From a virus: 64,000 nucleotides of DNA. Each line of letters starts with the position of its first letter. The first letter of the stretch is position 1. This document shows positions 1-64,000 of the stretch, in pieces. Location of the stretch: the IMG/VR virus record IMGVR_UViG_3300027754_003435; one strand, written 5' to 3'. Position numbers and translations under genes: made by a program. The notes under the pieces are model-generated. The model saw only the letters and a list, made by a program, of their open reading frames with translations. It made no database searches and was not told where the DNA came from.

Positions 1-2
1 CT

Positions 3-587
3 ACCACTACGAACACTATACACTCTACCGCCCTGTTGAGCCAACGCTGTAGTTGAAGTACCAGAATCATCTATTAAAGTAATAATATCAGCGTTGGATG
101 CTATACTAGCAGAACCCTTTCCAGTCAATTTAGAGAGTGACAACTGCCATGTATTTGTATCCATTCTATCTTTAAATCTTGAACGGTTTACATTTACAAC
201 ATATATATGTTCCGATGTTTGAATTGTACCATCGTTGTACGGAAACTCAAATAAATCAACACCAGAGTTAAGAAGTAATCTTTTATATTGTGAATAAATT
301 GCTCTCGTGGGGTAATCATAATCTGAAACATTGTAAGAACCAGTAGAAGAACCACTACCTGGATAATCACCATACGTAAGACTAAATTGAGACTCAGAAC
401 CTTGTATATACGATTGTGTATTGTAAACTTCATAGAAGTATCTTTTTTGAGTATTGGATTGTTCAGAACTCGTATAAACACTATACAAACCAAATGAATT
501 ACCAGACCATAACGGAGCTGAAACCAATTCTCTTGCACTTATATTTTTTGCATTATCTGTAAACGACTTATAAGTATAATTTGCCAT
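3..587 (-). CDS. Baseplate/tail structural protein, paralog of 593..1696 (partial, runs off the left edge)
   Basis: Translated by hand from ATG at 587 (MANYTYKSFTDN...), open to position 3. Shares YEV(Y/W), F-S-x-x-YG, RAIYSQYK, NR-x-x-F-x-D-x-x-D and LIDDS motifs with 593..1696. Missing from the ORF track because no stop lies in the window. Confidence 0.85.
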   Translation of the reverse strand, partial: MANYTYKSFTDNAKNISARELVSAPLWSGNSFGLYSVYTSSEQSNTQKRYFYEVYNTQSYIQGSESQFSLTYGDYPGSGSSTGSYNVSDYDYPTRAIYSQYKRLLLNSGVDLFEFPYNDGTIQTSEHIYVVNVNRSRFKDRMDTNTWQLSLSKLTGKGSASIASNADIITLIDDSGTSTTALAQQGGRVYSVRSG

Positions 588-592
588 ACCTT

Positions 593-1696
593 TTAATACT
601 CCAATTTAACAGTAATTGATAATTCGGTATTTGGTGTTTTTAATACTGGTCTACTCATCTTACCAACTGCCACTAAGTCATAACCGCCAGTATTATTCTG
701 TACGTACAAACCAATAGTTGTTATGTAAACTTTAGGAGCATCTACAAATCTTGTATTAAGAATTTTACCTTGCGTAGTAGACAGTTGACTCACATACGTA
801 GGATTATTAGTATGATTGAAAGAATCAGTTGGTATGGTTACAAAGTAATATAATTCATTTTTGTTTTTAACTGACCTTGCGGTAAATCCAACTGGTGAAG
901 AAACTGCCGCTGCACCACTTATTGCTGTAAACAATTTATAAGCATTATCACCTGCAATGTTACTACCAGTAACCGTATTAAAAGAAGCAGATTGATTTAA
1001 TTTTTCTGCTGATATTAATAGTGTTCCTTGACTTGGAAATACTTTACCATAATAATGTGGGTTAGTAGAGTTATATATACCGTTGGTTAAACTACCACTA
1101 ACTAAATGTCTTACAATTGAAGTTTGAGATGGGTATTCACTTGCATCGTTCAAGTCATTAGAATCATCTATCAATGATATATACTTTTGTGTTGCACCTG
1201 AACCTGAAACTTTAACCTTACTGCCAGTATGTTGTGAATTCACTATTCCACTACCAGAAAGTATTGCTATATTTACTTGAAAATTACCTGGATCTAATTT
1301 ATCACCAAATTTATCTCTATTAATGTTAATAGCATAAAAATCGGTCATTGCAGCACCATTAGAACTAGACATAATTAGTCCAGTTTCATTGCCGTCTAAA
1401 CACAATAATTTATATTGTGAATAAATTGCTCTAGCTGCAGTATCATTTACATCACCACCTTGATTTATAGAACCAGAACCACTAACATGACCGTATGCTA
1501 CTGAAAACATTCTTTCATCGTTACATGATAATGAAGCAGATCCCCATACTTCATAATAGTATTCAAGTGATGCTGTATTTTGTGTTGAACTTGTAAAAAA
1601 AGTTAGAAGTTCGCCAGTATTAGTTTCCCATAAACCACGGGCATAAGCAATTGTTTTTGCCGAAGGCGCTTTTCTAACTGAACCAAAATAACTCAT
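593..1696 (-). CDS. Baseplate/tail-fibre attachment structural protein
   Basis: 367 aa ORF in the structural operon. C-terminal YITTIGLY...LVAVGKMSRPVLK...ITVKLEY resembles tail-collar/fibre attachment C-termini. Confidence 0.7.
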   Translation of the reverse strand: MSYFGSVRKAPSAKTIAYARGLWETNTGELLTFFTSSTQNTASLEYYYEVWGSASLSCNDERMFSVAYGHVSGSGSINQGGDVNDTAARAIYSQYKLLCLDGNETGLIMSSSNGAAMTDFYAININRDKFGDKLDPGNFQVNIAILSGSGIVNSQHTGSKVKVSGSGATQKYISLIDDSNDLNDASEYPSQTSIVRHLVSGSLTNGIYNSTNPHYYGKVFPSQGTLLISAEKLNQSASFNTVTGSNIAGDNAYKLFTAISGAAAVSSPVGFTARSVKNKNELYYFVTIPTDSFNHTNNPTYVSQLSTTQGKILNTRFVDAPKVYITTIGLYVQNNTGGYDLVAVGKMSRPVLKTPNTELSITVKLEY

Positions 1697-1743
1697 AGTG
1701 TATATCCATTTATAACTAAATCAATAAAATATTATTTTTAATT

Positions 1744-2388
1744 TTAAGCAACTGCTTGTATTGTAACAGGAACAACAACTCTTGAACCGTAGATATTATG
1801 TGTAATAATAATTTTAGTTGTTTTTGGTGTAGAGAATGTTGTTGAATCATACGCTGCTTTTAATTTGACTAACGGAGTACTAGTAACATTTGACCAAGTT
1901 TTTGATAAACCAGATGTTCGCCCTGCTCCAATTTCCGTTATATCTAAGTATGTAGTGTCTAACAATTGTATGGTGTACGGTCCTTGTGGAACAGGTGCAC
2001 CAGGCGATGAAGACCATTGTTTTGTTGAAACAGTCATTATTTGCTCTGGAATACTTTGGGTGCCAGAACCAACAATTAAAGTTACAGATGTTGGTGCAAC
2101 TTCCAAATAAGGAATACTCTCAGTTCCTGCATCTAATGTAATAAGTTTATATTTCATAGATTGTGTTTCATCGGGAACGGCTTCTGTTATCGGAAGATTT
2201 TCAATAACAACACCCATTTTTGCATCACCAAGTGGATGATTCTGATTCCAAAGATCGTAATCAATCTCATCATCGGCTAAAGCAAATTGTGTTATATTAA
2301 ATGCGTTACCACCCTGTGCGAGTAACTCTCTGCCTTTTTTTGTAAGAATTGCGTCTACTGTAACCGTAGTGTTGTTTAAATATCCCAT
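1744..2388 (-). CDS. Virion structural protein (tail-collar/fibre N-terminal-like)
   Basis: 214 aa; ILTKKGRELLA...ITQFALADDEIDY resembles DUF3751/tail-collar-fibre-like N-termini. Confidence 0.65.
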   Translation of the reverse strand: MGYLNNTTVTVDAILTKKGRELLAQGGNAFNITQFALADDEIDYDLWNQNHPLGDAKMGVVIENLPITEAVPDETQSMKYKLITLDAGTESIPYLEVAPTSVTLIVGSGTQSIPEQIMTVSTKQWSSSPGAPVPQGPYTIQLLDTTYLDITEIGAGRTSGLSKTWSNVTSTPLVKLKAAYDSTTFSTPKTTKIIITHNIYGSRVVVPVTIQAVA

Positions 2389-2425
2389 TTGAAACTCCTT
2401 TTTATAAAACTTGTTTAGTACTACT

Positions 2426-2434
2426 ATAAATATA
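2426..2434 (-). promoter_or_regulatory. Putative late promoter TATATTTAT
   Basis: ATAAATATA on + strand, about 40 nt upstream of 2388; same motif precedes many structural or late-type genes. Confidence 0.55.
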
Positions 2435-2488
2435 AGAAATAAAACAAAATAAATTATTTTCTAAGATTTTTATTTATGTTTAATTTCA

Positions 2489-5400
2489 TTAAATTTGTTT
2501 CTTTCTTTTCAGATATTGACACCTACCTATATCCAATGTTGGATAATATTCTGCCCATAAAGTTTCACATGGTAATAGTAAAACGATAACCGGTGACGGA
2601 TCATTTAAAATAAACGAATTACCATCATATCCAGTAGGTTTCCACATAGGAAATGAAACAGAAGTATATGTTACCTTGCAGCCTTCAAATCTGTTTCTTC
2701 TCTGAGGTGTTGGGTAATTGTTAGGATTCATTAGACTCGAAGTTACATAATCAAATGAATTCCAATTTGAAGCAGCAATATCGATTGGTTCTGTAAAATA
2801 GAATTTGAATGCATCGTAATAATTATCTTGCCTATATGATTGTATAGATTCAAAATATGCAGTTGCCTTTGAAACATCATTATCAGTAAAATACCAATTA
2901 CCATTATTATATGTTGCATTTTGTCTTGCATAAGTATTACCAAATGTAGCGTCTATTATACCAGAATAATTATAAGAATTAAAACTACCCACCAAATTAA
3001 CAACATTTGATATTGTTGTAGAATATTGATTATATTCAAAAGCCAAAGATTTTTGAGACACATTTATAGTAGGATTAAATATTTGATATGTTCCAATTAA
3101 AGTATCTGATTGTTTATACATCGTACTTACTATATTTTGTATGTCAGCACTTGATGTTAGTTCAGTATTAATTTCTGTTTCTATATCATCAAATTGAGTA
3201 TCAAATTCAGTTATAATATCAATTTCACCATCAAAATCTTTTATGTCAGATTCATTAACATCAAATCCAATTAAAACAGAAGTAATTTTTGATGTAACTT
3301 CCGATGTTGGTTTTGGTGTTTTAACCAATTCAGTAGTTTCATGTACAAATTTTTCAGGAGACTCAGCAGTAAAATCACGATATGTACTTACTTTCGAGCG
3401 TTCTAATATATTTGGCTCTATGACTAACCCAAGAATCTCTTGAACTCTTGCAGGCAATGTTTGACGTATTTGATCGAATATACTAAAATCATATATAGAA
3501 ATTAAATTTATGTATGAGTTTATATCATTTTTGTTTTTATATTTTTTCCAATATTCACTTGCAAACCATTTTAACTTTGGATATTCATCTTTTTTTACGT
3601 TTTCATATTCACCAAAATAATCGTCTATCCAAGTATTACCGATTGCAGAATAAATATCTTCATTTATCATAGTTTGTGGTGAAAACGCAACCATTAATTT
3701 ATTTGAATCTAAAGAATATCTATCAAATGAAGTTAATGCAACAGAGTTTTCTGGCTGTAAAGGTCCAATTAACGTAGCGGAATCAATACGCACTTTTTCA
3801 GAAAATGGTGTATTTGAACCAACAGTTGCAACAGCCATATTGTAACTTTCAACTATAGATTCAAATGAACTCGAAGTAAATCCATAAAGATTAGCAGATT
3901 TTGAAGAGCTATAAAAAGTTGATTTATCACTATTTGGGTGATTACTTTGTATACTTGAAGTTGCTGCAGCATCAAACGGTTTCCAAAATTTGAACTGTGC
4001 TTGTAAATCGTAAAACGATGAAGTTGGTGTATTACCGTTATATGACCTTGCAGACAAAACATGATCATCAAATGCTGATGATGTTAACTGATTTGTCCAG
4101 TATCTTAATTCATAAATAGAACCAGATAAAATATTATTTGTTTGTGGATTTGATCCAGAACCAATAAATAATTGTCCATCGGATGACCAGGCTCTGTTAT
4201 AACTTCCACTTAAACTTCCACTAACAATAATAGAAGCGGATGCTTCAACTGCTAATTTTCCATATTTTGATGTTTTTAAAAAGAAATCATATTTTTGATT
4301 GGAAGCGGTTAAATCGGTTGATACACTTCTTCTAATCATAATGTTTAACGGAACATCATCATACAGATATTGGTCTGTAATTGAAGCAGATTTATATGCA
4401 CTGGCCCCATCGTGCATATGGAAAGTTAAACTTCCTTTTTCTGGATCTGTACCATTTTTGTTTATACTAACATACCAATCTAATCTACTACCTGATTGTT
4501 TTTGAAGAACAGTTTGAATCGGATCGTTTTGATAAGCATAATTTATTTCTGGATCCATTTTCCAACGAAATGTTAAAGTATCTGGATATTGCCAACTACC
4601 ATATTCGTTACTTACACGTTCCCATGGAACTCTTACATATTGAGTTTGAGTTGGTAATGGATATGAACTATGAAAGTTTAGATAATAAGTATATTTTGGA
4701 ACTTCATACCGTGGAGTAATACCTAAATCTGCATTATCTGGACCACCAAATTCTCTTATAGTTAATATTGTTTCCGGGATACCATAGGCAGACAGTAAAG
4801 CTCGTATCGATCTCGCAGTACCTTTTGTTTTGTATATGTAAGGTAAATTATTAAATATTCTACGCCAAACTTCTTTTGTACGGTCTTCTTCAGATCTAGA
4901 TAAATTTTTATCTATTGTTGTTGAATTAGTCCAAATTGGATCACCACTACCACTCAATCCAAGTCCATATTCCCATAAATCTTTTGTTTGTGTACCACTA
5001 TTTAATGTCCAACCTAAATTTTTAGTTACTTCGTATATTAAATCCTGAGATAAGCCATCTTTCGGATGTTGTTCTCTTAAATTTTTCTTTAACAAATGAT
5101 TTGTATAAAAATACATAATATCAAAATGCTGACCAATCATATTTACAAATGTTATAAATTGATCGTTATCATTTGATTCTCGTATATGTTCTGGAATTGC
5201 AAAAAGTAAACTATTATAATTATTTTTATCATAATCAGTTGCTACTTCTAAAAGAGAAGAGTACCAATCATCTACTGTACTCGATGTTATTGGATATAAT
5301 TTATATTTACCTTCAACTGTAGCTATTGAATAATCACTACCTGTTACTTCATATTTTGGATATGGAGTTATAGAAGATGAATTTTGTGAAGTATAATAGT

Positions 5401-6526
5401 TACTACCAGTTGTTTCATAATATAACCACTTTTCAAAATCATCAAACGCACTTACTAATTTATCACGTAATACTTTAACTTTTACTTTATTAACTTCAAG
5501 TGAACCAGTATAACTGTTCAAGTTACTTAGTTGTGTATTATATGATTCTACTAATTGTAATTTATATACAAAATTTTCTACTCTACCTTCTGCCGAAGAA
5601 TAAAAAACAAAATTTTCAAATTCTCTAAAATTCAAATTCAATTTAATAGAAGAGCCAGAATTAATATATTTGTTTAATAGTTCCTGCGACGTTTGCGCGT
5701 TTGTATCTAATAATTCATTCCAAGATTTATAGTCAGTTTCAGATGTAGTCCAATATCCGTAATCAACTTCAAAGTTTGGACCAGAAATAAATTTAGGTAA
5801 TGCTAACTTTTCCTCACGTATTCTAACCACATTGTCTATATATGGCTTCATAATTTCAATTGAAAGCCAGCACTCAAAGTATAAATCTAAATCACTTGGT
5901 AATTCATCTAAAAGTTTAACATAGAAGTAGTCCGTGTTTCCGTCTGATGTTACATTTACAACACTTAATATATTATTTTGACCAAAATTAAGAATAACAG
6001 GAGAAATATATTTTGTGCCAGACATATATTGTAAAACAAAAGATGCTAAATTATCTCTTGAAACTTTATCTTCTGGATTTGTCAATGTTAATCGTAATTC
6101 TTTTCTGTTTGGTGAAATGTCAGAAATAAATAATCTATTTACTTGTTCATTGGTATTATTACTAGAATACCCAATAAGATTTCTAAAAAAATTATAAACA
6201 ATTTTATAAGTACCAGGAACAATTTTAGCTCGTTCTAAATGTTTATGAACATCCAACAAAACATAATTTCGAGATGACCCATCTATTATTTTATTTTGAA
6301 TTGAATAGTCTGCGTTATATAAAGTGTCAACATAAGCGCCATTATGTAAAAATACATGAAATTCAACATTAGTATTAGGAGTAGTTGGATCTTCTACATT
6401 AGATATACTTTCAAATTTAGGTATAATTATTTTCCCATTCAATCTATTTACATTGAATCTATTACCACGAATTGGATCGCTAGTAGATAGTATTTGACTT
6501 ATGTTTTTATAGATAAAAGTTGGCAT
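2489..6526 (-). CDS. Large baseplate wedge protein (gp7/P2 gpI-like motif, with a probable ConA/LamG-like beta-sandwich)
   Basis: 1345 aa; LPYIYKTKGTARSIRALLSAYGI is a P2 gpI/gp7-type motif; central beta-rich region (TFRWK...WYVSI...SIYELRYW); adjacent to the gp6-like gene cluster. Confidence 0.7.
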   Translation of the reverse strand: MPTFIYKNISQILSTSDPIRGNRFNVNRLNGKIIIPKFESISNVEDPTTPNTNVEFHVFLHNGAYVDTLYNADYSIQNKIIDGSSRNYVLLDVHKHLERAKIVPGTYKIVYNFFRNLIGYSSNNTNEQVNRLFISDISPNRKELRLTLTNPEDKVSRDNLASFVLQYMSGTKYISPVILNFGQNNILSVVNVTSDGNTDYFYVKLLDELPSDLDLYFECWLSIEIMKPYIDNVVRIREEKLALPKFISGPNFEVDYGYWTTSETDYKSWNELLDTNAQTSQELLNKYINSGSSIKLNLNFREFENFVFYSSAEGRVENFVYKLQLVESYNTQLSNLNSYTGSLEVNKVKVKVLRDKLVSAFDDFEKWLYYETTGSNYYTSQNSSSITPYPKYEVTGSDYSIATVEGKYKLYPITSSTVDDWYSSLLEVATDYDKNNYNSLLFAIPEHIRESNDNDQFITFVNMIGQHFDIMYFYTNHLLKKNLREQHPKDGLSQDLIYEVTKNLGWTLNSGTQTKDLWEYGLGLSGSGDPIWTNSTTIDKNLSRSEEDRTKEVWRRIFNNLPYIYKTKGTARSIRALLSAYGIPETILTIREFGGPDNADLGITPRYEVPKYTYYLNFHSSYPLPTQTQYVRVPWERVSNEYGSWQYPDTLTFRWKMDPEINYAYQNDPIQTVLQKQSGSRLDWYVSINKNGTDPEKGSLTFHMHDGASAYKSASITDQYLYDDVPLNIMIRRSVSTDLTASNQKYDFFLKTSKYGKLAVEASASIIVSGSLSGSYNRAWSSDGQLFIGSGSNPQTNNILSGSIYELRYWTNQLTSSAFDDHVLSARSYNGNTPTSSFYDLQAQFKFWKPFDAAATSSIQSNHPNSDKSTFYSSSKSANLYGFTSSSFESIVESYNMAVATVGSNTPFSEKVRIDSATLIGPLQPENSVALTSFDRYSLDSNKLMVAFSPQTMINEDIYSAIGNTWIDDYFGEYENVKKDEYPKLKWFASEYWKKYKNKNDINSYINLISIYDFSIFDQIRQTLPARVQEILGLVIEPNILERSKVSTYRDFTAESPEKFVHETTELVKTPKPTSEVTSKITSVLIGFDVNESDIKDFDGEIDIITEFDTQFDDIETEINTELTSSADIQNIVSTMYKQSDTLIGTYQIFNPTINVSQKSLAFEYNQYSTTISNVVNLVGSFNSYNYSGIIDATFGNTYARQNATYNNGNWYFTDNDVSKATAYFESIQSYRQDNYYDAFKFYFTEPIDIAASNWNSFDYVTSSLMNPNNYPTPQRRNRFEGCKVTYTSVSFPMWKPTGYDGNSFILNDPSPVIVLLLPCETLWAEYYPTLDIGRCQYLKRKKQI

Positions 6527-6534
6527 ACTCTATA

Positions 6535-7251
6535 TTAACCCCCCTTTGATATTGCATCGTTTAATGATGGTAAGTTGGAAGATTTTCTTATTCTATCAGT
6601 TTCTAATGTAATTTGTTCGAGTGATGTGTTAACTTCTTTTGCAAAACCAGAGAAGTTGTCTTTGAATGCGTCCGCTTGATTTGTAACATCATTACTTAAT
6701 TTATCAAGAGTGTCTTCTTGTTGTTTCTGTAACTCTACGTTTATATCTGAGAGTTTATCTATTCCAACGCCTAAACGTGTTAATTCCACTCCCCATTCTT
6801 TCATAGAAGCCATGTATTTAGTTTCTTCATTATATAAACCTTCAATATGAAGACTCTTTCTTTTAATATCGTCTTGTAGGTCTGATATTTTATTTTTAAG
6901 TGCAGCAATAGAATTATCATTATCTTTTATAAGATTAGCCAAATTAGAGAATAATTCATTCTTAGCAATATTTGTTATGTCTGCAATATCATTTCGTGTA
7001 AGATTACCTAATAATCCAGGTTGAGTATATAAAACTTTTTCATAATCTTTAAGTAGTGTTAATGCTCTCTCTTCTGCAGTTATTGCAGATGGCATACTAT
7101 CAAACTCAGATTTAATTATACGTCTAAAATCCGTTGTTAAAAATCTTTGATCAACAACTGGAATTTCTAATTGTCCACTATTTTGTTTACCACTATTAGC
7201 AGAGTAATTTATTATTTTATTCGTTCCAACTTCTCTAACTAATTCACTCAT
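6535..7251 (-). CDS. Coiled-coil virion-associated hypothetical protein
   Basis: 238 aa, heptad-rich, tightly packed in the structural operon. Confidence 0.7.
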   Translation of the reverse strand: MSELVREVGTNKIINYSANSGKQNSGQLEIPVVDQRFLTTDFRRIIKSEFDSMPSAITAEERALTLLKDYEKVLYTQPGLLGNLTRNDIADITNIAKNELFSNLANLIKDNDNSIAALKNKISDLQDDIKRKSLHIEGLYNEETKYMASMKEWGVELTRLGVGIDKLSDINVELQKQQEDTLDKLSNDVTNQADAFKDNFSGFAKEVNTSLEQITLETDRIRKSSNLPSLNDAISKGG

Positions 7252-8420
7252 CGTGTTACCTTAAAGTAGTAATTATTATCAAATAATTGTACTGTATTTC
7301 CACTATTCATTTCAGTTTTTACAACTACTCTATAAAATCGTTCTGGTTGAAATGAATCCATCCATAAGTTAAAGTAACTACTTGTCCCATCGCAACTTAT
7401 TTTAGAACCAGATATATCAAACGGTAAAATTATCTCATCTGTATGTGCATCTCTTACTTCATAGTATGAGGATGATGGTAAATGATAGTTTATTGTTTGA
7501 TATGATTGAGTTGTATAATTTTTTTCTGGATATTTTTTATTTGCATAAATTCTTATTTTAGCTTTTTCGGTTTGTGCATAAAATTTGTTAAGTTTAACAT
7601 TTATATTTAAACCGTCATCTGAAACTGGTTTTAAACTTCCAGTAATAAATATAGAATCATCCCACACCACATTTAGACGTGGAACATATATTGTATTACT
7701 ATCTGTTCCAAAAAATTTAAGTCCAACTATACTATCCCGTAAACTTTCAATTTCATCACTAAACTTAATAAGTATACCGTCATTTTCAAAACGTCCAGAT
7801 CCAGTAATCCATTTTTTAACGATGTTTGTAACATTCATATAAACATCAGAAGTTTGAAATGAAAACGATTGAGTACATTCTAAATTATCATAATCCCACC
7901 AAGTACCACCCCCCTCGTTTGTAAAATAAGAAGAAGTAACATCTGCTGCAAGGTTTACACCAAATAAAATATTAGCGTCAACCCAAGTCATTGAAAGATT
8001 ATCCCATTCAAAATTTTTAATTGTAGGTGGAATATCCCATTCAGTACCTACTGTCTTTGATGTTCTGTATTTCCAAGAAACACCATTTGTAGTAATTGGA
8101 TTATTTCCCCATCTGCCAGTTCCATTGGTCCATGATGAACTAAGTGGATATGCGTAAATAGTATATTCTTGTGGTATTTCTCGCACATCCGCTGTTACTA
8201 ATGACAGGTAGTATTTAGCGTTACTTGATATTTTACCCAAATTTACATTTGCTTCTATATTCGATACGTCAAATTTTAGTAAAGCTCTTGTATTATATAT
8301 AGAAGAACCAGATGTAATAGACTCATGTGATATTTCCAACATAGAATCTATACCCGTATTCATATCTATAGATTTTTCATATATAGTGGCGTCTCTTTGT
8401 GCAAAAATTGAATATATCAT
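7248..8420 (-). CDS. Structural protein with DNRLRE-like beta domain
   Basis: 390 aa; DATIYE...NTG...LEI...RALLKFDVS pattern; overlaps both neighbours by 4 nt. Confidence 0.6.
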   Translation of the reverse strand: MIYSIFAQRDATIYEKSIDMNTGIDSMLEISHESITSGSSIYNTRALLKFDVSNIEANVNLGKISSNAKYYLSLVTADVREIPQEYTIYAYPLSSSWTNGTGRWGNNPITTNGVSWKYRTSKTVGTEWDIPPTIKNFEWDNLSMTWVDANILFGVNLAADVTSSYFTNEGGGTWWDYDNLECTQSFSFQTSDVYMNVTNIVKKWITGSGRFENDGILIKFSDEIESLRDSIVGLKFFGTDSNTIYVPRLNVVWDDSIFITGSLKPVSDDGLNINVKLNKFYAQTEKAKIRIYANKKYPEKNYTTQSYQTINYHLPSSSYYEVRDAHTDEIILPFDISGSKISCDGTSSYFNLWMDSFQPERFYRVVVKTEMNSGNTVQLFDNNYYFKVTR

Positions 8421-10309
8421 CCGAATGCCCTCGACCTACCAATTATATCATTATTGGGGTATTTTATTTCAAAAATAGATGGATCTAATGATGGAAAAAG
8501 TATTCCATTTTTTGTTGCTTGGTCAATATTATAAGCATGTGGAGAATAACCCAATGTTTGATCATATAAAGTTTTAAACTTAACATTTACAACAGTTTGA
8601 ACCCCTTCGACTTTATCTATCTCGGTATATACATTGCTTATAACAATTGGCTGATTTATTTGCCATTTTTTAACATCAAAATACTTTTTTAAAGTATCTA
8701 TACAATTTAATACAACACGATTACTATTTTCATCAGGTAAAGTTATTATATCAAATTCAATACCGATATTTATTATATAAGCGTCACGTAAATTTATAGC
8801 GTCTGTTAATATTCTGTGATGATTAAGATAAGTTTTTAAGTTTTCTTTAGTTGCATCATTCACAGGAATAAGTTTATTATTACCATCATATCCCAACGTA
8901 TAAAAATTCAATCCAAAATTATTTTCAATTCTATCACTATTATAAATAGATTCACGAGTTAGTTGTGTGTCTTTTGTAATATATGCTTTTGCAATAGAAC
9001 CATATTTTTGCGGTAAACTATATGCTCTTATTATATAATCTTCTTTTGTTACAGCACGATTTTGTGAAGCAAAATGGGCTAAAGCGTTTTGACGAATTTC
9101 ATTTATTTCTTCAGATATTTTAGCTCCAGTTGCAGGCTTAGGATTTGTTACTGCTAAACTACCAACACATTGAAAACTAAGATTTGCGTCCAAACCAGTT
9201 TCATCTACAACAAGTGTTCTTGAAACAATATTGGTAATAACTTCACTTGAAACATTGTCTGTTATACCAGCACCAGTTGTATAATAAATAGTCAATGTTG
9301 TATTATTGGGTGCTAATCCATAAGTCTTGGTATATAAAAAGTTTGAAGGATCAATATCTGGAGAATAGTTTGGAGCAATTCCATTTAATGAACTACCAAC
9401 TAAATCTGGATTTGGTATTAATAGTTCATCATCCAAATCAGCAACACCTGCACCGAATTGTATACTAAATTTACCTTCCGCGGTTTGTCTTGATGTAAAG
9501 CGTCTTGAGACTTTTCTTAATTTAAGTAAATATGGAGTCTCTGTTCTGTATTGACTTAAACTCTTATCGTTTCTTGTTATGTTTGGAGTTGGTTCAAAAA
9601 TAGTATCCATCGCTAAGTAAGGAACATGATGCCATTTATTACCGTCTGAATCCATTGCATATAAAATTTCAATTAAATTTGGTTCATCCAAAACAACTTT
9701 ATCATATGGTTTTGGTTCATTAAATATAAATTCAGTTGAATTTAATTTTCCAGATACAACTTTTGTTGATTTTTTAAGTAACCAAAATAATATCTCACCT
9801 GTACCTTCATCCACCTCATATGGAGTAACTTCAGTTGGACTAAAACTACTACTAAACTTAAAATCCAAATAATCAATTGTTCTGAATTGTGTTTTTGCAT
9901 TATTATTAACATCAACTAACATTCCTGGTTCGATTGCAAATGCGTAAGTATAATCTGGAACTATATTACCGTTAATTTGAATCGATGGTAATATCTGAAA
10001 TACATCAAGAAGTGTATTTGAAGCAACTCGATTCTTAGGCATATAACCTAACGATTGTGCTATGTTTAAAATATTTTCTTTTTCGGAAGCATGTAATATT
10101 AATGATTCTTGTAAAGTAACATCAGTATAATATGACAATACATCACCAACGTATGCTGCCATTTCTAAAAAAAGCATACCAGGTGACGTTTCGTTAAAAT
10201 CTTGATAACTATCTGGAAAATAATTCTTTGTAAAATCAATCAAGTTTTGTTTTAACGAACCGAAATCTCTAGATAAATATCTAATATCCTTGCGTACCAA
10301 ATCACTCAT
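8417..10309 (-). CDS. Baseplate wedge subunit (T4 gp6/baseplate J-like)
   Basis: YLSRDFGSLKQNLIDFTKNYFP...DFNETSPG...LEMAAYVGDVLSYY and QNRAVTKEDY motifs. Start moved to ATG 10309, which overlaps the gp25-like stop. Confidence 0.9.
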   Translation of the reverse strand: MSDLVRKDIRYLSRDFGSLKQNLIDFTKNYFPDSYQDFNETSPGMLFLEMAAYVGDVLSYYTDVTLQESLILHASEKENILNIAQSLGYMPKNRVASNTLLDVFQILPSIQINGNIVPDYTYAFAIEPGMLVDVNNNAKTQFRTIDYLDFKFSSSFSPTEVTPYEVDEGTGEILFWLLKKSTKVVSGKLNSTEFIFNEPKPYDKVVLDEPNLIEILYAMDSDGNKWHHVPYLAMDTIFEPTPNITRNDKSLSQYRTETPYLLKLRKVSRRFTSRQTAEGKFSIQFGAGVADLDDELLIPNPDLVGSSLNGIAPNYSPDIDPSNFLYTKTYGLAPNNTTLTIYYTTGAGITDNVSSEVITNIVSRTLVVDETGLDANLSFQCVGSLAVTNPKPATGAKISEEINEIRQNALAHFASQNRAVTKEDYIIRAYSLPQKYGSIAKAYITKDTQLTRESIYNSDRIENNFGLNFYTLGYDGNNKLIPVNDATKENLKTYLNHHRILTDAINLRDAYIINIGIEFDIITLPDENSNRVVLNCIDTLKKYFDVKKWQINQPIVISNVYTEIDKVEGVQTVVNVKFKTLYDQTLGYSPHAYNIDQATKNGILFPSLDPSIFEIKYPNNDIIGRSRAFG

Positions 10310-10805
10310 TATATATAGCCTCTTGTATGGACAACCCACCAGTTTCAGATATAAATATCTTAATGGGTAAATATATTGTAGTTCCTATTATATTAACCGA
10401 AAATTTTATACTAACCGCATGGTCTGGTTCAGAAACTCTTCCATCGTCGGTTAAGTCTAACTTTATTGTTAGATTTTCAACAGTTAAAAATGGCATCCAT
10501 TCTGTGAATGCCGATATTATCTCATTTTTTAAACTTGTTATGAACGTATCTTCATCTGTAATATTTTCAAAAAGTATAGCACGTAAATTTGTCCCAAACG
10601 TAGGTGACATATATCGTTCACCTTTTGCTGTTAATAAAAGATTTCTGACATTTGATAATATTTGTACACGGTTTGTTGTACTTTGAAAAAAGACACCAGC
10701 TGGATTATTAAATGGTAGTGTAACACCGATGTATTTAGTTCCAGAATCGTTTCCAGTAAGAGATGTTGTAACAGATTCTTGCCGTTTTCTTCTATAAATT
10801 GACAA
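10302..10805 (-). CDS. Baseplate gp25-like protein
   Basis: NVRNLLLTAKGERYMSPTFGTNLRAILFE...EWMP is the gp25/GPW signature; directly upstream of the gp6-like gene. Confidence 0.9.
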   Translation of the reverse strand: MSIYRRKRQESVTTSLTGNDSGTKYIGVTLPFNNPAGVFFQSTTNRVQILSNVRNLLLTAKGERYMSPTFGTNLRAILFENITDEDTFITSLKNEIISAFTEWMPFLTVENLTIKLDLTDDGRVSEPDHAVSIKFSVNIIGTTIYLPIKIFISETGGLSIQEAIYNE

Positions 10806-10808
10806 TTG

Positions 10809-11240
10809 TTATCTCCCTTTCTTTTCATCTATTTTTTTCATTAAATCAGAATAATTTCTTGTTAACGCATTCATAACATCGTCTGGTACTTCATTTGGTT
10901 CAACTCCTTGTGGAATAGCACCGTGTTTATTACTTCCAAACGATTTCGCCATGTCAGATGTGAAATGAAGTTCGTCTTCAATATCATAACTCTCTTGTAA
11001 ACTCCTACGAGTTTCTTCTAATAAATCATGTATAGAGTTAAAATTAGTCTTTTTTTGTTTTTTTATATCAGAAGTTAAATTAGATTTTTGAACTGTCTGA
11101 TGTAAATCCATTCCATGCTGTAATTCTTTTATTTGACTTTTTTTACTTAACTGAGTTGAATTCATTTTTTTATCGATGGCATATTCAACCTCTTCTCTTA
11201 TGATCTGCCGTATCGTATTAAAAAATTTAGACGTTTCCAT
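10809..11240 (-). CDS. Hypothetical protein (possibly virion-associated)
   Basis: 143 aa ORF filling the gap between genes; N-terminal IRQIIREE. Confidence 0.75.
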   Translation of the reverse strand: METSKFFNTIRQIIREEVEYAIDKKMNSTQLSKKSQIKELQHGMDLHQTVQKSNLTSDIKKQKKTNFNSIHDLLEETRRSLQESYDIEDELHFTSDMAKSFGSNKHGAIPQGVEPNEVPDDVMNALTRNYSDLMKKIDEKKGR

Positions 11241-11288
11241 AAAACTACCTTTTGTTTATTTAACATTTCATATAAATAGAAAAAATTA

Positions 11289-13169
11289 TTATTTCTCAAC
11301 TATATCGTCATATATACTTTTCAGAGCAGAATTTAATTTTCCTGTATTTTTTGATGTAATTTTTTTATAGTAATCGTTTACTGCAGGAGTTCTTCTAAAT
11401 TTACCATTCAATTGTGATATTACTTTTTGTGGTTGTCCAGTAGGAGTACATTTTAATAGTCCAAATAGTCCATCTTCACCAAATTTCCAAATAGTAGTAA
11501 CTTTAACTGTCATATCAGTTCCGTTTGCAGCAATACCACCATTTGTATTTCCACCCATGTGAACACACGTACCATCTGGATTTAAGAATATCAACATTTC
11601 CACGTGACCACCTTTACTTACAATAGCTGTTTCCCACCCACAAGTTAATAAGTGCCGTATTAAAGCAAGTCCTTCTTTAGTCATACCATTCGCAGTATAG
11701 TGATATTCTTCCCAAAAAAAGCAAACAATTGGATCTGGTAAATATTTTTCATAAACTGTTATTGGTAACTTTGGTCCAGAAAGTGTTGTTGTTTGTTTTA
11801 TCTTATAATCCAATAAAATCGGATCACCTGGTCCAGTTGTACCATCTGGATTTGTAATTGTAGTTTCCTGATACTGATCAAGTAGGGTTGGGTCGGTAGA
11901 TAAACCATCTTCATCTATTTGTCCTTCTACTTTTTGTCCTCTTTTAGTTTTTTTTCCAACTTTTAAATTTTTTGTTAGAATTTTTTCTTCTGTTATAACA
12001 GATTCTTGCGCTTCTGTTTTGAAATAGAATGCTCTAGCTCTAACAGCATCCGCACTTGATCTACCAGCAAAAGAAATTTTATCAAAACCAGGTACTAATT
12101 GTTCTTTACCATTTATTATACAAGCAGGTACTCCTGCAAAACCACCGCCTTCTGGAAATGGTATTTTTTTTGAATGATTCCATCCCGCTCCATTACCTGC
12201 TGCAGCTCCTGTTACAGATGTACCTTTAAATGCTTTATATTTACCGGCTCTAACATAAAAATTAGTAGAAAGTCCGCACCACCAAGGTTCATCTGCCCAA
12301 GTTGCATTTTTACCATGTTTACCACCATACGTTCCAATTGTAAATTCACCACCCTTATTATATACAGACATAGTCATCATCATCAATTGTTCGGTATTTT
12401 CTTGTCCAACATAAGGTACTATTGGATTCCATATACCAGTCTCTGGAAAGTTTAGAAATAACGGAACATCTATAACACCCTGTGGTCCCTGTGTAAATCC
12501 AGTTGCTCCACTATATAAAGTAGTTTCCGAAGCATTAAATTTATATGGAACAAAAAATTGAATTGGTCCAGCCCATTGTTCTAATTCCCATTTTGGAAAG
12601 CCCGAACCTTGCGGGTTCGCGTTAACGCCTCGATACGCCCAATATTTTCCACCTAATTTTCTATCGACTCCATAAACTTTTTTTACCCAAGGATTACCCG
12701 CAAGACTCACATTCTGCCATATAAAATTCCAATTAGCAACTTGGTAATTTGTAACACTTGTACCTGCTGGTGGTTGAGTATTACTTCTTGATAATTCTAT
12801 ACTTTTTTGGTCAGTCATTGCAGCACTTTGTTCAACATTTTCATCCGCCTTTGCAGGTGTTGTATTGGATTTTTCCTTAGCTTCATTTTTTTCATTTGGT
12901 GTAACAACAGGTGGTGTAACAACAGGTGGTGTAACAACAGGTGGCGTAACAACAGGTGGTGTAACAACAGGTGGTGTAACAACAGGTGGTGTAACAACAG
13001 GTGGTGTAACAACAGGAGTTGGTGTTGGTGTAGGTGTTACAGTAGTTCCTTGACCTACATTACTATCACCACCTCTATCTGGATCGTAATCTATTAATAT
13101 AGTTTTTCTTTCAGAATTACTAACACTTGGATTTTCATCTTCAACATCATACAATATAAGATCTGCCAT
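11289..13169 (-). CDS. Baseplate-associated protein with Pro/Thr/Val linker and possible split CHAP-like peptidase
   Basis: 626 aa; (TPPVV)n linker; EPWWCG (Cys298) and GGHVEM...GGNT (His522) resemble CHAP catalytic motifs but are unusually far apart. Confidence 0.5.
   Translation of the reverse strand: MADLILYDVEDENPSVSNSERKTILIDYDPDRGGDSNVGQGTTVTPTPTPTPVVTPPVVTPPVVTPPVVTPPVVTPPVVTPPVVTPPVVTPNEKNEAKEKSNTTPAKADENVEQSAAMTDQKSIELSRSNTQPPAGTSVTNYQVANWNFIWQNVSLAGNPWVKKVYGVDRKLGGKYWAYRGVNANPQGSGFPKWELEQWAGPIQFFVPYKFNASETTLYSGATGFTQGPQGVIDVPLFLNFPETGIWNPIVPYVGQENTEQLMMMTMSVYNKGGEFTIGTYGGKHGKNATWADEPWWCGLSTNFYVRAGKYKAFKGTSVTGAAAGNGAGWNHSKKIPFPEGGGFAGVPACIINGKEQLVPGFDKISFAGRSSADAVRARAFYFKTEAQESVITEEKILTKNLKVGKKTKRGQKVEGQIDEDGLSTDPTLLDQYQETTITNPDGTTGPGDPILLDYKIKQTTTLSGPKLPITVYEKYLPDPIVCFFWEEYHYTANGMTKEGLALIRHLLTCGWETAIVSKGGHVEMLIFLNPDGTCVHMGGNTNGGIAANGTDMTVKVTTIWKFGEDGLFGLLKCTPTGQPQKVISQLNGKFRRTPAVNDYYKKITSKNTGKLNSALKSIYDDIVEK
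12898..13017. repeat. 8 x 15 bp tandem repeat encoding TPPVV
   Basis: ggtgtaacaacaggt x8 with two single-base variants. Confidence 0.95.
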
Positions 13170-13189
13170 TAATTTCTCTGTTTTTTACA

Positions 13190-15709
13190 TTAAGGATTAA
13201 CTTCAGGACATTTATCATCACCTATATAACCCCAAGGAAATTCTACCGTATAACCCTGATCATCTGGTTTCAATGATACAAAATAATTTTTATTCTCCGT
13301 GTTCCAAATTTTTTGACGTGCATTTGCTCTTTGATTATTTTGATTTCTACCTTGGCCAGAGCAAATAACATACGTATACGTTTTATCACCAATAGTGTAC
13401 GTACTAATATCTGGTTTTTTAACATCATCCTTACCGATGGAAGGATACGATGTTTGTTCATTAAATACACCACCATCGAGAATTAACTTTCCACCAATTT
13501 CAATTATTCGATAATCACCCGACTCTAAACCACCATTTTTAACACTTCTATCAATACCAGCACTATATCTATCAAATTTTTTAATATTTCCAGTAATGTA
13601 ACAATCACCATCAATTAATGTAGGTAAATATGATAATGTTTTTAACTCTGCATTTTTACATTCAAAGTTTCTACACGAAATATTTGCAAGTGTTGTTGGA
13701 AACTGTGTTATAGGATTACTACTACAAATAAAATCACCATAATTTCCGTTTCTATCTCCAAGCATTATTGGATGACCTTCTAATGAAGTTAATTTATTAT
13801 TTTGACAATTAAAACCACTAACCCCTTTTGAAAAAATCTGCGTCATTCCTGTTAATGATGTTAATAGATTTTCAGAGCAATCGAATATGCCACCACCTAA
13901 TGTTTGAAGTGACTCACCACCACTAAAACTTGTCAATCTGTTACCAGAAATATCATATACAACACCGTTACTAATTGCATTTTTTGAAATATCAACACCA
14001 GTAACTTCTTTTGGTCCAAATTTTAATCCTGTTCCACTACCTAATTTATTATCATTTGCCCAAAATGCAAAACATTTTTCTGGTCCACCCGCTAAAGATT
14101 CTAGCTCATTTTTTGAACAATTAAATACACTTCCAACTACTTTAGGCGCTCCGTCTAAAGATTTTAAACCAATACCACTACAATCAAAAACAGAATCAAC
14201 AACACCAAACTTAAATGGAAGTTTACCATCCGATGTAAGTGCCGCTACTGTAAATTTTATATCACCTTTCCAATCAACCGAACCATCTGATTGTATAATA
14301 CCTGTATTTGCTCCTGTTATAATAGCTTTCTTTTCTATTAAACTTTTTATTAAATCTGCAATAGATTTATCACCTTGTATCTCGTCAACTGTTGTTTTTG
14401 GTGGATCAGTCGTTTTAGTAGATGGTTCTGGTGCGGGCGCAGCACCTACTTTGTCTCTCCATTCTGGATCACTTCCACCAAGTACTTCGGGTACAGACCC
14501 CAAACTATCTTTCAATTCTGAATATGGATCTTTTGTTATAGTAGTATCTTCATGCATTGCTTGTATAGTATCCGCTCCCAACGCCAGTTCGTCATATGCT
14601 TCAGTCATTAATGCAGAATTACCAAATCCACCTTGCCCACTTTCATCTTTTATCCTATCCCAATTTTTTGCTTTTTCTATAATTGAATTTTTTAATGAAA
14701 TCGCTTGTTTCATAGAGTCTTCAAATTTTCTAGCTTTATTAATTGTCTCTGATAATTTTTTTACACCATCTTTTTTTGGATCTGAATCTGGAATAAAACC
14801 AAGTCCAACTGCAATAATTTTTTGTAATTTTGGGTCAAGTTTATCAAAATTTCTCCAGCTACTTGCACCAGGTGCAAATTCATTTAAGAAATCTTCACGA
14901 AAAGTAGATACTGCTTCATCAAAAACACTTTTGGCACTTAAATTAGATTTACCTGTAGCAACATCAGTTAATTTACCAGATACTTTAACTATGTTACCGA
15001 GATATGATTCTTTAACGCCCAAACTTCGTGCAAGTTTAGTTTTAAGTTCAGGTGGTAATGAATCATACGCTTTTGGACCGTTTTTAGTCAAATCATATAA
15101 GTTTTTAGTTACGGCAAAAACTTCCCAATATTTTGCTATTTCAAGTGGAGTTATTCCAAATTGACCACCTGCCTGTACAATAAGTGCTTGTAACGGTTTT
15201 GGTAAAGCACCAAAATTAATAGTATCAAAAATTTCCATAAATTGAACACGCTTGTATTTATCATATACAGATAATGCGTTTTTACTAGCTCCAAGAATAC
15301 TGTTTACTGTATTTTTTGTTTTCTCTGAATCAGTTCTTGATACATAATTAGTTGCCGTGTCTATCGTTACATCACCTGAATTGACTAAATCATTAAAAGC
15401 AGATTCTAATGTAATATCTTGTACATATTTCAACTTTCCAAAATACGAAGAAAGTGGTGGTGTATTAAAGTCAAAACCTTCAATATTTGGTAAGTCTTTT
15501 TTATTTCCAGAAAGAATAGCGAGTAATGCTTCTTTAGGCAGGGGTTTTCCCAATGTAGTACTAACAGAAATTAATTCCAACAAAGCTGCTTTTGCCGATT
15601 CTTTTGGATCAATTACCGTTTTAGTTGAAGAAGATGCTGGTGGTACTTCTGGTTCTGCATCATCATTTCGTTTTACTACATAATCTGGATCATTTGAGTC
15701 TATCGGCAT
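13190..15709 (-). CDS. Large protein with helical repeats and a C-terminal LRR-like (FxCSxNxLxSLxGxP) region
   Basis: 839 aa; repeated FDCSGIGLKSLDGAP / FNCSKNELESLAGGP / FNCQNNKLTSLEGHP units. Confidence 0.7.
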   Translation of the reverse strand: MPIDSNDPDYVVKRNDDAEPEVPPASSSTKTVIDPKESAKAALLELISVSTTLGKPLPKEALLAILSGNKKDLPNIEGFDFNTPPLSSYFGKLKYVQDITLESAFNDLVNSGDVTIDTATNYVSRTDSEKTKNTVNSILGASKNALSVYDKYKRVQFMEIFDTINFGALPKPLQALIVQAGGQFGITPLEIAKYWEVFAVTKNLYDLTKNGPKAYDSLPPELKTKLARSLGVKESYLGNIVKVSGKLTDVATGKSNLSAKSVFDEAVSTFREDFLNEFAPGASSWRNFDKLDPKLQKIIAVGLGFIPDSDPKKDGVKKLSETINKARKFEDSMKQAISLKNSIIEKAKNWDRIKDESGQGGFGNSALMTEAYDELALGADTIQAMHEDTTITKDPYSELKDSLGSVPEVLGGSDPEWRDKVGAAPAPEPSTKTTDPPKTTVDEIQGDKSIADLIKSLIEKKAIITGANTGIIQSDGSVDWKGDIKFTVAALTSDGKLPFKFGVVDSVFDCSGIGLKSLDGAPKVVGSVFNCSKNELESLAGGPEKCFAFWANDNKLGSGTGLKFGPKEVTGVDISKNAISNGVVYDISGNRLTSFSGGESLQTLGGGIFDCSENLLTSLTGMTQIFSKGVSGFNCQNNKLTSLEGHPIMLGDRNGNYGDFICSSNPITQFPTTLANISCRNFECKNAELKTLSYLPTLIDGDCYITGNIKKFDRYSAGIDRSVKNGGLESGDYRIIEIGGKLILDGGVFNEQTSYPSIGKDDVKKPDISTYTIGDKTYTYVICSGQGRNQNNQRANARQKIWNTENKNYFVSLKPDDQGYTVEFPWGYIGDDKCPEVNP

Positions 15710-15751
15710 AAATTGATTCCACGTTAAAAAACTATATAAACACTTTCTAAA

Positions 15752-15760
15752 ATAAATATA
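15752..15760 (-). promoter_or_regulatory. Putative late promoter TATATTTAT
   Basis: ATAAATATA on + strand, about 45 nt upstream of 15709. Confidence 0.55.
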
Positions 15761-15810
15761 AAAAGATTTTTAATTCAGCTAATATCGTAATAACTATAAA
15801 CGTTTTATTT

Positions 15811-17280
15811 TTATCTAATAGCCTGTTTTATTGTTGTTAGTTTTTGTTCATCAGTCTTTCCTACAAATTCTCGAAGATTTATAGTAGTTGTCCCAACGAT
15901 AAATACATCATCTTCCCATGCAAATCCATTACCGTCATCCACCGTGTACATCCTATCAATTGGATAATTTTTTGTTATGTATTGTTCGCCATTGGGTGTC
16001 ATAATATACTGAATATACTCTACTACCGTACCTTTACTTCTATTTCTTTTTTCATATATAACCCGAACCGTCTCACGAATTTGTTCGAGTGGCTTTGCTT
16101 CTGCTTTTGCTGCTGCTTCTGCTTCTGCTACTGCTTTTGCTGCTGCTTCTGCTTTTGCTGCTGCTTCTGCTTTTGCTTTTGCTGCTATTTCTTCTGGCGT
16201 TGTTTCAGGTGTTGCCGGTGGTGTATAAATCAGTTTGCCATCTTTATCTGTTTTATAAGAAATACTATTACCATCAATACCAGTAGTTGTAGTCAACGCA
16301 CTACCATCTTCAAAAACAGTTTTTTTAGTAGTAACACCGTTTTCCTTAGTAGTTGTAGTCGTTGAACCATCTGAATTTTTAGTTATAATTGGTCCAGTTG
16401 GTGGTCCATTTCCTACTGCTTGTTTAAATAAATCACCACTAATCAACGCTTGTATATCTGGATCAAGATCTTCAATACTTCCTTTTCCATATTCACGTAA
16501 CATAAATTGTGTAAGTCCGTCCCAATCTTCAGCAGCTACTAATTCTTCAACAGTTGCTAATTTTTTTATAATAACAACAATTCGTTTTATTGTTTTGGGG
16601 TTTGTTCCTAATGCAGAAGCAATAATAGCTTGAGTCGATGGTGGTAAGTCATTATAAACAGTTAAATCTTTCAATGATGATATTATTTGTGCTTTTGTTA
16701 TTGCATTTTTTGCAGTAACATAAGTTCTATATAATCTCACAGATGTTGCTAATATGGGTAATATATCTCTTGAAGGTAAACCAATTAATTTAGCGAATAC
16801 ATCTTTTTCTGCATTTTTTTCTCTTTTTTGTAATGTCTCCACATCCTCTTTAGATATAGGATTTGAGCCAGATGGATTCAAATAATTTTCAACATAATTT
16901 ACACCAGTACCAACTTGCCCTGCACTCCATTCATATGCACCCGCTACAAACCCACCAAGTGTACCCATTGCGGTTTCAATATACTTTTCTACTGATTCCA
17001 TGTACGGTGTTATAACACCACCGTCACCAAAAAATGAACCAGCCATGACAGTAACCACACAAGTTATAGTAGTTCCACTACCATCGGTTGCTGTTATATT
17101 TGCAGTACCATTTATTATAGATGTAATTGTAGCACTATTTCCAGTTTCACTTGCTTTAATAACAGCAACCGATAGATTATCAGATTTCCATTCTATTGTA
17201 CCAGTTCCACCCGAAGTTTCTATCTTCTGAGTTTTTCCTGCTTCCATAGATATTTTATCTAAACTAAGTTTTAGTGCCAT
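15811..17280 (-). CDS. Ig-like (Big_2) domain protein with Ala/Lys/Glu-rich linker
   Basis: N-terminal IEWKSDNLSVAVI...GTANITATDGSG...CVVTV is a Big_2 pattern; AKAEAAA repeats near the C-terminus. Confidence 0.75.
   Translation of the reverse strand: MALKLSLDKISMEAGKTQKIETSGGTGTIEWKSDNLSVAVIKASETGNSATITSIINGTANITATDGSGTTITCVVTVMAGSFFGDGGVITPYMESVEKYIETAMGTLGGFVAGAYEWSAGQVGTGVNYVENYLNPSGSNPISKEDVETLQKREKNAEKDVFAKLIGLPSRDILPILATSVRLYRTYVTAKNAITKAQIISSLKDLTVYNDLPPSTQAIIASALGTNPKTIKRIVVIIKKLATVEELVAAEDWDGLTQFMLREYGKGSIEDLDPDIQALISGDLFKQAVGNGPPTGPIITKNSDGSTTTTTKENGVTTKKTVFEDGSALTTTTGIDGNSISYKTDKDGKLIYTPPATPETTPEEIAAKAKAEAAAKAEAAAKAVAEAEAAAKAEAKPLEQIRETVRVIYEKRNRSKGTVVEYIQYIMTPNGEQYITKNYPIDRMYTVDDGNGFAWEDDVFIVGTTTINLREFVGKTDEQKLTTIKQAIR
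16093..16186. repeat. Imperfect low-complexity repeat encoding (AKAEAAA)n
   Basis: gcttctgcttttgctgct-type units on the + strand. Confidence 0.85.
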
Positions 17281-17308
17281 ATTACTTCTCTATTTAATAA
17301 ATTATATA

Positions 17309-18751
17309 TTAATTATCTATTATAGAATCTAACACATCCACTTTAATAGTTTCTTGTTCTTCAATAGCCATGTTATAACCTATAATTTCGTCAACGTTAT
17401 AAGAATTTTCATCCTCTTCAATACCATCTAATAAACTAGCAGGCTTATCCCCTTCTTTCCCAAACTTACTAGGTTTTACATATTTATTAGTTTTTCTATT
17501 TTTTGCTTCTTCTTGATCCACTCCAGACGGTCCACCTGGATTTTCATTTACGAACGCTTGTTTACTTGGTAGTCTTTCTAAATCGGATAATAGAGTAGCT
17601 AACTGAGAATTAGCGACTGCAAAGTCTCCTGAATTTACTGGTGTACCAGATGGTCCAACTCCAGTTGGGTGCGTTTGAACTTGAATAGCACTAATAACAT
17701 TTTGTAATACAATACATAAATCTGCCAACCATTGTATAGTTCTATTACCCAATAGAATAGGAGAAACCGCATTTAAACCTAAACTTATTTTATTGGATTC
17801 CAATTCAACTACTTGTTTGCCATCTAATGAAATTCCTTTTTCAGAAGAAAATCCTATACCTTCCTTACTAAATCCAATTATCTCTTGTCTTTTTGCATTA
17901 AGAACAATTCTATCACTAGAAATAAGAACCTGATTTCCACCCAACTCATTTTTTTCGTATAATGAAACTTGTTTATTTTTTATAGATGGTGAATAGGTTG
18001 AACTTGGGGTAAATTTAAGATATTGACCAGATGTTAACCATATTGATGCATCATCCACGTCTGGATTTTCTATAATAAATTCATTAAAAGGTGTAGACTT
18101 TGGATTTGTTCCATTTGAAATTATTAATATTGGATTTCCAGTTTCACCTAATCCTTTTTTCCAATGTGGTCTTTGTGGGTAGATTCTACGTTCATCTATT
18201 GTTGAACCAAACCGTATAGATTGACCCCACCTTCCTTCTATTATAATGTCACCAGAATAAGGTTGTATTGGATATACATCCAATCGTTCTGCAAACGCTT
18301 TATCTATTGTATTATCAACTGCTAATCTTGTTTTAACTTTATTTAAAATACCAACTCTTGATTCCTCTCTTGCCGTTGCATTATAAGGTTGTGTAGTAGT
18401 AAGATATGAAGTTGCACCAGGTAGTCCGTTATGATGAACAGAACTTTGTATTGATATTGGATTAGTGTAATAATATTCTTGTGATGTACCGATTGCACTA
18501 TTATATGCAGTTGGTCCTTTCATAAGCATTACTATTTCCCCAATAATAGGAATGTTTTTTATATTTGCATCAAGTGCCCTTGCTTGTACAACGTCGTATT
18601 GTGTTTGAGAACCGAATGCTCCAACAAATTTACACATTATAGAATATAACTTTTCTTTATTTTTTCCAGAAAAATCTACATCTACAACTTCAGCCGGAGT
18701 AATCTCATACTCAACTCCATTCAGAACTATTTTCTGTTGATCCAGTGCCAA
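17309..18751 (-). CDS. Baseplate hub/spike protein (gp5/gp138-like OB fold plus beta-helix)
   Basis: PIIGEIVML OB-fold-like motif, GDIIIEGRWGQSIRFGS, SDRIVLNAK strands and C-terminal THPTGVGPSGTP. Confidence 0.75.
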   Translation of the reverse strand: MALDQQKIVLNGVEYEITPAEVVDVDFSGKNKEKLYSIMCKFVGAFGSQTQYDVVQARALDANIKNIPIIGEIVMLMKGPTAYNSAIGTSQEYYYTNPISIQSSVHHNGLPGATSYLTTTQPYNATAREESRVGILNKVKTRLAVDNTIDKAFAERLDVYPIQPYSGDIIIEGRWGQSIRFGSTIDERRIYPQRPHWKKGLGETGNPILIISNGTNPKSTPFNEFIIENPDVDDASIWLTSGQYLKFTPSSTYSPSIKNKQVSLYEKNELGGNQVLISSDRIVLNAKRQEIIGFSKEGIGFSSEKGISLDGKQVVELESNKISLGLNAVSPILLGNRTIQWLADLCIVLQNVISAIQVQTHPTGVGPSGTPVNSGDFAVANSQLATLLSDLERLPSKQAFVNENPGGPSGVDQEEAKNRKTNKYVKPSKFGKEGDKPASLLDGIEEDENSYNVDEIIGYNMAIEEQETIKVDVLDSIIDN

Positions 18752-19094
18752 TTTTGTTTTCCTCTTGTTCTACTTGAATGTCTTGAATTCCTTTTAATAA
18801 GGCTTCTTTTTCTTCATCGGTCAAGAATGAGGAAGATTCCTCTGTTTTATTACTTGTAGCACGTTGTATAACCGCTGCCAATTTAACTAAATGTTCATCA
18901 TTCTTAACTGACACTTCCATTAAGTCTTTGATAGAAGGAACTAACATACCCGCATCACTTATATTTGTTATAAGTGGTTTTAGGTCTGCAATCAATAAAT
19001 TTAATTGCCGTTCCTTTTTTTTCTGATTGTCATAAATGTCTTTCAACAAATCAGAAAACTTTTTATTTCCGAATAATTCTTGGTCAAAGCTCAT
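18711..19094 (-). CDS. Conserved-looking hypothetical phage protein
   Basis: Start moved to ATG 19094 (MSFDQELF); helical, overlaps the spike gene start. Confidence 0.7.
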   Translation of the reverse strand: MSFDQELFGNKKFSDLLKDIYDNQKKKERQLNLLIADLKPLITNISDAGMLVPSIKDLMEVSVKNDEHLVKLAAVIQRATSNKTEESSSFLTDEEKEALLKGIQDIQVEQEENKIGTGSTENSSEWS

Positions 19095-19107
19095 ATTAAT
19101 AAATATG

Positions 19108-19842
19108 TTAGTTGTTAATAATGTCTTGTATATCATACCAAGACATATTTTCTATATTGTTTCCGTCTCTATATTCTTTATATAAACAAGAATAAATTAT
19201 TTTTATTTTGTTCATAACATTTGTTATATATTGAGACTCCACACCAGTTCTTTCACGAATTAAAATATAAATTGCTTTTTTATTATAATTTTCTATAGTA
19301 TCACGAGTTTTGAATAAATATAAAATCGTATCAGCAACCTGTATATCTCTATTTTTAGAGAATAGAAGTGGTAAATATTTTTCAACCACAGAAACAAATA
19401 AATTTATAAAATCATTTTTCTCTTCTATTAAATCCGTTCTTATTTTTTCGTTTATAATATTCCGCTCAGTATCAATATTAACCATGTCCTGACTTCTTTT
19501 GAAATGATAATAATTTTTATTGTTTTCTGCAATTAAATAATTCTTAGCAACTATAGAAAAATAGGAAAAAGCTTTACCACTTTCTGCTTTATATTTATTA
19601 ATTTTTTCATGTAAAAAAGTAACAACTTCGTGTTTAACATCTTCATGTGAAACATCAAAATTATAAAACTTGAATCTGTGTATCATAATCTCTGCAAGTT
19701 TATAAAATGCAGGATGAATCTTTTTGGTATAAATTATATTACGTTGTATATTATCATCCGTAGTATTGTACTCAACAATTGCGTCTTCCGTTTCTTGAGT
19801 AAAGTACATAGTTTGTTTTACTTTTGGTATAATCATACTCAA
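19108..19842 (-). CDS. Phage RNA polymerase sigma factor (sigma70 region 2-like, gp55-like late sigma candidate)
   Basis: EDVKHEVVTFLHEKINKY...GKAFSYFSIVAKNYLI region-2 pattern; located beside the structural module. Confidence 0.75.
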   Translation of the reverse strand: MSMIIPKVKQTMYFTQETEDAIVEYNTTDDNIQRNIIYTKKIHPAFYKLAEIMIHRFKFYNFDVSHEDVKHEVVTFLHEKINKYKAESGKAFSYFSIVAKNYLIAENNKNYYHFKRSQDMVNIDTERNIINEKIRTDLIEEKNDFINLFVSVVEKYLPLLFSKNRDIQVADTILYLFKTRDTIENYNKKAIYILIRERTGVESQYITNVMNKIKIIYSCLYKEYRDGNNIENMSWYDIQDIINN

Positions 19843-20201
19843 TAATCCCTTTCAAATTTTGTATTAAATTTTTGTTTTTCAAGAATACTTGTTTTGTCAT
19901 CGCCCATAGGTTCTTCACCGAAATAAACTGTAATATCATTTACAATATCTTTCATTTCTTTAAAGAAATAGCCAGTTTCGTCGTCTGCTTCAAACGAACC
20001 AATTCTATCTAATTGTCTTAAATAAGATTGTTGAGATAGTATTCTAGTTTTCAATTCTATTAAAAATTTTTCATTTTTAAGTAATTCATCTACCGAATTT
20101 TCTGCCATCTCCTCCATCGTTTCAAATTTTTTTAAGAGATTCACATTTATGTAAATAGAAGCAATTAGTAATATAACGGTTATATAAAACAAAATAACCA
20201 T
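19839..20201 (-). CDS. Small membrane-anchored coiled-coil protein
   Basis: N-terminal hydrophobic helix VILFYITVILLIASIYINV. Confidence 0.75.
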   Translation of the reverse strand: MVILFYITVILLIASIYINVNLLKKFETMEEMAENSVDELLKNEKFLIELKTRILSQQSYLRQLDRIGSFEADDETGYFFKEMKDIVNDITVYFGEEPMGDDKTSILEKQKFNTKFERDY

Positions 20202-20204
20202 AAC

Positions 20205-20861
20205 TTATCTCCTCGGATGTTTTGATTGAATAATTGTATCAATAACACCTAATTCCAATGCTTCTTTCGGTGAAATATAAAAATCTTTAATTGTAGTTGT
20301 TTTCCACCATTCAACGTCTTTTTTGGAATTTGTATGCATAATATCTAATAAAATGTCTTCTAACTTTTCCATATGCTGAACATTTGCCTTCATATCAGAC
20401 GATTTACCGTAAATATCGGAGGACATTTCGTGGAACATTATTGTACTGTTTTTAGATGCTGCACGAACACCTGTACCGGCACATAAAATAAGAGCAGCGG
20501 CTGACATTGCGCATCCACGTACAATTGTATTTACTTTAACATCTAAACTTTGAATGTAATCAATAATACCTAACGCTTCGTATACAGAACCGCCAGTTGA
20601 ATTAATAACAAGGTTAATTGGTTCATCTTTTTTACTTTCTTCTCTCATATGTAAAACTGCTCTAATCCGAGTAATTAAATCATAAAGAGTACCATCCATA
20701 ATTTCACCAAACAAAAGAACACTTGAAGCATTTACGTCTATACCATAATCCATTTGAGTAGTTGCTTCTTTCCATCGTAAAGGAATATCTTCTTCTTGCT
20801 TTGCATTTTTTTCAATTTTATTATTTTCTACACTAACTCCGTCATCATAAAAATCTTCCAT
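20205..20861 (-). CDS. clpP: ClpP-like serine protease subunit
   Basis: INSTGGSVYEALGIID, GCAMSAAA (catalytic Ser) and IMFHE (His) motifs. Confidence 0.9.
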   Translation of the reverse strand: MEDFYDDGVSVENNKIEKNAKQEEDIPLRWKEATTQMDYGIDVNASSVLLFGEIMDGTLYDLITRIRAVLHMREESKKDEPINLVINSTGGSVYEALGIIDYIQSLDVKVNTIVRGCAMSAAALILCAGTGVRAASKNSTIMFHEMSSDIYGKSSDMKANVQHMEKLEDILLDIMHTNSKKDVEWWKTTTIKDFYISPKEALELGVIDTIIQSKHPRR

Positions 20862-20893
20862 ATAACTACTCCAGTATATATAATAATAATATT

Positions 20894-21919
20894 CTATAAA
20901 GAAATTCCTCTTCTATAAGATTGAATTGGAGGTTCTCCATAGAATACATGCTGTTCATCTTTATTAACTTCAAAGATACTCATTTTTTCCTCATTTTCCA
21001 AGTCTTTTTTTTCTATAACCGTATCTATATCAACTACTTCCGTTATTTCTTCAGTTGGAACAGTTTCTATTTTGGAAACGGTTATGGCATCTGTTATTTG
21101 GGATTCTACGTTTATCCGTTCTTTTTCTTTATGTCTTAAATGATTTGCAGCAATTATTAAAGAAACCGCCAATGGGTCAAACACAGAAACAAGAACAAGT
21201 ATAAACCAATTTGCAATTACGTCCATTGGTTTTCCTGTTAATCTACTCAAATAAAGTAATGGACCAATTTCAGAACTAAATGTTGAATTTTCCAATACTA
21301 ATTTATCTTGTTCTAATAAAGCAACCGAATCTGATAAATTAATTGATTTCTGATTTAATTGAGAAATTTCGCCATTGAGTGTTTGTGTGGATTGATCAAC
21401 TGATTGAATATTTTTTTGTAAACCGCGAGTTCCTTGCTTCTGAGTTAATTGGGAATTCAATGAGTTTTCTTGTGAAAGTCTCAGTCTATCGTATGAGGAA
21501 ATACGTTCAGTTTTTTGTTTAACCAATGTATCTATTTGTGTTTTTTGTTCCGTAAATATTTTTTTCTTTTGTTCAAGAAGAGCAATTTTATTTTGTGTTT
21601 CATAAATAGATTTTGCTGTTTCTTGATACGAGTTGGTAAGATAACCATATACACCAACAGAAGTTAATATCATTAGTACCGCTGCGGATGACATTAAATA
21701 AAACTTAAATAAAAGTTTAAGTGTTTTGAAGTGTTCATGTAAAAATGTTATAACAACTAACTTGGAAAATTCAAGCATTGTAGCCATTCCTATGATTGAC
21801 CATGAACCACCAGAAAATAATTTGGATATTCCGTATATAGAATAATATCCAGAAAAAGATGCTAAACCTATTGCACAAAACCAGATAAGTGTCTGTAATG
21901 ACAATAATTTGGATTTCAT
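20894..21919 (-). CDS. Multi-pass membrane protein with long coiled coil
   Basis: Three N-terminal TM segments, a coiled coil, a fourth TM (ILVLVSVFDPLAV) and an acidic tail. Confidence 0.8.
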   Translation of the reverse strand: MKSKLLSLQTLIWFCAIGLASFSGYYSIYGISKLFSGGSWSIIGMATMLEFSKLVVITFLHEHFKTLKLLFKFYLMSSAAVLMILTSVGVYGYLTNSYQETAKSIYETQNKIALLEQKKKIFTEQKTQIDTLVKQKTERISSYDRLRLSQENSLNSQLTQKQGTRGLQKNIQSVDQSTQTLNGEISQLNQKSINLSDSVALLEQDKLVLENSTFSSEIGPLLYLSRLTGKPMDVIANWFILVLVSVFDPLAVSLIIAANHLRHKEKERINVESQITDAITVSKIETVPTEEITEVVDIDTVIEKKDLENEEKMSIFEVNKDEQHVFYGEPPIQSYRRGISL

Positions 21920-21929
21920 CAAATTCTCA

Positions 21930-22718
21930 CTATGGTTCTAAATTTCTCATTAAACCAATAAGTTCTTCACTTATTGATAAATTTGTAAGATACGCAACAC
22001 CTTCTTTTTGCATAAGTTGTATTAATTTTTTACCAACTTGATTTTGCAATGGACTTTCCAATATACTTTTACCTTTTCTAAAAAGTTGAAGCATCAAATC
22101 AGAATATTCTTCTGAATCAGAACTGTATGATTTGTTATTATCAACTACATGAAAGTGTTGATTTCCAAAATAGCTTTGGAAAGCACCAATGTTATGTTGA
22201 ACTTCTTCCCATTTCTTTGCTACTATCATTGGTGGTACTTTTCTTGGACGCATTTGATTTCTTTGTTGAGCTATATCTAATGAAGTATTTACCATTACCA
22301 TGTCAACATCATATCCCAATGAATGTAACATACTTGAAACTCTCTGAATTTTAGGTAAATCTGCACCAGTTCCATCGATAAAAACAGGTAAACAACCGTT
22401 AACTATCTGAAAAAACTGATTTGAAGCCATTAATTTTGCTTTTTCTCTCTGAAACATCTGTGTAGAATATATATCAGAACCAGGGTCCATTATCAATGGA
22501 AGATTGTTTTTTTTCAATAAAAACTCGTAAAAAGTGTCAGAATTAACTACTTTTACCCCAAATGGACTGATTCCACCCGCTGTTGTACCTGTTAAAACCC
22601 CCAATACGAATCCTTTACCAGATCCAGGTCCACCGCCAAGAAACACTGCTTTGAATATGTTCTTGTCATGCACACTTTCTTTTAGTATACCTTCTATTAT
22701 TTTTTTTAGCTTAATCAT
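21930..22718 (-). CDS. P-loop kinase (zeta-toxin/AAA_33-like) with MIKL leader
   Basis: GGGPGSGKG Walker A, VFIDGTG, RNQMRPR lid; N-terminus MIKLKKIIEGILKE. Confidence 0.8.
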   Translation of the reverse strand: MIKLKKIIEGILKESVHDKNIFKAVFLGGGPGSGKGFVLGVLTGTTAGGISPFGVKVVNSDTFYEFLLKKNNLPLIMDPGSDIYSTQMFQREKAKLMASNQFFQIVNGCLPVFIDGTGADLPKIQRVSSMLHSLGYDVDMVMVNTSLDIAQQRNQMRPRKVPPMIVAKKWEEVQHNIGAFQSYFGNQHFHVVDNNKSYSSDSEEYSDLMLQLFRKGKSILESPLQNQVGKKLIQLMQKEGVAYLTNLSISEELIGLMRNLEP

Positions 22719-22748
22719 AGCTCTACCGATTGTTTTAGAATATTACGA

Positions 22749-22757
22749 ATAAATATA
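22749..22757 (-). promoter_or_regulatory. Putative late promoter TATATTTAT
   Basis: ATAAATATA on + strand, about 30 nt upstream of 22718. Confidence 0.55.
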
Positions 22758-22763
22758 AAAATT

Positions 22764-23654
22764 TTACTTTTTAATCATTTTTAGAAGTGTCAACTCTTTC
22801 TGTTTTGTCTCTAACATAACATCAATATCTAACCCATACGTGTTTGGTAATGTATGTATATAGTCTGAATGTGCTTGTGGTTTTATCTTATCGTCATTCT
22901 CATGAAGTGCTTTACTTTCTGAGTAGTGTACAACAGGTTTTACAGTACCCCACGTCGATGTGGCGAGTCTTAATGCATCTTCCTCTGATAAGTCACCCGT
23001 ACAGAATGTATGGTGGTGGTAATCGAATACAATAGGAATACCGATGGTGTTATGAATCTGCGTTAAGTCTTTAACGGAATACATACTTGCTTTATCATCG
23101 TTCTCTACTGTTAGTCTTAATTTAACAGAATCAGATAACATATCGAATTTACGGCAGAAGCGTTCCATAGTTGTTACTTTGTCACCGTATGTGCCGTTAC
23201 AATGTATGTTAATTTTGTTGAACGGTGTTTTAGATAAATTCATTAAATCAAATATTTTACCATGTGTTTCTAAATCAATAATAGTTCTTCTAACTACATC
23301 GTCATTTGGAGAACCTAACACATTGAATGGACCAGGATGGCAAGTGATACGTATATTGTTTTCTTGTACGAATTTACCGATACGTTGAAGTACAATACGG
23401 ATTAAATGAATTTGCGGTAAAGTTTCTAAGTCATACTCAGAAGCCCAAGGAAAAATATCAGATGAAACACGAAAGAAATAAATACCGTTCTTTACGTTCC
23501 ACTTGAGAATCTTTTCTAAATCAACAACATTTTTATATGCAAGTTCAGAAGCATAACTTACACCTTTAGTTAAAAAAGTTTTTTTAATCATAGAACGATT
23601 AGTGGTAATTTTTTCTTTACCCAATGTCATGTTAATACAAGCGTAGCCAAGCAT
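22764..23654 (-). CDS. uvsE: UV damage endonuclease
   Basis: LGYACIN, FFRVSSDIFP, HPGPFNVL, RLTVENDD, VFDYHHH, HYSES and AHSDY motifs. Confidence 0.95.
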   Translation of the reverse strand: MLGYACINMTLGKEKITTNRSMIKKTFLTKGVSYASELAYKNVVDLEKILKWNVKNGIYFFRVSSDIFPWASEYDLETLPQIHLIRIVLQRIGKFVQENNIRITCHPGPFNVLGSPNDDVVRRTIIDLETHGKIFDLMNLSKTPFNKINIHCNGTYGDKVTTMERFCRKFDMLSDSVKLRLTVENDDKASMYSVKDLTQIHNTIGIPIVFDYHHHTFCTGDLSEEDALRLATSTWGTVKPVVHYSESKALHENDDKIKPQAHSDYIHTLPNTYGLDIDVMLETKQKELTLLKMIKK

Positions 23655-23656
23655 AA

Positions 23657-23697
23657 AAAATCCGTATAAAGTTTTAATACAACAAGATACGGATTTT
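23657..23697. terminator. 11 bp inverted repeat between WYL and uvsE (terminator or operator)
   Basis: aaaatccgtat ... atacggatttt. Confidence 0.45.
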
Positions 23698-23698
23698 A

Positions 23699-24067
23699 TT
23701 AGAATTTTGCTATTGCTAATATGGTTTGAATTTGTCTATCACCACTTGAATTAAATCTTGAGTCTGGAACTTTATCAGCAGTTTTCTTACTTAATACATT
23801 TATATTACTAATCCGATCAACCCTAAGTAATTTCCAACCAGGAATCTGTGTTGTTGTTTTTCCAGTTGTTTGCCATACTCGTAAATATTTTTTACCATTG
23901 GTTAACCCAAAACAAACAGGAATAATTCCAGTTCGCCAACCAGGTGAGTTTTCTCTATCACCCTTATAATAAAGTGCTAATATTTTTTTATCATTAACAG
24001 CATTAACCAAAACAGAATCTTGAGGAGCTGCTTCAGTAAGTAGTAATATTTCGGTTAAACTTATCAT
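23699..24067 (-). CDS. Stand-alone WYL-domain protein with MISLTEILLLTE leader
   Basis: LYYKG...GWR...PVCFG...YLRVWQ...GWKLLRVDRISNI is a WYL pattern. Start moved to ATG 24067, just after TATATTTAT at 24072-24080. Confidence 0.75.
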   Translation of the reverse strand: MISLTEILLLTEAAPQDSVLVNAVNDKKILALYYKGDRENSPGWRTGIIPVCFGLTNGKKYLRVWQTTGKTTTQIPGWKLLRVDRISNINVLSKKTADKVPDSRFNSSGDRQIQTILAIAKF

Positions 24068-24155
24068 AACCATAAATATATAAAAATAAAAAACCCCCAA
24101 CCAAAGTTGGAGGTTATTTAGGGTATCATCCCTTTTCCCATTCCGTAGGAATTTT

Positions 24156-24707
24156 TTATGATTTTTTTCGTTCACATGGTAGTTGGCCAGTTAACTTCCA
24201 TTTATTAAAAATTACCAATTGTTCTTCAGTAAGTAAACCTTCAATCAAAGAAAGTGTTGTTTCATTGCATTTTTTCATATTAACTTGAAATGTAAGTTGT
24301 GTTTCTTTAGCAAGTTTACCATATTCTTTTCTAATGGATTCAACTTGCTGACGTACTAAGGAATCTTTTTCTAAACCTTTGTATTGAGCCAACTTTTCTG
24401 CTTGTTGTTTTCTCAATGATTCCATTGTTGTTTTTAATTTTAACTTACATTCTTTTTCACAAGTACGAGCTTCTGATAAAATAAATTTAATTTTATTCAT
24501 TTGCTCTTGTGAAAGATTCAAGCAAGGTAAAACTGCTTCTAACGGAACTCTTTTTTGCATTCCAATCGAATCTTTTTTTATTGAATCACGTAAATCAATC
24601 GGTGTTCTTTTTTCAAATGCAGTTGTATCTTCAACTTTTGTTAATTGTTCTTGACAACCAACAACCAATAATAAACTTAAAACCAAAATCTTCATATAGT
24701 TTTTCAT
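24156..24707 (-). CDS. Lipoprotein with Spy/CpxP-like LTxEQ motifs
   Basis: Lipobox-like LLLVVGC; LNLSQEQ and LLTEEQ; helical and Lys/Glu-rich. Confidence 0.65.
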   Translation of the reverse strand: MKNYMKILVLSLLLVVGCQEQLTKVEDTTAFEKRTPIDLRDSIKKDSIGMQKRVPLEAVLPCLNLSQEQMNKIKFILSEARTCEKECKLKLKTTMESLRKQQAEKLAQYKGLEKDSLVRQQVESIRKEYGKLAKETQLTFQVNMKKCNETTLSLIEGLLTEEQLVIFNKWKLTGQLPCERKKS

Positions 24708-24730
24708 AACTACTTCCTTTAAATAAAAAA

Positions 24731-25354
24731 TTAAAAATCAATTGCTGGATTTCCACTCATACTACCTGAGTATGTACTCGTATGCACTAAACGAATTGCA
24801 AGTCCCATCCCAAATGGTGTATTTATCTTAACAACATTATCGTTTGACCAATATAAACGAGTTGCAACTGCCGCTGCTGCTGAAGCTGTTGTTGCTGTCC
24901 AAAAATTTGCACTCCAACCAAAATCGTATTGTTCTGCATTTTCTTTCATATAACCATTTGGATTTCCACAAAAGTTACTTTCATTACTACCATTACCAGA
25001 ACGTTTATTAAGAGTTGACCAATTAATATTATTTTTTAATAAATTACCGGCTGCTTGTTGACCACCTTCTGCAGTAATCAATGTGTTCCAATCACTTTCA
25101 GTTGGAACTCTAAATCCTGTTGGAGCAATTGCTGCATGTGAACCAGATACGGCATACCAATTATACAATTTTCCGTATTCTTCTTCCATACCTTCGTCGA
25201 AATCATAGTAACACCAACCAGGTGTACCATTTTGAGAATATGCTTCCCATTGTTCTGAACTAGAAACTTCTGCGATGGCTGTGCCATCTTGAAAAGATTC
25301 TACTGCAAGATTTTCTTTAAACCAATATTGTGAACCTATTTGAACAATAGCCAT
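24731..25354 (-). CDS. FISUMP (Fibrobacter succinogenes major paralogous) domain protein
   Basis: VQIGSQYWFKENL, WCYY, YGKLYNWYAV and APTGFRVPTESDW motifs. Confidence 0.9.
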   Translation of the reverse strand: MAIVQIGSQYWFKENLAVESFQDGTAIAEVSSSEQWEAYSQNGTPGWCYYDFDEGMEEEYGKLYNWYAVSGSHAAIAPTGFRVPTESDWNTLITAEGGQQAAGNLLKNNINWSTLNKRSGNGSNESNFCGNPNGYMKENAEQYDFGWSANFWTATTASAAAAVATRLYWSNDNVVKINTPFGMGLAIRLVHTSTYSGSMSGNPAIDF

Positions 25355-25395
25355 CAAATTCTCCTAACAATTTTAATAATCATGTATTATCTATA

Positions 25396-25410
25396 ATAAA
25401 TATAAATATA
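25396..25410 (-). promoter_or_regulatory. Two overlapping TATATTTAT motifs
   Basis: ATAAATATAAATATA on + strand upstream of the FISUMP gene. Confidence 0.5.
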
Positions 25411-25428
25411 ACCGCAATAACCAAAAAA

Positions 25429-25692
25429 CTATTTTGTTCTTGTACTTCTTGTCTTTTTTGGTGGAGATGTAATTGTTTTTATATTATGATCTTTAGAAAG
25501 TTTTTTTACATTTTTTCTTTCTATTTCATCAGAATGATGAACTAATGCAGAAATAATTACTTTTTTATCAGTCAACTCTTCTAAAACAGAAATAAATTTA
25601 CTTCTATAATATAACCAAACACCAATAACCCCAACTAAAAATGGTATTACCGAATTAACGATAATCATTAAAATTGAATTTCCATCTAACAT
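25429..25692 (-). CDS. Small membrane protein
   Basis: N-terminal TM helix and basic tail. Confidence 0.7.
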   Translation of the reverse strand: MLDGNSILMIIVNSVIPFLVGVIGVWLYYRSKFISVLEELTDKKVIISALVHHSDEIERKNVKKLSKDHNIKTITSPPKKTRSTRTK

Positions 25693-25697
25693 AACCT

Positions 25698-26234
25698 TTA
25701 CTCCGTAGTACGTATATAAAATATATAATTATTTTCTGAAATTTTTTTCACACACACATGATTATATAGTGATGTAAAATGTTGAAATAGATAAACCATA
25801 CTATATCTGTAAACAGGTGTTGGAAACTCTTTTATAGAAAAAACAACATTTTTTGAAAATTTAAAACATTCTCTTATTATAGTGTCTATAAATTGATATT
25901 GTCTTTCACTATACAATGGTTTATCAAAAATACCAGTTATTATAGACCAATCATATTGATTATAATCATTATTATCTATAAATTCTTGTATTGATTCTTG
26001 GACATAACTCCAATTGTGAGTTTTTTCTAATGGTTCATTATCTACAAATATATTATGAATATCATCACTAATATCAACTGCTGTGTACTCAATATCCAAT
26101 CCAAATTCATCAATTTTATTTATAAAGTTTAATTCTTTATCGCATGCTCCAAAATGAACCACTCTCTCATTTTGGCCAATTCCACAATAAATAATTTCAT
26201 CGGCTGTTCTAATTACGTTTGTTATTTGTTCCAT
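25698..26234 (-). CDS. Class I SAM-dependent methyltransferase-like protein
   Basis: VVHFGAC, YTAVDIS and YDWSIITGIF resemble Rossmann MTase motifs I, II and IV. Confidence 0.65.
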   Translation of the reverse strand: MEQITNVIRTADEIIYCGIGQNERVVHFGACDKELNFINKIDEFGLDIEYTAVDISDDIHNIFVDNEPLEKTHNWSYVQESIQEFIDNNDYNQYDWSIITGIFDKPLYSERQYQFIDTIIRECFKFSKNVVFSIKEFPTPVYRYSMVYLFQHFTSLYNHVCVKKISENNYIFYIRTTE

Positions 26235-26863
26235 TTTAGCGCTTCCGAAATGTTAGGAAAATTTATAATAAATATGTCTTTAATGTCATTCGCAATAATT
26301 CTGTGTTCAAGTTGTGTATCTTCTGAACACCGTAGATCAAGATAGTGAATCCAACTACGAATAGAACCTTTCATATACATAGTTGTTTCAGTTGCTAGTG
26401 GAAGAACATCACGAGCAGTTTCTCGTGATACACCATCATCAATTAAGTATTGATATAGTTCTTTACTTTTTTCTAAATGGTTATCAACCATTTTACTTAA
26501 AGTAGAATCTAAAATAATTTCTTCTGAACTTTGTCTGTTTGTTTTTCCTTGTTTACGCAATTCAATTGGTTGAATGTCTGTTGCTGTTGAATATCTTTGA
26601 GAAAATTCTTGAAAAGAAAAACTACGGTGGCGTAAAATTTGAGCTGCAATACTTCTGCGAGTAACTATCGAAACTGTCATGTCTACCATTTCAAAAGGCG
26701 ACCAATGCTTATGCTTAATTAAATAACTTAGGAGTTTAGACGATGAATCCATATTCATCTGATTAGACGGATTACTAACTCTTGCACAATACGAAATCAA
26801 TTCTTCTGCCGTTGTTAACCCACTCATCGTTGGAAGAGTAATCGAAACTAATTTTACGGACAT
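26222..26863 (-). CDS. thyX: Flavin-dependent thymidylate synthase
   Basis: KHKHWSPFE, QILRHRSFSFQEFSQRY, ETARDVLP and TQLEHR motifs. Confidence 0.95.
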   Translation of the reverse strand: MSVKLVSITLPTMSGLTTAEELISYCARVSNPSNQMNMDSSSKLLSYLIKHKHWSPFEMVDMTVSIVTRRSIAAQILRHRSFSFQEFSQRYSTATDIQPIELRKQGKTNRQSSEEIILDSTLSKMVDNHLEKSKELYQYLIDDGVSRETARDVLPLATETTMYMKGSIRSWIHYLDLRCSEDTQLEHRIIANDIKDIFIINFPNISEALKWNK

Positions 26864-26866
26864 AAC

Positions 26867-27328
26867 TTATTTTTTACCTTTATCCTTCTTTATTTTTATC
26901 AATTTTATATAAATACCACTAGTGTCTTCGGATATAATTACCGAGTGATTTCCTGTGTATAATACAAGTGTTAACCACTTTAAAAATTTATTTATATCTG
27001 TACTAATTGGATCACTTAAATTTTTATCATTTTCATTTTGTGTTTTTTTTTCATCAAATGAATCATAACTATCTTCTTCCGACCAATCTTCACTAAAATC
27101 TTCATCTTCATTATCATTATCATTATCAAATGGTGATGACTTTTCATCTTTTGTTTTTTGTTTTATTTTTTCTACAATATCCTGTAGAATTAAAGAATCA
27201 TATATTTGATTAAATCTATCAATAAATTTATTTTTTTCTTTGATTGATATTTTTTCATCAGTTACACTCTTTAAATCAATCTGAAAATAATTTAGCATAG
27301 ATTTAAGTTTACGTTCTTGCTTTGTCAT
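26867..27328 (-). CDS. Hypothetical protein with acidic linker
   Basis: 153 aa ORF packed between neighbours. Confidence 0.7.
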   Translation of the reverse strand: MTKQERKLKSMLNYFQIDLKSVTDEKISIKEKNKFIDRFNQIYDSLILQDIVEKIKQKTKDEKSSPFDNDNDNEDEDFSEDWSEEDSYDSFDEKKTQNENDKNLSDPISTDINKFLKWLTLVLYTGNHSVIISEDTSGIYIKLIKIKKDKGKK

Positions 27329-27569
27329 TATTTTGCCTTTTTATAGTGTCAATAACTTCAACATATTCATAATTACCATGTTGTATTTGTACCATGGAAT
27401 ATCGTTTCAGTTCGTTACAAATTTTTTCGTTTGATCCATAATTACTTGCAATATTAAGCATTGTGTTTTTTAATGGACAATTTTGTTTAAATATAGTAAT
27501 TGGTGTTCTGGAAATAAACCACATACTTATAAAACCGATAATGAATGAAGTAACTAATTCCATTTTCAT
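27309..27569 (-). CDS. Small hypothetical membrane-anchored protein
   Basis: Hydrophobic N-terminus LVTSFIIGFISMWFI; start uncertain (27569 or 27563). Confidence 0.6.
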   Translation of the reverse strand: MKMELVTSFIIGFISMWFISRTPITIFKQNCPLKNTMLNIASNYGSNEKICNELKRYSMVQIQHGNYEYVEVIDTIKRQNNDKART

Positions 27570-27618
27570 CTCCAATTTATACAAAATTTCCTTTTCAATA
27601 AATAGAATACAAACAAAA

Positions 27619-27660
27619 AAACGAGAGAAAAATGGTCGGTATATTTAATATCTCTCGTTT
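27619..27660. terminator. Hairpin downstream of the lytic transglycosylase gene
   Basis: aaacgagaga ... tctctcgttt with an adjacent A-run (U-run on the - strand). Confidence 0.55.
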
Positions 27661-27675
27661 ATGTATAACTGAAGA

Positions 27676-28179
27676 TTATACTGAAATTCCTTTATTCTTT
27701 AATTCAGAACAAACTAATCTCGATACTTTCTTCCAATAGTGTTTGGTAGCCCCTTTTTTGTGTCCATGTGGACCACCGTTCCACTTTCTCGCTAATATCT
27801 CCATTTCGGTCATCGTAATGGTTTCCCAGTTAAGTTTGGGATTGTAGAAATTCTGATAAATCCAAAACATTTGTTCAGACTTATCAGGATTTAACCTGTC
27901 TTGTAAAGCAAATTGTTTATGTATTCCCTTTGCTTTACAGATACGATTCACTTCCTTTACCATTATTGGTAAAATTTGAACTATTCCAAGTGAACCATCC
28001 TTTGATCGTGCGGTTGCATTGCCCTTAGACTCAACCCAAACGATAGATGAATATAACACATTCTTAACTATTGCTGACTTAATCTCAGCGTTTTTGTTTA
28101 CTACAGAAGTCATAGTTACTATAGGTAAACAAAAAATAATAAAGAACGATGTTATAACCCGTTTACATTTGTTAGTCAT
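27676..28179 (-). CDS. Lytic transglycosylase/lysozyme-like protein with N-terminal anchor
   Basis: IVWVES (catalytic Glu), SLGIVQI and ARKWNGGP motifs; hydrophobic N-terminus. Confidence 0.8.
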   Translation of the reverse strand: MTNKCKRVITSFFIIFCLPIVTMTSVVNKNAEIKSAIVKNVLYSSIVWVESKGNATARSKDGSLGIVQILPIMVKEVNRICKAKGIHKQFALQDRLNPDKSEQMFWIYQNFYNPKLNWETITMTEMEILARKWNGGPHGHKKGATKHYWKKVSRLVCSELKNKGISV

Positions 28180-28289
28180 AATTTATGTCCTCATTTATGG
28201 ATAATATATTTAACTGACCATTTCGTTGAAGTCAACGTTATGGTTAAAACATATACCGACCATATTTTTCTATGTAAAAGAACGATGTA

Positions 28290-28321
28290 CAAATATAAGC
28301 AAAAAGATAAATATTAACAAA
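28290..28321 (-). promoter_or_regulatory. Bacteroidota-type promoter TTTG-N20-TATATTTG
   Basis: caaatata at 28290-28297 and caaa at 28318-28321 on the + strand. Confidence 0.7.
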
Positions 28322-28479
28322 TCAAATTTTTCCTAATAATTTTATCTCTAGTAGTATATACTATATAATCTAGTATATAATATTAATATATAATAATTAA
28401 CACTTTTCTCTGTGTTCACACCTTTCCCGTGTTCACTGGCAATATACAAAAAAAATGAATACAAAACAAGAACTTTTTT

Positions 28480-29139
28480 TCACCAAGTCAAAATATTTGG
28501 ATATTTTCTCATATTTTTTACTGCTGACTGAACATAAAGATATTCAGAGTTCTGATAAAGGAAGGTAGAACCACCGCCATCACAATTAATTGCATCTTTA
28601 CAACCAAGTTCCAATAATCGTTTCGGCATATCAACGATTCGTATGGAAGAGTTAATGTAGATAAAAACACTATCAGGGTGATGACTACCAAATACAGTTC
28701 TAGGACGTTTGGTGAGTGTAAACTTGTTGTTTGGTATCTTTTGTGGTATACTATCCTTAACAATCAATGGTGTCCCCGTAACGATGTATTTTGACCATAT
28801 AGCTGGTACATCAGTATAGCGATTAAAGTGTAAATGTGGTTTCAAATTAGGAACGCCTAACTGATTTGAATAATCGATTGATACAAACGGCCATAGTAGT
28901 GGATTGTTTGGATTAAACCTAACAGAATCTTTATACGGAGGAACAAAAGTTTTAGTTGTAAAAAAAGATAGGTTAATCATATTTTTTACTTTATATTTGT
29001 AAACAAACCAGGAAGGATGTTTTAATCCAGCGTTAGATAATAACCTAACCTTATTCAAAGGAAGTTTAATTATCCATTCTTTTGAATAAGCGGTACTAAG
29101 TGATAATATCACTAATAATATTTTTATTATCTCTTTCAT
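28480..29139 (-). CDS. Phosphodiester glycosidase (NAGPA)-family protein, secreted
   Basis: RPRTVFG and AINCDGGGST motifs; signal-peptide-like N-terminus. Confidence 0.75.
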   Translation of the reverse strand: MKEIIKILLVILSLSTAYSKEWIIKLPLNKVRLLSNAGLKHPSWFVYKYKVKNMINLSFFTTKTFVPPYKDSVRFNPNNPLLWPFVSIDYSNQLGVPNLKPHLHFNRYTDVPAIWSKYIVTGTPLIVKDSIPQKIPNNKFTLTKRPRTVFGSHHPDSVFIYINSSIRIVDMPKRLLELGCKDAINCDGGGSTFLYQNSEYLYVQSAVKNMRKYPNILTW

Positions 29140-29174
29140 TTTTATAAGTATGATTCAAAAAAATAAAAATATTA

Positions 29175-29206
29175 TTTGGAATAGATTGAACCATTTTGTA
29201 TATTTG
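29175..29206 (+). promoter_or_regulatory. Bacteroidota-type promoter TTTG-N20-TATATTTG
   Basis: Exact consensus spacing upstream of 29244. Confidence 0.7.
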
Positions 29207-29243
29207 TACATGATTATTAACAACAATTATTTAAGGATTATTT

Positions 29244-29453
29244 ATGGCTTACTACCTCGCTAAAGTACAGTTTGAAATTACTAGCGATAATGGTAAAGTG
29301 AGAAGAAATTCTCGCAGTTACATGGTGAATGCAGTATCTATTACTGATGCAGAAGTTCAACTAACCAAATACTTGTCAGCAAGTGTTGAACCGTTTGAAG
29401 TTAAAACTATTTCAGAATCAAAAATTGTGGATTACATCAATGAACAAGAATGA
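29244..29453 (+). CDS. DUF4494-like protein
   Basis: YLAKVQFE...NGKV...YMVNAVSITDAE...FEVKTISESKIVD pattern, typical of Bacteroidota and their phages. Confidence 0.8.
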   Translation: MAYYLAKVQFEITSDNGKVRRNSRSYMVNAVSITDAEVQLTKYLSASVEPFEVKTISESKIVDYINEQE

Positions 29454-29859
29454 TTTCAAAAAAATGTTAAATGAGTTTGAAGAAGAATTTATTAAAGTGA
29501 ACAATTCAGAAAACTTACAGCAGTTGAAAGAGAATTATATTAAATTAGAATTAGTACGTGAAAACATATTTGATTCTTTATTTGAGAAAGTTCAAGACAC
29601 AGAAGAACGTGGAGAATTTCTAAAAATATTTTCCAAGTTTGAATATGAAATACCATATCAGATTCCTTTGTTTAGTGATGATGATATGGATCAGGTTGAC
29701 CAATTGTTTGAAGATTACAATGGTTACTTCCAAAGATTTGCATGCTTAAACGCTGAACAAATTATTTCATGGAGTGATACCGAAGTTCTTTTTGATGATG
29801 AGTTCGGCAACATTGATATAGTAACTCGACCCGATACTCTGGTGGGAAAAGCAGAATAA
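29440..29859 (+). CDS. Acidic hypothetical protein
   Basis: Start moved to ATG 29440 (MNKNDF); followed by a terminator. Confidence 0.75.
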   Translation: MNKNDFKKMLNEFEEEFIKVNNSENLQQLKENYIKLELVRENIFDSLFEKVQDTEERGEFLKIFSKFEYEIPYQIPLFSDDDMDQVDQLFEDYNGYFQRFACLNAEQIISWSDTEVLFDDEFGNIDIVTRPDTLVGKAE

Positions 29860-29871
29860 CCTTAATAAAAT

Positions 29872-29899
29872 AAAGTCCAACAGATTGTTGGACTTTTTT
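29872..29899 (+). terminator. Intrinsic terminator
   Basis: AAAGTCCAACA-GAT-TGTTGGACTTT followed by a T-run. Confidence 0.85.
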
Positions 29900-29902
29900 G
29901 TT

Positions 29903-29934
29903 TTTGGTTGTTATTAGAAAAAAACGTATATTTG
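29903..29934 (+). promoter_or_regulatory. Bacteroidota-type promoter TTTG-N20-TATATTTG
   Basis: Exact consensus upstream of 29965. Confidence 0.7.
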
Positions 29935-29964
29935 TGTGTTAGGGATTTTCAAATGAAATAAAAA

Positions 29965-30381
29965 ATGGAGCTTAAAAATATGAGTACGAGTATGAAAAAA
30001 TTAGCGTGTGAAGGAAACAATCCATTAAGTAAATATTATCACACAGATCCATGCGATCAATACGTTAAAGTTGCTGATAACGTAGTTAAGGTTATTTGTT
30101 GGAAATGTACTTCCAAAGGAATTCCAGCACCAACTAATGTAAACAAATCAAATGCAGCAAGTGGGTTTCTTCGTGGTTGGAAGTTTATGAAAGAATTTGT
30201 ACATCAGAACGGAACTGTTTATCATAAGGGAGTAGAGCAACCAAGTCTACGTGGTACACTTGAACCAACGCCATTCAAAACTTCTAAGTCACGTAAAGTA
30301 AAACCTACGTTGGATGATAAAATTCAAGAAGAGTACAACAAGAAATTAAAAAATAAAAAATCTAAATCTAAAAAATCATAA
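29965..30381 (+). CDS. Hypothetical protein with Cys cluster (possible Zn finger) and basic tail
   Basis: C...C...CWKC; Lys-rich C-terminus. Confidence 0.75.
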   Translation: MELKNMSTSMKKLACEGNNPLSKYYHTDPCDQYVKVADNVVKVICWKCTSKGIPAPTNVNKSNAASGFLRGWKFMKEFVHQNGTVYHKGVEQPSLRGTLEPTPFKTSKSRKVKPTLDDKIQEEYNKKLKNKKSKSKKS

Positions 30382-30392
30382 GGGGTATTGTT

Positions 30393-30605
30393 ATGAACAT
30401 CTGGCTAACGGTGAAAGAGTTATCCACCGAACTCGAATGTTCCGAACAATATGTTCGGTACTTGATAGTAGGTAGAACCCGTAAATATGGTGATATAACC
30501 CGCAAGGAATCACCTAAGATAGACGAAAGATATATGAGAGTTATAAGGAATGGCAGACGGATTAAATACTTAATACACAGTTCTATATTGGAAAAATTAA
30601 AATGA
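30393..30605 (+). CDS. Small HTH DNA-binding protein (excisionase-like)
   Basis: WLTVKELSTELECSEQYVRYLI. Confidence 0.65.
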   Translation: MNIWLTVKELSTELECSEQYVRYLIVGRTRKYGDITRKESPKIDERYMRVIRNGRRIKYLIHSSILEKLK

Positions 30606-30868
30606 AAAAGAAAATTCCAACAAAGCGAAAAAATACAAACGGTATATATGAATATAACGTGTTTGATAATTTATGGGGTTCAAAACATTATCCAACTAAC
30701 TATGAATTTGCAGTAGTTTCGTATGAAGGCGGTTCAGATGAACCATACGTATTTGCAATGGAAAATACTATGGATGCTGCAGAAAAAAGAAAAACATATT
30801 GGACTAAACAAAGTTTCATTAACTACAACATAGAAATCGTTCCAATAGAAGATATTACACAAATATAA
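30602..30868 (+). CDS. Hypothetical protein
   Basis: 88 aa; ATGA-type overlap with the upstream gene. Confidence 0.7.
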   Translation: MKKKIPTKRKNTNGIYEYNVFDNLWGSKHYPTNYEFAVVSYEGGSDEPYVFAMENTMDAAEKRKTYWTKQSFINYNIEIVPIEDITQI

Positions 30869-30875
30869 TTTTTAC

Positions 30876-30929
30876 TTTGTTATATCAAATCAATTAGCTA
30901 TCTTTGTATGTAAGATTAACAACAACCAA
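30876..30929 (+). promoter_or_regulatory. Promoter TTTG-N19-TATCTTTG plus conserved leader TATGTAAGATTAACAACAACCAA
   Basis: Read directly; the same leader recurs about ten times in the window. Confidence 0.8.
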
Positions 30930-30945
30930 TTAAAGGAAACAAGTT

Positions 30946-31272
30946 ATGAAAAAATACATTTCAACTAAAACAGAGTACATTAGTACAGACGGATGGAGAG
31001 GTTATGTACAACCAATAAATGCAGTAGCCGGTGCAAATGATACTGGTACATGGGATGATTCACCATGCAATTCTAATGTATGTGAAAAAGAAATCAAAGA
31101 ATATCGTTCTATACTCCGCAAGAATAAAATACAAAGTCGTACAATGTCTTGTCAAACTTCAAACGTATTTTGTGTACATACCTATGTTTTGGTTCATCCA
31201 GATGATAGAGCTAAAGCGTTAGAACTTGCTAAGGAACATCATCCAAATACTAAATTATTCTACGCCGTATAA
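30946..31272 (+). CDS. Early hypothetical protein
   Basis: 108 aa behind the promoter-leader element; AAGG upstream. Confidence 0.75.
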   Translation: MKKYISTKTEYISTDGWRGYVQPINAVAGANDTGTWDDSPCNSNVCEKEIKEYRSILRKNKIQSRTMSCQTSNVFCVHTYVLVHPDDRAKALELAKEHHPNTKLFYAV

Positions 31273-31277
31273 AAACA

Positions 31278-31332
31278 TTTGGAATTATCAGATAGTTTCA
31301 CTAGCTTTGTATGTAAGATTAAGAACAACCAA
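31278..31332 (+). promoter_or_regulatory. Promoter TTTG-N20-TAGCTTTG plus conserved leader
   Basis: tagctttg-tatgtaagattaagaacaaccaa. Confidence 0.8.
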
Positions 31333-31345
31333 CAAGGATACGGAC

Positions 31346-31576
31346 ATGACGTTAGATAATTTATTGAGAGGAAAAAATTCTGGTGTTTTCAAGAATAATA
31401 ATGGCGAATATTGTCAAATTATTAGATATTATGTTGGTAATAACAAAAAGTTTCAAATAATCTTTTCTAAAAGTTTGACTGATATTGCAAAACGTAATGC
31501 TATTATCACAACTTCTGAAAAAAGGGTATTAAAGCTAATTAAAAACGAAGAGTTTATTTTGGAAGAAATAAAATAA
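31346..31576 (+). CDS. Early hypothetical protein
   Basis: Start moved to ATG 31346; the track extension reads through the promoter. Confidence 0.7.
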   Translation: MTLDNLLRGKNSGVFKNNNGEYCQIIRYYVGNNKKFQIIFSKSLTDIAKRNAIITTSEKRVLKLIKNEEFILEEIK

Positions 31577-31579
31577 TAC

Positions 31580-31633
31580 TTTGGTATTTCTAATAAATAC
31601 ACTAGCTTTGTATGTAAGATTAACAACAACCAA
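31580..31633 (+). promoter_or_regulatory. Promoter TTTG-N19-TAGCTTTG plus conserved leader
   Basis: tagctttg-tatgtaagattaacaacaaccaa. Confidence 0.8.
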
Positions 31634-31665
31634 TTAAACAACCAACAAATTAGGAAAAAATAATT

Positions 31666-32577
31666 ATGAATACGATTCAACAAACAATTGAAAATGCTCC
31701 ATCATTTCGTCCAGAAAATCTGATTATATCAGATGTTAAATGGAAATATTTAGTACGTTCCGTGTTACGTGGCAACAACCTTATGATTACGGGACCTGCT
31801 GGCTGTGGTAAAACACTTGCAGTTTCAACTGTTGCTAAAGCTATGGCAAGACCGTTCTTTTACTTCAACTTAGGTGCTACACAAGATCCGCGTTCTTCTC
31901 TTATCGGTAATACACACTTTAACAAAGATACTGGTACTTACTTCGCTGATTCTACTTTTGTTCGTGCTATTCAAACAGAAGGTGCGGTAATTTTATTAGA
32001 TGAGCTTTCAAGAGCGCATCCTGAAGCAAGTAACATTCTTATGACTGTGTTGGACGAAACACAACGTTACCTACGAGTTGATGAGTCACCGTCATCACCA
32101 GTAGTAGAAGTTGCAAAAGGTGTTTCATTCCTTGCTACCGCTAACATCGGTGTTGAATATACAGGTACGAGAGAAATGGACAGAGCATTGAAAGATAGAT
32201 TTATGATTTTAGAAATGGACGTTCTTACTAAAGAACAACAAGCATTCCTTATTAAACAAGTTTGTCCAAGCCTATCGGAATCAGTTATCACTATTCTAAC
32301 TGGCATCTATAATCAAATTCAAAATGAAGTTGAGTCTGGCTCTGGTAAAATTTCAACTGGCATTTCAACACGAACCATACTTGCGGCATCTTCATTGATT
32401 TGTGATGGATTTTCTATAAAAGATTCAATAGAAGTTTGTGTGTTTCCTTACTTCTCAAATGATGGCGGTTTAGATTCTGAAAGAACATATGTTCGCCAAA
32501 TTGTTCAAAAGTTTATTCCAGATGAGCATTTGAAAGATGATAATATGTTCAATGAGAAGGACGCAGTAAACTTCTAA
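31666..32577 (+). CDS. MoxR/CbbQ-type AAA+ ATPase
   Basis: GPAGCGKT Walker A, VILLDELSRA Walker B, ATANIG and DRALKDRF motifs. Confidence 0.9.
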   Translation: MNTIQQTIENAPSFRPENLIISDVKWKYLVRSVLRGNNLMITGPAGCGKTLAVSTVAKAMARPFFYFNLGATQDPRSSLIGNTHFNKDTGTYFADSTFVRAIQTEGAVILLDELSRAHPEASNILMTVLDETQRYLRVDESPSSPVVEVAKGVSFLATANIGVEYTGTREMDRALKDRFMILEMDVLTKEQQAFLIKQVCPSLSESVITILTGIYNQIQNEVESGSGKISTGISTRTILAASSLICDGFSIKDSIEVCVFPYFSNDGGLDSERTYVRQIVQKFIPDEHLKDDNMFNEKDAVNF

Positions 32578-32587
32578 TGACTAATAC

Positions 32588-32615
32588 AAGGGGCTAACAG
32601 CCCCTTTTCTTTTTT
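32588..32615 (+). terminator. Intrinsic terminator
   Basis: AAGGGGCT-AAC-AGCCCCTT plus T-rich tail. Confidence 0.8.
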
Positions 32616-32643
32616 AATTATGGCAAATTCGCCACAATTAAAT

Positions 32644-32688
32644 TTTGGTTGTTATCAGAAAAAAACGTATATTTGTATGTAAGATTAA
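32644..32688 (+). promoter_or_regulatory. Promoter TTTG-N20-TATATTTG plus leader TATGTAAGATTAA
   Basis: Read directly upstream of the VWA gene. Confidence 0.8.
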
Positions 32689-32711
32689 CACACACTCAAA
32701 CGGAAATAGAT

Positions 32712-34820
32712 ATGAAGAAGAAATCAACAAAAAGTATTTTGAAATCGGCCATTGCTCGTACTTCAAAGTTTTGGGATACACAATCAACCAAAACTGACAA
32801 GTCAAACTATTGGTTACGTGGTTCTCTTTTTGATAAAAAAGAATCTATGTTTAAAGATACAACAGAAAAGGAATCAAGGTTTGACCATTTTGCTTTGGCA
32901 CAATATCAACGTGCTATTACAAACTTCGTTCATATTATGACCGGTAATAAAGATATAGCAGTTAAGTATATTACAAATGGTAACAGCTATACTAATGGTA
33001 AAACTATAACTCTGTCTGCTTCTATTAAAGAGAAAGATTTTGATTCTAATGTTGGTTTAGCTTTACATGAAGCAAGTCATATTATTTATACCGATTTCAG
33101 TTTAGCAAAAGAAAGTATTTGGGGATTATATTCATTTTTAGAGAATACCGATAAACTTACTTCTGATGAAAAAATCAAGTCAATTGCTGCAGTTGGTACA
33201 AGAGAAAATTTCAAAACTATTATTAATATAGTTGAGGATTTATTTATTGACGCAATGAGTTATGCAGCAGCACCTGGTTATCGTTCTTATTACCAAGCAC
33301 TATATCATAAATTTTTCGGTGATGAAAAAATCATCAAGGGTATGCGTAATAAAAAGTATATGGAAGTAAACTTTGAAAATTACATATTTCATTTATGTAA
33401 TGTGCGTAATCCAGAAAGAAATCTTAAAGCACTTCCAGATTTAGAAGTGATTTGGAATAAATTAGATTTGAGTAACATTCGTAGATTAACTACACAACAA
33501 GACAGAATAAATCTAAGTACCGATATTTTAATTACTATTCTTAAAAATGTTTTGAATAGTGAAAACCAAACTAATTCAAACAATACAAATCAAGAACAGC
33601 AATCTGAAGGTAATGAATCTGAAGGTAGTGAAGGTAATGAATCTGAAGGTAGTGAAGGTAATGAATCTGAAGGTAGTGAAGGTAATGAGTCCGAAGGTAG
33701 TGGTTCAGAAAACGATAATAGTGAATATACATTAACTGAAAAGCAAATAACCCAACTTGAAAAAATATTTGAAAAGCAACAAAATTTTATTAACGATGAT
33801 GCTCAAAAAACAAAATTAACAAAAGAAGCTTCACTTCAAGTTGAAGCACTTTCTTCATTGGACATTACAGAAGTTATGACCGCTAAACACTTGAATAATG
33901 AATCTTCTACGTTCAAGGGTGTTAAAACACTTGTTATAAATAATGTTACTGAAAAGTTTATGAAATCAGATATTGCTCGTGGATTTGGTTTGTCTATGCA
34001 TTCATGGTCTGCTCGAGGTGAAAGTTTAGAGCACGCTATTTCTCTCGGTAAAGTTCTTGCAAAAAGGCTCCAAGTTAGAAATGAAGAGCGTTCATTAGCT
34101 TCTAAAAGATTAAAATCTGGTAAGATTGATAATCGTATGTTGCACGAAATTGGCTTTGATAATTACGATATTTTCAAGAAAGTAAATGTAAGTCAATACA
34201 AACCATCTTATATTCACATTTCAATTGACCAATCGGGTTCAATGTCAGGTGACAGATTTGAAGAGTCCGTAAAGTTTGCAACTATGTTTGCGGTTGCTTC
34301 TAAATCTATTAAAAATCTTCATGTTGTTGTAACCGCTCGTTCAACGTTTCATAGTGGTGGTAATAATAAATTAAAAGATACGCCTTATATTGTTTACTTA
34401 TTCGATTCTAAAAAACATAACATTAATGATATTAGAAGAGTGTTTAACTATATAAAAACATCAAACTTAACACCAGAAGGACTTACATTTGAAGCGATTC
34501 AAAACGAAGTGATGAAAAGTTCAGTAAATACAGATGCTTACTTCATTAACTTATGCGACGGAGAACCTTGTGCTGAATATAATGGTTTTAAATACAGAGG
34601 CGATGAAGCTAAAGAACACTCACGTAAACAAGTGGATAAAATGAAACAACGTGGTGTTAACATTATGAATTACTTCTTTGGTGGTCAATATGAGTATAGT
34701 AAGTTCTTAAAAACTTATCCTAAAAATTCATATATGTTAAAGAATGCAGAAGAGGTTAATTCAATAGTTAAGATTATGAATCGTGAACTTTTGAGTGGAG
34801 CAAGTAAGCAGAATGATTAA
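32712..34820 (+). CDS. VWA-domain partner of the MoxR ATPase with N-terminal HExxH metallopeptidase-like domain
   Basis: LHEASHI; acidic Ser/Glu/Gly linker; MIDAS DQSGS...T...LCDGEP. Start moved to ATG 32712. Confidence 0.85.
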   Translation: MKKKSTKSILKSAIARTSKFWDTQSTKTDKSNYWLRGSLFDKKESMFKDTTEKESRFDHFALAQYQRAITNFVHIMTGNKDIAVKYITNGNSYTNGKTITLSASIKEKDFDSNVGLALHEASHIIYTDFSLAKESIWGLYSFLENTDKLTSDEKIKSIAAVGTRENFKTIINIVEDLFIDAMSYAAAPGYRSYYQALYHKFFGDEKIIKGMRNKKYMEVNFENYIFHLCNVRNPERNLKALPDLEVIWNKLDLSNIRRLTTQQDRINLSTDILITILKNVLNSENQTNSNNTNQEQQSEGNESEGSEGNESEGSEGNESEGSEGNESEGSGSENDNSEYTLTEKQITQLEKIFEKQQNFINDDAQKTKLTKEASLQVEALSSLDITEVMTAKHLNNESSTFKGVKTLVINNVTEKFMKSDIARGFGLSMHSWSARGESLEHAISLGKVLAKRLQVRNEERSLASKRLKSGKIDNRMLHEIGFDNYDIFKKVNVSQYKPSYIHISIDQSGSMSGDRFEESVKFATMFAVASKSIKNLHVVVTARSTFHSGGNNKLKDTPYIVYLFDSKKHNINDIRRVFNYIKTSNLTPEGLTFEAIQNEVMKSSVNTDAYFINLCDGEPCAEYNGFKYRGDEAKEHSRKQVDKMKQRGVNIMNYFFGGQYEYSKFLKTYPKNSYMLKNAEEVNSIVKIMNRELLSGASKQND
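33605..33700. repeat. 4 x 24 bp tandem repeat encoding EGNESEGS
   Basis: tgaaggtaatgaatctgaaggtag x4; the last copy has two changes. Confidence 0.95.
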
Positions 34821-35298
34821 AACCAAAAGACTTAGAAGTTTAGATAGAAAACCACCGATGCAAAAATCATCGGTGGCAACGATAAACATATCGAAAAAAA
34901 AAACTACAAATAAAGAAATTGACATAATTATAAATCAAACATATAACTGGTGTGTAAAAAATTTAGGTATAAGTCCACACAAAGATTTACCTATGGTTTC
35001 TTGGGATTGGAAATCGTTCGGACACGCTGACCTTGAGAAGCAGTTTATAGCAATGTATGATGCTTCGGTAAACGAAATTAGTATAAAAATAACAGGTCAT
35101 CGTACATTAAAAAATCTTGTAAGAACATTTATACATGAATATGTACATTACTTACAGCCGGAACAAGGTGGTTGGTATGATCGTTATGATAAAAAATATG
35201 GTTACGATAATAACCCATATGAAATAGAAGCGTATTACATATCAGATTTATATGTAAACGATGCCGTTAGTTTTGTTGTAAAAAAAATAAAATTATAA
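34813..35298 (+). CDS. Zincin-like metallopeptidase domain protein
   Basis: FIHEYVHYLQ...NPYEIEAY (HExxH plus downstream Glu); start at ATG 34813. Confidence 0.75.
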   Translation: MIKTKRLRSLDRKPPMQKSSVATINISKKKTTNKEIDIIINQTYNWCVKNLGISPHKDLPMVSWDWKSFGHADLEKQFIAMYDASVNEISIKITGHRTLKNLVRTFIHEYVHYLQPEQGGWYDRYDKKYGYDNNPYEIEAYYISDLYVNDAVSFVVKKIKL

Positions 35299-35303
35299 AT
35301 ATT

Positions 35304-35375
35304 GGTCCCATCGACTAACGGTTAGGTCACTACCCTTTCAAGGTAGCTGCACGGGTTCAAATCCCGTTGGGACTA
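35304..35375 (+). tRNA. trnE: tRNA-Glu (anticodon TTC)
   Basis: Acceptor GGTCCCA/TGGGACT, anticodon arm CTACC-CTTTCAA-GGTAG, T-loop GGTTCAAATCC; CCA not encoded. Confidence 0.92.
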
Positions 35376-35410
35376 CACAATTTTATTCACAATAATATAT
35401 TAAATGTTTT

Positions 35411-35998
35411 ATGGAAAAGCTAAACTTAAAAACTGTTGAAAATTTTTTAACTATTCAAGAATGTAAAGAAGTAATTGATTATTGTATTCCATTTATGAAT
35501 AATTCATCGATATTGGACTATGATAATATAGAATCTAATGATTTATTTAGAAAATCATATGACACTTGGATTAATAAAGACATCGATATTCCTATATTTA
35601 ATAAAATAAGAAATGGAATAGCAAAACATTCTGGTTTGCCAGAAAGTAATCAAGAATCATTATCGGTTATACAGTATCCAGTTGGTGGTATATTCAAAGA
35701 TCATTATGACTATTTACACCCAAATACTTCCTATTATGAAACTGAGTGTAATCCAAGAGGCGGTCAGCGGATTAAAACCTGTATGATTTATTTAAACGAT
35801 GATTTTGTTGGTGGTAATACTGAATTCACAACTATTGATGTTTCAATAACACCCAAAACTGGTAAATTAATATGTTGGAACAATGCGGATGAAAACCTTG
35901 ATTTAATCGACGAATCTAAACACAGAGGAAATGTAGTAGAAGCGGGTAATAAATGGATTTTAGTTGCATGGATTAGAGCAAACACATTTATATTATAA
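35411..35998 (+). CDS. 2OG-Fe(II) oxygenase (prolyl 4-hydroxylase-like)
   Basis: HYD...MIYLNDDFVGGNTEF...H...GNKW pattern. Confidence 0.9.
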   Translation: MEKLNLKTVENFLTIQECKEVIDYCIPFMNNSSILDYDNIESNDLFRKSYDTWINKDIDIPIFNKIRNGIAKHSGLPESNQESLSVIQYPVGGIFKDHYDYLHPNTSYYETECNPRGGQRIKTCMIYLNDDFVGGNTEFTTIDVSITPKTGKLICWNNADENLDLIDESKHRGNVVEAGNKWILVAWIRANTFIL

Positions 35999-36012
35999 AC
36001 AGGAGAGTTTTG

Positions 36013-36168
36013 ATGTACTATATAACAAAAGAATATTTAGAGCGTATGATTATAGTAGCCAAGGAAGTATTGACAGAAAATCCCAATGATACATGGGTTG
36101 AAAAGGGATTGCGGGAAATGGAAAGGGAAGTTAGAAGAATGGATGAAGAGAAGATAATTATTAAATAA
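36013..36168 (+). CDS. Small hypothetical protein (51 aa, below the ORF-track cutoff)
   Basis: AGGAGAG upstream; MYYITKEYLERMIIVAKEVLTENPNDTWVEKGLREMEREVRRMDEEKIIIK. Confidence 0.65.
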   Translation: MYYITKEYLERMIIVAKEVLTENPNDTWVEKGLREMEREVRRMDEEKIIIK

Positions 36169-36177
36169 TAATTCTTT

Positions 36178-36186
36178 TATATTTAT
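36178..36186 (+). promoter_or_regulatory. Putative late promoter TATATTTAT
   Basis: Exact motif about 37 nt upstream of 36223; the one + strand exact copy noted before a gene. Confidence 0.55.
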
Positions 36187-36222
36187 ATTGGATTAACTAT
36201 TTTTGAAGTAATAGAGAATAAA

Positions 36223-36690
36223 ATGAAAGATATGAAAAAAATGAAAGACCTTGTTAGTGAAGGTAGAGAAATGCAAAACAAATTAACAAAGTTGATTAAT
36301 GGGAAGTTAAATGAAGGTAATACAAACCAAGTAAACGAACGTGGTCAATACGCTTGGGGTATGGTTAAACCAGACTTAGACAGAACAAGTGGTTTGGTAT
36401 ACGCAGCAGACATTTCGTTTACATTAGAAGATATATTTGAATTGTATGACGCTTATACAAAAACTGTTAGAATGTTATCAGCGTTTGCTTCACATCATCA
36501 GGGTTCAATACACATTAATCCAATAATTGAAATTGATATTCCAAATGAAACAACAGCACACCAATTTACTGGTTCAGAAATTAAAGCTCTCTATCAATTT
36601 GCAATGGCAAATAAAGATGCAATAGTATCACGTCATGGAACAAGAACCATGAGTCAACCACAATCGCAAGCACCATTTGGGATGCGTTAA
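36223..36690 (+). CDS. Hypothetical protein, possible internal head protein
   Basis: N-terminal KMKDLVSE...KLNE resembles the shared leader; late-type motif upstream. Confidence 0.7.
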   Translation: MKDMKKMKDLVSEGREMQNKLTKLINGKLNEGNTNQVNERGQYAWGMVKPDLDRTSGLVYAADISFTLEDIFELYDAYTKTVRMLSAFASHHQGSIHINPIIEIDIPNETTAHQFTGSEIKALYQFAMANKDAIVSRHGTRTMSQPQSQAPFGMR

Positions 36691-36719
36691 TTTACTAACT
36701 AACAATTAGTGAAATACAC

Positions 36720-36753
36720 AATCACCAAAAAATTATTTTGGTGATTTTTTTTT
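36720..36753 (+). terminator. Intrinsic terminator
   Basis: AATCACCAAAA-AATTA-TTTTGGTGATT plus T-run. Confidence 0.8.
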
Positions 36754-36756
36754 ATC

Positions 36757-36787
36757 TTTGATATTATGTTATAAATCCTTATATTTG
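36757..36787 (+). promoter_or_regulatory. Promoter TTTG-N19-TATATTTG
   Basis: Exact consensus; AGGAG and the ATG at 36798 follow immediately. Confidence 0.7.
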
Positions 36788-36797
36788 TAGGAGTTAA

Positions 36798-37148
36798 ATG
36801 AGAATGAGATGGTTCATAAATTCAATTAAGAATGATGACTTTGAGGAGTTACCTATTGTGTTAGATAGATTAAAAAAATGGATATTAAGACCAACCGGTT
36901 TATTTATTGGTGATATAATTCACATGCCAATTCAAAGTGGTTTTAATAGAAGAAAAATAACTAAAAAGTTTTACAATTGGAAAGAAGGTGTTTGGTTTGT
37001 TTCATTAGATGATAATGGCACACCAATGGACATTCCGTATGAATATGCAATAGAAATTAGACAGCTTTATTATACACGTAAGATTACTGAAACCATCGGT
37101 ACGTATATCAATAATATGAATGATAAATTAAATAATTTAAAGGATTGA
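36798..37148 (+). CDS. Hypothetical protein
   Basis: 116 aa, promoter and RBS upstream. Confidence 0.7.
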   Translation: MRMRWFINSIKNDDFEELPIVLDRLKKWILRPTGLFIGDIIHMPIQSGFNRRKITKKFYNWKEGVWFVSLDDNGTPMDIPYEYAIEIRQLYYTRKITETIGTYINNMNDKLNNLKD

Positions 37149-37441
37149 GTATGAGAAAAGATTTAACTAACAAGCTCGATGAAGTAACTGATGCTATTTA
37201 TTGGGATGGTTATGCGGACGGTATTGCTGAGTATAAAGAACTAGTTATAAGTTACATGGAAGAAATTGAATCTAACAGTAATCGTTCAATGTTTGACGCT
37301 TTAGAGTGGGAATTGATTGATATGTATGATATTCCAACGGAATTAAATGCTAAACCTGTAGAAATAGAAAAAATTGAATTTGTAGGTAGTACAAGTGTGT
37401 TTGAAAAACTATTAAATATATTCGGTAGTAAAGGAATGTAG
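37145..37441 (+). CDS. Acidic hypothetical protein
   Basis: 98 aa in an operon with the GS gene. Confidence 0.7.
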   Translation: MSMRKDLTNKLDEVTDAIYWDGYADGIAEYKELVISYMEEIESNSNRSMFDALEWELIDMYDIPTELNAKPVEIEKIEFVGSTSVFEKLLNIFGSKGM

Positions 37442-37443
37442 TT

Positions 37444-38463
37444 ATGAGTGCAACTTTAGTTGAATATGTATGGCTTGATGGTTACACGCCAGAACCTACT
37501 CTTCGTAGTAAAATCAGAGTTTCCGATGGAGGTTCATCAGAACAATGGTCATTTGATGGTAGTTCTACTAAACAAGCGGAAGGAAACTTTTCAGATTGCA
37601 TTCTTAATCCAGTAAAACGCTATCATGGAACTAATAGAAATGATAAGATATTTGTTTTATGTGAAGTTCTTAACTCAGATAGAACACCACATGAATCGAA
37701 TGATAGACATAAACTGGATTTTTCCATATATTCCTCTTTAGATAATTCTGCGGAATCACCTTGGTTTGGATTTGAACAAGAATATTTTATACGGCAGGGA
37801 CATAAAAAAAACATATTAGGTTTTGAATCAAATTATTCAACAGAAAAACAAGGCAAATATTATTGTGGTGTTGGAGGACTTATATTTGGAAGACACTTAT
37901 CAGATGAACACCTTGAAATGTGTTTGAAATATGGTATAGGTATAGAAGGAACAAACGCTGAAGTTGCTGTTGGTCAATGGGAATATCAAATTTTCGGTAA
38001 AGATATTCTTACTGCATCGGACGATTTGTGGATGTCTAGGTATTTCTTGTTCAAATTGGCAGAAAAATATGGTTATGATATAGAATTACACCCTAAACCA
38101 CTACAAACTGGTGATTGGAACGGCTCTGGACTACATACAAACTTCTCAACCCCAAGAATGCGTGATGTTGGTGGTGATGAATACTTTAATAAAATATTCA
38201 AACAATTTGATAAAGATAAAGAAATACACATTGCTAACTACGGTTCTGACAACCATTTACGTTTAACTGGCAAGTTTGAAACACAAGATATAAACAAATT
38301 TACGTGGGGTATTGCAGATAGGGGTGCTTCAATACGTATACCAACAGGAACAGCGGAAAATTGGTGTGGATATTTAGAAGATAGAAGGCCAGCTTCAAAC
38401 GCTAATCCATATAAAGTTACTAAGGTAATATTGGATTCTATGTACGAAGTTGATAAAAAATAG
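37444..38463 (+). CDS. glnA: Glutamine synthetase, type II (GSII-like)
   Basis: EYVWLDG, WSFDGSST, WFGFEQEY, NAEVAVGQWEYQ, DWNGSGLHTNFS, RGASIRIP and YLEDRRPASNANPY motifs; 339 aa. Confidence 0.95.
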   Translation: MSATLVEYVWLDGYTPEPTLRSKIRVSDGGSSEQWSFDGSSTKQAEGNFSDCILNPVKRYHGTNRNDKIFVLCEVLNSDRTPHESNDRHKLDFSIYSSLDNSAESPWFGFEQEYFIRQGHKKNILGFESNYSTEKQGKYYCGVGGLIFGRHLSDEHLEMCLKYGIGIEGTNAEVAVGQWEYQIFGKDILTASDDLWMSRYFLFKLAEKYGYDIELHPKPLQTGDWNGSGLHTNFSTPRMRDVGGDEYFNKIFKQFDKDKEIHIANYGSDNHLRLTGKFETQDINKFTWGIADRGASIRIPTGTAENWCGYLEDRRPASNANPYKVTKVILDSMYEVDKK

Positions 38464-38528
38464 GGAGATAGTAATTCTCAGGGAAACGGACGCTCTTTTA
38501 CTTGGTTGTTGGGGCGTCCATTTTTATT

Positions 38529-39083
38529 TTAATTTAATTCACGCATATAATCAGCTAGTTTAATATTCCATTTAACGTCGGGATATTTCATCGATAACTG
38601 TTTCACAGCCATTACATTAGGTCTTGCATCATCAATAAAGAACACGTCATTGTACCCTTGCTGTATTTTTGATTCTATCCAATCTGCTTTAGCTTGTGGG
38701 TCGGCAGAACCTACACCTACCACTTCTATGTTATTTATACCGATTGTTTGTAAGAACTGTTTAATATCGTTTGCAGCAGCACCTTTACGAGCTGTTAATA
38801 CCGTTATACGTCTCATACCAGTTGCTACGTATAATTTTCCAAGTATATTAGTTACTGACTTAATCTCTTGTGGACTTATTACTTGATTAAACTCAGAAAA
38901 GTCCAAGTTATCACCTGGTTGCTCACGATATATGGCAAACTCAGCCGGAGTTAATTTACTCATATTACCATGTCTATCGGTTAAAATAACCATAGATTTA
39001 GTCGTTGCAAGTGTGTCATCGAAATCAAATACTCTTAATTTCTTAGCTTCTTGCTCTTCTAGTAGTTCAGTTAATGTTATCAT
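38529..39083 (-). CDS. HAD-superfamily phosphatase with MITLTELLEE leader
   Basis: VFDFDDTL (motif I), LTAR (motif II), FIDDARPNV (motif IV). Start moved to ATG 39083. Confidence 0.85.
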   Translation of the reverse strand: MITLTELLEEQEAKKLRVFDFDDTLATTKSMVILTDRHGNMSKLTPAEFAIYREQPGDNLDFSEFNQVISPQEIKSVTNILGKLYVATGMRRITVLTARKGAAANDIKQFLQTIGINNIEVVGVGSADPQAKADWIESKIQQGYNDVFFIDDARPNVMAVKQLSMKYPDVKWNIKLADYMRELN

Positions 39084-39137
39084 CTCGGTTTCTTCTCCCA
39101 ACCTATTGACTTTCTATATTGTTCGTAGTTATTCATT
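39077..39137. repeat. 61 bp direct repeat, copy 1
   Basis: 58/61 identical to 39701..39761. Confidence 0.95.
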
Positions 39138-39707
39138 GTCCAATCCTCCTGAAGTGCTTTTCATTGAGAGTATTTTTGTATTTAACGGATTGAATATAAC
39201 AATTTCTTTTTCGCCATTTCCTATAATTCCATTAATACCAATATCATCCATCATTTCTGATAATTGTTTATCACTTATTGGAAAAATTCTTAGAATTTTA
39301 TTATATAAATCTATACCGTTTTTAGAATCTTTTATGATATTATTAATGATAAATAACTTTTGCTCATTACTCATTCTTTCGCCTTTATTATCTACAATAT
39401 CATTATTAATACTAAACATATTTCTTACTTTATCTAAATTAGATTTACTTACCTTTTTATTATCAGATAAAAAATTTAAACGGTTTGGTATTTTTACGTT
39501 ATATACATAACCACCTTTTGCATAATGTGTAGCAAGATTTTTAATAGTTGTTAAATATATACCATAACCATATTCATCGCCACCCGTTTTTTTACCAACA
39601 TCTTTTTTTAAATTATCAAATTTATATGGTGAACCATGATAATAAATAATATCATTCATAATATTTTCGTTTAGATATTCTTTTAGTAGTTCTGATAATT
39701 TTATCAT
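39129..39707 (-). CDS. ADP-ribosyltransferase-like protein (ART-PolyVal-type pattern) with MIKLSELLKE leader
   Basis: YYHGS...YGYGIYLTT...ATHYA...EKEIVIFNP. Start ATG 39707 (alternative 39725). Confidence 0.65.
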   Translation of the reverse strand: MIKLSELLKEYLNENIMNDIIYYHGSPYKFDNLKKDVGKKTGGDEYGYGIYLTTIKNLATHYAKGGYVYNVKIPNRLNFLSDNKKVSKSNLDKVRNMFSINNDIVDNKGERMSNEQKLFIINNIIKDSKNGIDLYNKILRIFPISDKQLSEMMDDIGINGIIGNGEKEIVIFNPLNTKILSMKSTSGGLDNE

Positions 39708-39761
39708 CTTGGTTTCTTCTCCCATCCTATTGACTTTCGATATTGTTCGTAGTTATTCATT
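39701..39761. repeat. 61 bp direct repeat, copy 2
   Basis: Spans the 3' end of 39704..40648 and the start of 39129..39707. Confidence 0.95.
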
Positions 39762-40648
39762 ACCCAATTTACTATACTATTTGGATCATTATTGTATATT
39801 GCATTTGTTTGTATCAAGGGTTTTCCATCCTTTGAATGTATAGTATAAGTTTCCATTGCCTCATCAACAAACACAATATCTCTTGCGGTTTTACCATGAA
39901 ATATAACTTGAAATTCTTGATCTGAATGATGCCAACATCTTATGCCAGACGCACGGAATATTAAGAAAGTTCCATCACCGTACTTCAGTGCTTGGCCATC
40001 AACACCATATTTAGCAAAGTCTTCTGGTGTATAAGCAAAATTATACCCCTCACCTATCTTTTTACCTTGCAACCATGTTGTTAATCCTAATTTAGTTGGA
40101 TCCGCAATACCCTTAATAAAACCTTTTCTTGCCATCATCCGTCCGTCCATACGTGTTGTTCCATGAACTAACCATTGATTCTTTACCAATGTTGGTTCAT
40201 GTAAATAAAACCATGACGGTATGTCAGCTGGTTGTATACCAAAACCATCCATAAACGCCATAAACGATTGTTCTTCTGCATATATCTTGTCCATTAACCA
40301 ATCAACGATTGCACCATACGATACTGGATCTTTCTGTTTAAGTACATCCCATTTACGAAGCTCCAATGCTTGAGTATACAGTTGTATTTTAGGAACAGCG
40401 TTCGGATCCGCCCGTACGGGTTTATTTTGGTTGTGAATTTGAGGAGGGGTGAACCCAGGATTCGAGCGAAATTGGAATTTTGAATATAAATTTTGTGTTT
40501 TGATAAAATATTCATCAATTATTTGTTTATATCCAATCATACCGACTATTTCATCCGCCATTTGTTCTGGTGTAGAATCTAAATACTTCCATAATGTAAC
40601 AACATCGGTATCTACATATTCTTTTAGAAGGTCTTTTAGCTTAATCAT
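39704..40648 (-). CDS. ADP-ribosyltransferase-like protein (H-Y-E-type fold candidate) with MIKLKDLLKE leader
   Basis: LVHGTT...GF...GYNFAY...KYG...DQEFQVIF; homologous to 48573..49220. Confidence 0.5.
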   Translation of the reverse strand: MIKLKDLLKEYVDTDVVTLWKYLDSTPEQMADEIVGMIGYKQIIDEYFIKTQNLYSKFQFRSNPGFTPPQIHNQNKPVRADPNAVPKIQLYTQALELRKWDVLKQKDPVSYGAIVDWLMDKIYAEEQSFMAFMDGFGIQPADIPSWFYLHEPTLVKNQWLVHGTTRMDGRMMARKGFIKGIADPTKLGLTTWLQGKKIGEGYNFAYTPEDFAKYGVDGQALKYGDGTFLIFRASGIRCWHHSDQEFQVIFHGKTARDIVFVDEAMETYTIHSKDGKPLIQTNAIYNNDPNSIVNWVMNNYEQYRKSIGWEKKPR

Positions 40649-41279
40649 ATTTTTCCATATTATTTAAGTGAGAAGGTGAAGTGGCGAGTGAAGCAGCGGC
40701 ACCACCCAACCCCATACTACTCTTATTAATTGTGTCGTTGCTGTTCCCTACGATTTTCGGTTTAGAAATCACTTTATCATTAAATATCACTAAAATGTCA
40801 TCATTTACGTCATTTCTTACACGTAATCCGTCTATTCCACACGAAAGCAGGAAATCAGATATTTTCTTAGGTTCTCTAACTTTAAGTATTCTACCAATAA
40901 AGTCATAGAACTCAGGAATATCGTCAATTACCGTGTTCGGCCCCCATACTTGTACGTCCCATTTTTCTTCTAAATTAGGTGGTAATTCCACTCTATCTCG
41001 TATCATTCCATTATATATTTTACGTAATTGGTCTTTAGAAACCTTTGCCCACATAATATCAGCCATATGTGGTATGTTTACTTCCATTATAACCGCACCA
41101 AATGACTTAGCTCTTTCCCAATCTTTAATGAAATAAATACCCCATCCCCAATAAGAGTGTATTTTATCCCCACCTTTACCTACCTTATTATACGAGAATT
41201 TAGTCACAGGTTGAGCACTACCATGATACCATATACCGTCGTTAGCCATTTCTTTTAATATGTCTTTTAATTTTATCAT
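40641..41279 (-). CDS. ADP-ribosyltransferase-like protein (ART-PolyVal-type pattern) with MIKLKDILKE leader
   Basis: WYHGS...YWGWGIYFIK...AKSFG...GIDG...DDILVIFND; paralog of 39129..39707. Start 41279 or 41285. Confidence 0.65.
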   Translation of the reverse strand: MIKLKDILKEMANDGIWYHGSAQPVTKFSYNKVGKGGDKIHSYWGWGIYFIKDWERAKSFGAVIMEVNIPHMADIMWAKVSKDQLRKIYNGMIRDRVELPPNLEEKWDVQVWGPNTVIDDIPEFYDFIGRILKVREPKKISDFLLSCGIDGLRVRNDVNDDILVIFNDKVISKPKIVGNSNDTINKSSMGLGGAAASLATSPSHLNNMEKYD

Positions 41280-41281
41280 TT

Positions 41282-41644
41282 TCATTTTCGCATACGAAGT
41301 AAGGACAAATCGATAGTATCCCGAACATCTCGCTTTACAGCACCACGTTTTCCACCTCTAGTATGACCAACACTCACTTCTTTTCGTGTATGTGTGTCTT
41401 CGTGATCACTAGTTATGTTTCTATTGTATAAGAACGCCATTTCATACATTTGTTCATGTAGGAGTTTAACCTCGCCATTAACGTCTTTATACGATGTAAT
41501 AGTAGTATCTACTGTTTGTTGTAGAGTCTGAATTGTCATTTTAGCGTAGTAATAGAAGCCGATCAGGGTGGAAAGCACCCCAATTATCATTCCTAATTGT
41601 GGCAGGGTTATTGTGAACTTCTTATTTGTTATATCTTCTGGCAC
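41282..41644 (-). CDS. Single-pass membrane coiled-coil protein
   Basis: TM LGMIIGVLSTLIGFYYYA; GTG start; first gene of the late-type operon. Confidence 0.7.
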   Translation of the reverse strand: MPEDITNKKFTITLPQLGMIIGVLSTLIGFYYYAKMTIQTLQQTVDTTITSYKDVNGEVKLLHEQMYEMAFLYNRNITSDHEDTHTRKEVSVGHTRGGKRGAVKRDVRDTIDLSLLRMRK

Positions 41645-41692
41645 TTTATTTCTCTCTTTACACTATAGTTTTACACTACTATTAACATATAT

Positions 41693-41720
41693 ATAAATAT
41701 ATAAATACTATAATATTTAT
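41693..41720. promoter_or_regulatory. Divergent late-type motifs (TATATTTAT on -, AATATTTAT on +)
   Basis: ataaatata at 41693-41701; aatatttat at 41712-41720. Confidence 0.5.
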
Positions 41721-41756
41721 ACCTATATACATTTTAATGATTATCGAGAATGAGTT

Positions 41757-41912
41757 ATGAGATTGAATGAAGACATTACAGTAAATGGCAATTTAAGTCA
41801 GATAGATAATTCACCCCTATACATGATAAACGACCTTATCTTCACGAGTGCTGGAGAATGGGAGAAATTAGTCCTTGTGGTGAATAAGCCCGCAACAGAA
41901 ATAGATGAGTAA
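41757..41912 (+). CDS. Possible 51 aa peptide
   Basis: MRLNEDITVNGNLSQIDNSPLYMINDLIFTSAGEWEKLVLVVNKPATEIDE; late-type motif upstream; no homology support. Confidence 0.4.
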   Translation: MRLNEDITVNGNLSQIDNSPLYMINDLIFTSAGEWEKLVLVVNKPATEIDE

Positions 41913-42046
41913 TATTTACCCTTATATGTTGAACAAGAGTAAATATTTGGTATTTTTACTTGGACACTATGTCCAAGTTATTGTCCAAGTCACACAAACC
42001 AATGCGGATTTTAAAGTGGTCGAATTCCACCACTTTACTTTACCAT

Positions 42047-42115
42047 TTAATGCGGGATATATCATTCATTAAGTCTGTTTTATGGTGTTAATGCGTGATA
42101 TAACATTCATTAAGT
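42047..42115. repeat. Two 28 bp direct repeats (period 41), each TTAATG-N14-CATTAA
   Basis: ttaatgcgggatatatcattcattaagt and ttaatgcgtgatataacattcattaagt. Confidence 0.85.
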
Positions 42116-42436
42116 GGGTGTATGCCGAAGGGTATAAATTCATTTAAGTTTTTCTATAGTAAAAAAATTGACCTCGATAAAAAAACGGATGAGCGCGCCA
42201 CCCCTCACCCCTACTCCCCCTGGCCATTTACGTTAAATTGGCCCACCCCCACCCCAGTGATGATTATTGTATAAGCCCGTTTATTTACAATAACTTAGCT
42301 TCCCCCACCTACCCCTATATCCCTATTATTATTTCATTTGGTTATTAAATTATCTTTCGTATTTTTGCTGTCAGATTAAACCTGATATAGTTACTATGAA
42401 AGATAAATTTATTATATGTACCGATGAAATAAATGA

Positions 42437-42468
42437 TTTGGTTAGTATCTAATAATTCCGTATATTTG
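42437..42468 (+). promoter_or_regulatory. Promoter TTTG-N20-TATATTTG with no ORF downstream
   Basis: Exact consensus inside the non-coding region. Confidence 0.6.
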
Positions 42469-42527
42469 TAGTATAAGAAATGGGGAAGGAGATAACGGGT
42501 ATATATAGAAACCGATTGAAACAATCG

Positions 42528-42559
42528 TTTGGAAGTTATCTCAAAATTTCTTATATTTG
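42528..42559 (+). promoter_or_regulatory. Second tandem promoter TTTG-N20-TATATTTG with no ORF downstream
   Basis: Exact consensus 91 bp after the first. Confidence 0.6.
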
Positions 42560-43424
42560 TATTATAAATGATTGGTTGATATTTGAACACAGTAGAATGG
42601 AAGTAGACAGTAAGTCTCGTTAGTATACTATAGTATATACTATATAGAAGCAGTAAGTTCTGAAGAGTTCTATTTCATTTCCCAATTTAAACGAGGGTAA
42701 CTATATAGTAGTTATATAGTATCCATATAGTATATACTTAACGGTAATACCAAGGGTAAATAAATCAAGGGTAATTACTTAGGGCAACCCTAATGATGTA
42801 CAGTTAGTATAGTATATACTATATACCAATAGAGAATAATGTGCGATGAAGTTACGGTTATAATCCGTCTAGTAGTCAATATCATTATTCTCTTTTTTTA
42901 TTTCAACTCTATGCATGCGTACACTTTTGGATACCCTAACACCTCATACATGGAAAACTAGTAATATAAGGCGTGCTGTTCAATGAGACAAGTGCGGCTT
43001 CCCACATTACAAATATAACGTATATACATCCCATAATGAAATTAAATAAATAATTTGTTTAAAATGATAAATAAATTATATCGGAATAACCAAAGGATTT
43101 ATTTAATTAATAATTTTTATATTACAAAAATGCATATTTCATTAGGAAATTACAATGCGCGTAAGCCGTTGAGCTATATAGAGTTACAGAGATGGCAAAT
43201 GGAAATGAGCGGGCTCACTCAGATTCACCACATCTTCCCACTTCAACCCACACCACACTATATATTACCCACAGTATAGATATACATTAACTGGACATTA
43301 ACTATACACATACTATGTAATAATATTTTATTATATGGTAACATGAATGGAGTGAAATTGTACAATAATAGTTATAGGAGTATATTGTGGGTAACATTAT
43401 CATCACTTATATAGTATATAAACA

Positions 43425-43456
43425 TTTGGAGTATTAGAATGGAATCATTATATTTG
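43425..43456 (+). promoter_or_regulatory. Promoter TTTG-N20-TATATTTG for the TonB-receptor operon
   Basis: Exact consensus about 180 nt upstream of 43637. Confidence 0.65.
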
Positions 43457-43636
43457 CATTGGGAACGTATAGTATTCCTTATACTTACTATTGTATTCTC
43501 TATAGTATTCAATATTAGTTATAAGAAAGATTGTTTAAGTTGTATTGAAGTAGTAGTAATAGTATATACTATAGTACTGATATTATTTAGTGTACCGTTC
43601 GTTTTTTTGAAATGATTTTAGTTTGAGGAATTTGAT

Positions 43637-43948
43637 ATGAGTAATACAAGAGTAGTACTTACACAATGGAAGTCAACACATTGGGATGTACTTTGGAGCT
43701 ATAACTTTACTAAGTTACAATTGGATGAGTTAGATTCATATACTACTTCATTGGGAAGTAAGTTTAGCGAACCAACTCTATGGGGTTACGCATTCGGTAA
43801 AGATTATATTGAATCATTACTCTTGTTCTTAAAAGAGTATACTAATGATATAACTAACAAGGATGTGGAACTACTTAATAGTATAGTACACTTATTAGTA
43901 CAATGTTACTACTATCCTACCGCGACTGTTATGAATGATGGCAAATGA
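43637..43948 (+). CDS. Hypothetical protein
   Basis: 103 aa; GAGG upstream; ATGA overlap with the TBDR gene. Confidence 0.7.
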   Translation: MSNTRVVLTQWKSTHWDVLWSYNFTKLQLDELDSYTTSLGSKFSEPTLWGYAFGKDYIESLLLFLKEYTNDITNKDVELLNSIVHLLVQCYYYPTATVMNDGK

Positions 43949-46746
43949 ATAATTTAATTTATATTGGGATTAATGTAATGAAAAAAAGTATGGTGTTCTT
44001 ATTCATACTATTGAGTTTATTGAATAGTGTGATTGGAAAAGGTGTTGGTGTTCTTAGTGGTATGGTAAAGAATAAAGAAACAGGCGAACTTATTCGTTCT
44101 GCTACTATTCGTATTAAAGGAACTAAGTGGGGAAGCCAATCTGATGTTAAAGGTAAATTTATTATTAAAGGAATTCCGTCTGATTCTTTGTTTACTGTTA
44201 GATGTTCTTTCGTTGGCTATAGAACTATTGAGATTGATTCTATTTTAGTTACCGATGGAGAAATGAAAACATTGGATCTTTTACTTGAAGAACAAGTAAG
44301 TAAAACAGATGAAGTAATAGTTGAAGTAAGACGTTCTACGGAAAGCCAATCTACTGTATTAGCCCAACGTAGAAATGCTGCTAATGTTTCGGATGGTATT
44401 TCTAAAGAAGAAATAACGAAGTCAAGTGATGGTGATGCAGGACAAGCTCTAAAGCGTGTTTCGGGTGTTACATTAGTAGGTGATAAGTTTATTTATGTAC
44501 GTGGTGTAAGTGATCGTTACAACACTACGACATTAAACGGAGCTACACTTGCGACGACTGAGTCTGACAAACGTTCCTTCGCCTTCGATATGTTTCCATC
44601 CGAGTTCCTACAATCCGCAACCGTTACTAAATCGTTTACACCAGACTTGCCAGGTAATTTTGTTGGTGGTTTAGTTCAATTAAATACTATTGATTTTCCC
44701 GATGGGTTTTCATTAAAGGTAAACATTTCATCTGCCTTTAATACTAATACTACATTGCAAGATAACTCATTCTCTATTGGTGGTATACCGACTCGACTTC
44801 CAAGTAGTACACCGTCTTCTCGTAAAGAAATGGATAAGTTAATACGGGATGCTTATGCAGGTGTTGAAGACGCACAGGATAAATTACAAGGATTTGGTAG
44901 AGACTTGAAATCAACTTCTTGGAAACAAGATAGTATAACAGCCAATCCAAATACAAGCACTAACATTTCATACACAAACATATTCGATGTGTTCGATAAT
45001 GAGTTGGGTATTATTGGTTCGGTATTCTATAACAATACATTCTCTATTAAAACCGCAGGTGATAGAAACACAACATTGGGTGATGGTTCTTATGAGCGTA
45101 TAAGTTCTGGCAAGGTTTCAAATGAATCTATCAATTCCGGTGGTATGGTAAACGTAGCATATAAAATAGGTTCAAATCATTCTTTATCTATTAAGAACAT
45201 TATCAATAAATCATTTGACTTGGAAGTTCTTAATCTAAGTGGTACAGACTCTACACAAGGTATTGACTTCAAACAATATTCTTCTCAATACTTAGAGAAG
45301 AGTTTGGTTTCTTCACAAATTGGTGGTGAACATACATTACCGATTCAAAACATATTATTGGATTGGAGAATTGGTTATTCACATTCAGATAGAAATGAGC
45401 CAGACTTCCGTAGACTTAGATATTCAAGACAATCGACTTCACCTGATTTACCGTTCATTGCGGATATACAACCGATGGGTGATGGTACACTTGCTGGTAG
45501 ATTCTTTTCAGAACTTACCGATGAAGTTATAAACGGTGGATTGAACATAACGATACCGATGAGTACAACGTTCAAAATCAAAGTAGGTGGTATAACTGAA
45601 ATGCGGGATAGAGGATTTTTAGCACGTTCATTCGCCATTGCTTCAAATGATGCTGCGGGATTACTTGGTACTGATTTCTATGCAGGTTCACCTGATGTTA
45701 TATTTGATTCAAAGAACTTTGATAGAGTAGGTGATACGTTATACATACGTGAGGATTCAAAACCAAGTGATGGGTATTCTGGAACAGAAACACTTTATGC
45801 TGGTTACAGTATGGTTGACTTTGGGATTGGAGATTTCCGTATAATAACTGGAGTTAGATTAGAAGATAATAAAATTCAATTGAATGGCTTCTATTCAAAC
45901 GGTATTGTAGCAAATATAGATTACCATACATTTGATATTTTACCAGCACTTAACTTGATATACAAACTTGGTGACAATACAAACATTCGTAGTTCCGCTT
46001 CTCAAACACTTACACGCCCTACGTTCCGTGAGTTAGCACCCTTTGAGTTTTATAACTTCAATGACTTGGTTGTGGTACGTGGAAACACAGGACTACAACG
46101 AACACTCGTTCAAAACTATGATTTGAGATTTGAAACATTTATGAGCAGTAACGAGGTTTTTTCGATAGGTGGTTTTTTTAAATCGTTTGTTAATCCGATA
46201 GAAGAAACTCTAAGTGGCGAGACAGGTGGTAAGCCAGATAGAACTTGGCAGAACTCAAACGGTGTTGCTACTAATTGGGGAGCTGAAATAGAACTGCGTA
46301 AAACCATTGGTGATTTTCTGTTCAGTACAAATGTATCGCTTGTTAATTCACAGATAACAATAAGTCAAGGTAACAATACCGAAACAAGAACTATGTGGGG
46401 TCAGTCACCATATTCTATAAACTGTGGTTTATATTATACGAATGTAGATTTAGGAACTTCGGTGAATGTATCGTATAACCGAGTTGGTAGAAGAATAGTA
46501 TCGGTTACACAGTTAGGTCGCTTCCCTACATTAGAAGTTGATGGTAGTTCACCACACTGGTATGAAGAACCAAGAGACTTAGTAGATATTACAATAACAA
46601 AAAACATACTAAAAGGATTCGATTGTAAGGTTACGGTAAAAGATATTCTTAACCAAACTCTATATTGGAAGCAAGGTGATAGAATTGTTCAATCGAATGT
46701 ATTTGGAACAACAGCGAGTATTTCTTTAAGCTATAAATTGTTTTAA
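43945..46746 (+). CDS. TonB-dependent outer-membrane receptor with N-terminal carboxypeptidase-regulatory-like domain
   Basis: Signal peptide, LSGMVKNKETGE...TDVKGKF-type N-domain, plug ALKRVSGVT...YVRGVSDRYN, amphipathic beta strands, C-terminal SYKLF. Confidence 0.92.
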   Translation: MNNLIYIGINVMKKSMVFLFILLSLLNSVIGKGVGVLSGMVKNKETGELIRSATIRIKGTKWGSQSDVKGKFIIKGIPSDSLFTVRCSFVGYRTIEIDSILVTDGEMKTLDLLLEEQVSKTDEVIVEVRRSTESQSTVLAQRRNAANVSDGISKEEITKSSDGDAGQALKRVSGVTLVGDKFIYVRGVSDRYNTTTLNGATLATTESDKRSFAFDMFPSEFLQSATVTKSFTPDLPGNFVGGLVQLNTIDFPDGFSLKVNISSAFNTNTTLQDNSFSIGGIPTRLPSSTPSSRKEMDKLIRDAYAGVEDAQDKLQGFGRDLKSTSWKQDSITANPNTSTNISYTNIFDVFDNELGIIGSVFYNNTFSIKTAGDRNTTLGDGSYERISSGKVSNESINSGGMVNVAYKIGSNHSLSIKNIINKSFDLEVLNLSGTDSTQGIDFKQYSSQYLEKSLVSSQIGGEHTLPIQNILLDWRIGYSHSDRNEPDFRRLRYSRQSTSPDLPFIADIQPMGDGTLAGRFFSELTDEVINGGLNITIPMSTTFKIKVGGITEMRDRGFLARSFAIASNDAAGLLGTDFYAGSPDVIFDSKNFDRVGDTLYIREDSKPSDGYSGTETLYAGYSMVDFGIGDFRIITGVRLEDNKIQLNGFYSNGIVANIDYHTFDILPALNLIYKLGDNTNIRSSASQTLTRPTFRELAPFEFYNFNDLVVVRGNTGLQRTLVQNYDLRFETFMSSNEVFSIGGFFKSFVNPIEETLSGETGGKPDRTWQNSNGVATNWGAEIELRKTIGDFLFSTNVSLVNSQITISQGNNTETRTMWGQSPYSINCGLYYTNVDLGTSVNVSYNRVGRRIVSVTQLGRFPTLEVDGSSPHWYEEPRDLVDITITKNILKGFDCKVTVKDILNQTLYWKQGDRIVQSNVFGTTASISLSYKLF

Positions 46747-46776
46747 GTTGTTCGTACATACCAGACAACTAAAAAG

Positions 46777-46806
46777 AAAAGGTGAGTAGAAATACTCACC
46801 TTTTTT
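46777..46806. terminator. Bidirectional terminator between convergent TBDR and CHAP genes
   Basis: AAAAGGTGAGTA-GAAA-TACTCACCTTTT. Confidence 0.85.
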
Positions 46807-46807
46807 A

Positions 46808-47440
46808 TTATCGTTGATCGAGAAGTGCAAAGTCTGTTATACGGAAATAATCGTATGGGTTTATGGTTCTTTTACGAGACCAGACGCCACCACCACTCCA
46901 TTGACTTCCACTCTTTCCAGATGATGTATTTCCTTCAATAGTTGTTCCGCTGTTACCCTGCCATTTGTCAGTAAATCCAACATGGCCGAATAAGGTTGCA
47001 CCACGTCTCCAAACTAAAACTGTACCAACCGGTATCTTCATATTCTCAAACGATACTTTTGTTGCTTTAATAGTTTTGTTTTTGGTTATGAAATGTCTAG
47101 CTAATCCAGAACGAGTTTTCATTGTAGTAACCTTTGCAGAATCAAGAACGAATGAAACAAATGCTGCACACCATTGGTTGCCTTTTGTTAATCCTACTGA
47201 TTTTAAAAAACGCTCAACCCAATATCCACCATTGTCTCCGACTTCTTTTGTACCAACTAATCCATAAGCAATACTTCGTACACGCTCATCATCAGTTTGT
47301 TTAACTACCGATAGTTTCTTCTCACAGCTTGAACATAAACTATCAGTTTTTTTAACTGTTTGAGAAGCAGAGTGCAGCGGTAAGGATGTTAGCAAACATC
47401 CAAATAGCGTAAGCAACAGGATTTGATGCAAGTATCTCAC
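46808..47440 (-). CDS. CHAP-domain peptidoglycan hydrolase with signal peptide (endolysin candidate)
   Basis: QWCAAFVS, GHVGF and TIEGNT catalytic motifs. Confidence 0.88.
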   Translation of the reverse strand: MRYLHQILLLTLFGCLLTSLPLHSASQTVKKTDSLCSSCEKKLSVVKQTDDERVRSIAYGLVGTKEVGDNGGYWVERFLKSVGLTKGNQWCAAFVSFVLDSAKVTTMKTRSGLARHFITKNKTIKATKVSFENMKIPVGTVLVWRRGATLFGHVGFTDKWQGNSGTTIEGNTSSGKSGSQWSGGGVWSRKRTINPYDYFRITDFALLDQR

Positions 47441-47615
47441 GGGTCTTTACCTCCTGAATTAAGTATGAATCAACAAACCACGCAGCCCCAACGGCAAGTG
47501 CGTACTTACTCAAACCAACAGCGAATGTGCTGAAATTACCATCCCCAAATGTTGCACCGATCGCTATCACGGATAAAACAAGTAGCGGTATGAATGTTTT
47601 TAAGTTTTCCAACAT
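47352..47615 (-). CDS. Holin-like membrane protein (3 TM)
   Basis: Three hydrophobic segments directly upstream of and overlapping the CHAP gene; GAGG before ATG 47615. Confidence 0.6.
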   Translation of the reverse strand: MLENLKTFIPLLVLSVIAIGATFGDGNFSTFAVGLSKYALAVGAAWFVDSYLIQEVKTREILASNPVAYAIWMFANILTAALCFSNS

Positions 47616-47677
47616 TTCAAAAACCTCCCATTTATTATAAAACACCTATGTAACAATAACTATAATACATACAAAAA

Positions 47678-47701
47678 AACCGTTAGTGTTTACTAACGGT
47701 T
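47678..47701 (-). terminator. Intrinsic terminator
   Basis: AACCGTTAGT-GTTT-ACTAACGGTT with an A-run on the + side. Confidence 0.75.
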
Positions 47702-47711
47702 ATTTGTTAAT

Positions 47712-47951
47712 TTAATCTTCTTGATTTTGTTGGAGTATTGTGTAGTACCCGCTTTCAACTTGACTGTGGAATTGATCCTGATTTATTTTACCAACAGAAC
47801 CATCTGAGTTATCTCGGAAGTAATAGAACATATCTGATATGTGAACTAGCTTCCAAGTTTTACGGAAGTTCTTATTAGTCTCCCAAATACATTGAACGTA
47901 ATCATGTATTTTTACTATCAAGCCATTGTATGCTTCAACTTCAGTTAACAT
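47712..47951 (-). CDS. Hypothetical protein
   Basis: 79 aa downstream of ardA. Confidence 0.65.
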   Translation of the reverse strand: MLTEVEAYNGLIVKIHDYVQCIWETNKNFRKTWKLVHISDMFYYFRDNSDGSVGKINQDQFHSQVESGYYTILQQNQED

Positions 47952-47964
47952 GAAAATCTATTCC

Positions 47965-48444
47965 TTACATCATTCTAAAATAGTGACCGTTTGATTCGGA
48001 ATAATCATACATAAGTTCTTTAGCAGTGCTTTCCCAATCAATATGAATATAACCTGGTAAGTCGTTCGGTATCTCTCCAAGTTGTTCACATAAGTCTCGT
48101 GCAAACTCTGCATCACTAGCAAATTGACCAGAGTATGCTTCATCTACATTGCAATATTGAACATCACAATTACGTGCCGCTTCCCAAATATCCATGTCAT
48201 CATAGTGACTATTAGGATAATTCTCAATGAAATCTTCCAAGTCATCAGGACTTAAAAAGTATGGTAAATCAGAGTAATCAATTTGAATATCATTCTTATC
48301 AATCAATTCATAATCCTCAATACTATTGTTTTCTGCAATTTCTAAGAATGCATCTTTAATATCATCTGAGGTGAAACAGCTATCGTCAATAGTAATCGAT
48401 GCTGTAAATAATGATGGTTTGTGACTTACTGATACTTCAAACAT
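47965..48444 (-). CDS. ardA: ArdA-like antirestriction DNA mimic
   Basis: Highly acidic; AYSGQFASDAEFA...YIHIDWESTAKELM...NGHYFR C-terminal ArdA pattern; early promoter-leader upstream. Confidence 0.8.
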   Translation of the reverse strand: MFEVSVSHKPSLFTASITIDDSCFTSDDIKDAFLEIAENNSIEDYELIDKNDIQIDYSDLPYFLSPDDLEDFIENYPNSHYDDMDIWEAARNCDVQYCNVDEAYSGQFASDAEFARDLCEQLGEIPNDLPGYIHIDWESTAKELMYDYSESNGHYFRMM

Positions 48445-48463
48445 AACTTTAATCCTTATTTTA

Positions 48464-48518
48464 TTGGTTGTTCTTAATCTTACATTACAAATATAAGGAA
48501 TTTCGCATTAAGATCAAA
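48464..48518 (-). promoter_or_regulatory. Promoter TTTG-N19-TATATTTG plus conserved leader
   Basis: Reverse complement reads tatatttg-taatgtaagattaagaacaaccaa. Confidence 0.8.
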
Positions 48519-48525
48519 GCACTAT

Positions 48526-48545
48526 TCCAACGGTAACTAAAATAA
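48526..48545. repeat. 20 bp direct repeat, copy 1
   Basis: tccaacggtaactaaaataa; 19/20 identical to 49229..49248. Confidence 0.75.
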
Positions 48546-48572
48546 AAATTGTAATTGTATATTGACGAAGTT

Positions 48573-49220
48573 TTATATTTTCCCCACGCTTTTTAAAAAT
48601 GTTGATAATTTTACATCAGTTTCAATTAAATTCATATTTTTATCATAAACATCCCAAATCCATTCCTTCGTGTTTTTGCTATCAATTTTCACATTTACAA
48701 TACAAACCACATCAATACCATGTGTCACATCAAAAACTATTTGAAATTGTTTATCACCAGTATTGTAAACTTTACAAAAATCATTAGATTTAAAAACAAT
48801 ACCCCATCCACCATATAAAAAATCTTTTTGGTATCTACTATCAATCTTTTTGTTAGTTAAATCAAATGCAAAACCGAAATTACCATCAATAATTTGTTCC
48901 TTACTTTTTCTTGTTTTAGTAAATGAAGAATAATATGCACCAACCCCACGAAAACCATTTTGTAAAATAGATGTTATATTTTCTTTGGTTGTTGAATGAA
49001 ATAACAATGTGTTTGTTGATAATTTTATTGCTGAATTTGGTTTGTATGAAAATCCTCTCTGTGGAGTTTTTTCCAAATTATTAACAACATTAACAAACTC
49101 ATCAATTGTGTTTATTTTCGTAACATCTTTTTTTGAAACACTTTCTTTTAAAATTTGTTGTTCATTCAAAACCTCTCGTATTGATAACATGTCTTTGAGT
49201 TTAATTCTTTTGTTTTTCAT
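48573..49220 (-). CDS. ADP-ribosyltransferase-like protein, homolog of 39704..40648, with IKLKD...ILKE leader
   Basis: LLFHSTT...GF...GFAF...LYG...DKQFQIVF. Confidence 0.5.
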   Translation of the reverse strand: MKNKRIKLKDMLSIREVLNEQQILKESVSKKDVTKINTIDEFVNVVNNLEKTPQRGFSYKPNSAIKLSTNTLLFHSTTKENITSILQNGFRGVGAYYSSFTKTRKSKEQIIDGNFGFAFDLTNKKIDSRYQKDFLYGGWGIVFKSNDFCKVYNTGDKQFQIVFDVTHGIDVVCIVNVKIDSKNTKEWIWDVYDKNMNLIETDVKLSTFLKSVGKI

Positions 49221-49228
49221 AACAAAAC

Positions 49229-49248
49229 TCCAACGGTAAATAAAATAA
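49229..49248. repeat. 20 bp direct repeat, copy 2
   Basis: tccaacggtaaataaaataa. Confidence 0.75.
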
Positions 49249-49294
49249 TAATACTGTATATGCTAATATAAGGAATAAGGATATAAACAAAACA

Positions 49295-49615
49295 TTATTG
49301 GAAATCTTTATATGAAGCAACTATCACATCTGGATGTTCATCCATGAAGTTAAGTATATGTAACATATCATCGTAACACATTTCAATTTTTTCCGATTCA
49401 TTATCATCTATAACTTCTTGCAATGTAATAACATTACGTTCTGAGTCATACCACCAATCCCATTTCGATTGTTGTAATCGCATTACGTTTAATGAAGTGT
49501 TTTTACCTAATACCGAAAACATCTGTTCAATGTCTTCACGAACGAACTCATGTCCTTTGTAAATAAGTAGACCAGTGTAATCACTAATATTTACATAATC
49601 ATCATATACTTTCAT
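49295..49615 (-). CDS. Early acidic hypothetical protein
   Basis: 106 aa behind a promoter-leader variant. Confidence 0.75.
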   Translation of the reverse strand: MKVYDDYVNISDYTGLLIYKGHEFVREDIEQMFSVLGKNTSLNVMRLQQSKWDWWYDSERNVITLQEVIDDNESEKIEMCYDDMLHILNFMDEHPDVIVASYKDFQ

Positions 49616-49630
49616 AACTTATTTCCTTAA

Positions 49631-49685
49631 TTGGCTGTTATTAATCTAACAGAACAAATATAAGGATTTTTTCAATACAATCAAA
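49631..49685 (-). promoter_or_regulatory. Promoter TTTG-N19-TATATTTG plus diverged leader
   Basis: Reverse complement tatatttg-ttctgttagattaataacagccaa. Confidence 0.7.
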
Positions 49686-49722
49686 GTGCTATTATTTACC
49701 CATCCAATAGAATTCCACTAAC

Positions 49723-50502
49723 TTAATCATAGTCTATTTCCATCGGTATTCCCAAATCCAAATGAAATTGTTTATCAGACATTTTATATGATTCTTGAGT
49801 TTCATCATTCATATCTGTTGTATATTGCCAATTCCAAAACAGATTATCAGGTGTATCAAATCCAAAGAAGTTCAATACATTTTTCTGTACACCGACTACG
49901 TTTGCCCCATTCCAATTTTGCCCTATGCAAATAAACCCTGCTTGTTTTCCCATAAGTAAATTATCTTCACCCAATGTACTATGGCGATTCTCTAACCAAG
50001 TTAGGCGTTCAATGAGCTTTTGATATTGTGCATTTGTTTGCCCCCAACGAATAGAGCCAAAGAATAATATAATATCTGCATTGAATATTTCATCAGATAC
50101 TTTCCAAAGTTGGTCTGATTTATCGTTAACACTTGCCCAACATCTGTGGTTTCCACTTGGATTTTTCTTTTTATCTTTAAGGGCTGAATCCATTACACCA
50201 CATGAGTTACCAGTTTTATGTGATACATTCCCTTCACATGATACAATATTCAGCTGAGGAATATCAATCCAACTTGATTTGTTCGGTATATTATCTTTAA
50301 TAAATAAAGCAAGTTCAGTTGACTTAGGAAGTTCATCTTCTACACCACCTTTATCATACCCGGTGTTAAATGGATAACGTGTTGATGTAGTTAGAAATAA
50401 AACTTTCTTTTGTTGGTAAGAAGCCAAATATGAAACAGTATCAGATACTACTCCACTTAAATCTCTTCTTTTTATTAACGATGCTAATGATGGTATTGAC
50501 AT
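49723..50502 (-). CDS. Flavodoxin-like NAD(P)H-dependent FMN reductase/iron-sulfur flavoprotein family protein
   Basis: ADIILFFGSIRWG...QKLIERL...GKQAGFICIG; Cys residues in SCEG...SCG...RCW. Confidence 0.75.
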   Translation of the reverse strand: MSIPSLASLIKRRDLSGVVSDTVSYLASYQQKKVLFLTTSTRYPFNTGYDKGGVEDELPKSTELALFIKDNIPNKSSWIDIPQLNIVSCEGNVSHKTGNSCGVMDSALKDKKKNPSGNHRCWASVNDKSDQLWKVSDEIFNADIILFFGSIRWGQTNAQYQKLIERLTWLENRHSTLGEDNLLMGKQAGFICIGQNWNGANVVGVQKNVLNFFGFDTPDNLFWNWQYTTDMNDETQESYKMSDKQFHLDLGIPMEIDYD

Positions 50503-50506
50503 GGCG

Positions 50507-50737
50507 TTACTTATATATTGTTATTAGTGAAGTTAAAAGGTTTCCCCTGCCAACTATCGTGCCTATATGATCAAATGTTTTATCTGTTTTCGGATTGTAT
50601 ATACCCAATTTTCTACCTTGTCTATCTCTTAGTATATGCATACCAGTTGACAAAATTTCTAACGTACCAAGTGGAACACCACGTCTGTCACGTATGTAAT
50701 CTCGTCTTTCAAACAATATGTCCATTAGTTTAATCAT
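50507..50737 (-). CDS. Small protein with MIKLMDILFE leader
   Basis: 76 aa; CATATTTAT variant at 50742-50750 immediately upstream. Confidence 0.75.
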   Translation of the reverse strand: MIKLMDILFERRDYIRDRRGVPLGTLEILSTGMHILRDRQGRKLGIYNPKTDKTFDHIGTIVGRGNLLTSLITIYK

Positions 50738-50760
50738 ACATATAAATATGATAAAATAAA

Positions 50761-50784
50761 AAACCCCTTGAATTCAAGGGGTTT
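50761..50784. terminator. Perfect 24 bp palindrome, terminator after groEL
   Basis: AAACCCCTTGAATTCAAGGGGTTT with an A-run on the + side. Confidence 0.8.
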
Positions 50785-50793
50785 ATAATATAA

Positions 50794-52766
<1,973 letters not shown>

Positions 52767-52811
52767 ATAACATCTCCTTAAATAATACTTACAAATATAC
52801 TAATTTTATAC

Positions 52812-53510
52812 TTAAACATCCGATTTATTTTCTTTGTTCCAATCAAAAAATTTCTCTTGTTCTTGTTTCTTTTTTTCAGCTTGTTGCTTGATTCTTTCTT
52901 CTAGCCTACGTCTATATCTACCATCGTGTTTTCTGCTTTCACCATACCATGGTATTTTAGTAGCAGTTCCATAAGTCCAACCCTGATAAGAAGTTGACGG
53001 TGTTCTAACTAAGTTAAAATAACAATTAAAGCAAAGTAACCTTAGATTTTCTAACGTGGTATTTATCCAGTTATTATCTATGAAGTCTATCAATAGTGGA
53101 TAATTACCATCAGTCATCCTTGGCTCGTCCCATCCACAAGCAGCGCAAACACACGGGACCCAACCTGATAGTAATAATCTTTTTCGTAGTTTCTTTGAAT
53201 CATAACCTGGATGTTTTCCATCCAATATATCCTCTAATCTTTCTGTGTAACCTTTGTTACAATCAAAATTTTTACCGTTCCACTTTTCATCCTTTTGTAT
53301 TTTCTTAATTCCTACACCAACTTTGGAGTGAATTTCAAATAAGGTTTTATCTGTTTCTGAATCAATAAATGTTTTAGCATACTTTTTGTATGTACGATAA
53401 TCTATATTGAGAAATCTTGCAGCGTCTTTATTACCGAATGAGTTTTCCATTGCATAACGCAATTGAGATTCGGTTAGACTAATAGGCGGTCTTCCATGCC
53501 TTTCATTCAT
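52812..53510 (-). CDS. HTH plus degenerate HNH/Zn-finger protein
   Basis: N-terminal AARFLNIDYRTYKKYA; CAACG...IDFIDNN...LENLRLLCFNCY. Confidence 0.7.
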   Translation of the reverse strand: MNERHGRPPISLTESQLRYAMENSFGNKDAARFLNIDYRTYKKYAKTFIDSETDKTLFEIHSKVGVGIKKIQKDEKWNGKNFDCNKGYTERLEDILDGKHPGYDSKKLRKRLLLSGWVPCVCAACGWDEPRMTDGNYPLLIDFIDNNWINTTLENLRLLCFNCYFNLVRTPSTSYQGWTYGTATKIPWYGESRKHDGRYRRRLEERIKQQAEKKKQEQEKFFDWNKENKSDV

Positions 53511-53545
53511 AACACTATATCCTAAGAATATATAACATAACGTAT

Positions 53546-53554
53546 ATAAATATA
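53546..53554 (-). promoter_or_regulatory. Putative late promoter TATATTTAT
   Basis: ATAAATATA on +, about 36 nt upstream of 53510. Confidence 0.5.
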
Positions 53555-53693
53555 AGGGTAGTATAAAATGTTTATTTTTCTTTCAAACTCTTGAGTAAAG
53601 CAATCATTTTAGGAAAGTAAAAACAATAATTTTTATGAAGCAACAATAAAACGCTTTCATGCTGTATATGAATATTTTTTATAGACTAATAAA

Positions 53694-54227
53694 TTAGTGT
53701 TCTTTAACTGGTTGTCCTGCAACAACTTGTTTAATAACTTCGTATAATTTATCTTCATCGCCAGGTGCATAAGAATTATGCTGCCATACTACTTTTCCAT
53801 TTCCATCTATCAAGAATGCGTGTGGAACATTATTTACATTCATTGCTCTTTTTAAGTCACCATTTTCATCAAGATATACTTCATATTCCCAACGTTTTCC
53901 ATTGATAAATGGTGCAACTTTAGCAGAATTACGAACATCATCAACTGAAATTGCAACAACTTTAACTCCAGTAGCATCTCTCCACTCATCATATACATTA
54001 CTTATATTTGTTAATTCTTGAATACAAGGTTTGCACCATGAAGCCCAGAAGTTTAACAAAATGGGTTTTCCATTATTAGTGATTGAACTAGCATTAATTT
54101 TTTCTCCCTTAATATTTTTTATCGAGGCAGACGGAATTACTGCTTTTGTAGAATCAGATACTTGAGCGTGAATTGATGACAAAGAAATAATCATCAATAA
54201 TGAAATGAAGAATAAGAAGACTTTCAT
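53694..54227 (-). CDS. TlpA-family thiol-disulfide oxidoreductase, secreted
   Basis: Signal peptide; LLNFWASWCKPC; NVPHAFLIDGNG. Confidence 0.92.
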   Translation of the reverse strand: MKVFLFFISLLMIISLSSIHAQVSDSTKAVIPSASIKNIKGEKINASSITNNGKPILLNFWASWCKPCIQELTNISNVYDEWRDATGVKVVAISVDDVRNSAKVAPFINGKRWEYEVYLDENGDLKRAMNVNNVPHAFLIDGNGKVVWQHNSYAPGDEDKLYEVIKQVVAGQPVKEH

Positions 54228-54281
54228 GGTGATTTCCAATATTTACAAATATTTACAAGGCAATCTAGTGTTTAATTTATT

Positions 54282-54611
54282 TTATTCCTTTATTAAACTT
54301 TCTGTATCTAATATGGAATTAATTTCCGTTTGTATATCTTCGTTTATTCTTGAGTGAGTAACTGAAAGTGTACCAATCGGTGTATGTTTAAAACCATCAA
54401 TCACATCAATCGCATTCATAATAAAGTCTGTTATTATCATTCGCTTTTCAATTTCAAAATCTACCTTATCATCCAAATCTTCATGTAAATCTGAAGTTAT
54501 TTTGTCTTCTAAGTAATAAAGTTTTTTTATATAATTAGAAACATGCCCAAGACGAATGATTTCTTCATTTAATTCATCAGCCCAATACATAAAACTTTCT
54601 TTTGTAATCAT
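54282..54611 (-). CDS. Hypothetical protein
   Basis: 109 aa; TATATTTAT at 54631-54639 upstream. Confidence 0.75.
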   Translation of the reverse strand: MITKESFMYWADELNEEIIRLGHVSNYIKKLYYLEDKITSDLHEDLDDKVDFEIEKRMIITDFIMNAIDVIDGFKHTPIGTLSVTHSRINEDIQTEINSILDTESLIKE

Positions 54612-54679
54612 AACTAAATCCTAAATAAGCATAAATATAATAGCGTTAATAATACCTACGCCAATAATAAAGTCTTCTA

Positions 54680-55036
54680 TCATATAGAAATCTCCGATAT
54701 ACCTTCGTTTCTATCTGGATTAAAACATAATGCGGTTGGAGTTCCATCTACTTTCTTATCATTAATTAAAACTCTTGCACCACCACCAACGCCCATTATT
54801 AGTTGGTCATAAATAATACCAACCTCATCCAACTGTCTTTCGGTTTGCCTACGTAAACTTTCTCGTCTACCCGTGAGTAAAATAATATTGTACCCCCGTT
54901 TGTCCCACTCAAGAAGTTTTTCTATAGTGCCAGGTAACAATTTCATGGTGTGTCTAAATGTTTGAGCATCAGTTGGAATGGCATGCTCAACTAATGTTCC
55001 GTCAATATCAAGTATTATTGTTTTAGGTCTGTTCAT
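54680..55036 (-). CDS. Small HAD-superfamily phosphatase-like protein
   Basis: IILDIDGTLV, LLTGR and LINDK motifs. Confidence 0.8.
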   Translation of the reverse strand: MNRPKTIILDIDGTLVEHAIPTDAQTFRHTMKLLPGTIEKLLEWDKRGYNIILLTGRRESLRRQTERQLDEVGIIYDQLIMGVGGGARVLINDKKVDGTPTALCFNPDRNEGISEISI

Positions 55037-55227
55037 AAATCTGTGTCCGGGTAAAAATTATAATCATCCACTTCATGTTCTTGCATGATTTCTGCTTCTT
55101 GTTTTATATATTCATCAGCTATCCTATCAAGAATCATACTTAGTAATTCTTTACATTCTTCGCTCGTTGCTTTTGAATCATGCAATCCTAACAAATACCA
55201 TTGTAAATTTTTCATTGCACTACGCAT
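55033..55227 (-). CDS. Small hypothetical protein
   Basis: 64 aa, packed in an early operon. Confidence 0.65.
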   Translation of the reverse strand: MRSAMKNLQWYLLGLHDSKATSEECKELLSMILDRIADEYIKQEAEIMQEHEVDDYNFYPDTDL

Positions 55228-55228
55228 A

Positions 55229-55459
55229 TTAAACTCCTACCAAACTACGTTGAATTCTAATTTTTGTTTTTCTAATGCTTTTCACTTCTTCTATAATCTG
55301 AGAATATATTTGAAAATTATTAATCGATTCTTCAAGAATTCGTTTATAATCATTTAACTGTTCTTCTGATACTCCACCAAGTCTAACAAGTCTACTATAT
55401 GAAATAAAATCTTCTTTTGCTTGATTAAGTTTTTCATCGATATATAAATTGTTTTTCAT
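55229..55459 (-). CDS. Early hypothetical protein
   Basis: Start moved to ATG 55459; the track extension reads the leader element. Confidence 0.7.
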   Translation of the reverse strand: MKNNLYIDEKLNQAKEDFISYSRLVRLGGVSEEQLNDYKRILEESINNFQIYSQIIEEVKSIRKTKIRIQRSLVGV

Positions 55460-55473
55460 AACTAAGTTCCTAA

Positions 55474-55506
55474 ATTGGTTGTTTATTAATCTCACATACA
55501 AATATA
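55474..55506 (-). promoter_or_regulatory. TATATTTG promoter plus conserved leader variant
   Basis: Reverse complement tatatttg-tatgtgagattaataaacaaccaa. Confidence 0.7.
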
Positions 55507-55532
55507 CGAACTTTATTTATAACAACCAACTG

Positions 55533-55652
55533 TTAATTTTGTTTGTTTTTCATAGTTGTGTATAAATCATATAACGCCTTTACGAGCGTCCATATATTCG
55601 ATGCCATTGCTGCAACAAATAGAAAAGCAATCAAGTATAAACCTATCTCCAT
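55533..55652 (-). CDS. 39 aa membrane peptide (below track cutoff)
   Basis: MEIGLYLIAFLFVAAMASNIWTLVKALYDLYTTMKNKQN; overlaps the end of 55643..55981. Confidence 0.6.
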   Translation of the reverse strand: MEIGLYLIAFLFVAAMASNIWTLVKALYDLYTTMKNKQN

Positions 55653-55981
55653 ACTTCTACCGTATGATTCATGTAATTTGTATTTTTCGATTCGTACTTC
55701 TCAGTATGCTCTATGTTCATATCAAATCTTTTTCTTCGTTCCGTTTTAACCAATGGTCTTAGTTCAATGAAAACATCATTGTCCTTGTAGTTCCATGTCT
55801 GCCACATTAAGTGTCCACTCAAACCATTAACTACTTGAATTAGCGGTATTCCATCTTGTTTCATTTCCTTTACTTTTCTAAACACTTCTTGCATAGCACG
55901 TGATTTGTTTTTAAATAACGTCTGATTTTTTAGAACTTCACCATCAGCAAGCCACTTGCCCGTTTTTAATTGCCATATCAT
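55643..55981 (-). CDS. Hypothetical protein
   Basis: 112 aa; GGA upstream. Confidence 0.7.
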   Translation of the reverse strand: MIWQLKTGKWLADGEVLKNQTLFKNKSRAMQEVFRKVKEMKQDGIPLIQVVNGLSGHLMWQTWNYKDNDVFIELRPLVKTERRKRFDMNIEHTEKYESKNTNYMNHTVEVWR

Positions 55982-56020
55982 ATTATATTCCTTTATATTT
56001 CATCTACTAATATACTAAAT

Positions 56021-56055
56021 AATAGAGTAATAACCAAATAAATTATTACTCTATT
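56021..56055. terminator. 13 bp inverted repeat after 56062..56448
   Basis: AATAGAGTAATAA ... TTATTACTCTATT. Confidence 0.6.
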
Positions 56056-56061
56056 CTCATA

Positions 56062-56448
56062 TTATCCGTTTACAGATTTTAAAGATTTCACGTAGTCTGG
56101 GCCGTATACATTGAAAGAAGCAGGCGCACCTTTCTTCTCACCAATCGTTACACATATTGAACCACGGGAGATAGCAGTGGGTCTACTGAATGAAGCGGGT
56201 TTAAGTAAGTCACCTGCACAATGTTTATGGCCATTGATAGAACCATCCTCAAGAGCTATGAATCCCCAAGCAGAGGCAACATTACCACTCTTATTAACAC
56301 ACACAAGTTTAGCATATTTTTTACCAAATTTAACTTCTATGTGTTCACGTAAATGTTCGGGAAATGGTTGTAAGCCAAACGCAGTATCATAGTGTTCCTT
56401 ACGTAGTTGCTCTAATATTTCAACGAATTTTTTAATTTCTCTTAACAT
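56062..56448 (-). CDS. Early phage protein
   Basis: 128 aa; KFGKKYAKL...AWGFI...GDLLKPASF..P; promoter-leader upstream. Confidence 0.8.
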   Translation of the reverse strand: MLREIKKFVEILEQLRKEHYDTAFGLQPFPEHLREHIEVKFGKKYAKLVCVNKSGNVASAWGFIALEDGSINGHKHCAGDLLKPASFSRPTAISRGSICVTIGEKKGAPASFNVYGPDYVKSLKSVNG

Positions 56449-56462
56449 AACTTTTGTTCCTT

Positions 56463-56517
56463 TTGGTTGTTCTTAATCTTACATTACAAATATACGGAAT
56501 TATCTTCTAATATCAAA
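56463..56517 (-). promoter_or_regulatory. Promoter TTTG-N19-TATATTTG plus conserved leader
   Basis: Reverse complement tatatttg-taatgtaagattaagaacaaccaa. Confidence 0.8.
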
Positions 56518-56520
56518 TCA

Positions 56521-56733
56521 TTATTTTTCAAGAATAACATAATCTCCAAAATATCTATCAAAGACTTGAAGAAGATTTTCATAATTACCAGCCTTCATTT
56601 CATTTGTGATTTCATTCGGATTAAGGCCTAATTGTTTTGCGATATTGTTTGCTGTTCCAAGTAGAAAATAAGCATTTCCTTGAGGACCTGTTAAATCAAT
56701 AACTAATGGACCATTCGTTTTCTTTCTTATCAT
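56521..56733 (-). CDS. Small early phage protein
   Basis: IDLTGPQGNAYFLLG...GNYENLLQVFDRYFG; start moved to ATG 56733. Confidence 0.8.
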   Translation of the reverse strand: MIRKKTNGPLVIDLTGPQGNAYFLLGTANNIAKQLGLNPNEITNEMKAGNYENLLQVFDRYFGDYVILEK

Positions 56734-56746
56734 AACATTTTCCTTT

Positions 56747-56800
56747 TTGGTTGTTTTTAATCTTACATACAAATATACGAAATTTTTTGGATATAACAAA
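56747..56800 (-). promoter_or_regulatory. Promoter TTTG-N19-TATATTTG plus conserved leader
   Basis: Reverse complement tatatttg-tatgtaagattaaaaacaaccaa. Confidence 0.8.
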
Positions 56801-56801
56801 A

Positions 56802-56972
56802 TTATCTGGTACACAAACCTGCATCAATCAGGTCAGTTGCAGTTCTACCATAGAAGCCCTGTAATCCCCAAATATGTCCACTATCTATTAGTGTTTGAAA
56901 TGATTGAATATAAAGTTCTTCTGTACATTCATTATTACATTCAATGTTCATAATTGCATCAATTATTTCCAT
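56802..56972 (-). CDS. 56 aa early phage protein (below track cutoff)
   Basis: MEIIDAIMNIECNNECTEELYIQSFQTLIDSGHIWGLQGFYGRTATDLIDAGLCTR; behind a promoter-leader element. Confidence 0.8.
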   Translation of the reverse strand: MEIIDAIMNIECNNECTEELYIQSFQTLIDSGHIWGLQGFYGRTATDLIDAGLCTR

Positions 56973-56986
56973 GATATTTTTTCCTT

Positions 56987-57033
56987 ATTGGTTGTTCTTA
57001 ATTGGTTGTTCTTAATCTTACATTACAAATATA
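56987..57033 (-). promoter_or_regulatory. TATATTTG promoter plus leader carrying a 14 bp tandem duplication
   Basis: attggttgttctta occurs twice (56987-57000, 57001-57014). Confidence 0.75.
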
Positions 57034-57059
57034 CGGAATTATTCGTTAATATCCTAAAA

Positions 57060-57155
57060 TTATCCGATAACATCAAACATCATAAAAAAGTAAAGTACAC
57101 AATAAAATAATATTGCCATACCAATACCCATTGCTAAATCCTTAATCTTGCTCAT
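57060..57155 (-). CDS. 31 aa membrane peptide (below track cutoff)
   Basis: MSKIKDLAMGIGMAILFYCVLYFFMMFDVIG; AAGGA upstream. Confidence 0.5.
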   Translation of the reverse strand: MSKIKDLAMGIGMAILFYCVLYFFMMFDVIG

Positions 57156-57176
57156 ACCCAAATCCTTATATATAAA

Positions 57177-57395
57177 TTACTTAGAAATATATTCTGAATT
57201 ATAAACACGAGGAGCAGATTGAACTACTTCCTCTACCAACGACTTACGTGAAGCTGCTTGAAGAACTCTCAACTTTTTATTTAAGTCATTAGTGTTAATC
57301 AAGTTACCTAACACATGGTTCTGATAACAGATAACCAAAGTTATTACAACTCCAAGAGTTAAACCAAGTGTAAAGATATTAAATGCGTTTTTCAT
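57177..57395 (-). CDS. Small membrane-anchored early protein
   Basis: TM IFTLGLTLGVVITLVICY; TATATTTG at 57426-57433. Confidence 0.7.
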   Translation of the reverse strand: MKNAFNIFTLGLTLGVVITLVICYQNHVLGNLINTNDLNKKLRVLQAASRKSLVEEVVQSAPRVYNSEYISK

Positions 57396-57425
57396 CGTTT
57401 CCTAATAGTGTTAAACATCAACACA

Positions 57426-57523
57426 CAAATATACGATTTTTTCCGTTCACAACCAACTAAAAAAATAACTTTGGTATTTCAAATAAATTGATTATATTTG
57501 TAATGTAAGATTAAGAACAACCA
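57426..57523. promoter_or_regulatory. Back-to-back divergent promoters; the + one is TTTG-N19-TATATTTG plus full leader
   Basis: caaatata at 57426-57433; tttg at 57470-57473, tatatttg at 57493-57500, then taatgtaagattaagaacaaccaa. Confidence 0.8.
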
Positions 57524-57538
57524 AAAGGAAAATAAATT

Positions 57539-57730
57539 ATGAAAAGAGTTGGAGAAAAGGAATTTGACGTAGTTGTTAGCGGTATTGAAGAAGGTGAATT
57601 TGGTCCAGAAAAAGCAACAGAAATTGTTACGGTAGTTGCTAACTCTCCCAAGAATGCGATAAAAAGAGCAGTTGGTGTTTCAAACTTAATAAACCCAGAG
57701 TTTGTTTCTTTTATTTCAAATTTCCAATAA
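57539..57730 (+). CDS. Small early protein
   Basis: 63 aa between a promoter-leader element and a terminator. Confidence 0.8.
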   Translation: MKRVGEKEFDVVVSGIEEGEFGPEKATEIVTVVANSPKNAIKRAVGVSNLINPEFVSFISNFQ

Positions 57731-57739
57731 TAGATAAAA

Positions 57740-57772
57740 AAAGAAAGCCTCACTAATTGTGAGGCTTTCTTT
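57740..57772. terminator. Bidirectional terminator
   Basis: AAAGAAAGCCTCAC-TAATT-GTGAGGCTTTCTTT between convergent genes. Confidence 0.85.
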
Positions 57773-57787
57773 ATATGTTTTAATTTC

Positions 57788-59215
57788 TTATTGTAATCGA
57801 GCGTCTGCCAACGCTTCCGCTAACTCACCCATCAATTGTTTGAGGAATGGTATGTAATCTGCTCCTCTACCTGAACCAATGAAATTTAATCCAGATATGT
57901 TTGTAATATCACGATGCCCACCTGAGCCTTTTACTATAACATCATATACTGTTGTTGTTATACCATTGAGTATTGATTTTTGCTTTGATGAAAGTAATTG
58001 ATATTGTTTACCTGCAATATCTTTTACCATATTTTGAAATCCTGGACTCTTCGGTAAATTCATAGCAACCTCACCAAACAAAGCCATGAAGTCATCCATA
58101 GTGAAACCAATGGATTCTGTACTTCCTTTTTTTATATCCATTTCCATCTTTCTCTTAACATCACCCATTGTAAGTTGCATTGCTTGAAGTTCTGATTTGT
58201 GCTTATTCAATATACCCATCGCTAACTCACCCAAGTTAATTGGATTTGCACCTTTCTTGAATGGATTCTTAGATGCTTGTACCAATCCCATTGGCCAACC
58301 AATTACAAGGTACTCAGCAGTTGGGTTCATCTTGAATGGCGTGTATCTATCGTATCCACCTTTAGTCATTGTACCACCACCGTATTGAACTAAGCAAGTT
58401 CCAAACATTGCATATTGACCGTTCCCGAGTGTTTGTATTTCTCGTGGGCTTGTTATTTGTTTCATCTTTAGAGCGGGTGCTTGTGAAGCAAGGTATGATG
58501 CTGTTTTAGCAGGTAAATCTGCCCATGATAAACCACGTGCTGTAACTTCTTGTTTAATTACATTGTAGATAGAAACAAGTGAAGGACGTGCTTTCATTAC
58601 TAACGCTTCTAAGAAGCCAGGTTTGTTCTTGAATGCAAGAAGAACTTTATTAACTACCAATCCCATTGCTAATCTATTTGGTACAGCAGACATAGTTGGA
58701 TCGAACTCAAATACTGAACGCATTACTTGGTCTGGATTAATACCTTGTGAAGCAAAGTCAGCGGAATCAACTGTTGATATAATTTGAATATCTTGTGCAG
58801 GAAACAAATCAGTTGGTGAAATTTCCTGAGACATCGCTGCAACATTTGAAGGTGCGTGTTTGAATGCAGCAGATGTAGTTGGAGCAACACCTGCTTGTGA
58901 TTGATGGTGATCGGTATGAATGTGTACCATTGGTTTACCATGAGCAAAGTCAACGATAACAACTAATAAACCAGGTTCTGGTTTTTGAACTGCAAATTCC
59001 ATACCACCATACTGAATTTTTTCACATTTTACTAACTTAACACCATATTTTTCTAAGTATGCTTTCATACCGATTGCAGTTGTTACACCGTCTAAATCCA
59101 TGTGAAAGTATATCAAAGCCTTTTTTCTCGTTGCTGTTAATGCGTTAATGTTTCGGATTCCTGTTTCTGTAAGCGTCTGCTTTGCATCTGTCAACAGGTC
59201 TTTTAATTTTATCAT
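57788..59215 (-). CDS. DHH/DHHA1-family phosphoesterase with MIKLKDLL leader
   Basis: FHMDLDG, IVDF, TDHH and C-terminal GSGGH motifs. Confidence 0.8.
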   Translation of the reverse strand: MIKLKDLLTDAKQTLTETGIRNINALTATRKKALIYFHMDLDGVTTAIGMKAYLEKYGVKLVKCEKIQYGGMEFAVQKPEPGLLVVIVDFAHGKPMVHIHTDHHQSQAGVAPTTSAAFKHAPSNVAAMSQEISPTDLFPAQDIQIISTVDSADFASQGINPDQVMRSVFEFDPTMSAVPNRLAMGLVVNKVLLAFKNKPGFLEALVMKARPSLVSIYNVIKQEVTARGLSWADLPAKTASYLASQAPALKMKQITSPREIQTLGNGQYAMFGTCLVQYGGGTMTKGGYDRYTPFKMNPTAEYLVIGWPMGLVQASKNPFKKGANPINLGELAMGILNKHKSELQAMQLTMGDVKRKMEMDIKKGSTESIGFTMDDFMALFGEVAMNLPKSPGFQNMVKDIAGKQYQLLSSKQKSILNGITTTVYDVIVKGSGGHRDITNISGLNFIGSGRGADYIPFLKQLMGELAEALADARLQ

Positions 59216-59225
59216 TTTATTTTCC

Positions 59226-59507
59226 TCAAAATGTATCTTGTTTCAAATCTACCGTTATTAAATTCAAATATTCTACACCTTTTAAAGTGAGAGAACTATC
59301 GCCATATTTAATTTTATCTTTCATCCTACTAACAATATCAAAGTCATACTTTCTAATATCTTTAATCTTATGTAATTTAAGTATTACCCAATCTATTTTT
59401 TCCAATACTTCTTCTTTTTGTTCCGACGTTTTATACTGAACATAGTCTGTATATTTCAAATCGGAAACATCATCTATTTCTAAACTTGCCCAAAACGAAT
59501 TTAACAT
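59226..59507 (-). CDS. Hypothetical protein
   Basis: 93 aa, tightly packed in the operon. Confidence 0.7.
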   Translation of the reverse strand: MLNSFWASLEIDDVSDLKYTDYVQYKTSEQKEEVLEKIDWVILKLHKIKDIRKYDFDIVSRMKDKIKYGDSSLTLKGVEYLNLITVDLKQDTF

Positions 59508-59509
59508 AA

Positions 59510-61402
59510 TTAATTCTCTGCAAGCTTCTTAGAAACTAACTCTCCATTTAAAGTCTCATTAATCTCAACAGCAAAAGTAAATGATTTACCACTAATACAG
59601 GAGAAAGAAATAAAATTGTAAACAAAGTCTTTATCCATAGGAGTAGAATCGGTCGAACCTTTATAGTCAGAAAGACTAAAAACGGATATACTATAATATG
59701 TAGAGACGTCAATACTTTTACTTTTAACTGGCAGTATTTTTAGAGCAATTATTGGCAATGTCTTTATAGAACTAAAATACTCTACCATTTTACTGTTATG
59801 TTTAACTTCATACTTATTACGAGAGTCATATTTTATTATGTTTATACCATCGTATTTTATTAACGGAACATCTACTGCACCACCAAATATTGCCTCAGCG
59901 TTTATTTCAGTTGCAAACTTTACCAAACTAGCAACCGCAGCTTTTGTATCAGACGTGTTAACGGTTTTTAGATAACTATTTATCATATTATTTAACACCG
60001 CTATGGCAATGAAATTTGCATTTGACATTAGAATATTCTTTAACTCTTTACGAGTAAATGTGAATGGGATAGTTCCATTCAATAATTCAGAACACTTTGC
60101 TACTTTGCCACCCGAAGTCAGTTTTCCGGATCCTGTTGTTGCTGTTTTAACTGAATCTATCATACCTGTTATTCTTTTCAATTCATCAATAAATTCACGA
60201 TTATCATCTGATAAACTCTCAAACTTAACTCTAAAAAAATTCTTAGTTGAATACTCTTTAACAGTATTCTGAAACTGATTGAATATCGTGTTATATTGTT
60301 TTGTATCGTTATCGAATTTGGCATACCAATCTAATAGTTGATCTCTGAAACACGATGTTATAGGAATGGGTGCATTTTCCGCTTCATCTTCTGTTATTGG
60401 TTTACCAGAACGATTCATGTGTTCTACTATTTCCTTATCGAACTCTTTTAATACGGCTTCGGCATCCTCAGACATCTTCTTTATTTTAACCTGTGCATCC
60501 ACCACACTTTTACTCGTTGGTGAAAATATATCAATTATATGTGACTTTATTTCTTTTGCCCAATCGGTAAATTTAGTCATAAGTGCCGTTACTTTTTTTA
60601 CAAAGTTTGAGCCTACATCTTTCATCTTTGAAATTGTGTCTTTTACCATATCAGCAACACCTTCGTTTGTAGGTGAAGGTAAAACATTTTTTCCAAATTT
60701 TGATTGGAATAAAGTAGTTACTTTTCCAACACGACCATTTAACGCTTTCAAACTAACACATGCCATCACGGTACTATCGTCTTTTAATTTTACCAAAGAC
60801 TCGCCTGCTGGTTTCATACTTTTCAACAAATCACCTTGAAATGCATCTTGAACTCTACCAGGGCCCCAAAATAAAACAACATCTGCAGTAAATGTTTTAC
60901 TCTGTTCATTGTGTTTTGATACTGATTTTAATTTTGCATAAAAGTTAGTTATATTGGCATGAATAAATCCATCGACTTTATTACCACCATATATTGCTTT
61001 TAATGTTGGAGCATTCGGATTAACAGTTCCTGCAATAACAACATCATTAAATGTTTGGAATGCTTTTTCATCATCCTTTATTTTATTCAACAGAGTAAGC
61101 ATCCAGTCTTTGCCAGCAGGATCCCAATCGTAATTTTTATTGAGTATGCTAATCATATCATTTGAAGTTAGATTTTCCTTATCTGTTACTGCAAACATCA
61201 ATGGTATGGTTTCAAAAACCTTTGTTTTATTTTTTAGACTTTTCCAAGAATCCCTGATTATCTTTTCGTTGGGACTCATGTTTTCATCGGCATTTTTTTT
61301 CTCGTTCATATGTCTTTTCTTACCATTTACTTCACGTATTAATTTTTTAATACAAGTAAGTATCTTTCTTTCATTTTCTAATAGTACTTTGTACCGATTC
61401 AT
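59510..61402 (-). CDS. Large hypothetical protein, possible PD-(D/E)xK-like domain, late-type expression
   Basis: 630 aa; TADVVLF...VSLKA; TATATTTAT at 61438-61446. Confidence 0.55.
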   Translation of the reverse strand: MNRYKVLLENERKILTCIKKLIREVNGKKRHMNEKKNADENMSPNEKIIRDSWKSLKNKTKVFETIPLMFAVTDKENLTSNDMISILNKNYDWDPAGKDWMLTLLNKIKDDEKAFQTFNDVVIAGTVNPNAPTLKAIYGGNKVDGFIHANITNFYAKLKSVSKHNEQSKTFTADVVLFWGPGRVQDAFQGDLLKSMKPAGESLVKLKDDSTVMACVSLKALNGRVGKVTTLFQSKFGKNVLPSPTNEGVADMVKDTISKMKDVGSNFVKKVTALMTKFTDWAKEIKSHIIDIFSPTSKSVVDAQVKIKKMSEDAEAVLKEFDKEIVEHMNRSGKPITEDEAENAPIPITSCFRDQLLDWYAKFDNDTKQYNTIFNQFQNTVKEYSTKNFFRVKFESLSDDNREFIDELKRITGMIDSVKTATTGSGKLTSGGKVAKCSELLNGTIPFTFTRKELKNILMSNANFIAIAVLNNMINSYLKTVNTSDTKAAVASLVKFATEINAEAIFGGAVDVPLIKYDGINIIKYDSRNKYEVKHNSKMVEYFSSIKTLPIIALKILPVKSKSIDVSTYYSISVFSLSDYKGSTDSTPMDKDFVYNFISFSCISGKSFTFAVEINETLNGELVSKKLAEN

Positions 61403-61521
61403 TTAAAATATCTCCAATGTAAACGAGGAACATACCAATAAATATAATAAAAATTAAAATAAACAGAAATCGCCAGACATAATATCTAGCGATTCTATAA
61501 TTTAATTAATACACTACTTGA

Positions 61522-62697
61522 TTATTGTACTACAATCCAAAAAGCGCCATTGAACCAAAGTGTTCTAGATTGATTTGGTAAAATTACACAACTAATTGCT
61601 GTATCGATTATCCATGTATTATTATTTAGTGTAACTGTATTTGCAGTTGAACCATTGTAGATTGTAACGAGTTGACCGATAACTGGGTTTGATACCGTGA
61701 CCAAGTTATAATCCACAGCAACGCGGGAAACAATCCATCTTGAACTCGAAGGTAGACTCGCTGGAGCGGATGTATAAATGGAAACACTACTTGTTCTGTG
61801 GTGTTGATTAACTTCCCACGAAATTCCATTAGTTCCACGTGTGAGAGTTGAACCGACTTGAGCGGTTTCTGCACCATCAAGTGAAAGAATGGTAACTGAA
61901 CCACGTGTGAAATTTCTTGGAAAAAGAAGTGAATCTCTAAGAAACCTAGCCGTATCTGTAACAGAAGCATGTTTTGCGTTCATTGCAAAAGCACTTGTTT
62001 CTGAATATAATGAAATACCAGATTGTAATGAATATAAAGTGGTATCTGAGTATGCAGATTGTTTTGATTTCAATGCAAACTTTGCTGTATCTGATTTCAA
62101 GGAATGGGTAGAATTTGCCGAATACCCAGCCAAATCAGAGTATGCAGACGAGATAGAAGAATCTGATGTATTAGCGTGCCTGGCATGGTTCGCTGTATCT
62201 GAAACTAATGATGTATCTGAATATACTGCTCTGATTGAACTACGTGAGAATGTTGCTGTATCAGATAGGGTTGCTCTCTTTGCAAGGTTAGCTCTTTCTG
62301 CAAAGTTAGCAGTTCTTGCTTCTGCTGCTTCTAAAGAATATTTAGACAGTAAAGAATACGGTACAGATTGAATTCTTAATCTACCGAGTGTTACACCGTT
62401 CACGTATGCGTATACAAATAATGGTTTACCATAATTGTTGATGAATACACTATCGGGTACACTTTCAAGTAAATAATTTAATATACCGTTTTGAATTTCT
62501 ACTTCTCTATTTTCACGATACCAGAAAGCAGATGAATTCAAATGTGAGTTTTCATCGAATGTTTCATTCGCAATATAAACTGAAAACTTAGATGCAGTTG
62601 ATGTACCAGCAGGAACGTGTGCTTGATACTGAAGATTTGTTTGTGCCGATAATGTAACCGAGAATAAAGCAAATATTGCTAAAAAAACTTGTTTCAT
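61522..62697 (-). CDS. Secreted fibre-like protein with SVPY motif and A-x-x repeats
   Basis: Signal peptide, LQYQ...NGILNYLL N-domain, IQSVPYSL, periodic SDTA/AxxA region; typical of Bacteroidota surface fibres. Confidence 0.75.
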   Translation of the reverse strand: MKQVFLAIFALFSVTLSAQTNLQYQAHVPAGTSTASKFSVYIANETFDENSHLNSSAFWYRENREVEIQNGILNYLLESVPDSVFINNYGKPLFVYAYVNGVTLGRLRIQSVPYSLLSKYSLEAAEARTANFAERANLAKRATLSDTATFSRSSIRAVYSDTSLVSDTANHARHANTSDSSISSAYSDLAGYSANSTHSLKSDTAKFALKSKQSAYSDTTLYSLQSGISLYSETSAFAMNAKHASVTDTARFLRDSLLFPRNFTRGSVTILSLDGAETAQVGSTLTRGTNGISWEVNQHHRTSSVSIYTSAPASLPSSSRWIVSRVAVDYNLVTVSNPVIGQLVTIYNGSTANTVTLNNNTWIIDTAISCVILPNQSRTLWFNGAFWIVVQ

Positions 62698-62711
62698 CTT
62701 TCCCTCATTGA

Positions 62712-63140
62712 TTAATTAAAAATAACTATTGTTTTGTAAACTTGATTGTCTGTTGTAATAACTCTTACAAAGAATGAGCCCCTATATGGAAGTTGAATTT
62801 GTTTTGATAATAAATCAATTCCATCACCGATTGTAAATCCTTTCAAATCAGACACTTCAATTCGCATTGGGTTTGGCACATCTATTCTTACTATTCCATC
62901 TGATGTTGGATTAGGAAACGCTAATCCTGATAATTCCATTGGAATCGGTTCGTTCACAGAAGTTGTAAGTACCCTTGGTGTGCGTATTCCAACATGATAG
63001 CCATTCTTATAACCAGCAACTACTTGACCGAGAGTTGCATTACCGTTTCCACCACTAACTATTTTTTTCAATAGATATGGTTGTGTGTCTCCTGCAGTCA
63101 TTGACATAACTGCGAGAAACACTACAATGATATACTTCAT
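62712..63140 (-). CDS. Small secreted protein with T9SS type A C-terminal sorting domain
   Basis: Signal peptide; AFPNPTSD...IEVSDLKG...LPYRGSFFVRV...KTIVI matches the Por secretion tail pattern. Confidence 0.8.
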   Translation of the reverse strand: MKYIIVVFLAVMSMTAGDTQPYLLKKIVSGGNGNATLGQVVAGYKNGYHVGIRTPRVLTTSVNEPIPMELSGLAFPNPTSDGIVRIDVPNPMRIEVSDLKGFTIGDGIDLLSKQIQLPYRGSFFVRVITTDNQVYKTIVIFN

Positions 63141-63163
63141 TGTGTTTTACTCCTTCTAAATGT

Positions 63164-63325
63164 TTATTGAAACTTTGGTATATCTTGTTTATTTGATTTA
63201 TTATTTGTTGTATCTTTTTTACAACACGAATGATCTTTTTTATGTTGTTTAGACTTAATTGGATTTTCGTTTGAATGTGCCGTAATACAGCATAATAATA
63301 CTATTAGAAATAGAATACTTTTCAC
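63164..63325 (-). CDS. 53 aa secreted peptide sharing a signal peptide with the TlpA gene (below track cutoff)
   Basis: GTG start with GGAG upstream; MKSILFLIVLLCCITAHSNENPIKSKQHKKDHSCCKKDTTNNKSNKQDIPKFQ. Confidence 0.6.
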   Translation of the reverse strand: MKSILFLIVLLCCITAHSNENPIKSKQHKKDHSCCKKDTTNNKSNKQDIPKFQ

Positions 63326-63350
63326 AATTGGCTCCTTTTTTAATTAATAT
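63263..63350. repeat. 88 bp direct repeat, copy 1
   Basis: 82/88 identical to 63858..63945; covers RBS and signal-peptide codons. Confidence 0.95.
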
Positions 63351-63380
63351 AATTCTCAAAATTCGATATGAGTACGTTTT

Positions 63381-63920
63381 TTATTTTATTACCATTGCAC
63401 GCATAATTGCAGACTTAAAATCTTCTTTGCTTCTTGCACCAACTATTTTTTCTGAAATACTTCCATCTGCTTTGATAATAAATGTAGTAGGAATAGCTCC
63501 AATTCCATCAAAAGCGTCTGCAACTTCATCATTCCCAATTAACACTATATAAGGCATATTTTTTAAGCGGACAAATTTGCTTACAGTTTTTAAAGCGTCA
63601 TCATCTCTATCCATCGAAACACCTAAAACTAAAACTTCATTTTCAGAAAACTCTTTATAAAGTTCAATTATATCTGGAATTTCTTTTCTGCAAGGAGGGC
63701 ACCATGTTGCCCAAAAGTTCAAGAATATTACCTTTCCAGCACCATACTGAATTAAATTACTAAAATTGGTTCCATCTTTCCATGTAAAAGTTGATGCCTT
63801 GTCAGGAACCATTGATCTACTAACTATTTCAATAGGAAAAACCTTGACTTTTACTATATTTTCGTTTGAATGTGCGGTAATATAGCATAATAATAGTATT
63901 AGAAATATAATACTTTTCAC
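63381..63920 (-). CDS. TlpA-family thiol-disulfide oxidoreductase, secreted
   Basis: FLNFWATWCPPCRKEIP; GAIPTTFIIKADG; GTG start. Confidence 0.92.
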   Translation of the reverse strand: MKSIIFLILLLCYITAHSNENIVKVKVFPIEIVSRSMVPDKASTFTWKDGTNFSNLIQYGAGKVIFLNFWATWCPPCRKEIPDIIELYKEFSENEVLVLGVSMDRDDDALKTVSKFVRLKNMPYIVLIGNDEVADAFDGIGAIPTTFIIKADGSISEKIVGARSKEDFKSAIMRAMVIK

Positions 63921-63945
63921 AATTGACTCCGTTTTTAATTAATAT
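63858..63945. repeat. 88 bp direct repeat, copy 2
   Basis: See copy 1. Confidence 0.95.
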
Positions 63946-64000
63946 TGTTTATGCATTTGGATTAGAGTCTCGGATTATTTGTTTAATCCATTCATAAATT

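Follow-up and report, generated by a model that had tools for sequence, protein, structure and literature searches.

Proteins encoded in the stretch of viral DNA analysed here (the window, 64,000 nt) share an N-terminal leader, MIKL-x-[D/E]-[I/L]-L-x-E, which is likely this phage clade's version of the T4 capsid targeting sequence (CTS). Because the tag closely resembles a T4 head signal that loads a protein and is then cut off, the tagged enzymes are probably packed in the virion and injected with the DNA. The genome (177,312 bp, ~177 kb) is that of a T4-type phage of aquatic Bacteroidota, and no published description of the motif was found in the literature searched. A preliminary description of this DNA had already read the leader as a T4-type capsid-targeting signal, and that reading agreed with all the computational tests run (head genes, register, distribution, Peptidase_S77, peptide-level selection, disorder, and promoters); what did not stand was the claim of nine unrelated proteins, and the WYL and DHH labels are weakly founded.

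Occurrence of the leader in the genome

All nine reading frames to which the leader had been assigned are open on the minus strand, and their N-termini are as claimed (Table 1). Eight have the form MI[K/S/T]L…[L/I]xE, and the ninth carries the motif five residues in. Over the 177,312 bp searched, eight ORFs start with MI[KST]L at an ATG, all of them in the window, and at least three further tagged genes lie outside it (genome positions 21865-22494, 11367-11858, and 64796-65332), one of which encodes a SAM lyase. The leader is 10-26 residues long across the window genes. Several leaders deviate from the 10-residue form, among them that of the kinase, with Gly10 and an LKE site at residues 12-14, and that of the DHH-like protein, with Asp10.

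The shared leader is real and far above chance. The T4-register pattern M..h..hh.[ED] was found about nine times at real N-termini versus about one expected. A PSSM was trained solely on leaders from other contigs and then run on this genome, where 8 of 339 N-terminal Met sites reached a score of ≥9.4 versus 3 of 46,083 internal sites (~360-fold enrichment at N-termini). The "weaker versions" suggested earlier at 36223, 10809, and 59510 scored ≤4.2 and are unsupported by this PSSM. Calling the nine proteins unrelated was overstated since four look like ADP-ribosyltransferase (ART) folds; the bodies are mostly unrelated, but blastp pairs the proteins at 39129 and 40641 as paralogues (E 1e-8) and those at 48573 and 39704 as distant relatives (E 0.002).

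Table 1. Tagged genes and associated features (window positions)
Feature	Position	Strand	Length (aa)	Description
Cargo 1	21930..22718	-	262	Zeta-toxin-like P-loop kinase; 14-aa leader ending ILKE
Late-type box	22749..22757	-		TATATTTAT; 39 nt upstream of kinase gene
Cargo 2	23699..24067	-	122	WYL-like (weak); leader ends LTE; PSSM 2.9
Doubtful weak version	36223..36690	+	155	PSSM 4.2; late-type box 36178-36186
Cargo 3	38529..39083	-	184	HAD-superfamily phosphatase; DxDxT from residue 19
90-nt direct repeat, copy 1	39055..39144	.		Leader codons and last 18 codons of 39704-type gene
Cargo 4	39129..39707	-	192	ART-PolyVal/DUF3990-like, predicted ADP-ribosyltransferase fold; Pfam ART-PolyVal 1.2e-05, below cutoff
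90-nt direct repeat, copy 2	39679..39768	.		Junction of 39704 3' end and 39129 leader
Cargo 5	39704..40648	-	314	Large uncharacterised viral family; helical N-domain, beta-rich C-domain
Cargo 6	40641..41279	-	212	ART-PolyVal-like; Pfam ART-PolyVal 2.8e-04, below cutoff; PSSM 28.5
Untagged protein	41282..41644	-		Small, hydrophobic; first gene of packed five-gene run 41644 to 38529
Late-type box	41693..41701	-		TATATTTAT; 57 nt upstream of five-gene run
Cargo 7	48573..49220	-	215	ART-fold-like; long leader ending ILKE; Pfam PARP 0.0023, weak
Cargo 8	50507..50737	-	76	Downstream of GroEL; PSSM 22.9
Cargo 9	57788..59215	-	475	DHH/DHHA1-like phosphoesterase; leader Asp10, then TLTE at 14-17; PSSM 18.4

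The tagged proteins

Each tagged protein has at most one recognisable domain (Pfam, PHROG), and the Pfam domains begin beyond the leader. The cargo list of this genome comprises four ART-fold-like proteins, the Zeta-like kinase, the HAD phosphatase, the DHH-like phosphoesterase, the SAM lyase, and small proteins. The kinase matches Pfam Zeta_toxin above cutoff (4.8e-08, from residue 23) and phrog_12810 (2e-33); a homologue on IMG/VR contig L031 bears the canonical leader, and homologues in HTVC008M and Melnitz have leaders of 8-9 aa that end in [IL]xE at the same junction. The HAD protein matches Pfam DUF2608 (1.3e-05) and phrog_415, polynucleotide kinase/phosphatase (7e-10), with tagged homologues on contigs L122 and L168. 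The WYL and DHH labels are weak: the WYL-like protein has no match in Pfam or PHROG, and its feature score of 0.92 to viral WYL clusters (atlas) is a lead only, while the match of cargo 9 to Pfam DHH (0.0014) is below cutoff and its atlas structure has a TM of 0.52 to a DHH-family exonuclease cluster. Cargo 8 has no family match in Pfam or PHROG, and no family match was found for the proteins at 36223..36690 and 41282..41644. The latter heads a run whose genes overlap, and in two relatives (L159 and L160) the cargo cluster likewise follows a hydrophobic protein of this kind.

Four tagged proteins (39129, 39704, 40641, and 48573) look like ART folds, as predicted from sequence matches and structural models. 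The hallmarks of this fold are a split beta-sheet core and an H-Y-E or R-S-E triad that binds NAD. The protein at 39704 has no sequence match in Pfam or PDB; its best VIA-align matches, which are weak (Z 4.2-5.0), are nearly all to ART toxins and cover residues ~156-310. With the AF2 model of the 48573 protein as query (pLDDT only 69.6), ART folds fill the first ~30 rows of the Foldseek list (best E 5e-3, prob 0.8-0.99). By alignment with its closest homologues, the IKLKDML that starts at residue 6 of this protein is a 9-residue insertion into an older leader.

Head machinery and processing register

The head module of this genome includes Gp23 (9.5e-77), Portal_T4 (2.7e-72), TerL, and a gp21-family Peptidase_S77 (1e-29), which identifies the prohead protease that the preliminary description had asked for; a 448-aa ORF adjoining the capsid gene has no Gp23 match. 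Targeting by the T4 CTS depends on residues 4 and 7 and its processing on residues 8 and 10, with gp21 cleaving behind L/I-x-E (PMC9026906); Asp10 stops processing and leaves targeting intact (PMC9026906). The leader is in the same register, with hydrophobic residues at positions 4, 7, and 8 and Glu at position 10, and shares five identical and four conservative positions with the propeptide of T4 gp24 (T4 record). Ahead of their Gp23 domain, the capsid proteins of all five genomes share QL[LIV]xE with A or S as the next residue, which fits a similar protease specificity.

A leader that is loaded into the prohead core and cut off could also belong to proteins that act within the capsid or its assembly (DNA condensation, core parts, or degradation on maturation), with no injected effector set. 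The T4 pure assembly proteins gp22, gp67, gp68, and gp24 have the same protease motif and similar N-termini (PMC9026906), and the scaffold protein of this genome also begins with an LLKE motif, which counts for an assembly role. Furthermore, the commonest tagged IMG/VR family among the matches listed is a small non-enzymatic protein encoded within the head module, adjoining the protease in genome G002, a location that also fits the capsid-targeting reading. Nevertheless, we consider a role confined to assembly unlikely, given that most of the cargo that can be identified consists of enzymes acting on cytoplasmic substrates (ART folds, SAM lyase, NUDIX, kinase, phosphatases, and exonuclease) and having no obvious intracapsid role, and that T4 Alt and IPI are a precedent for ejection.

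Distribution among viruses and cells

The exact peptide pattern occurs on at least 119 IMG/VR contigs, almost always at ORF starts. These yield at least 163 distinct tagged proteins in at least 75 BLAST-unrelated families, often in tandem clusters; this set was fetched with the motif itself, so the share of cargo without the motif is not readable from it. Across 596 Gb of cellular genomes, AT-rich ones included, the motif is nearly absent, with eight stretches only, five of which are multi-tag, low-GC phage-like contigs in MAG/SAG bins. Four complete leader-bearing genomes have 3-11 tagged genes each (0 in the reversed-pattern control), and Peptidase_S77 and Gp23 are present in all four. Peptidase_S77 also occurs in four of five further partial contigs, or eight of the nine long leader-bearing contigs altogether. 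T4, HTVC008M, and Melnitz do not have the MIKLKD leader. One cultured member of the group is Microcystis phage Mel-JY01. At the sequence level, this distribution favours a virus-specific tag spread over the whole clade.

It is more doubtful still that the peptide signals something other than the capsid, whether as an inhibitory propeptide of toxic enzymes, a chaperonin- or membrane-targeting helix, or a degradation tag. Masking would be plausible for the many cargo proteins that could harm the cell in which they are made (ART folds, Zeta-like kinase), and the genome encodes both GroEL and GroES. However, a ten-residue unstructured stretch lying outside the fold would hardly cover such diverse active sites, and two of the five complete, leader-rich genomes lack a phage GroEL, whereas all five have the S77 protease. 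The fit of the leader to the T4 targeting and processing positions also speaks against a signal of this kind.

Selection on the peptide and a cassette indel

Among 155 distinct leaders, position 10 is always Glu and L4, L/I7, and L8 hardly vary, with conservation dropping abruptly after Glu10 (position 11 is mostly S, A, E, T, or G). All synonymous codons are in use at every leader position, and leader DNA identity between cassettes is just 65-77%; therefore, selection acts on the peptide and not on the RNA. Within single orthologous families, the leader shifts with lineage and [LI]xE always abuts the conserved body, as in the family of the 39704 protein (381 homologues), where Glu10 is invariant in 38 homologues of 33-88% identity to the window protein. 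Unrelated proteins within one genome have in common a leader variant particular to that genome. Leader residues 1-10 are unstructured as modelled: in the AF2 model of the 39704 protein (pLDDT 84.6 overall), they score <50, and values are 86-97 from about residue 11.

Two copies of a 90-nt repeat (repeat family D2, 90% identity) flank the 39129 cassette, and the close relative L168 is without this cassette and has a single repeat copy. The leader codons and the 3' end of the upstream gene probably also provide the homology for gaining or losing cargo cassettes. That the 5' segment is mainly such a DNA arm, or an mRNA or translation-initiation element, and the peptide functionless is very improbable: the repeat does include the leader, and the leader codons are A/T-rich, which is usual for gene starts of low-GC genomes, but the free use of synonymous codons, the low DNA identity of the leaders, the near-absence of the motif from cellular genomes (AT-rich ones included), and the invariance of Glu10 all stand against it.

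Expression and proposed mechanism

A late-type box, TAT[AT]TTTAT, lies ahead of the tail sheath, scaffold, and other structural genes and also ahead of the kinase, the WYL-like gene, the five-gene cargo run, and the SAM lyase. It is found upstream of seven tagged genes; those at 57788 and 48573 have no late-type box upstream. Directly upstream of 23699..24067 are a hairpin with a T-run and a TATATTTAT box (24072-24080), and 50507..50737 likewise has its own hairpin and T-run and a CATATTTAT box (50742-50750). An early-type box, TAnnTTTG, precedes the clamp loader, sliding clamp, GroES, and an anti-restriction-like gene and is upstream of no tagged gene. We infer late expression of the tagged genes from the late-type box, a promoter-like motif that is one base off the early-type box.

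If the leader is a capsid-targeting signal, the tagged genes would be transcribed together with the structural genes, and the ~10-residue N-terminal peptide would direct each protein into the scaffolding core while the prohead assembles. Peptidase_S77 would then cut after the Glu of the terminal [L/I]-x-E, leaving the mature enzyme free in the head, and in the next infection the enzymes would exit with the DNA and act on host targets before any phage gene expression. We regard as evenly balanced the broader proposal that the whole set of injected proteins is marked by a portable ten-residue tag, conserved over a large clade of uncultured T4-type phages from aquatic habitats, with cassettes swapped by recombination at the tag. 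If true, a pre-loaded arsenal for counter-defence and host takeover could be read straight from sequence, spanning at least 75 families that include ART folds, SAM lyase, NUDIX, exonuclease, kinase, and phosphatases.

Comparison with known systems

Diverged gp21-like proteases of phiKZ and SPN3US cut after Glu, and the propeptides of these phages are believed to direct proteins to the inside of the prohead (PMC5694885). The leader was compared with these giant-phage ejection propeptides and set apart from them by length, those being mostly >100 residues versus 10-26 here. Polyvalent proteins (Iyer et al. 2017, PMC5512222) are likewise an injected toolkit of disparate enzymatic domains, possibly with ART-PolyVal in common (both Pfam matches below cutoff). 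However, they hold 2-15 domains in one polypeptide (Iyer et al. 2017, PMC5512222), whereas the domains here are encoded singly, as small proteins that each bear the address tag, and the cargo was not assigned to that class.

T4 Alt is a late ART that is packaged in the head, processed by gp21 at [I/L]-T-E sites, and injected with the DNA (PMC5694885, PMC5512222), and four tagged proteins here are predicted to have an ART fold as well. Alt is one protein of 76 kDa with propeptides at both ends, the N-terminal one being 6 residues long, whereas the putative ARTs here are 190-315 aa long, of the ART-PolyVal/DUF3990 or PARP-like kind, and outside the Alt family. The closest sequence match to the leader is the propeptide of the T4 vertex protein gp24, which has 10 residues, is removed by gp21, and ends in L-x-E as the leader does; unlike the leader cargo, gp24 is a shell protein and not an internal one, and no gp24 homologue with the leader was identified in this genome.

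The nearest counterpart is the T4 CTS itself, also an N-terminal peptide of ~10 residues on diverse proteins, hydrophobic at positions 4 and 7, with L/I at 8 and Glu at 10. The phage also matches T4 in its gp21-family protease, gp22-like scaffold, and gp23 capsid, and in T-even phages, too, the CTS alone is conserved among variable internal proteins. In contrast to the T4 CTS, the leader is a putative signal of different sequence, found on numerous enzymes and not on small basic proteins; its cargo amounts to ~10 or more genes in each genome and spans at least 75 families in the clade.

Genome context and the leader-bearing genes

The window corresponds to bases 107,483-171,482 of a single viral contig of 177,312 bp (32% G+C), which CheckV rates as complete. 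Outside the window, this genome encodes a T4-type head module: a Gp23 major capsid protein (9.5e-77), a large terminase of T4 type, a T4-like portal (2.7e-72), and a Peptidase_S77 member of the gp21 prohead protease family (1e-29). A contractile sheath gene is also encoded. All named relatives are distant (Microcystis phage Mel-JY01, the Flavobacterium 'immuto' phages, and Rhodothermus RM378), and blastn of window positions 38000-42000 against cultured phages gave no match. Because the early-type promoters of the genome have the Bacteroidota form TAnnTTTG and the closest contigs are binned with Flavobacteriaceae, the host is probably a flavobacterium.

All nine window genes previously listed as sharing the N-terminal leader MIKL-x-[D/E]-[I/L]-L-x-E read as open frames on the minus strand, each with the N-terminus described (Table). 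Eight start with MI[K/S/T]L at ATG, and they are the only ORFs to do so among the roughly 200 of the genome. In the ninth (48573-49220), the leader element lies five residues in; alignment with the closest homologues indicates that nine residues containing IKLKDML were inserted into a different leader of older origin. A position matrix trained exclusively on leaders of other contigs scored ≥9.4 at 8 of the 339 N-terminal Met sites of the genome versus 3 of 46,083 internal sites, and it gave no support to the weaker versions proposed at 36223, 10809, and 59510.

The tagged proteins had been described as unrelated, which is overstated, since four of the nine probably have an ADP-ribosyltransferase (ART) fold; the leader does, however, stand on at least seven different kinds of body. 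Genes 39129 and 40641 are paralogues (BLAST E 1e-8). The model of 39704, built from a 38-sequence alignment, reached a pLDDT of 84.6 and a pTM of 0.81, and the weak structural matches of its beta-rich C-domain (Z ≤5.0) were nearly all to ADP-ribosyltransferase toxins or Tpt1; Foldseek of this model against the PDB returned no row at E ≤1e-3, and Pfam gave no meaningful match across all 38 members of the family. The model of 48573 is poorer (pLDDT 69.6), the top ~30 Foldseek rows were all ART folds (best E 5e-3), and BLAST makes the protein a distant relative of 39704 (E 0.002). PDB sequence searches with 57788, 39704, 48573, and the A2 profile yielded nothing significant, and 50507 had no family match.

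In the head module, the gene of Mel-JY01 at the place of the 75-aa ORF is annotated as ribosomal protein S21 (RpsU). The scaffold-like protein ends in a conserved ...KLAG[L/I]K peptide common to relatives; KLAG was considered as a second address tag and rejected, being confined in this genome to the scaffold C-terminus. The 763-aa protein had no Pfam match.

Table. Features of the genome discussed in the text (w, window coordinates; g, genome coordinates)
Feature	Position	Strand	Remarks
Tagged Zeta-toxin-like P-loop kinase	w 21930	minus	above Pfam cutoff
Tagged WYL-like protein	w 23699	minus	language-model lead only (score 0.92)
Tagged HAD phosphatase	w 38529	minus	DUF2608 above Pfam cutoff; PHROG 7e-10
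Tagged ART-PolyVal/DUF3990-like proteins	w 39129, 40641	minus	below Pfam cutoff
Tagged DHH/DHHA1-like protein	w 57788	minus	weak Pfam match; Atlas structure TM 0.52
Tagged SAM lyase	g 21865-22494		outside window; PF23780 1.1e-10, above cutoff
Tagged 163-aa protein	g 11367-11858		outside window
Tagged 178-aa protein	g 64796-65332		outside window; beside 448-aa ORF downstream of capsid gene
Untagged 159-aa protein	w 47965-48444	minus	PHROG 'anti-restriction protein' families 5e-07; early-type promoter box
UV-damage endonuclease UvdE	w 22764-23654	minus	Pfam 1.1e-61; between two tagged genes
tRNA-Glu (anticodon UUC)	w 35304-35376	plus	sole RNA family found within window
Direct repeat, 90 nt, 90% identity	w 39055-39144, 39679-39768		leader codons plus last 18 codons of 39704-type gene
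Stretch of 2 kb with tiny ORFs only	w 41645-43636
Early-type box (G form)	upstream of w 52449-52766, 47965-48444, 29965-30381
Late-type box (A form), examples	w 22749-22757, 41693-41701, 61438-61446
Scaffold-like protein	g 68473-69492	minus	conserved N-terminal helix starting with LLKE motif; long acidic middle
75-aa ORF in head module	g 70784-71011	minus	by eye like RpsU-annotated gene, same place in Mel-JY01
763-aa protein	g 80367-82658	minus	leader-like N-terminus ending LIKE, then HxGH-type nucleotidyltransferase motif by eye

Distribution across viruses and link to head genes

When IMG/VR was searched with a degenerate DNA pattern encoding the ten leader residues, at least 119 contigs matched, with almost all listed matches at ORF starts, and a slightly looser peptide rule gave at least 163 distinct tagged proteins in the fetched loci, often in tandem clusters. 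These comprise at least 75 families without BLAST similarity beyond residue 12; only M1, I2, K3, L4, and E10 are conserved in an alignment of 75 family representatives. Pfam identifies only a minority of the families, with matches including NUDIX, RNase T-type exonuclease, Zeta_toxin, HAD/NT5C, phage tail lysozyme, M78 and M48 peptidases, HTH, sigma-70 region 4, and Tpt1/KptA. Across 596 Gb of genomes from bacteria and archaea, the same pattern hit only eight stretches. Five of these, low-GC contigs binned into MAGs or SAGs and bearing several tagged genes each, are evidently phage DNA. When cultured phages were searched by tblastn with a tagged protein encoded on a Prochlorococcus SAG contig, nothing matched. 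The tag is a virus-specific, clade-wide feature, and this distribution excludes a generic A/T-rich gene-start artefact.

Four complete uncultured leader-bearing genomes contain 11, 3, 6, and 3 leader matches (reversed-pattern control, 0). All four encode Peptidase_S77 and Gp23, as do four of five further partial leader-bearing contigs. The commonest tagged family lies, in one genome, inside the head module beside the protease. The preferred leader variant differs genome by genome; a 296-kb genome, for example, has nine clustered genes ending ...LLLE. A cultured carrier is Mel-JY01 (PP395634), with two leader genes at 60923 and 62733; neither 'MIKLKD' as a motif nor 'Mel-JY01' was found in the literature searched.

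The phage also encodes GroEL (Cpn60, 5.7e-81; window 50794-52437) and GroES (phrog_3188; window 52449-52766), both on the minus strand, and GroEL was found in two of the four related complete genomes. Phage GroEL was ruled out as the partner of the leader, since two leader-rich genomes lack it.

Cassette turnover and leader drift

The close relative L168, a contig from Lake Baikal, is 83-92% identical on both sides of the cassette but has a single copy of the 90-nt segment and lacks the 39129 ART cassette that lies between the two copies here. In two other syntenic relatives, cargo content and order differ behind the same small hydrophobic protein.

A related-locus search of IMG/VR with the 39704 protein found none, and a word-based protein search gave 381 homologues. 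Within this family, leader sequence and length vary by lineage, always ending in [L/I]-x-E directly before the conserved body, and the Glu at this junction does not vary across 38 sequences with 33-88% identity to the window protein. Two distant homologue contigs (L157 and L158) carry only loose, degenerate leaders. Uniformity within a genome, together with drift between lineages, is what co-evolution of the tag with the phage's own assembly machinery predicts.

Promoter classes and expected timing

The motif most enriched upstream of genes was TATATTTAT/TATATTTGT. Two promoter-like classes, one base apart, occur genome-wide, and TATATTTGT, of the Bacteroidota -7 type, lies upstream of replication and early-looking genes. 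The early-type G form (TAnnTTTG) precedes the clamp loader, sliding clamp, GroES, MoxR ATPase, and anti-restriction-like genes. The late-type A form (TAT[AT]TTTAT) lies ahead of the genes for the tail sheath and the scaffold, of very large structural ORFs, and of the ORF adjoining the capsid gene, as well as ahead of the tagged kinase, the WYL-like gene, and a five-gene run from 41644 to 38529 that includes four tagged genes. No tagged gene has the G form upstream, and 57788 and 48573 have neither form. These boxes suggest late timing for the tagged genes, and the two classes may represent a host-sigma versus phage-late switch. With its early-type box, the untagged anti-restriction-like gene stands apart from the tagged, probably late cargo.

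The A form also precedes the SAM lyase gene, isolated among replication genes. Late production of a SAM lyase would pay off chiefly if the enzyme travels into the next cell, and the tagged enzyme is a candidate pre-loaded anti-restriction enzyme.

Within the 2-kb stretch with tiny ORFs, TATAGTATATACTATA, a perfect palindrome of 16 nt, recurs several times (at 42629, at 42808, and near 43559), and two units of 64 nt each terminate in an early-type promoter box; the stretch could serve in regulation or as an origin.

Interpretation of the leader

The leader is probably a T4-type capsid-targeting and prohead-protease tag; the proteins that bear it would form an enlarged, enzyme-rich group packaged in the head and probably injected. 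That the tagged proteins are targeted to the core without being injected is unlikely. Less probable still is a propeptide or targeting signal serving another purpose. A DNA- or RNA-level element is largely excluded. Synonymous codons are all used at each leader position (e.g., three for Ile at position 2 and five for Leu at position 4), conservation ends abruptly after Glu10, with mainly Ser, Ala, Glu, Thr, or Gly at position 11, and leader DNA identity among neighbouring cassettes is just 65-77%. AlphaFold pLDDT is <50 for residues 1-10 and 86-97 in the body from about residue 11, and Pfam domain matches start downstream of the leader. Therefore, the leader is a flexible N-terminal extension under selection as a peptide.

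Should the capsid-targeting tag act as it does in T4, the proteins that a whole environmental phage clade delivers before gene expression could be listed by a simple sequence rule; such effectors are otherwise found only via virion proteomics of cultured phages. Dozens of uncharacterised families would become candidate anti-defence or takeover enzymes; a late-made, pre-loaded SAM lyase, for example, would blunt SAM-dependent restriction at entry. The locus would also exemplify, in concrete form, how effectors are exchanged as modules at a common leader. The T4 protein-packaging toolkit would likewise extend to phages infecting Bacteroidota and other aquatic hosts, and Mel-JY01 opens a direct test.

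Comparison with T4

The concept is known from T4; the novelty lies in a distinct tag found on at least 75 families in many uncultured genomes, in its enzymatic cargo, and in the evidence for cassettes. For packaging of T4 IPIII, its first 10 residues are enough, and T-even internal proteins are diverse, with the capsid targeting sequence (CTS) alone conserved (PMC9026906, PMC3012670, PMC5694885, T4 vaccine preprint). In the T4 CTS, targeting depends on residues 4 and 7 and processing on residues 8 and 10, Asp at position 10 blocks processing while targeting is kept, and gp21 cleaves after L/I-x-E (PMC9026906). The leader matches this register with Leu 4, Leu/Ile 7, Leu 8, and Glu 10. It also shares five identical and four conservative positions of ten with the T4 gp24 propeptide, and T4 gp22 and gp21 likewise start with [L/I]-x-E motifs (T4 record). 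In this phage and four relatives, the capsid protein has a conserved ...QL[L/I/V]xE, with Ala or Ser as the next residue, immediately before its Gp23 domain, where by position a maturation site would be expected. The T4 ADP-ribosyltransferase Alt is injected after being packaged and trimmed at ITE-6 and LTE-619 (PMC5694885).

This particular leader is absent from T4, Pelagibacter phage HTVC008M, and Methylophilales phage Melnitz; the HTVC008M and Melnitz homologues of the tagged kinase instead carry different 8-9-residue extensions ending in [I/L]-x-E at exactly the same junction. Finally, the cassette turnover seen here parallels that of T-even phages, whose internal-protein genes are shuffled by recombination at the conserved CTS (Repoila et al. 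1994, as cited in PMC3012670).

Follow-up and report, generated by a model that had tools for sequence, protein, structure and literature searches.

ART-PolyVal (PF18760) is an N4-like, Tox-ART-HYD2-related ADP-ribosyltransferase (ART) domain found in polyvalent proteins of phages (Iyer et al. 2017, PMC5512222), and Bacillus phage G encodes at least ten ARTs (PMC9503650). The general idea that phage ARTs are packaged in the head is already published, having been stated as a hypothesis in both reports. In T4, the internal proteins IPI-III and Alt, the latter a head-packaged ART, have in common a 10-residue N-terminal tag on otherwise unrelated proteins (PMC9026906, PMC3012670). This capsid-targeting sequence (CTS) is processed at residues 8 and 10, with gp21 cleaving after L/I-x-E (PMC9026906), and the internal-protein loci of T-even phages are both CTS-tagged and hypervariable (PMC3012670).

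Gene set and operon

We analysed a 64,000-nucleotide stretch (the window) of the 177-kb genome of a T4-like phage from a lake, whose host, in contrast to that of T4, is probably a freshwater Bacteroidota. The four small open reading frames that an initial annotation had described as ART-like were all found, on the minus strand, and fall into two families, A and B (Table 1), between which no relation was detectable. Phage G likewise carries several ART paralogues, drawn from different families, in a single large genome of the myovirus type; the present ARTs differ in their common N-terminal tag and coupled operon. Our reading, to which we assign a probability of about 0.55, is that the products of the four genes have an ART fold of the H-Y-[E/D/Q] clade and make up two families unrelated in sequence, that their tag is most likely CTS-like, and that the enzymes are packaged, trimmed and injected.

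Table 1. Positions and main characteristics of the genes and sequence elements discussed.
Feature	Position	Strand	Description
Tagged HAD-type phosphatase, last gene of operon	38529..39083	-	184 aa; MITLTELLEE; DxDxT motif FDFDDTL
90-nt direct repeat, copy 2	39055..39144	-	repeat search and alignment
Family A copy 1 (A1)	39129..39707	-	192 aa from MIKLSELLKE; ART-PolyVal-like; YYHGS, YGYGIYL, EKEIVIFN
90-nt direct repeat, copy 1	39679..39768	-	last ~60 nt of B-long tail (..NNYEQYRKSIGWEKKPR), ATGA overlap, first ~26 nt of tag
Family B long copy (B-long)	39704..40648	-	314 aa; tag, helical domain ~10-135, ART-like domain ~145-310; H162, Y202, D243, E245, Q247
Family A copy 2 (A2)	40641..41279	-	212 aa from MIKLKDILKE; ART-PolyVal-like; WYHGS, WGWGIYF, DDILVIFN
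120-aa protein, first gene of operon	41282..41644	-	ORF; one membrane helix; untagged; not ART; strain-variable
TATATTTA promoter-like motif	41694..41701	-	~50 nt upstream of first gene of operon; read from sequence
Family B short copy (B-short)	48573..49220	-	215 aa; LFHSTT..GF, FGFAF, D-K-Q-F-Q-I-V-F; shifted tag; among small early-type genes

The operon runs in the order 120-aa gene, A2, B-long, A1 and HAD phosphatase, with overlapping start and stop codons. The sole match of the 120-aa protein is a weak one to a PHROG Rz-like spanin. The HAD gene matches phrog_415, annotated 'polynucleotide kinase' (E 3.4e-10), and is thus PNK-phosphatase-like; it also matches Pfam DUF2608 (25.2 bits, cut-off 22.6) and, weakly, HAD families. 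The TATATTTA motif recurs 39-56 nt upstream of structural genes, and replication and small early-type genes are preceded by TATATTTG plus TATGTAAGATTAA. The T4 late promoter TATAAATA, from which the motif of the operon differs, showed no enrichment. The late-type operon with a HAD neighbour that had been proposed is supported by the overlapping codons and by the TATATTTA motif as a putative structural-gene-type promoter, a single AT-rich 8-mer within an AT-rich spacer. The modules form individual genes coupled in translation (A2, B-long, A1 and HAD) behind that motif, and their expression would be late.

The ORF list placed the start of A1 at 39725 (MGEETK...), which we rejected. The extra residues arise from reading the end of the upstream gene in another frame. 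The ATG at 39707 overlaps the upstream stop codon (ATGA) and is the true start. The 3' end of A1 is frameshifted in the present strain by one extra base at 39162 relative to P0001, a base that runs X6 and X8 also omit. A2, which has a low-complexity C-terminal tail, would measure 214 aa if its start were taken at the ATGA overlap, 41285.

Family A and the ART domain of polyvalent proteins

A1 and A2 are 31% identical across 168 residues (BLASTP E 2e-13), and both carry the motifs first noticed in them, (Y/W)YHGS, (Y/W)G(Y/W)GIY and IVIFN with an acidic residue ahead of it. A1 matches PF18760 with E 1.3e-5 and 26.4 bits over profile positions 8-127 of 140, and A2 with E 2.8e-4 and 22.1 bits, both below the curated cut-off of 31.2 bits. 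Among 12 relatives, 11 match PF18760 and nine match DUF3990, matches that are sub-cut-off for family A itself. The model (pLDDT 83.9) retrieved chain B of PDB 9k3a first in Foldseek (E 2.6e-4), with tankyrases next; the structural matches also took in PARPs, diphtheria toxin and AcrIF11. The 9k3a chain, which judging from its residue numbering is probably gp27, aligned across residues 957-1610 with an rmsd of 5.2 Å, a match that may be discontinuous, and HMMER detected no sequence similarity between it and family A. It is a podophage protein of more than 1700 residues, from the pre-ejectosome of Cyanopodophage A4, and the term ADP-ribosyl is absent from the main text describing it (PMC12002296).

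The recurrent sub-cut-off Pfam matches in relatives, together with the structural matches, support well the ART fold originally claimed for family A, which we read as a stand-alone form of the ART-PolyVal (N4-like) domain. Family A covers most of the profile; a His lies on strand 1, a Tyr on strand 2, and strand 5 is preceded by an acidic residue. Both family A and ART-PolyVal are phage-encoded with predicted virion delivery. However, family A proteins are small, stand-alone and tagged instead of being modules of a giant protein, and A1 has a Glu where an Asp is described for ART-PolyVal (PMC5512222). The phage genome also encodes a fused ART-PolyVal copy, within a 763-aa polyvalent protein. 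One family A relative overlaps the end of baseplate genes in its contig; another, in a different contig, shares no tag with its neighbours, which speaks against a packaging tag. The PARP and diphtheria-toxin H-Y-E ARTs and the anti-CRISPR ART AcrIF11 (PDB 6kyf) have no significant sequence similarity to the phage genes, which also differ in being without regulatory or receptor domains.

Family B and its divergent ART-like domain

The pairing of B-long with B-short is weak in direct comparison (E 2e-4) but clear at the profile-profile level, as had been claimed: with each aligned to its own relatives, hhalign gave a probability of 97.2% and E 3.3e-11 over 150 columns. Family B is without a Pfam family, or indeed any database family, and comprises at least 1195 clusters at 50% identity; B-long has 381 close relatives. 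In a collection of 50,697 records, none of the cultured phages carried a family B relative. The conserved pattern is H..Y..D-x-E-x-Q, and in 148 representative domains conservation reached 144 for H162, 145 for Y/F202, 145 for D243, 143 for E245 and 145 for Q247. B-short has Gln in place of E245, as do 13/13 of its relatives, and with Gln at the catalytic position it may work differently or be inactive.

The B-long model (pLDDT 82.8) places the conserved residues on a strand-helix-strand-helix-strand pattern, with H, Y and E on strands 1, 2 and 5. Foldseek returned nothing for family B at E <= 0.001, and B-long has no Pfam or PDB sequence match, as would be expected if family B, with an unrelated function, resembled ARTs by chance through an alpha/beta arrangement that is common among proteins, and family A alone were ART. 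We regard this as quite improbable, because the weak matches are no random mix. All 50 of 50 rows of a second-look structural search were ART-fold proteins (DUF952, Rhs ART toxins, diphtheria and pertussis toxins, Tpt1 and PARPs), as were nearly all rows covering residues 145-310 of B-long in a wide search, and an independent language-model search gave PARP/DarT, Arr and Tox-ART-HYD1 as feature neighbours (0.92). In addition, 8/13 B-short relatives match Pfam PARP faintly on the strand-1/helix-1 motif (H-x-T...GF), and fusion partners come from the NAD+/ADP-ribose network. The two best BFVD rows for B-long were phage G proteins, both weak. Family B is made up of a helical domain followed by a divergent ART-like domain, with a weak yet consistent resemblance to ARTs.

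Elsewhere, family B is a module of giant polyvalent proteins, with ART-PolyVal, NUDIX, GNAT and 2H as partners; the genes for these proteins adjoin InPase and JAB genes in large phage contigs. In P0222 the B module (609-852) is followed by ART-PolyVal (880-1020, E 1.7e-27), and in P0154 (161-438) by ART-PolyVal at 451-610; B thus lies directly N-terminal of ART-PolyVal, and the window shows this B-then-A order too. The partners also bring to mind the RNA 2'-phosphotransferase Tpt1/KptA (H-H-h clade), whose NAD+ lobe gave the lowest rmsd when superposed on the family B domain: 2H phosphoesterases and NUDIX enzymes process ADP-ribose phosphate products, and B-long has the PNK-phosphatase-like HAD as an operon neighbour. 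Family B might then be no protein ART at all, transferring ADP-ribose to phosphates on RNA or DNA ends or serving as a non-catalytic NAD+/ADP-ribose-binding or adaptor module for the adjoining ART-PolyVal. In keeping with this, it always adjoins or is fused with a canonical ART, and Gln replaces Glu throughout the B-short relatives. This appears unlikely to us: E245 is near-invariant, as expected of an H-Y-E catalytic Glu, and family B keeps it on strand 5 with Tyr on strand 2. Pfam PTS_2-RNA had no match in the genome even at E 10, no counterpart of the Tpt1 Arg-His-Arg-Arg lobe was identified in family B, and the N-terminal domain is a different, helical one.

The N-terminal tag and cassette variation

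The tag consensus is MIKLxDLLKE (MIKLxDLLxE with the HAD protein), ten residues with L at 8 and E at 10. It is exact in the three operon ARTs (MIKLKDLLKE in B-long) and in the HAD gene, but in B-short it is degenerate and lies five residues further inward (MKNKR-IKLKDMLSIRE). The leader proposed for all four ARTs is intact in three. That it is of packaging type agrees with the T4 CTS format and an encoded gp21-type protease, whereas B-short, with its shifted tag, early-type neighbours and Gln at the catalytic Glu, fits least. Overall, what the initial annotation observed is confirmed, and its interpretation receives partial support.

The pattern M-x-x-L-x-x-[IL]-L-x-[ED] begins 7 of ~203 called genes, where its frequency at internal positions would predict 0.02-0.05 (about 0.03). 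With a looser pattern the genome has 8 tag-like N-termini and its reverse 0; as the choice of both patterns followed inspection of the data, the P value makes too strong a case. Enzymes of unrelated kinds carry the tag, namely ARTs, the HAD phosphatase, a SAM lyase and a DHH-like protein, and a Zeta-toxin-like kinase has the looser variant MIKLKK. A tag-like protein (..IKLKKLLDE..) lies in the head module, and the scaffold-like protein begins MNDLLKE. Tag codons differ between copies at many synonymous sites, which indicates that the peptide is conserved, beyond recent DNA copying.

The locus itself varies between strains. The 90-nt repeats (90% identity, spacing 624 nt) exactly bracket the A1 cassette. 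Comparison of natural populations shows similarity ending at the tag junctions 40631-40656 and 41250-41288 and whole cassettes gained or lost, and in a related phage the gene that follows the B-long homologue is tagged but a different one. The 120-aa gene is missing in relatives (joints 41284>41684 in X6, side 83, and 41287>41681 in X8, side 80); in two related populations, DNA just 3' of the TATATTTA motif runs almost without a gap into the A2 start. T4 ModA and ModB act within the infected cell after synthesis, and the present ARTs could be real yet act likewise, unpackaged, their common N-terminus being a module-boundary helix and a junction for cassette-swap recombination. The repeat of gene tail plus tag, the breaks at tag junctions, the exchange of tagged genes and the position of B-short among early-type genes all fit such a reading. 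So does part of the B-long leader (..LLKEYVD..), which recurs as ..(I/L)(K/R)E(Y/F)(V/L/I).. within fused polyvalent proteins, at the N-terminal border of their B module, and there is part of the domain or a linker and no free N-terminal signal. We consider this possible but doubtful. Recombination homology alone is insufficient, since the tag peptide is kept despite synonymous differences on genes far apart in the genome; moreover, tag length and L8/E10 fit the T4 processing rules, a matching protease is encoded and tag-like N-termini occur in the head module. The packaging-tag and recombination-junction readings are not exclusive, as T-even internal-protein loci combine CTS tags with hypervariability (PMC3012670).

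Comparison with T4 and proposed role

As in T4, Leu/Ile at 8 and Glu at 10 form an L/I-x-E site, the loci vary between strains, and a gp21-family protease (Peptidase_S77, E 8e-31) and a Gp23 capsid protein (E 1e-76) are encoded. The tag (MIKLKDLLKE) is unrelated to the T4 CTS (MKTYQEFIAE) and without sequence similarity to it. The cargo also differs, consisting of H-Y-E-clade ARTs and other enzymes, versus the small basic inhibitors and R-S-E-clade Alt of T4.

[quoted passage not shown] It would bring each protein into the prohead core, where the gp21-type protease would remove it after L8-x-E10; the trimmed enzymes would then be injected with the DNA and, as infection begins, would use NAD+ to ADP-ribosylate proteins or nucleic acids of the host. 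Because of their common 10-residue tag, built like the T4 head-loading signal, the three operon ARTs are probably injected host-modifying enzymes.

Genome setting and operon structure

The window spans bases 107483-171482 of one viral contig of 177,312 bp (G+C about 31%). Among the contig's products are a major capsid protein of T4 type (Pfam Gp23, E 9.5e-77) and a prohead protease of the T4 gp21 type (Peptidase_S77, E 8.2e-31), the latter encoded at genome 71632-72294, and baseplate wedge genes lie inside the window. Freshwater and lake metagenomes from many studies hold DNA that is nearly identical to the window. TAnnTTT(G/A) motifs, of the Bacteroidota type, are over-represented upstream of genes, and one close relative of a studied gene is filed under a Flavobacteriaceae MAG.

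The four ORFs that the initial annotation had described as ADP-ribosyltransferase (ART)-like, A1 and A2 (family A) and B-long and B-short (family B), were all present as described (see table). Three of them were also confirmed to form a single chain next to a gene for a HAD-type phosphatase: on the minus strand, the gene for a 120-aa membrane protein is followed by A2, B-long and A1, and then by the HAD gene. An ATGA overlap is common to the 120-aa gene/A2 and B-long/A1 junctions, A2 and B-long overlap by 8 nt, and the HAD gene begins 45 nt past A1. Each of these genes is a separate ORF with its own start and stop codons. An extended A1 ORF (MGEETK...) was rejected as an artefact in which the tail of B-long is read in another frame.

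A PHROG annotation search of the large neighbouring genes yielded almost nothing. Judged tentatively from translations, window 37444-38463 would encode a type II-like glutamine synthetase, 43945-46746 an outer-membrane protein of 933 aa that has a signal peptide and resembles TonB-dependent receptors, and 50794-52766 a GroEL/GroES pair. The approximately 2 kb at 41650-43630 contain tiny ORFs only, and no tRNA was found there; the minus strand of this region includes several G-rich runs (e.g., around 42215-42330) that differ from the AT-rich surroundings.

Two classes of upstream motif were identified genome-wide (examples at window 29965, 32712, 47965, 49295 and 56062). The early-type class consists of TATATTTG and then a conserved TATGTAAGATTAA(g/c)AACAACCAA and is located before replication and small genes; structural genes are preceded by TATATTTA(T), a copy of which is also located ahead of the operon. 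B-short is flanked by two genes with early-type motifs, and its own motif is degenerate. The T4 late promoter sequence TATAAATA was found 19 times against 16.3 expected and, given this lack of enrichment, was left out as evidence. Over 38000-41649 the window is identical to contigs of a single lake metatranscriptome, which leave 41752-42000 uncovered; since such libraries can contain DNA and contigs do not reveal transcript ends, we do not count this as demonstrating transcription or a start site.

Features of the operon and related loci. Coordinates are those of the window unless prefixed; G000:C1, whole-genome coordinates; L-numbers, extracted DNA stretches.
Feature	Coordinates	Remarks
HAD-type phosphatase gene	38529-39083	minus strand; last in operon
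Direct repeat, 90 nt	39055-39144 and 39679-39768	copies 90% identical, 624 nt apart; brackets A1
A1 (family A)	39129-39707	minus strand
B-long (family B)	39704-40648	minus strand
A2 (family A)	40641-41279	minus strand
120-aa membrane-protein gene	41282-41644	minus strand; first in operon
TATATTTA motif	41694-41701	about 50 nt ahead of the operon's first gene
B-short (family B)	48573-49220	minus strand
76-aa protein	50507-50737	
DHH-like protein, 475 aa	57788-59215	weak DHH phosphoesterase match; starts MIKLKDLLTD (D10 for E10)
Zeta-toxin-like kinase	21930-22718	PF06414, E 4.8e-8; starts MIKLKKIIEGILKE (MIKLKKII), looser tag variant
SAM lyase	G000:C1:21865-22494 (L017)	PF23780, E 1.1e-10; starts MSKLSNILKE; late-type TATATTTA upstream
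337-aa head-module protein	G000:C1:69751-70764 (L010:5752-6765)	minus strand
203-aa protein of the 183-kb relative	L003:6888-7499	starts MIKLKDILTE

Family A is ART-PolyVal-like

The proposed pairing of A1 with A2 held (31% identity, E 2e-13). A1 matched the Pfam family ART-PolyVal (PF18760) at E 1.3e-5 (26.4 bits, profile positions 8-127 of 140), as well as DUF3990, and A2 matched ART-PolyVal at E 2.9e-4 (22.1 bits). Neither score reaches the curated gathering cut-off of 31.2 bits for PF18760, and the DUF3990 match of A1 is likewise under its curated cut-off. We therefore file A1 and A2 as ART-PolyVal-like rather than as curated members. ART-PolyVal was matched in 11 of the 12 aligned family A relatives (E ≤ 0.01, best 5.7e-7) and DUF3990 in 9 of 12, and some relatives carry precomputed PF18760 matches.

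Invariant positions of family A include Y29-H30-G31-S32, G55 and Y57 (numbering of the 198-aa ORF), and an acidic residue (E in A1, D-D in A2) stands ahead of the (I/L)VIFN strand. The structural model, with strands at 28-32, 56-59 and 174-177, has the split beta-sheet fold of ARTs, and His in strand 1, Tyr in strand 2 and an acidic residue in strand 5 correspond to the H-Y-[E/D/Q] clade. Together, these observations argue strongly that family A proteins are ARTs, and the family is a new member of a known one. Profile-profile comparison detected no relationship between families A and B.

The genome also encodes a 763-aa multidomain protein with a third A-like segment (AYHRSS...YGYGLYFS; E 2e-4), and on the contig of one relative a set of baseplate genes (gp25-like, then a 623-aa protein) ends in an overlap with the family A gene. 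One structural match, PDB 9k3a chain B, probably corresponds by its residue numbers to gp27, an ejection protein whose structure was determined within the capsid (PMC12002296); the main text of that paper does not mention the term ADP-ribosyl. Because the aligned span covers residues 957-1610 at an rmsd of 5.2 Å, this match is tentative; this part of the cyanophage A4 ejection protein seems to hold an ART-PolyVal-like domain.

Family B is a large ART-like group

Pairwise, B-long and B-short are only weakly alike (E 2e-4); as profiles their homology is clear (hhalign 97.2%, E 3.3e-11), which upholds their assignment to one family. The combined profile matched at least 1195 clusters at 50% identity, 950 of these at E ≤ 1e-10, and none of the 381 B-long relatives in a 90%-clustered collection carries a Pfam domain. 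Searches with B-long returned no match in the cultured-phage collection (tblastn) or in PHROGs and nothing at E ≤ 10 in a PDB profile search, and no Pfam ART family was assigned to B-long or to 50 relatives. A Foldseek search of its model against PDB and BFVD gave nothing at E ≤ 0.001, the weak top rows being PARP2/3 catalytic fragments, Tpt1 and cholera toxin.

The B-long model (pLDDT 82.8) comprises a helical domain (approximately 10-135) and a beta-rich domain (approximately 145-310), the latter with a predicted strand-helix-strand-helix-strands order. A fold-independent search with this C-terminal domain retrieved almost solely ART proteins, including TreX (4.9), Scabin (4.7) and the diphtheria and pertussis toxins (4.5), followed by PltA, pierisin, exotoxin A, Tpt1, tankyrase and PARP16. 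ART likeness is also indicated by evidence of another type, a protein-language-model search, in which family B was placed with a viral PARP/DarT cluster, Arr and Tox-ART-HYD1 at 0.92; the structure search of the same resource gave Tox-ART-HYD1 Rhs toxins at TM 0.39-0.41. A faint Pfam PARP match was found in 8 of 13 B-short relatives, on the L-F-H-S-T-T...G-F motif, and B-short was the sole match of the PARP profile. The Pfam KptA profile PTS_2-RNA (PF01885) matched nowhere in the genome.

Among 148 representative family B domains, the most conserved residues include H162 (144), H240 (146), D243 (145), E245 (143) and Q247 (145); position 202 is Tyr in 127 and Phe in 18, and G176-F177, F204 and Y223-G224 are also conserved. 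H162, Y202 and E245 fall on model strands 149-164, 202-206 and 245-251: H162 closes the first strand, Y202 opens the second and E245 opens strand 245-251, an H-Y-E layout. A His in strand 1, an aromatic residue in strand 2 and Glu, Asp or Gln in strand 5 are in place. The equivalents in B-short are H75, F115 and Q158, and the change from Glu to Gln is shared by its 13 relatives (D-K-Q-x-Q). Gln at this site is consistent with the published clade name, H-Y-[EDQ] (PMC9503650), yet it casts doubt on the activity of B-short. The ART interpretation of the initial annotation is strong for family A and probable for family B; of the four genes, B-short fits the initial annotation as a whole least. As a large ART-like module without a database family, family B is new.

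Family B modules in polyvalent proteins

Of the 150 best family B representatives, about 35 exceed 400 residues, the longest reaching 2370. Partner domains in 35 such long proteins include ART-PolyVal (6), NUDIX (6), GNAT (6) and 2H phosphoesterase (3-4) domains. One database relative, P0222, is arranged as NUDIX, GNAT, B (609-852), ART-PolyVal (880-1020, E 1.7e-27) and GNAT, and another, P0154, as B (161-438) and ART-PolyVal (451-610). The B-then-A order of the fused proteins is that of B-long and A1 in the window, and with such fusions elsewhere the operon resembles a polyvalent protein split into genes. Polyvalent proteins are defined by two to fifteen disparate effector domains per polypeptide (Iyer et al. 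2017), and the window genes, each a separate ORF, do not have this form; the operon acts like such a protein in unbundled form, without being one. This split-versus-fused relation to polyvalent proteins is new here.

The contigs encoding P0222 are phage-like and 77-123 kb long; its neighbours there are InPase and JAB genes together with another polyvalent protein, 2858 residues in length. In P0113, a 380-aa family B metagenome protein, an N-terminal extension ends ..GYDAIITMRNGSSGEIILFPN. This ending is similar to the C-terminal strand region of family A, so a distant relative appears to have kept an A-like gene immediately ahead of B.

Relation to Alt and other phage ARTs

T4 Alt is a known head-packaged ART, and packaging into the head has been predicted for polyvalent proteins as well as for some 44% of the ARTs that phages encode (PMC5512222, PMC9503650). 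Multi-ART phages are likewise already known, phage G having at least 10. The R-S-E pattern of Alt (Arg in strand 1, Ser-Thr-Ser in strand 2 and (Q/E)-x-E in strand 5) was not found in the four genes, and membership of that class was rejected for all of them, as strand 1 has His rather than Arg and the STS motif is absent.

A 337-aa protein is encoded between scaffold-like and protease genes in the head module. Its C-terminal part shows an R-S-E-type pattern (LYR .. YVSTS .. ETEITLP), and I-x-E sites recur several times close to the N-terminus, making it a candidate Alt-like packaged ART; it has no Pfam, PDB or useful PHROG match.

A shared N-terminal tag

A1, A2, B-long, the HAD protein and the 76-aa protein begin MI(K/T)Lx(D/E)(I/L)Lx(E), and together with the DHH-like protein and the SAM lyase they make up the carriers of a 10-residue tag. 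Post hoc, seven N-termini with the pattern were observed against approximately 0.03 expected. As a sequence pattern, this amounts to a putative propeptide of about 10 residues common to unrelated proteins. Its codons show synonymous differences between copies.

In T4 internal proteins, the first 10 residues of the capsid-targeting sequence (CTS) are enough for packaging, with residues 4 and 7 serving targeting and residues 8 and 10 processing; gp21 cleaves after L/I-x-E, and Asp at position 10 stops cleavage while targeting is kept (PMC9026906). The window tag agrees with these rules in having L4, I/L7, L8 and E10, in a genome that encodes the protease family. L8 and E10, which complete an L/I-x-E site, are present in A1, A2, B-long, the HAD protein, the 76-aa protein and the SAM lyase, and the DHH-like protein has D10. 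At the level of sequence the two differ: MIKLKDLLKE shares M1 and E10 alone with the T4 CTS MKTYQEFIAE (as quoted in bioRxiv 10.1101/2021.01.19.427310), and the tag is not similar to it. Within the head module, a 178-aa protein beside the capsid gene contains ..IKLKKLLDE.., and an acidic scaffold-like protein begins MNDLLKE.

The ..LLKE(Y/F)(V/I).. part also occurs within fused proteins, where it lies at the N-terminal border of the B module. There it is a linker or a part of the domain, which counts against a pure address tag; an internal protease site would be equally possible. Over 8 kb of the contig of one family A relative (L007), no neighbouring gene carries that relative's own N-terminal segment, so the idea of phage-specific tags gains no support there. 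By analogy with T4, the putative packaging role of the tag is coherent, and the tagged SAM lyase is possibly a packaged anti-restriction enzyme. A T4-format tag carried by ARTs and further enzymes of a T4-like phage outside the enterobacterial group is new here.

Cassette exchange and strain variation

In the direct repeat that brackets A1, the last part of the B-long coding sequence (60 nt) is followed by the ATGA overlap and then by the beginning of the tag. In P0001, the nearest A1 relative (97%), the repeat tail is in frame. The window strain has an extra base at 39162 that is absent in two other lake populations; it shortens A1 by about 16 residues and abolishes coupling to the HAD gene.

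Similarity between contigs of different populations breaks at 40631-40656 and 41250-41288, which are tag junctions. The 120-aa membrane-protein gene is missing in two related populations from different studies, with joints at 41284>41684 and 41287>41681 and 16-21 other letters between; in both, the TATATTTA spot joins the start of A2 almost directly. A joint at 40648>41256 in the X8 population, a related phage population, would remove the A2 cassette between two tags, a weak hint given a side of 24 letters. On a 183-kb related contig, a different tagged gene follows the B-long homologue. The encoded 203-aa protein, whose gene has an ATGA overlap with that homologue, has no match in Pfam or PHROG; its VYHFTT .. 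GFYMSVA suggests that it may be another ART-like cassette. The window cassettes resemble the internal-protein loci of T-even phages, which are variable and share a CTS (PMC3012670).

Implications

A wider reading, which we consider improbable as a whole, would combine these elements. The operon would be an unbundled polyvalent protein in a T4-like Bacteroidota phage, and a portable 10-residue capsid address would double as homology for cassette exchange. The head would be loaded with a changeable set of separate effectors, comprising two ART families, a phosphatase, a SAM lyase, a phosphoesterase and a kinase with the looser tag. Family B would be an unnamed, Tpt1/KptA-like ART clade that adds ADP-ribose to phosphorylated nucleic-acid ends rather than to proteins, with PNK-phosphatase-like, 2H and NUDIX partners, against RNA- or DNA-directed defences.

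If the tag is a capsid address, the T4 style of loading variable head cargo works far beyond enterobacterial T-even phages, and small enzymes, singly tagged and singly exchangeable, can stand in for giant polyvalent effectors. It would then also serve as a short and testable marker by which injected effectors could be recognised in genomes of uncultured phages, and as a route to load foreign proteins into Bacteroidota phages. If the proteins are not packaged, the locus is still a clear case of several ART paralogues per phage with cassette swaps at conserved gene junctions. Family B adds its clusters, which lack a database family, to the NAD+/ADP-ribose enzymes of phage-host conflict, and its repeated fusions to ART-PolyVal, NUDIX, GNAT and 2H domains mark it as a good target for biochemistry.
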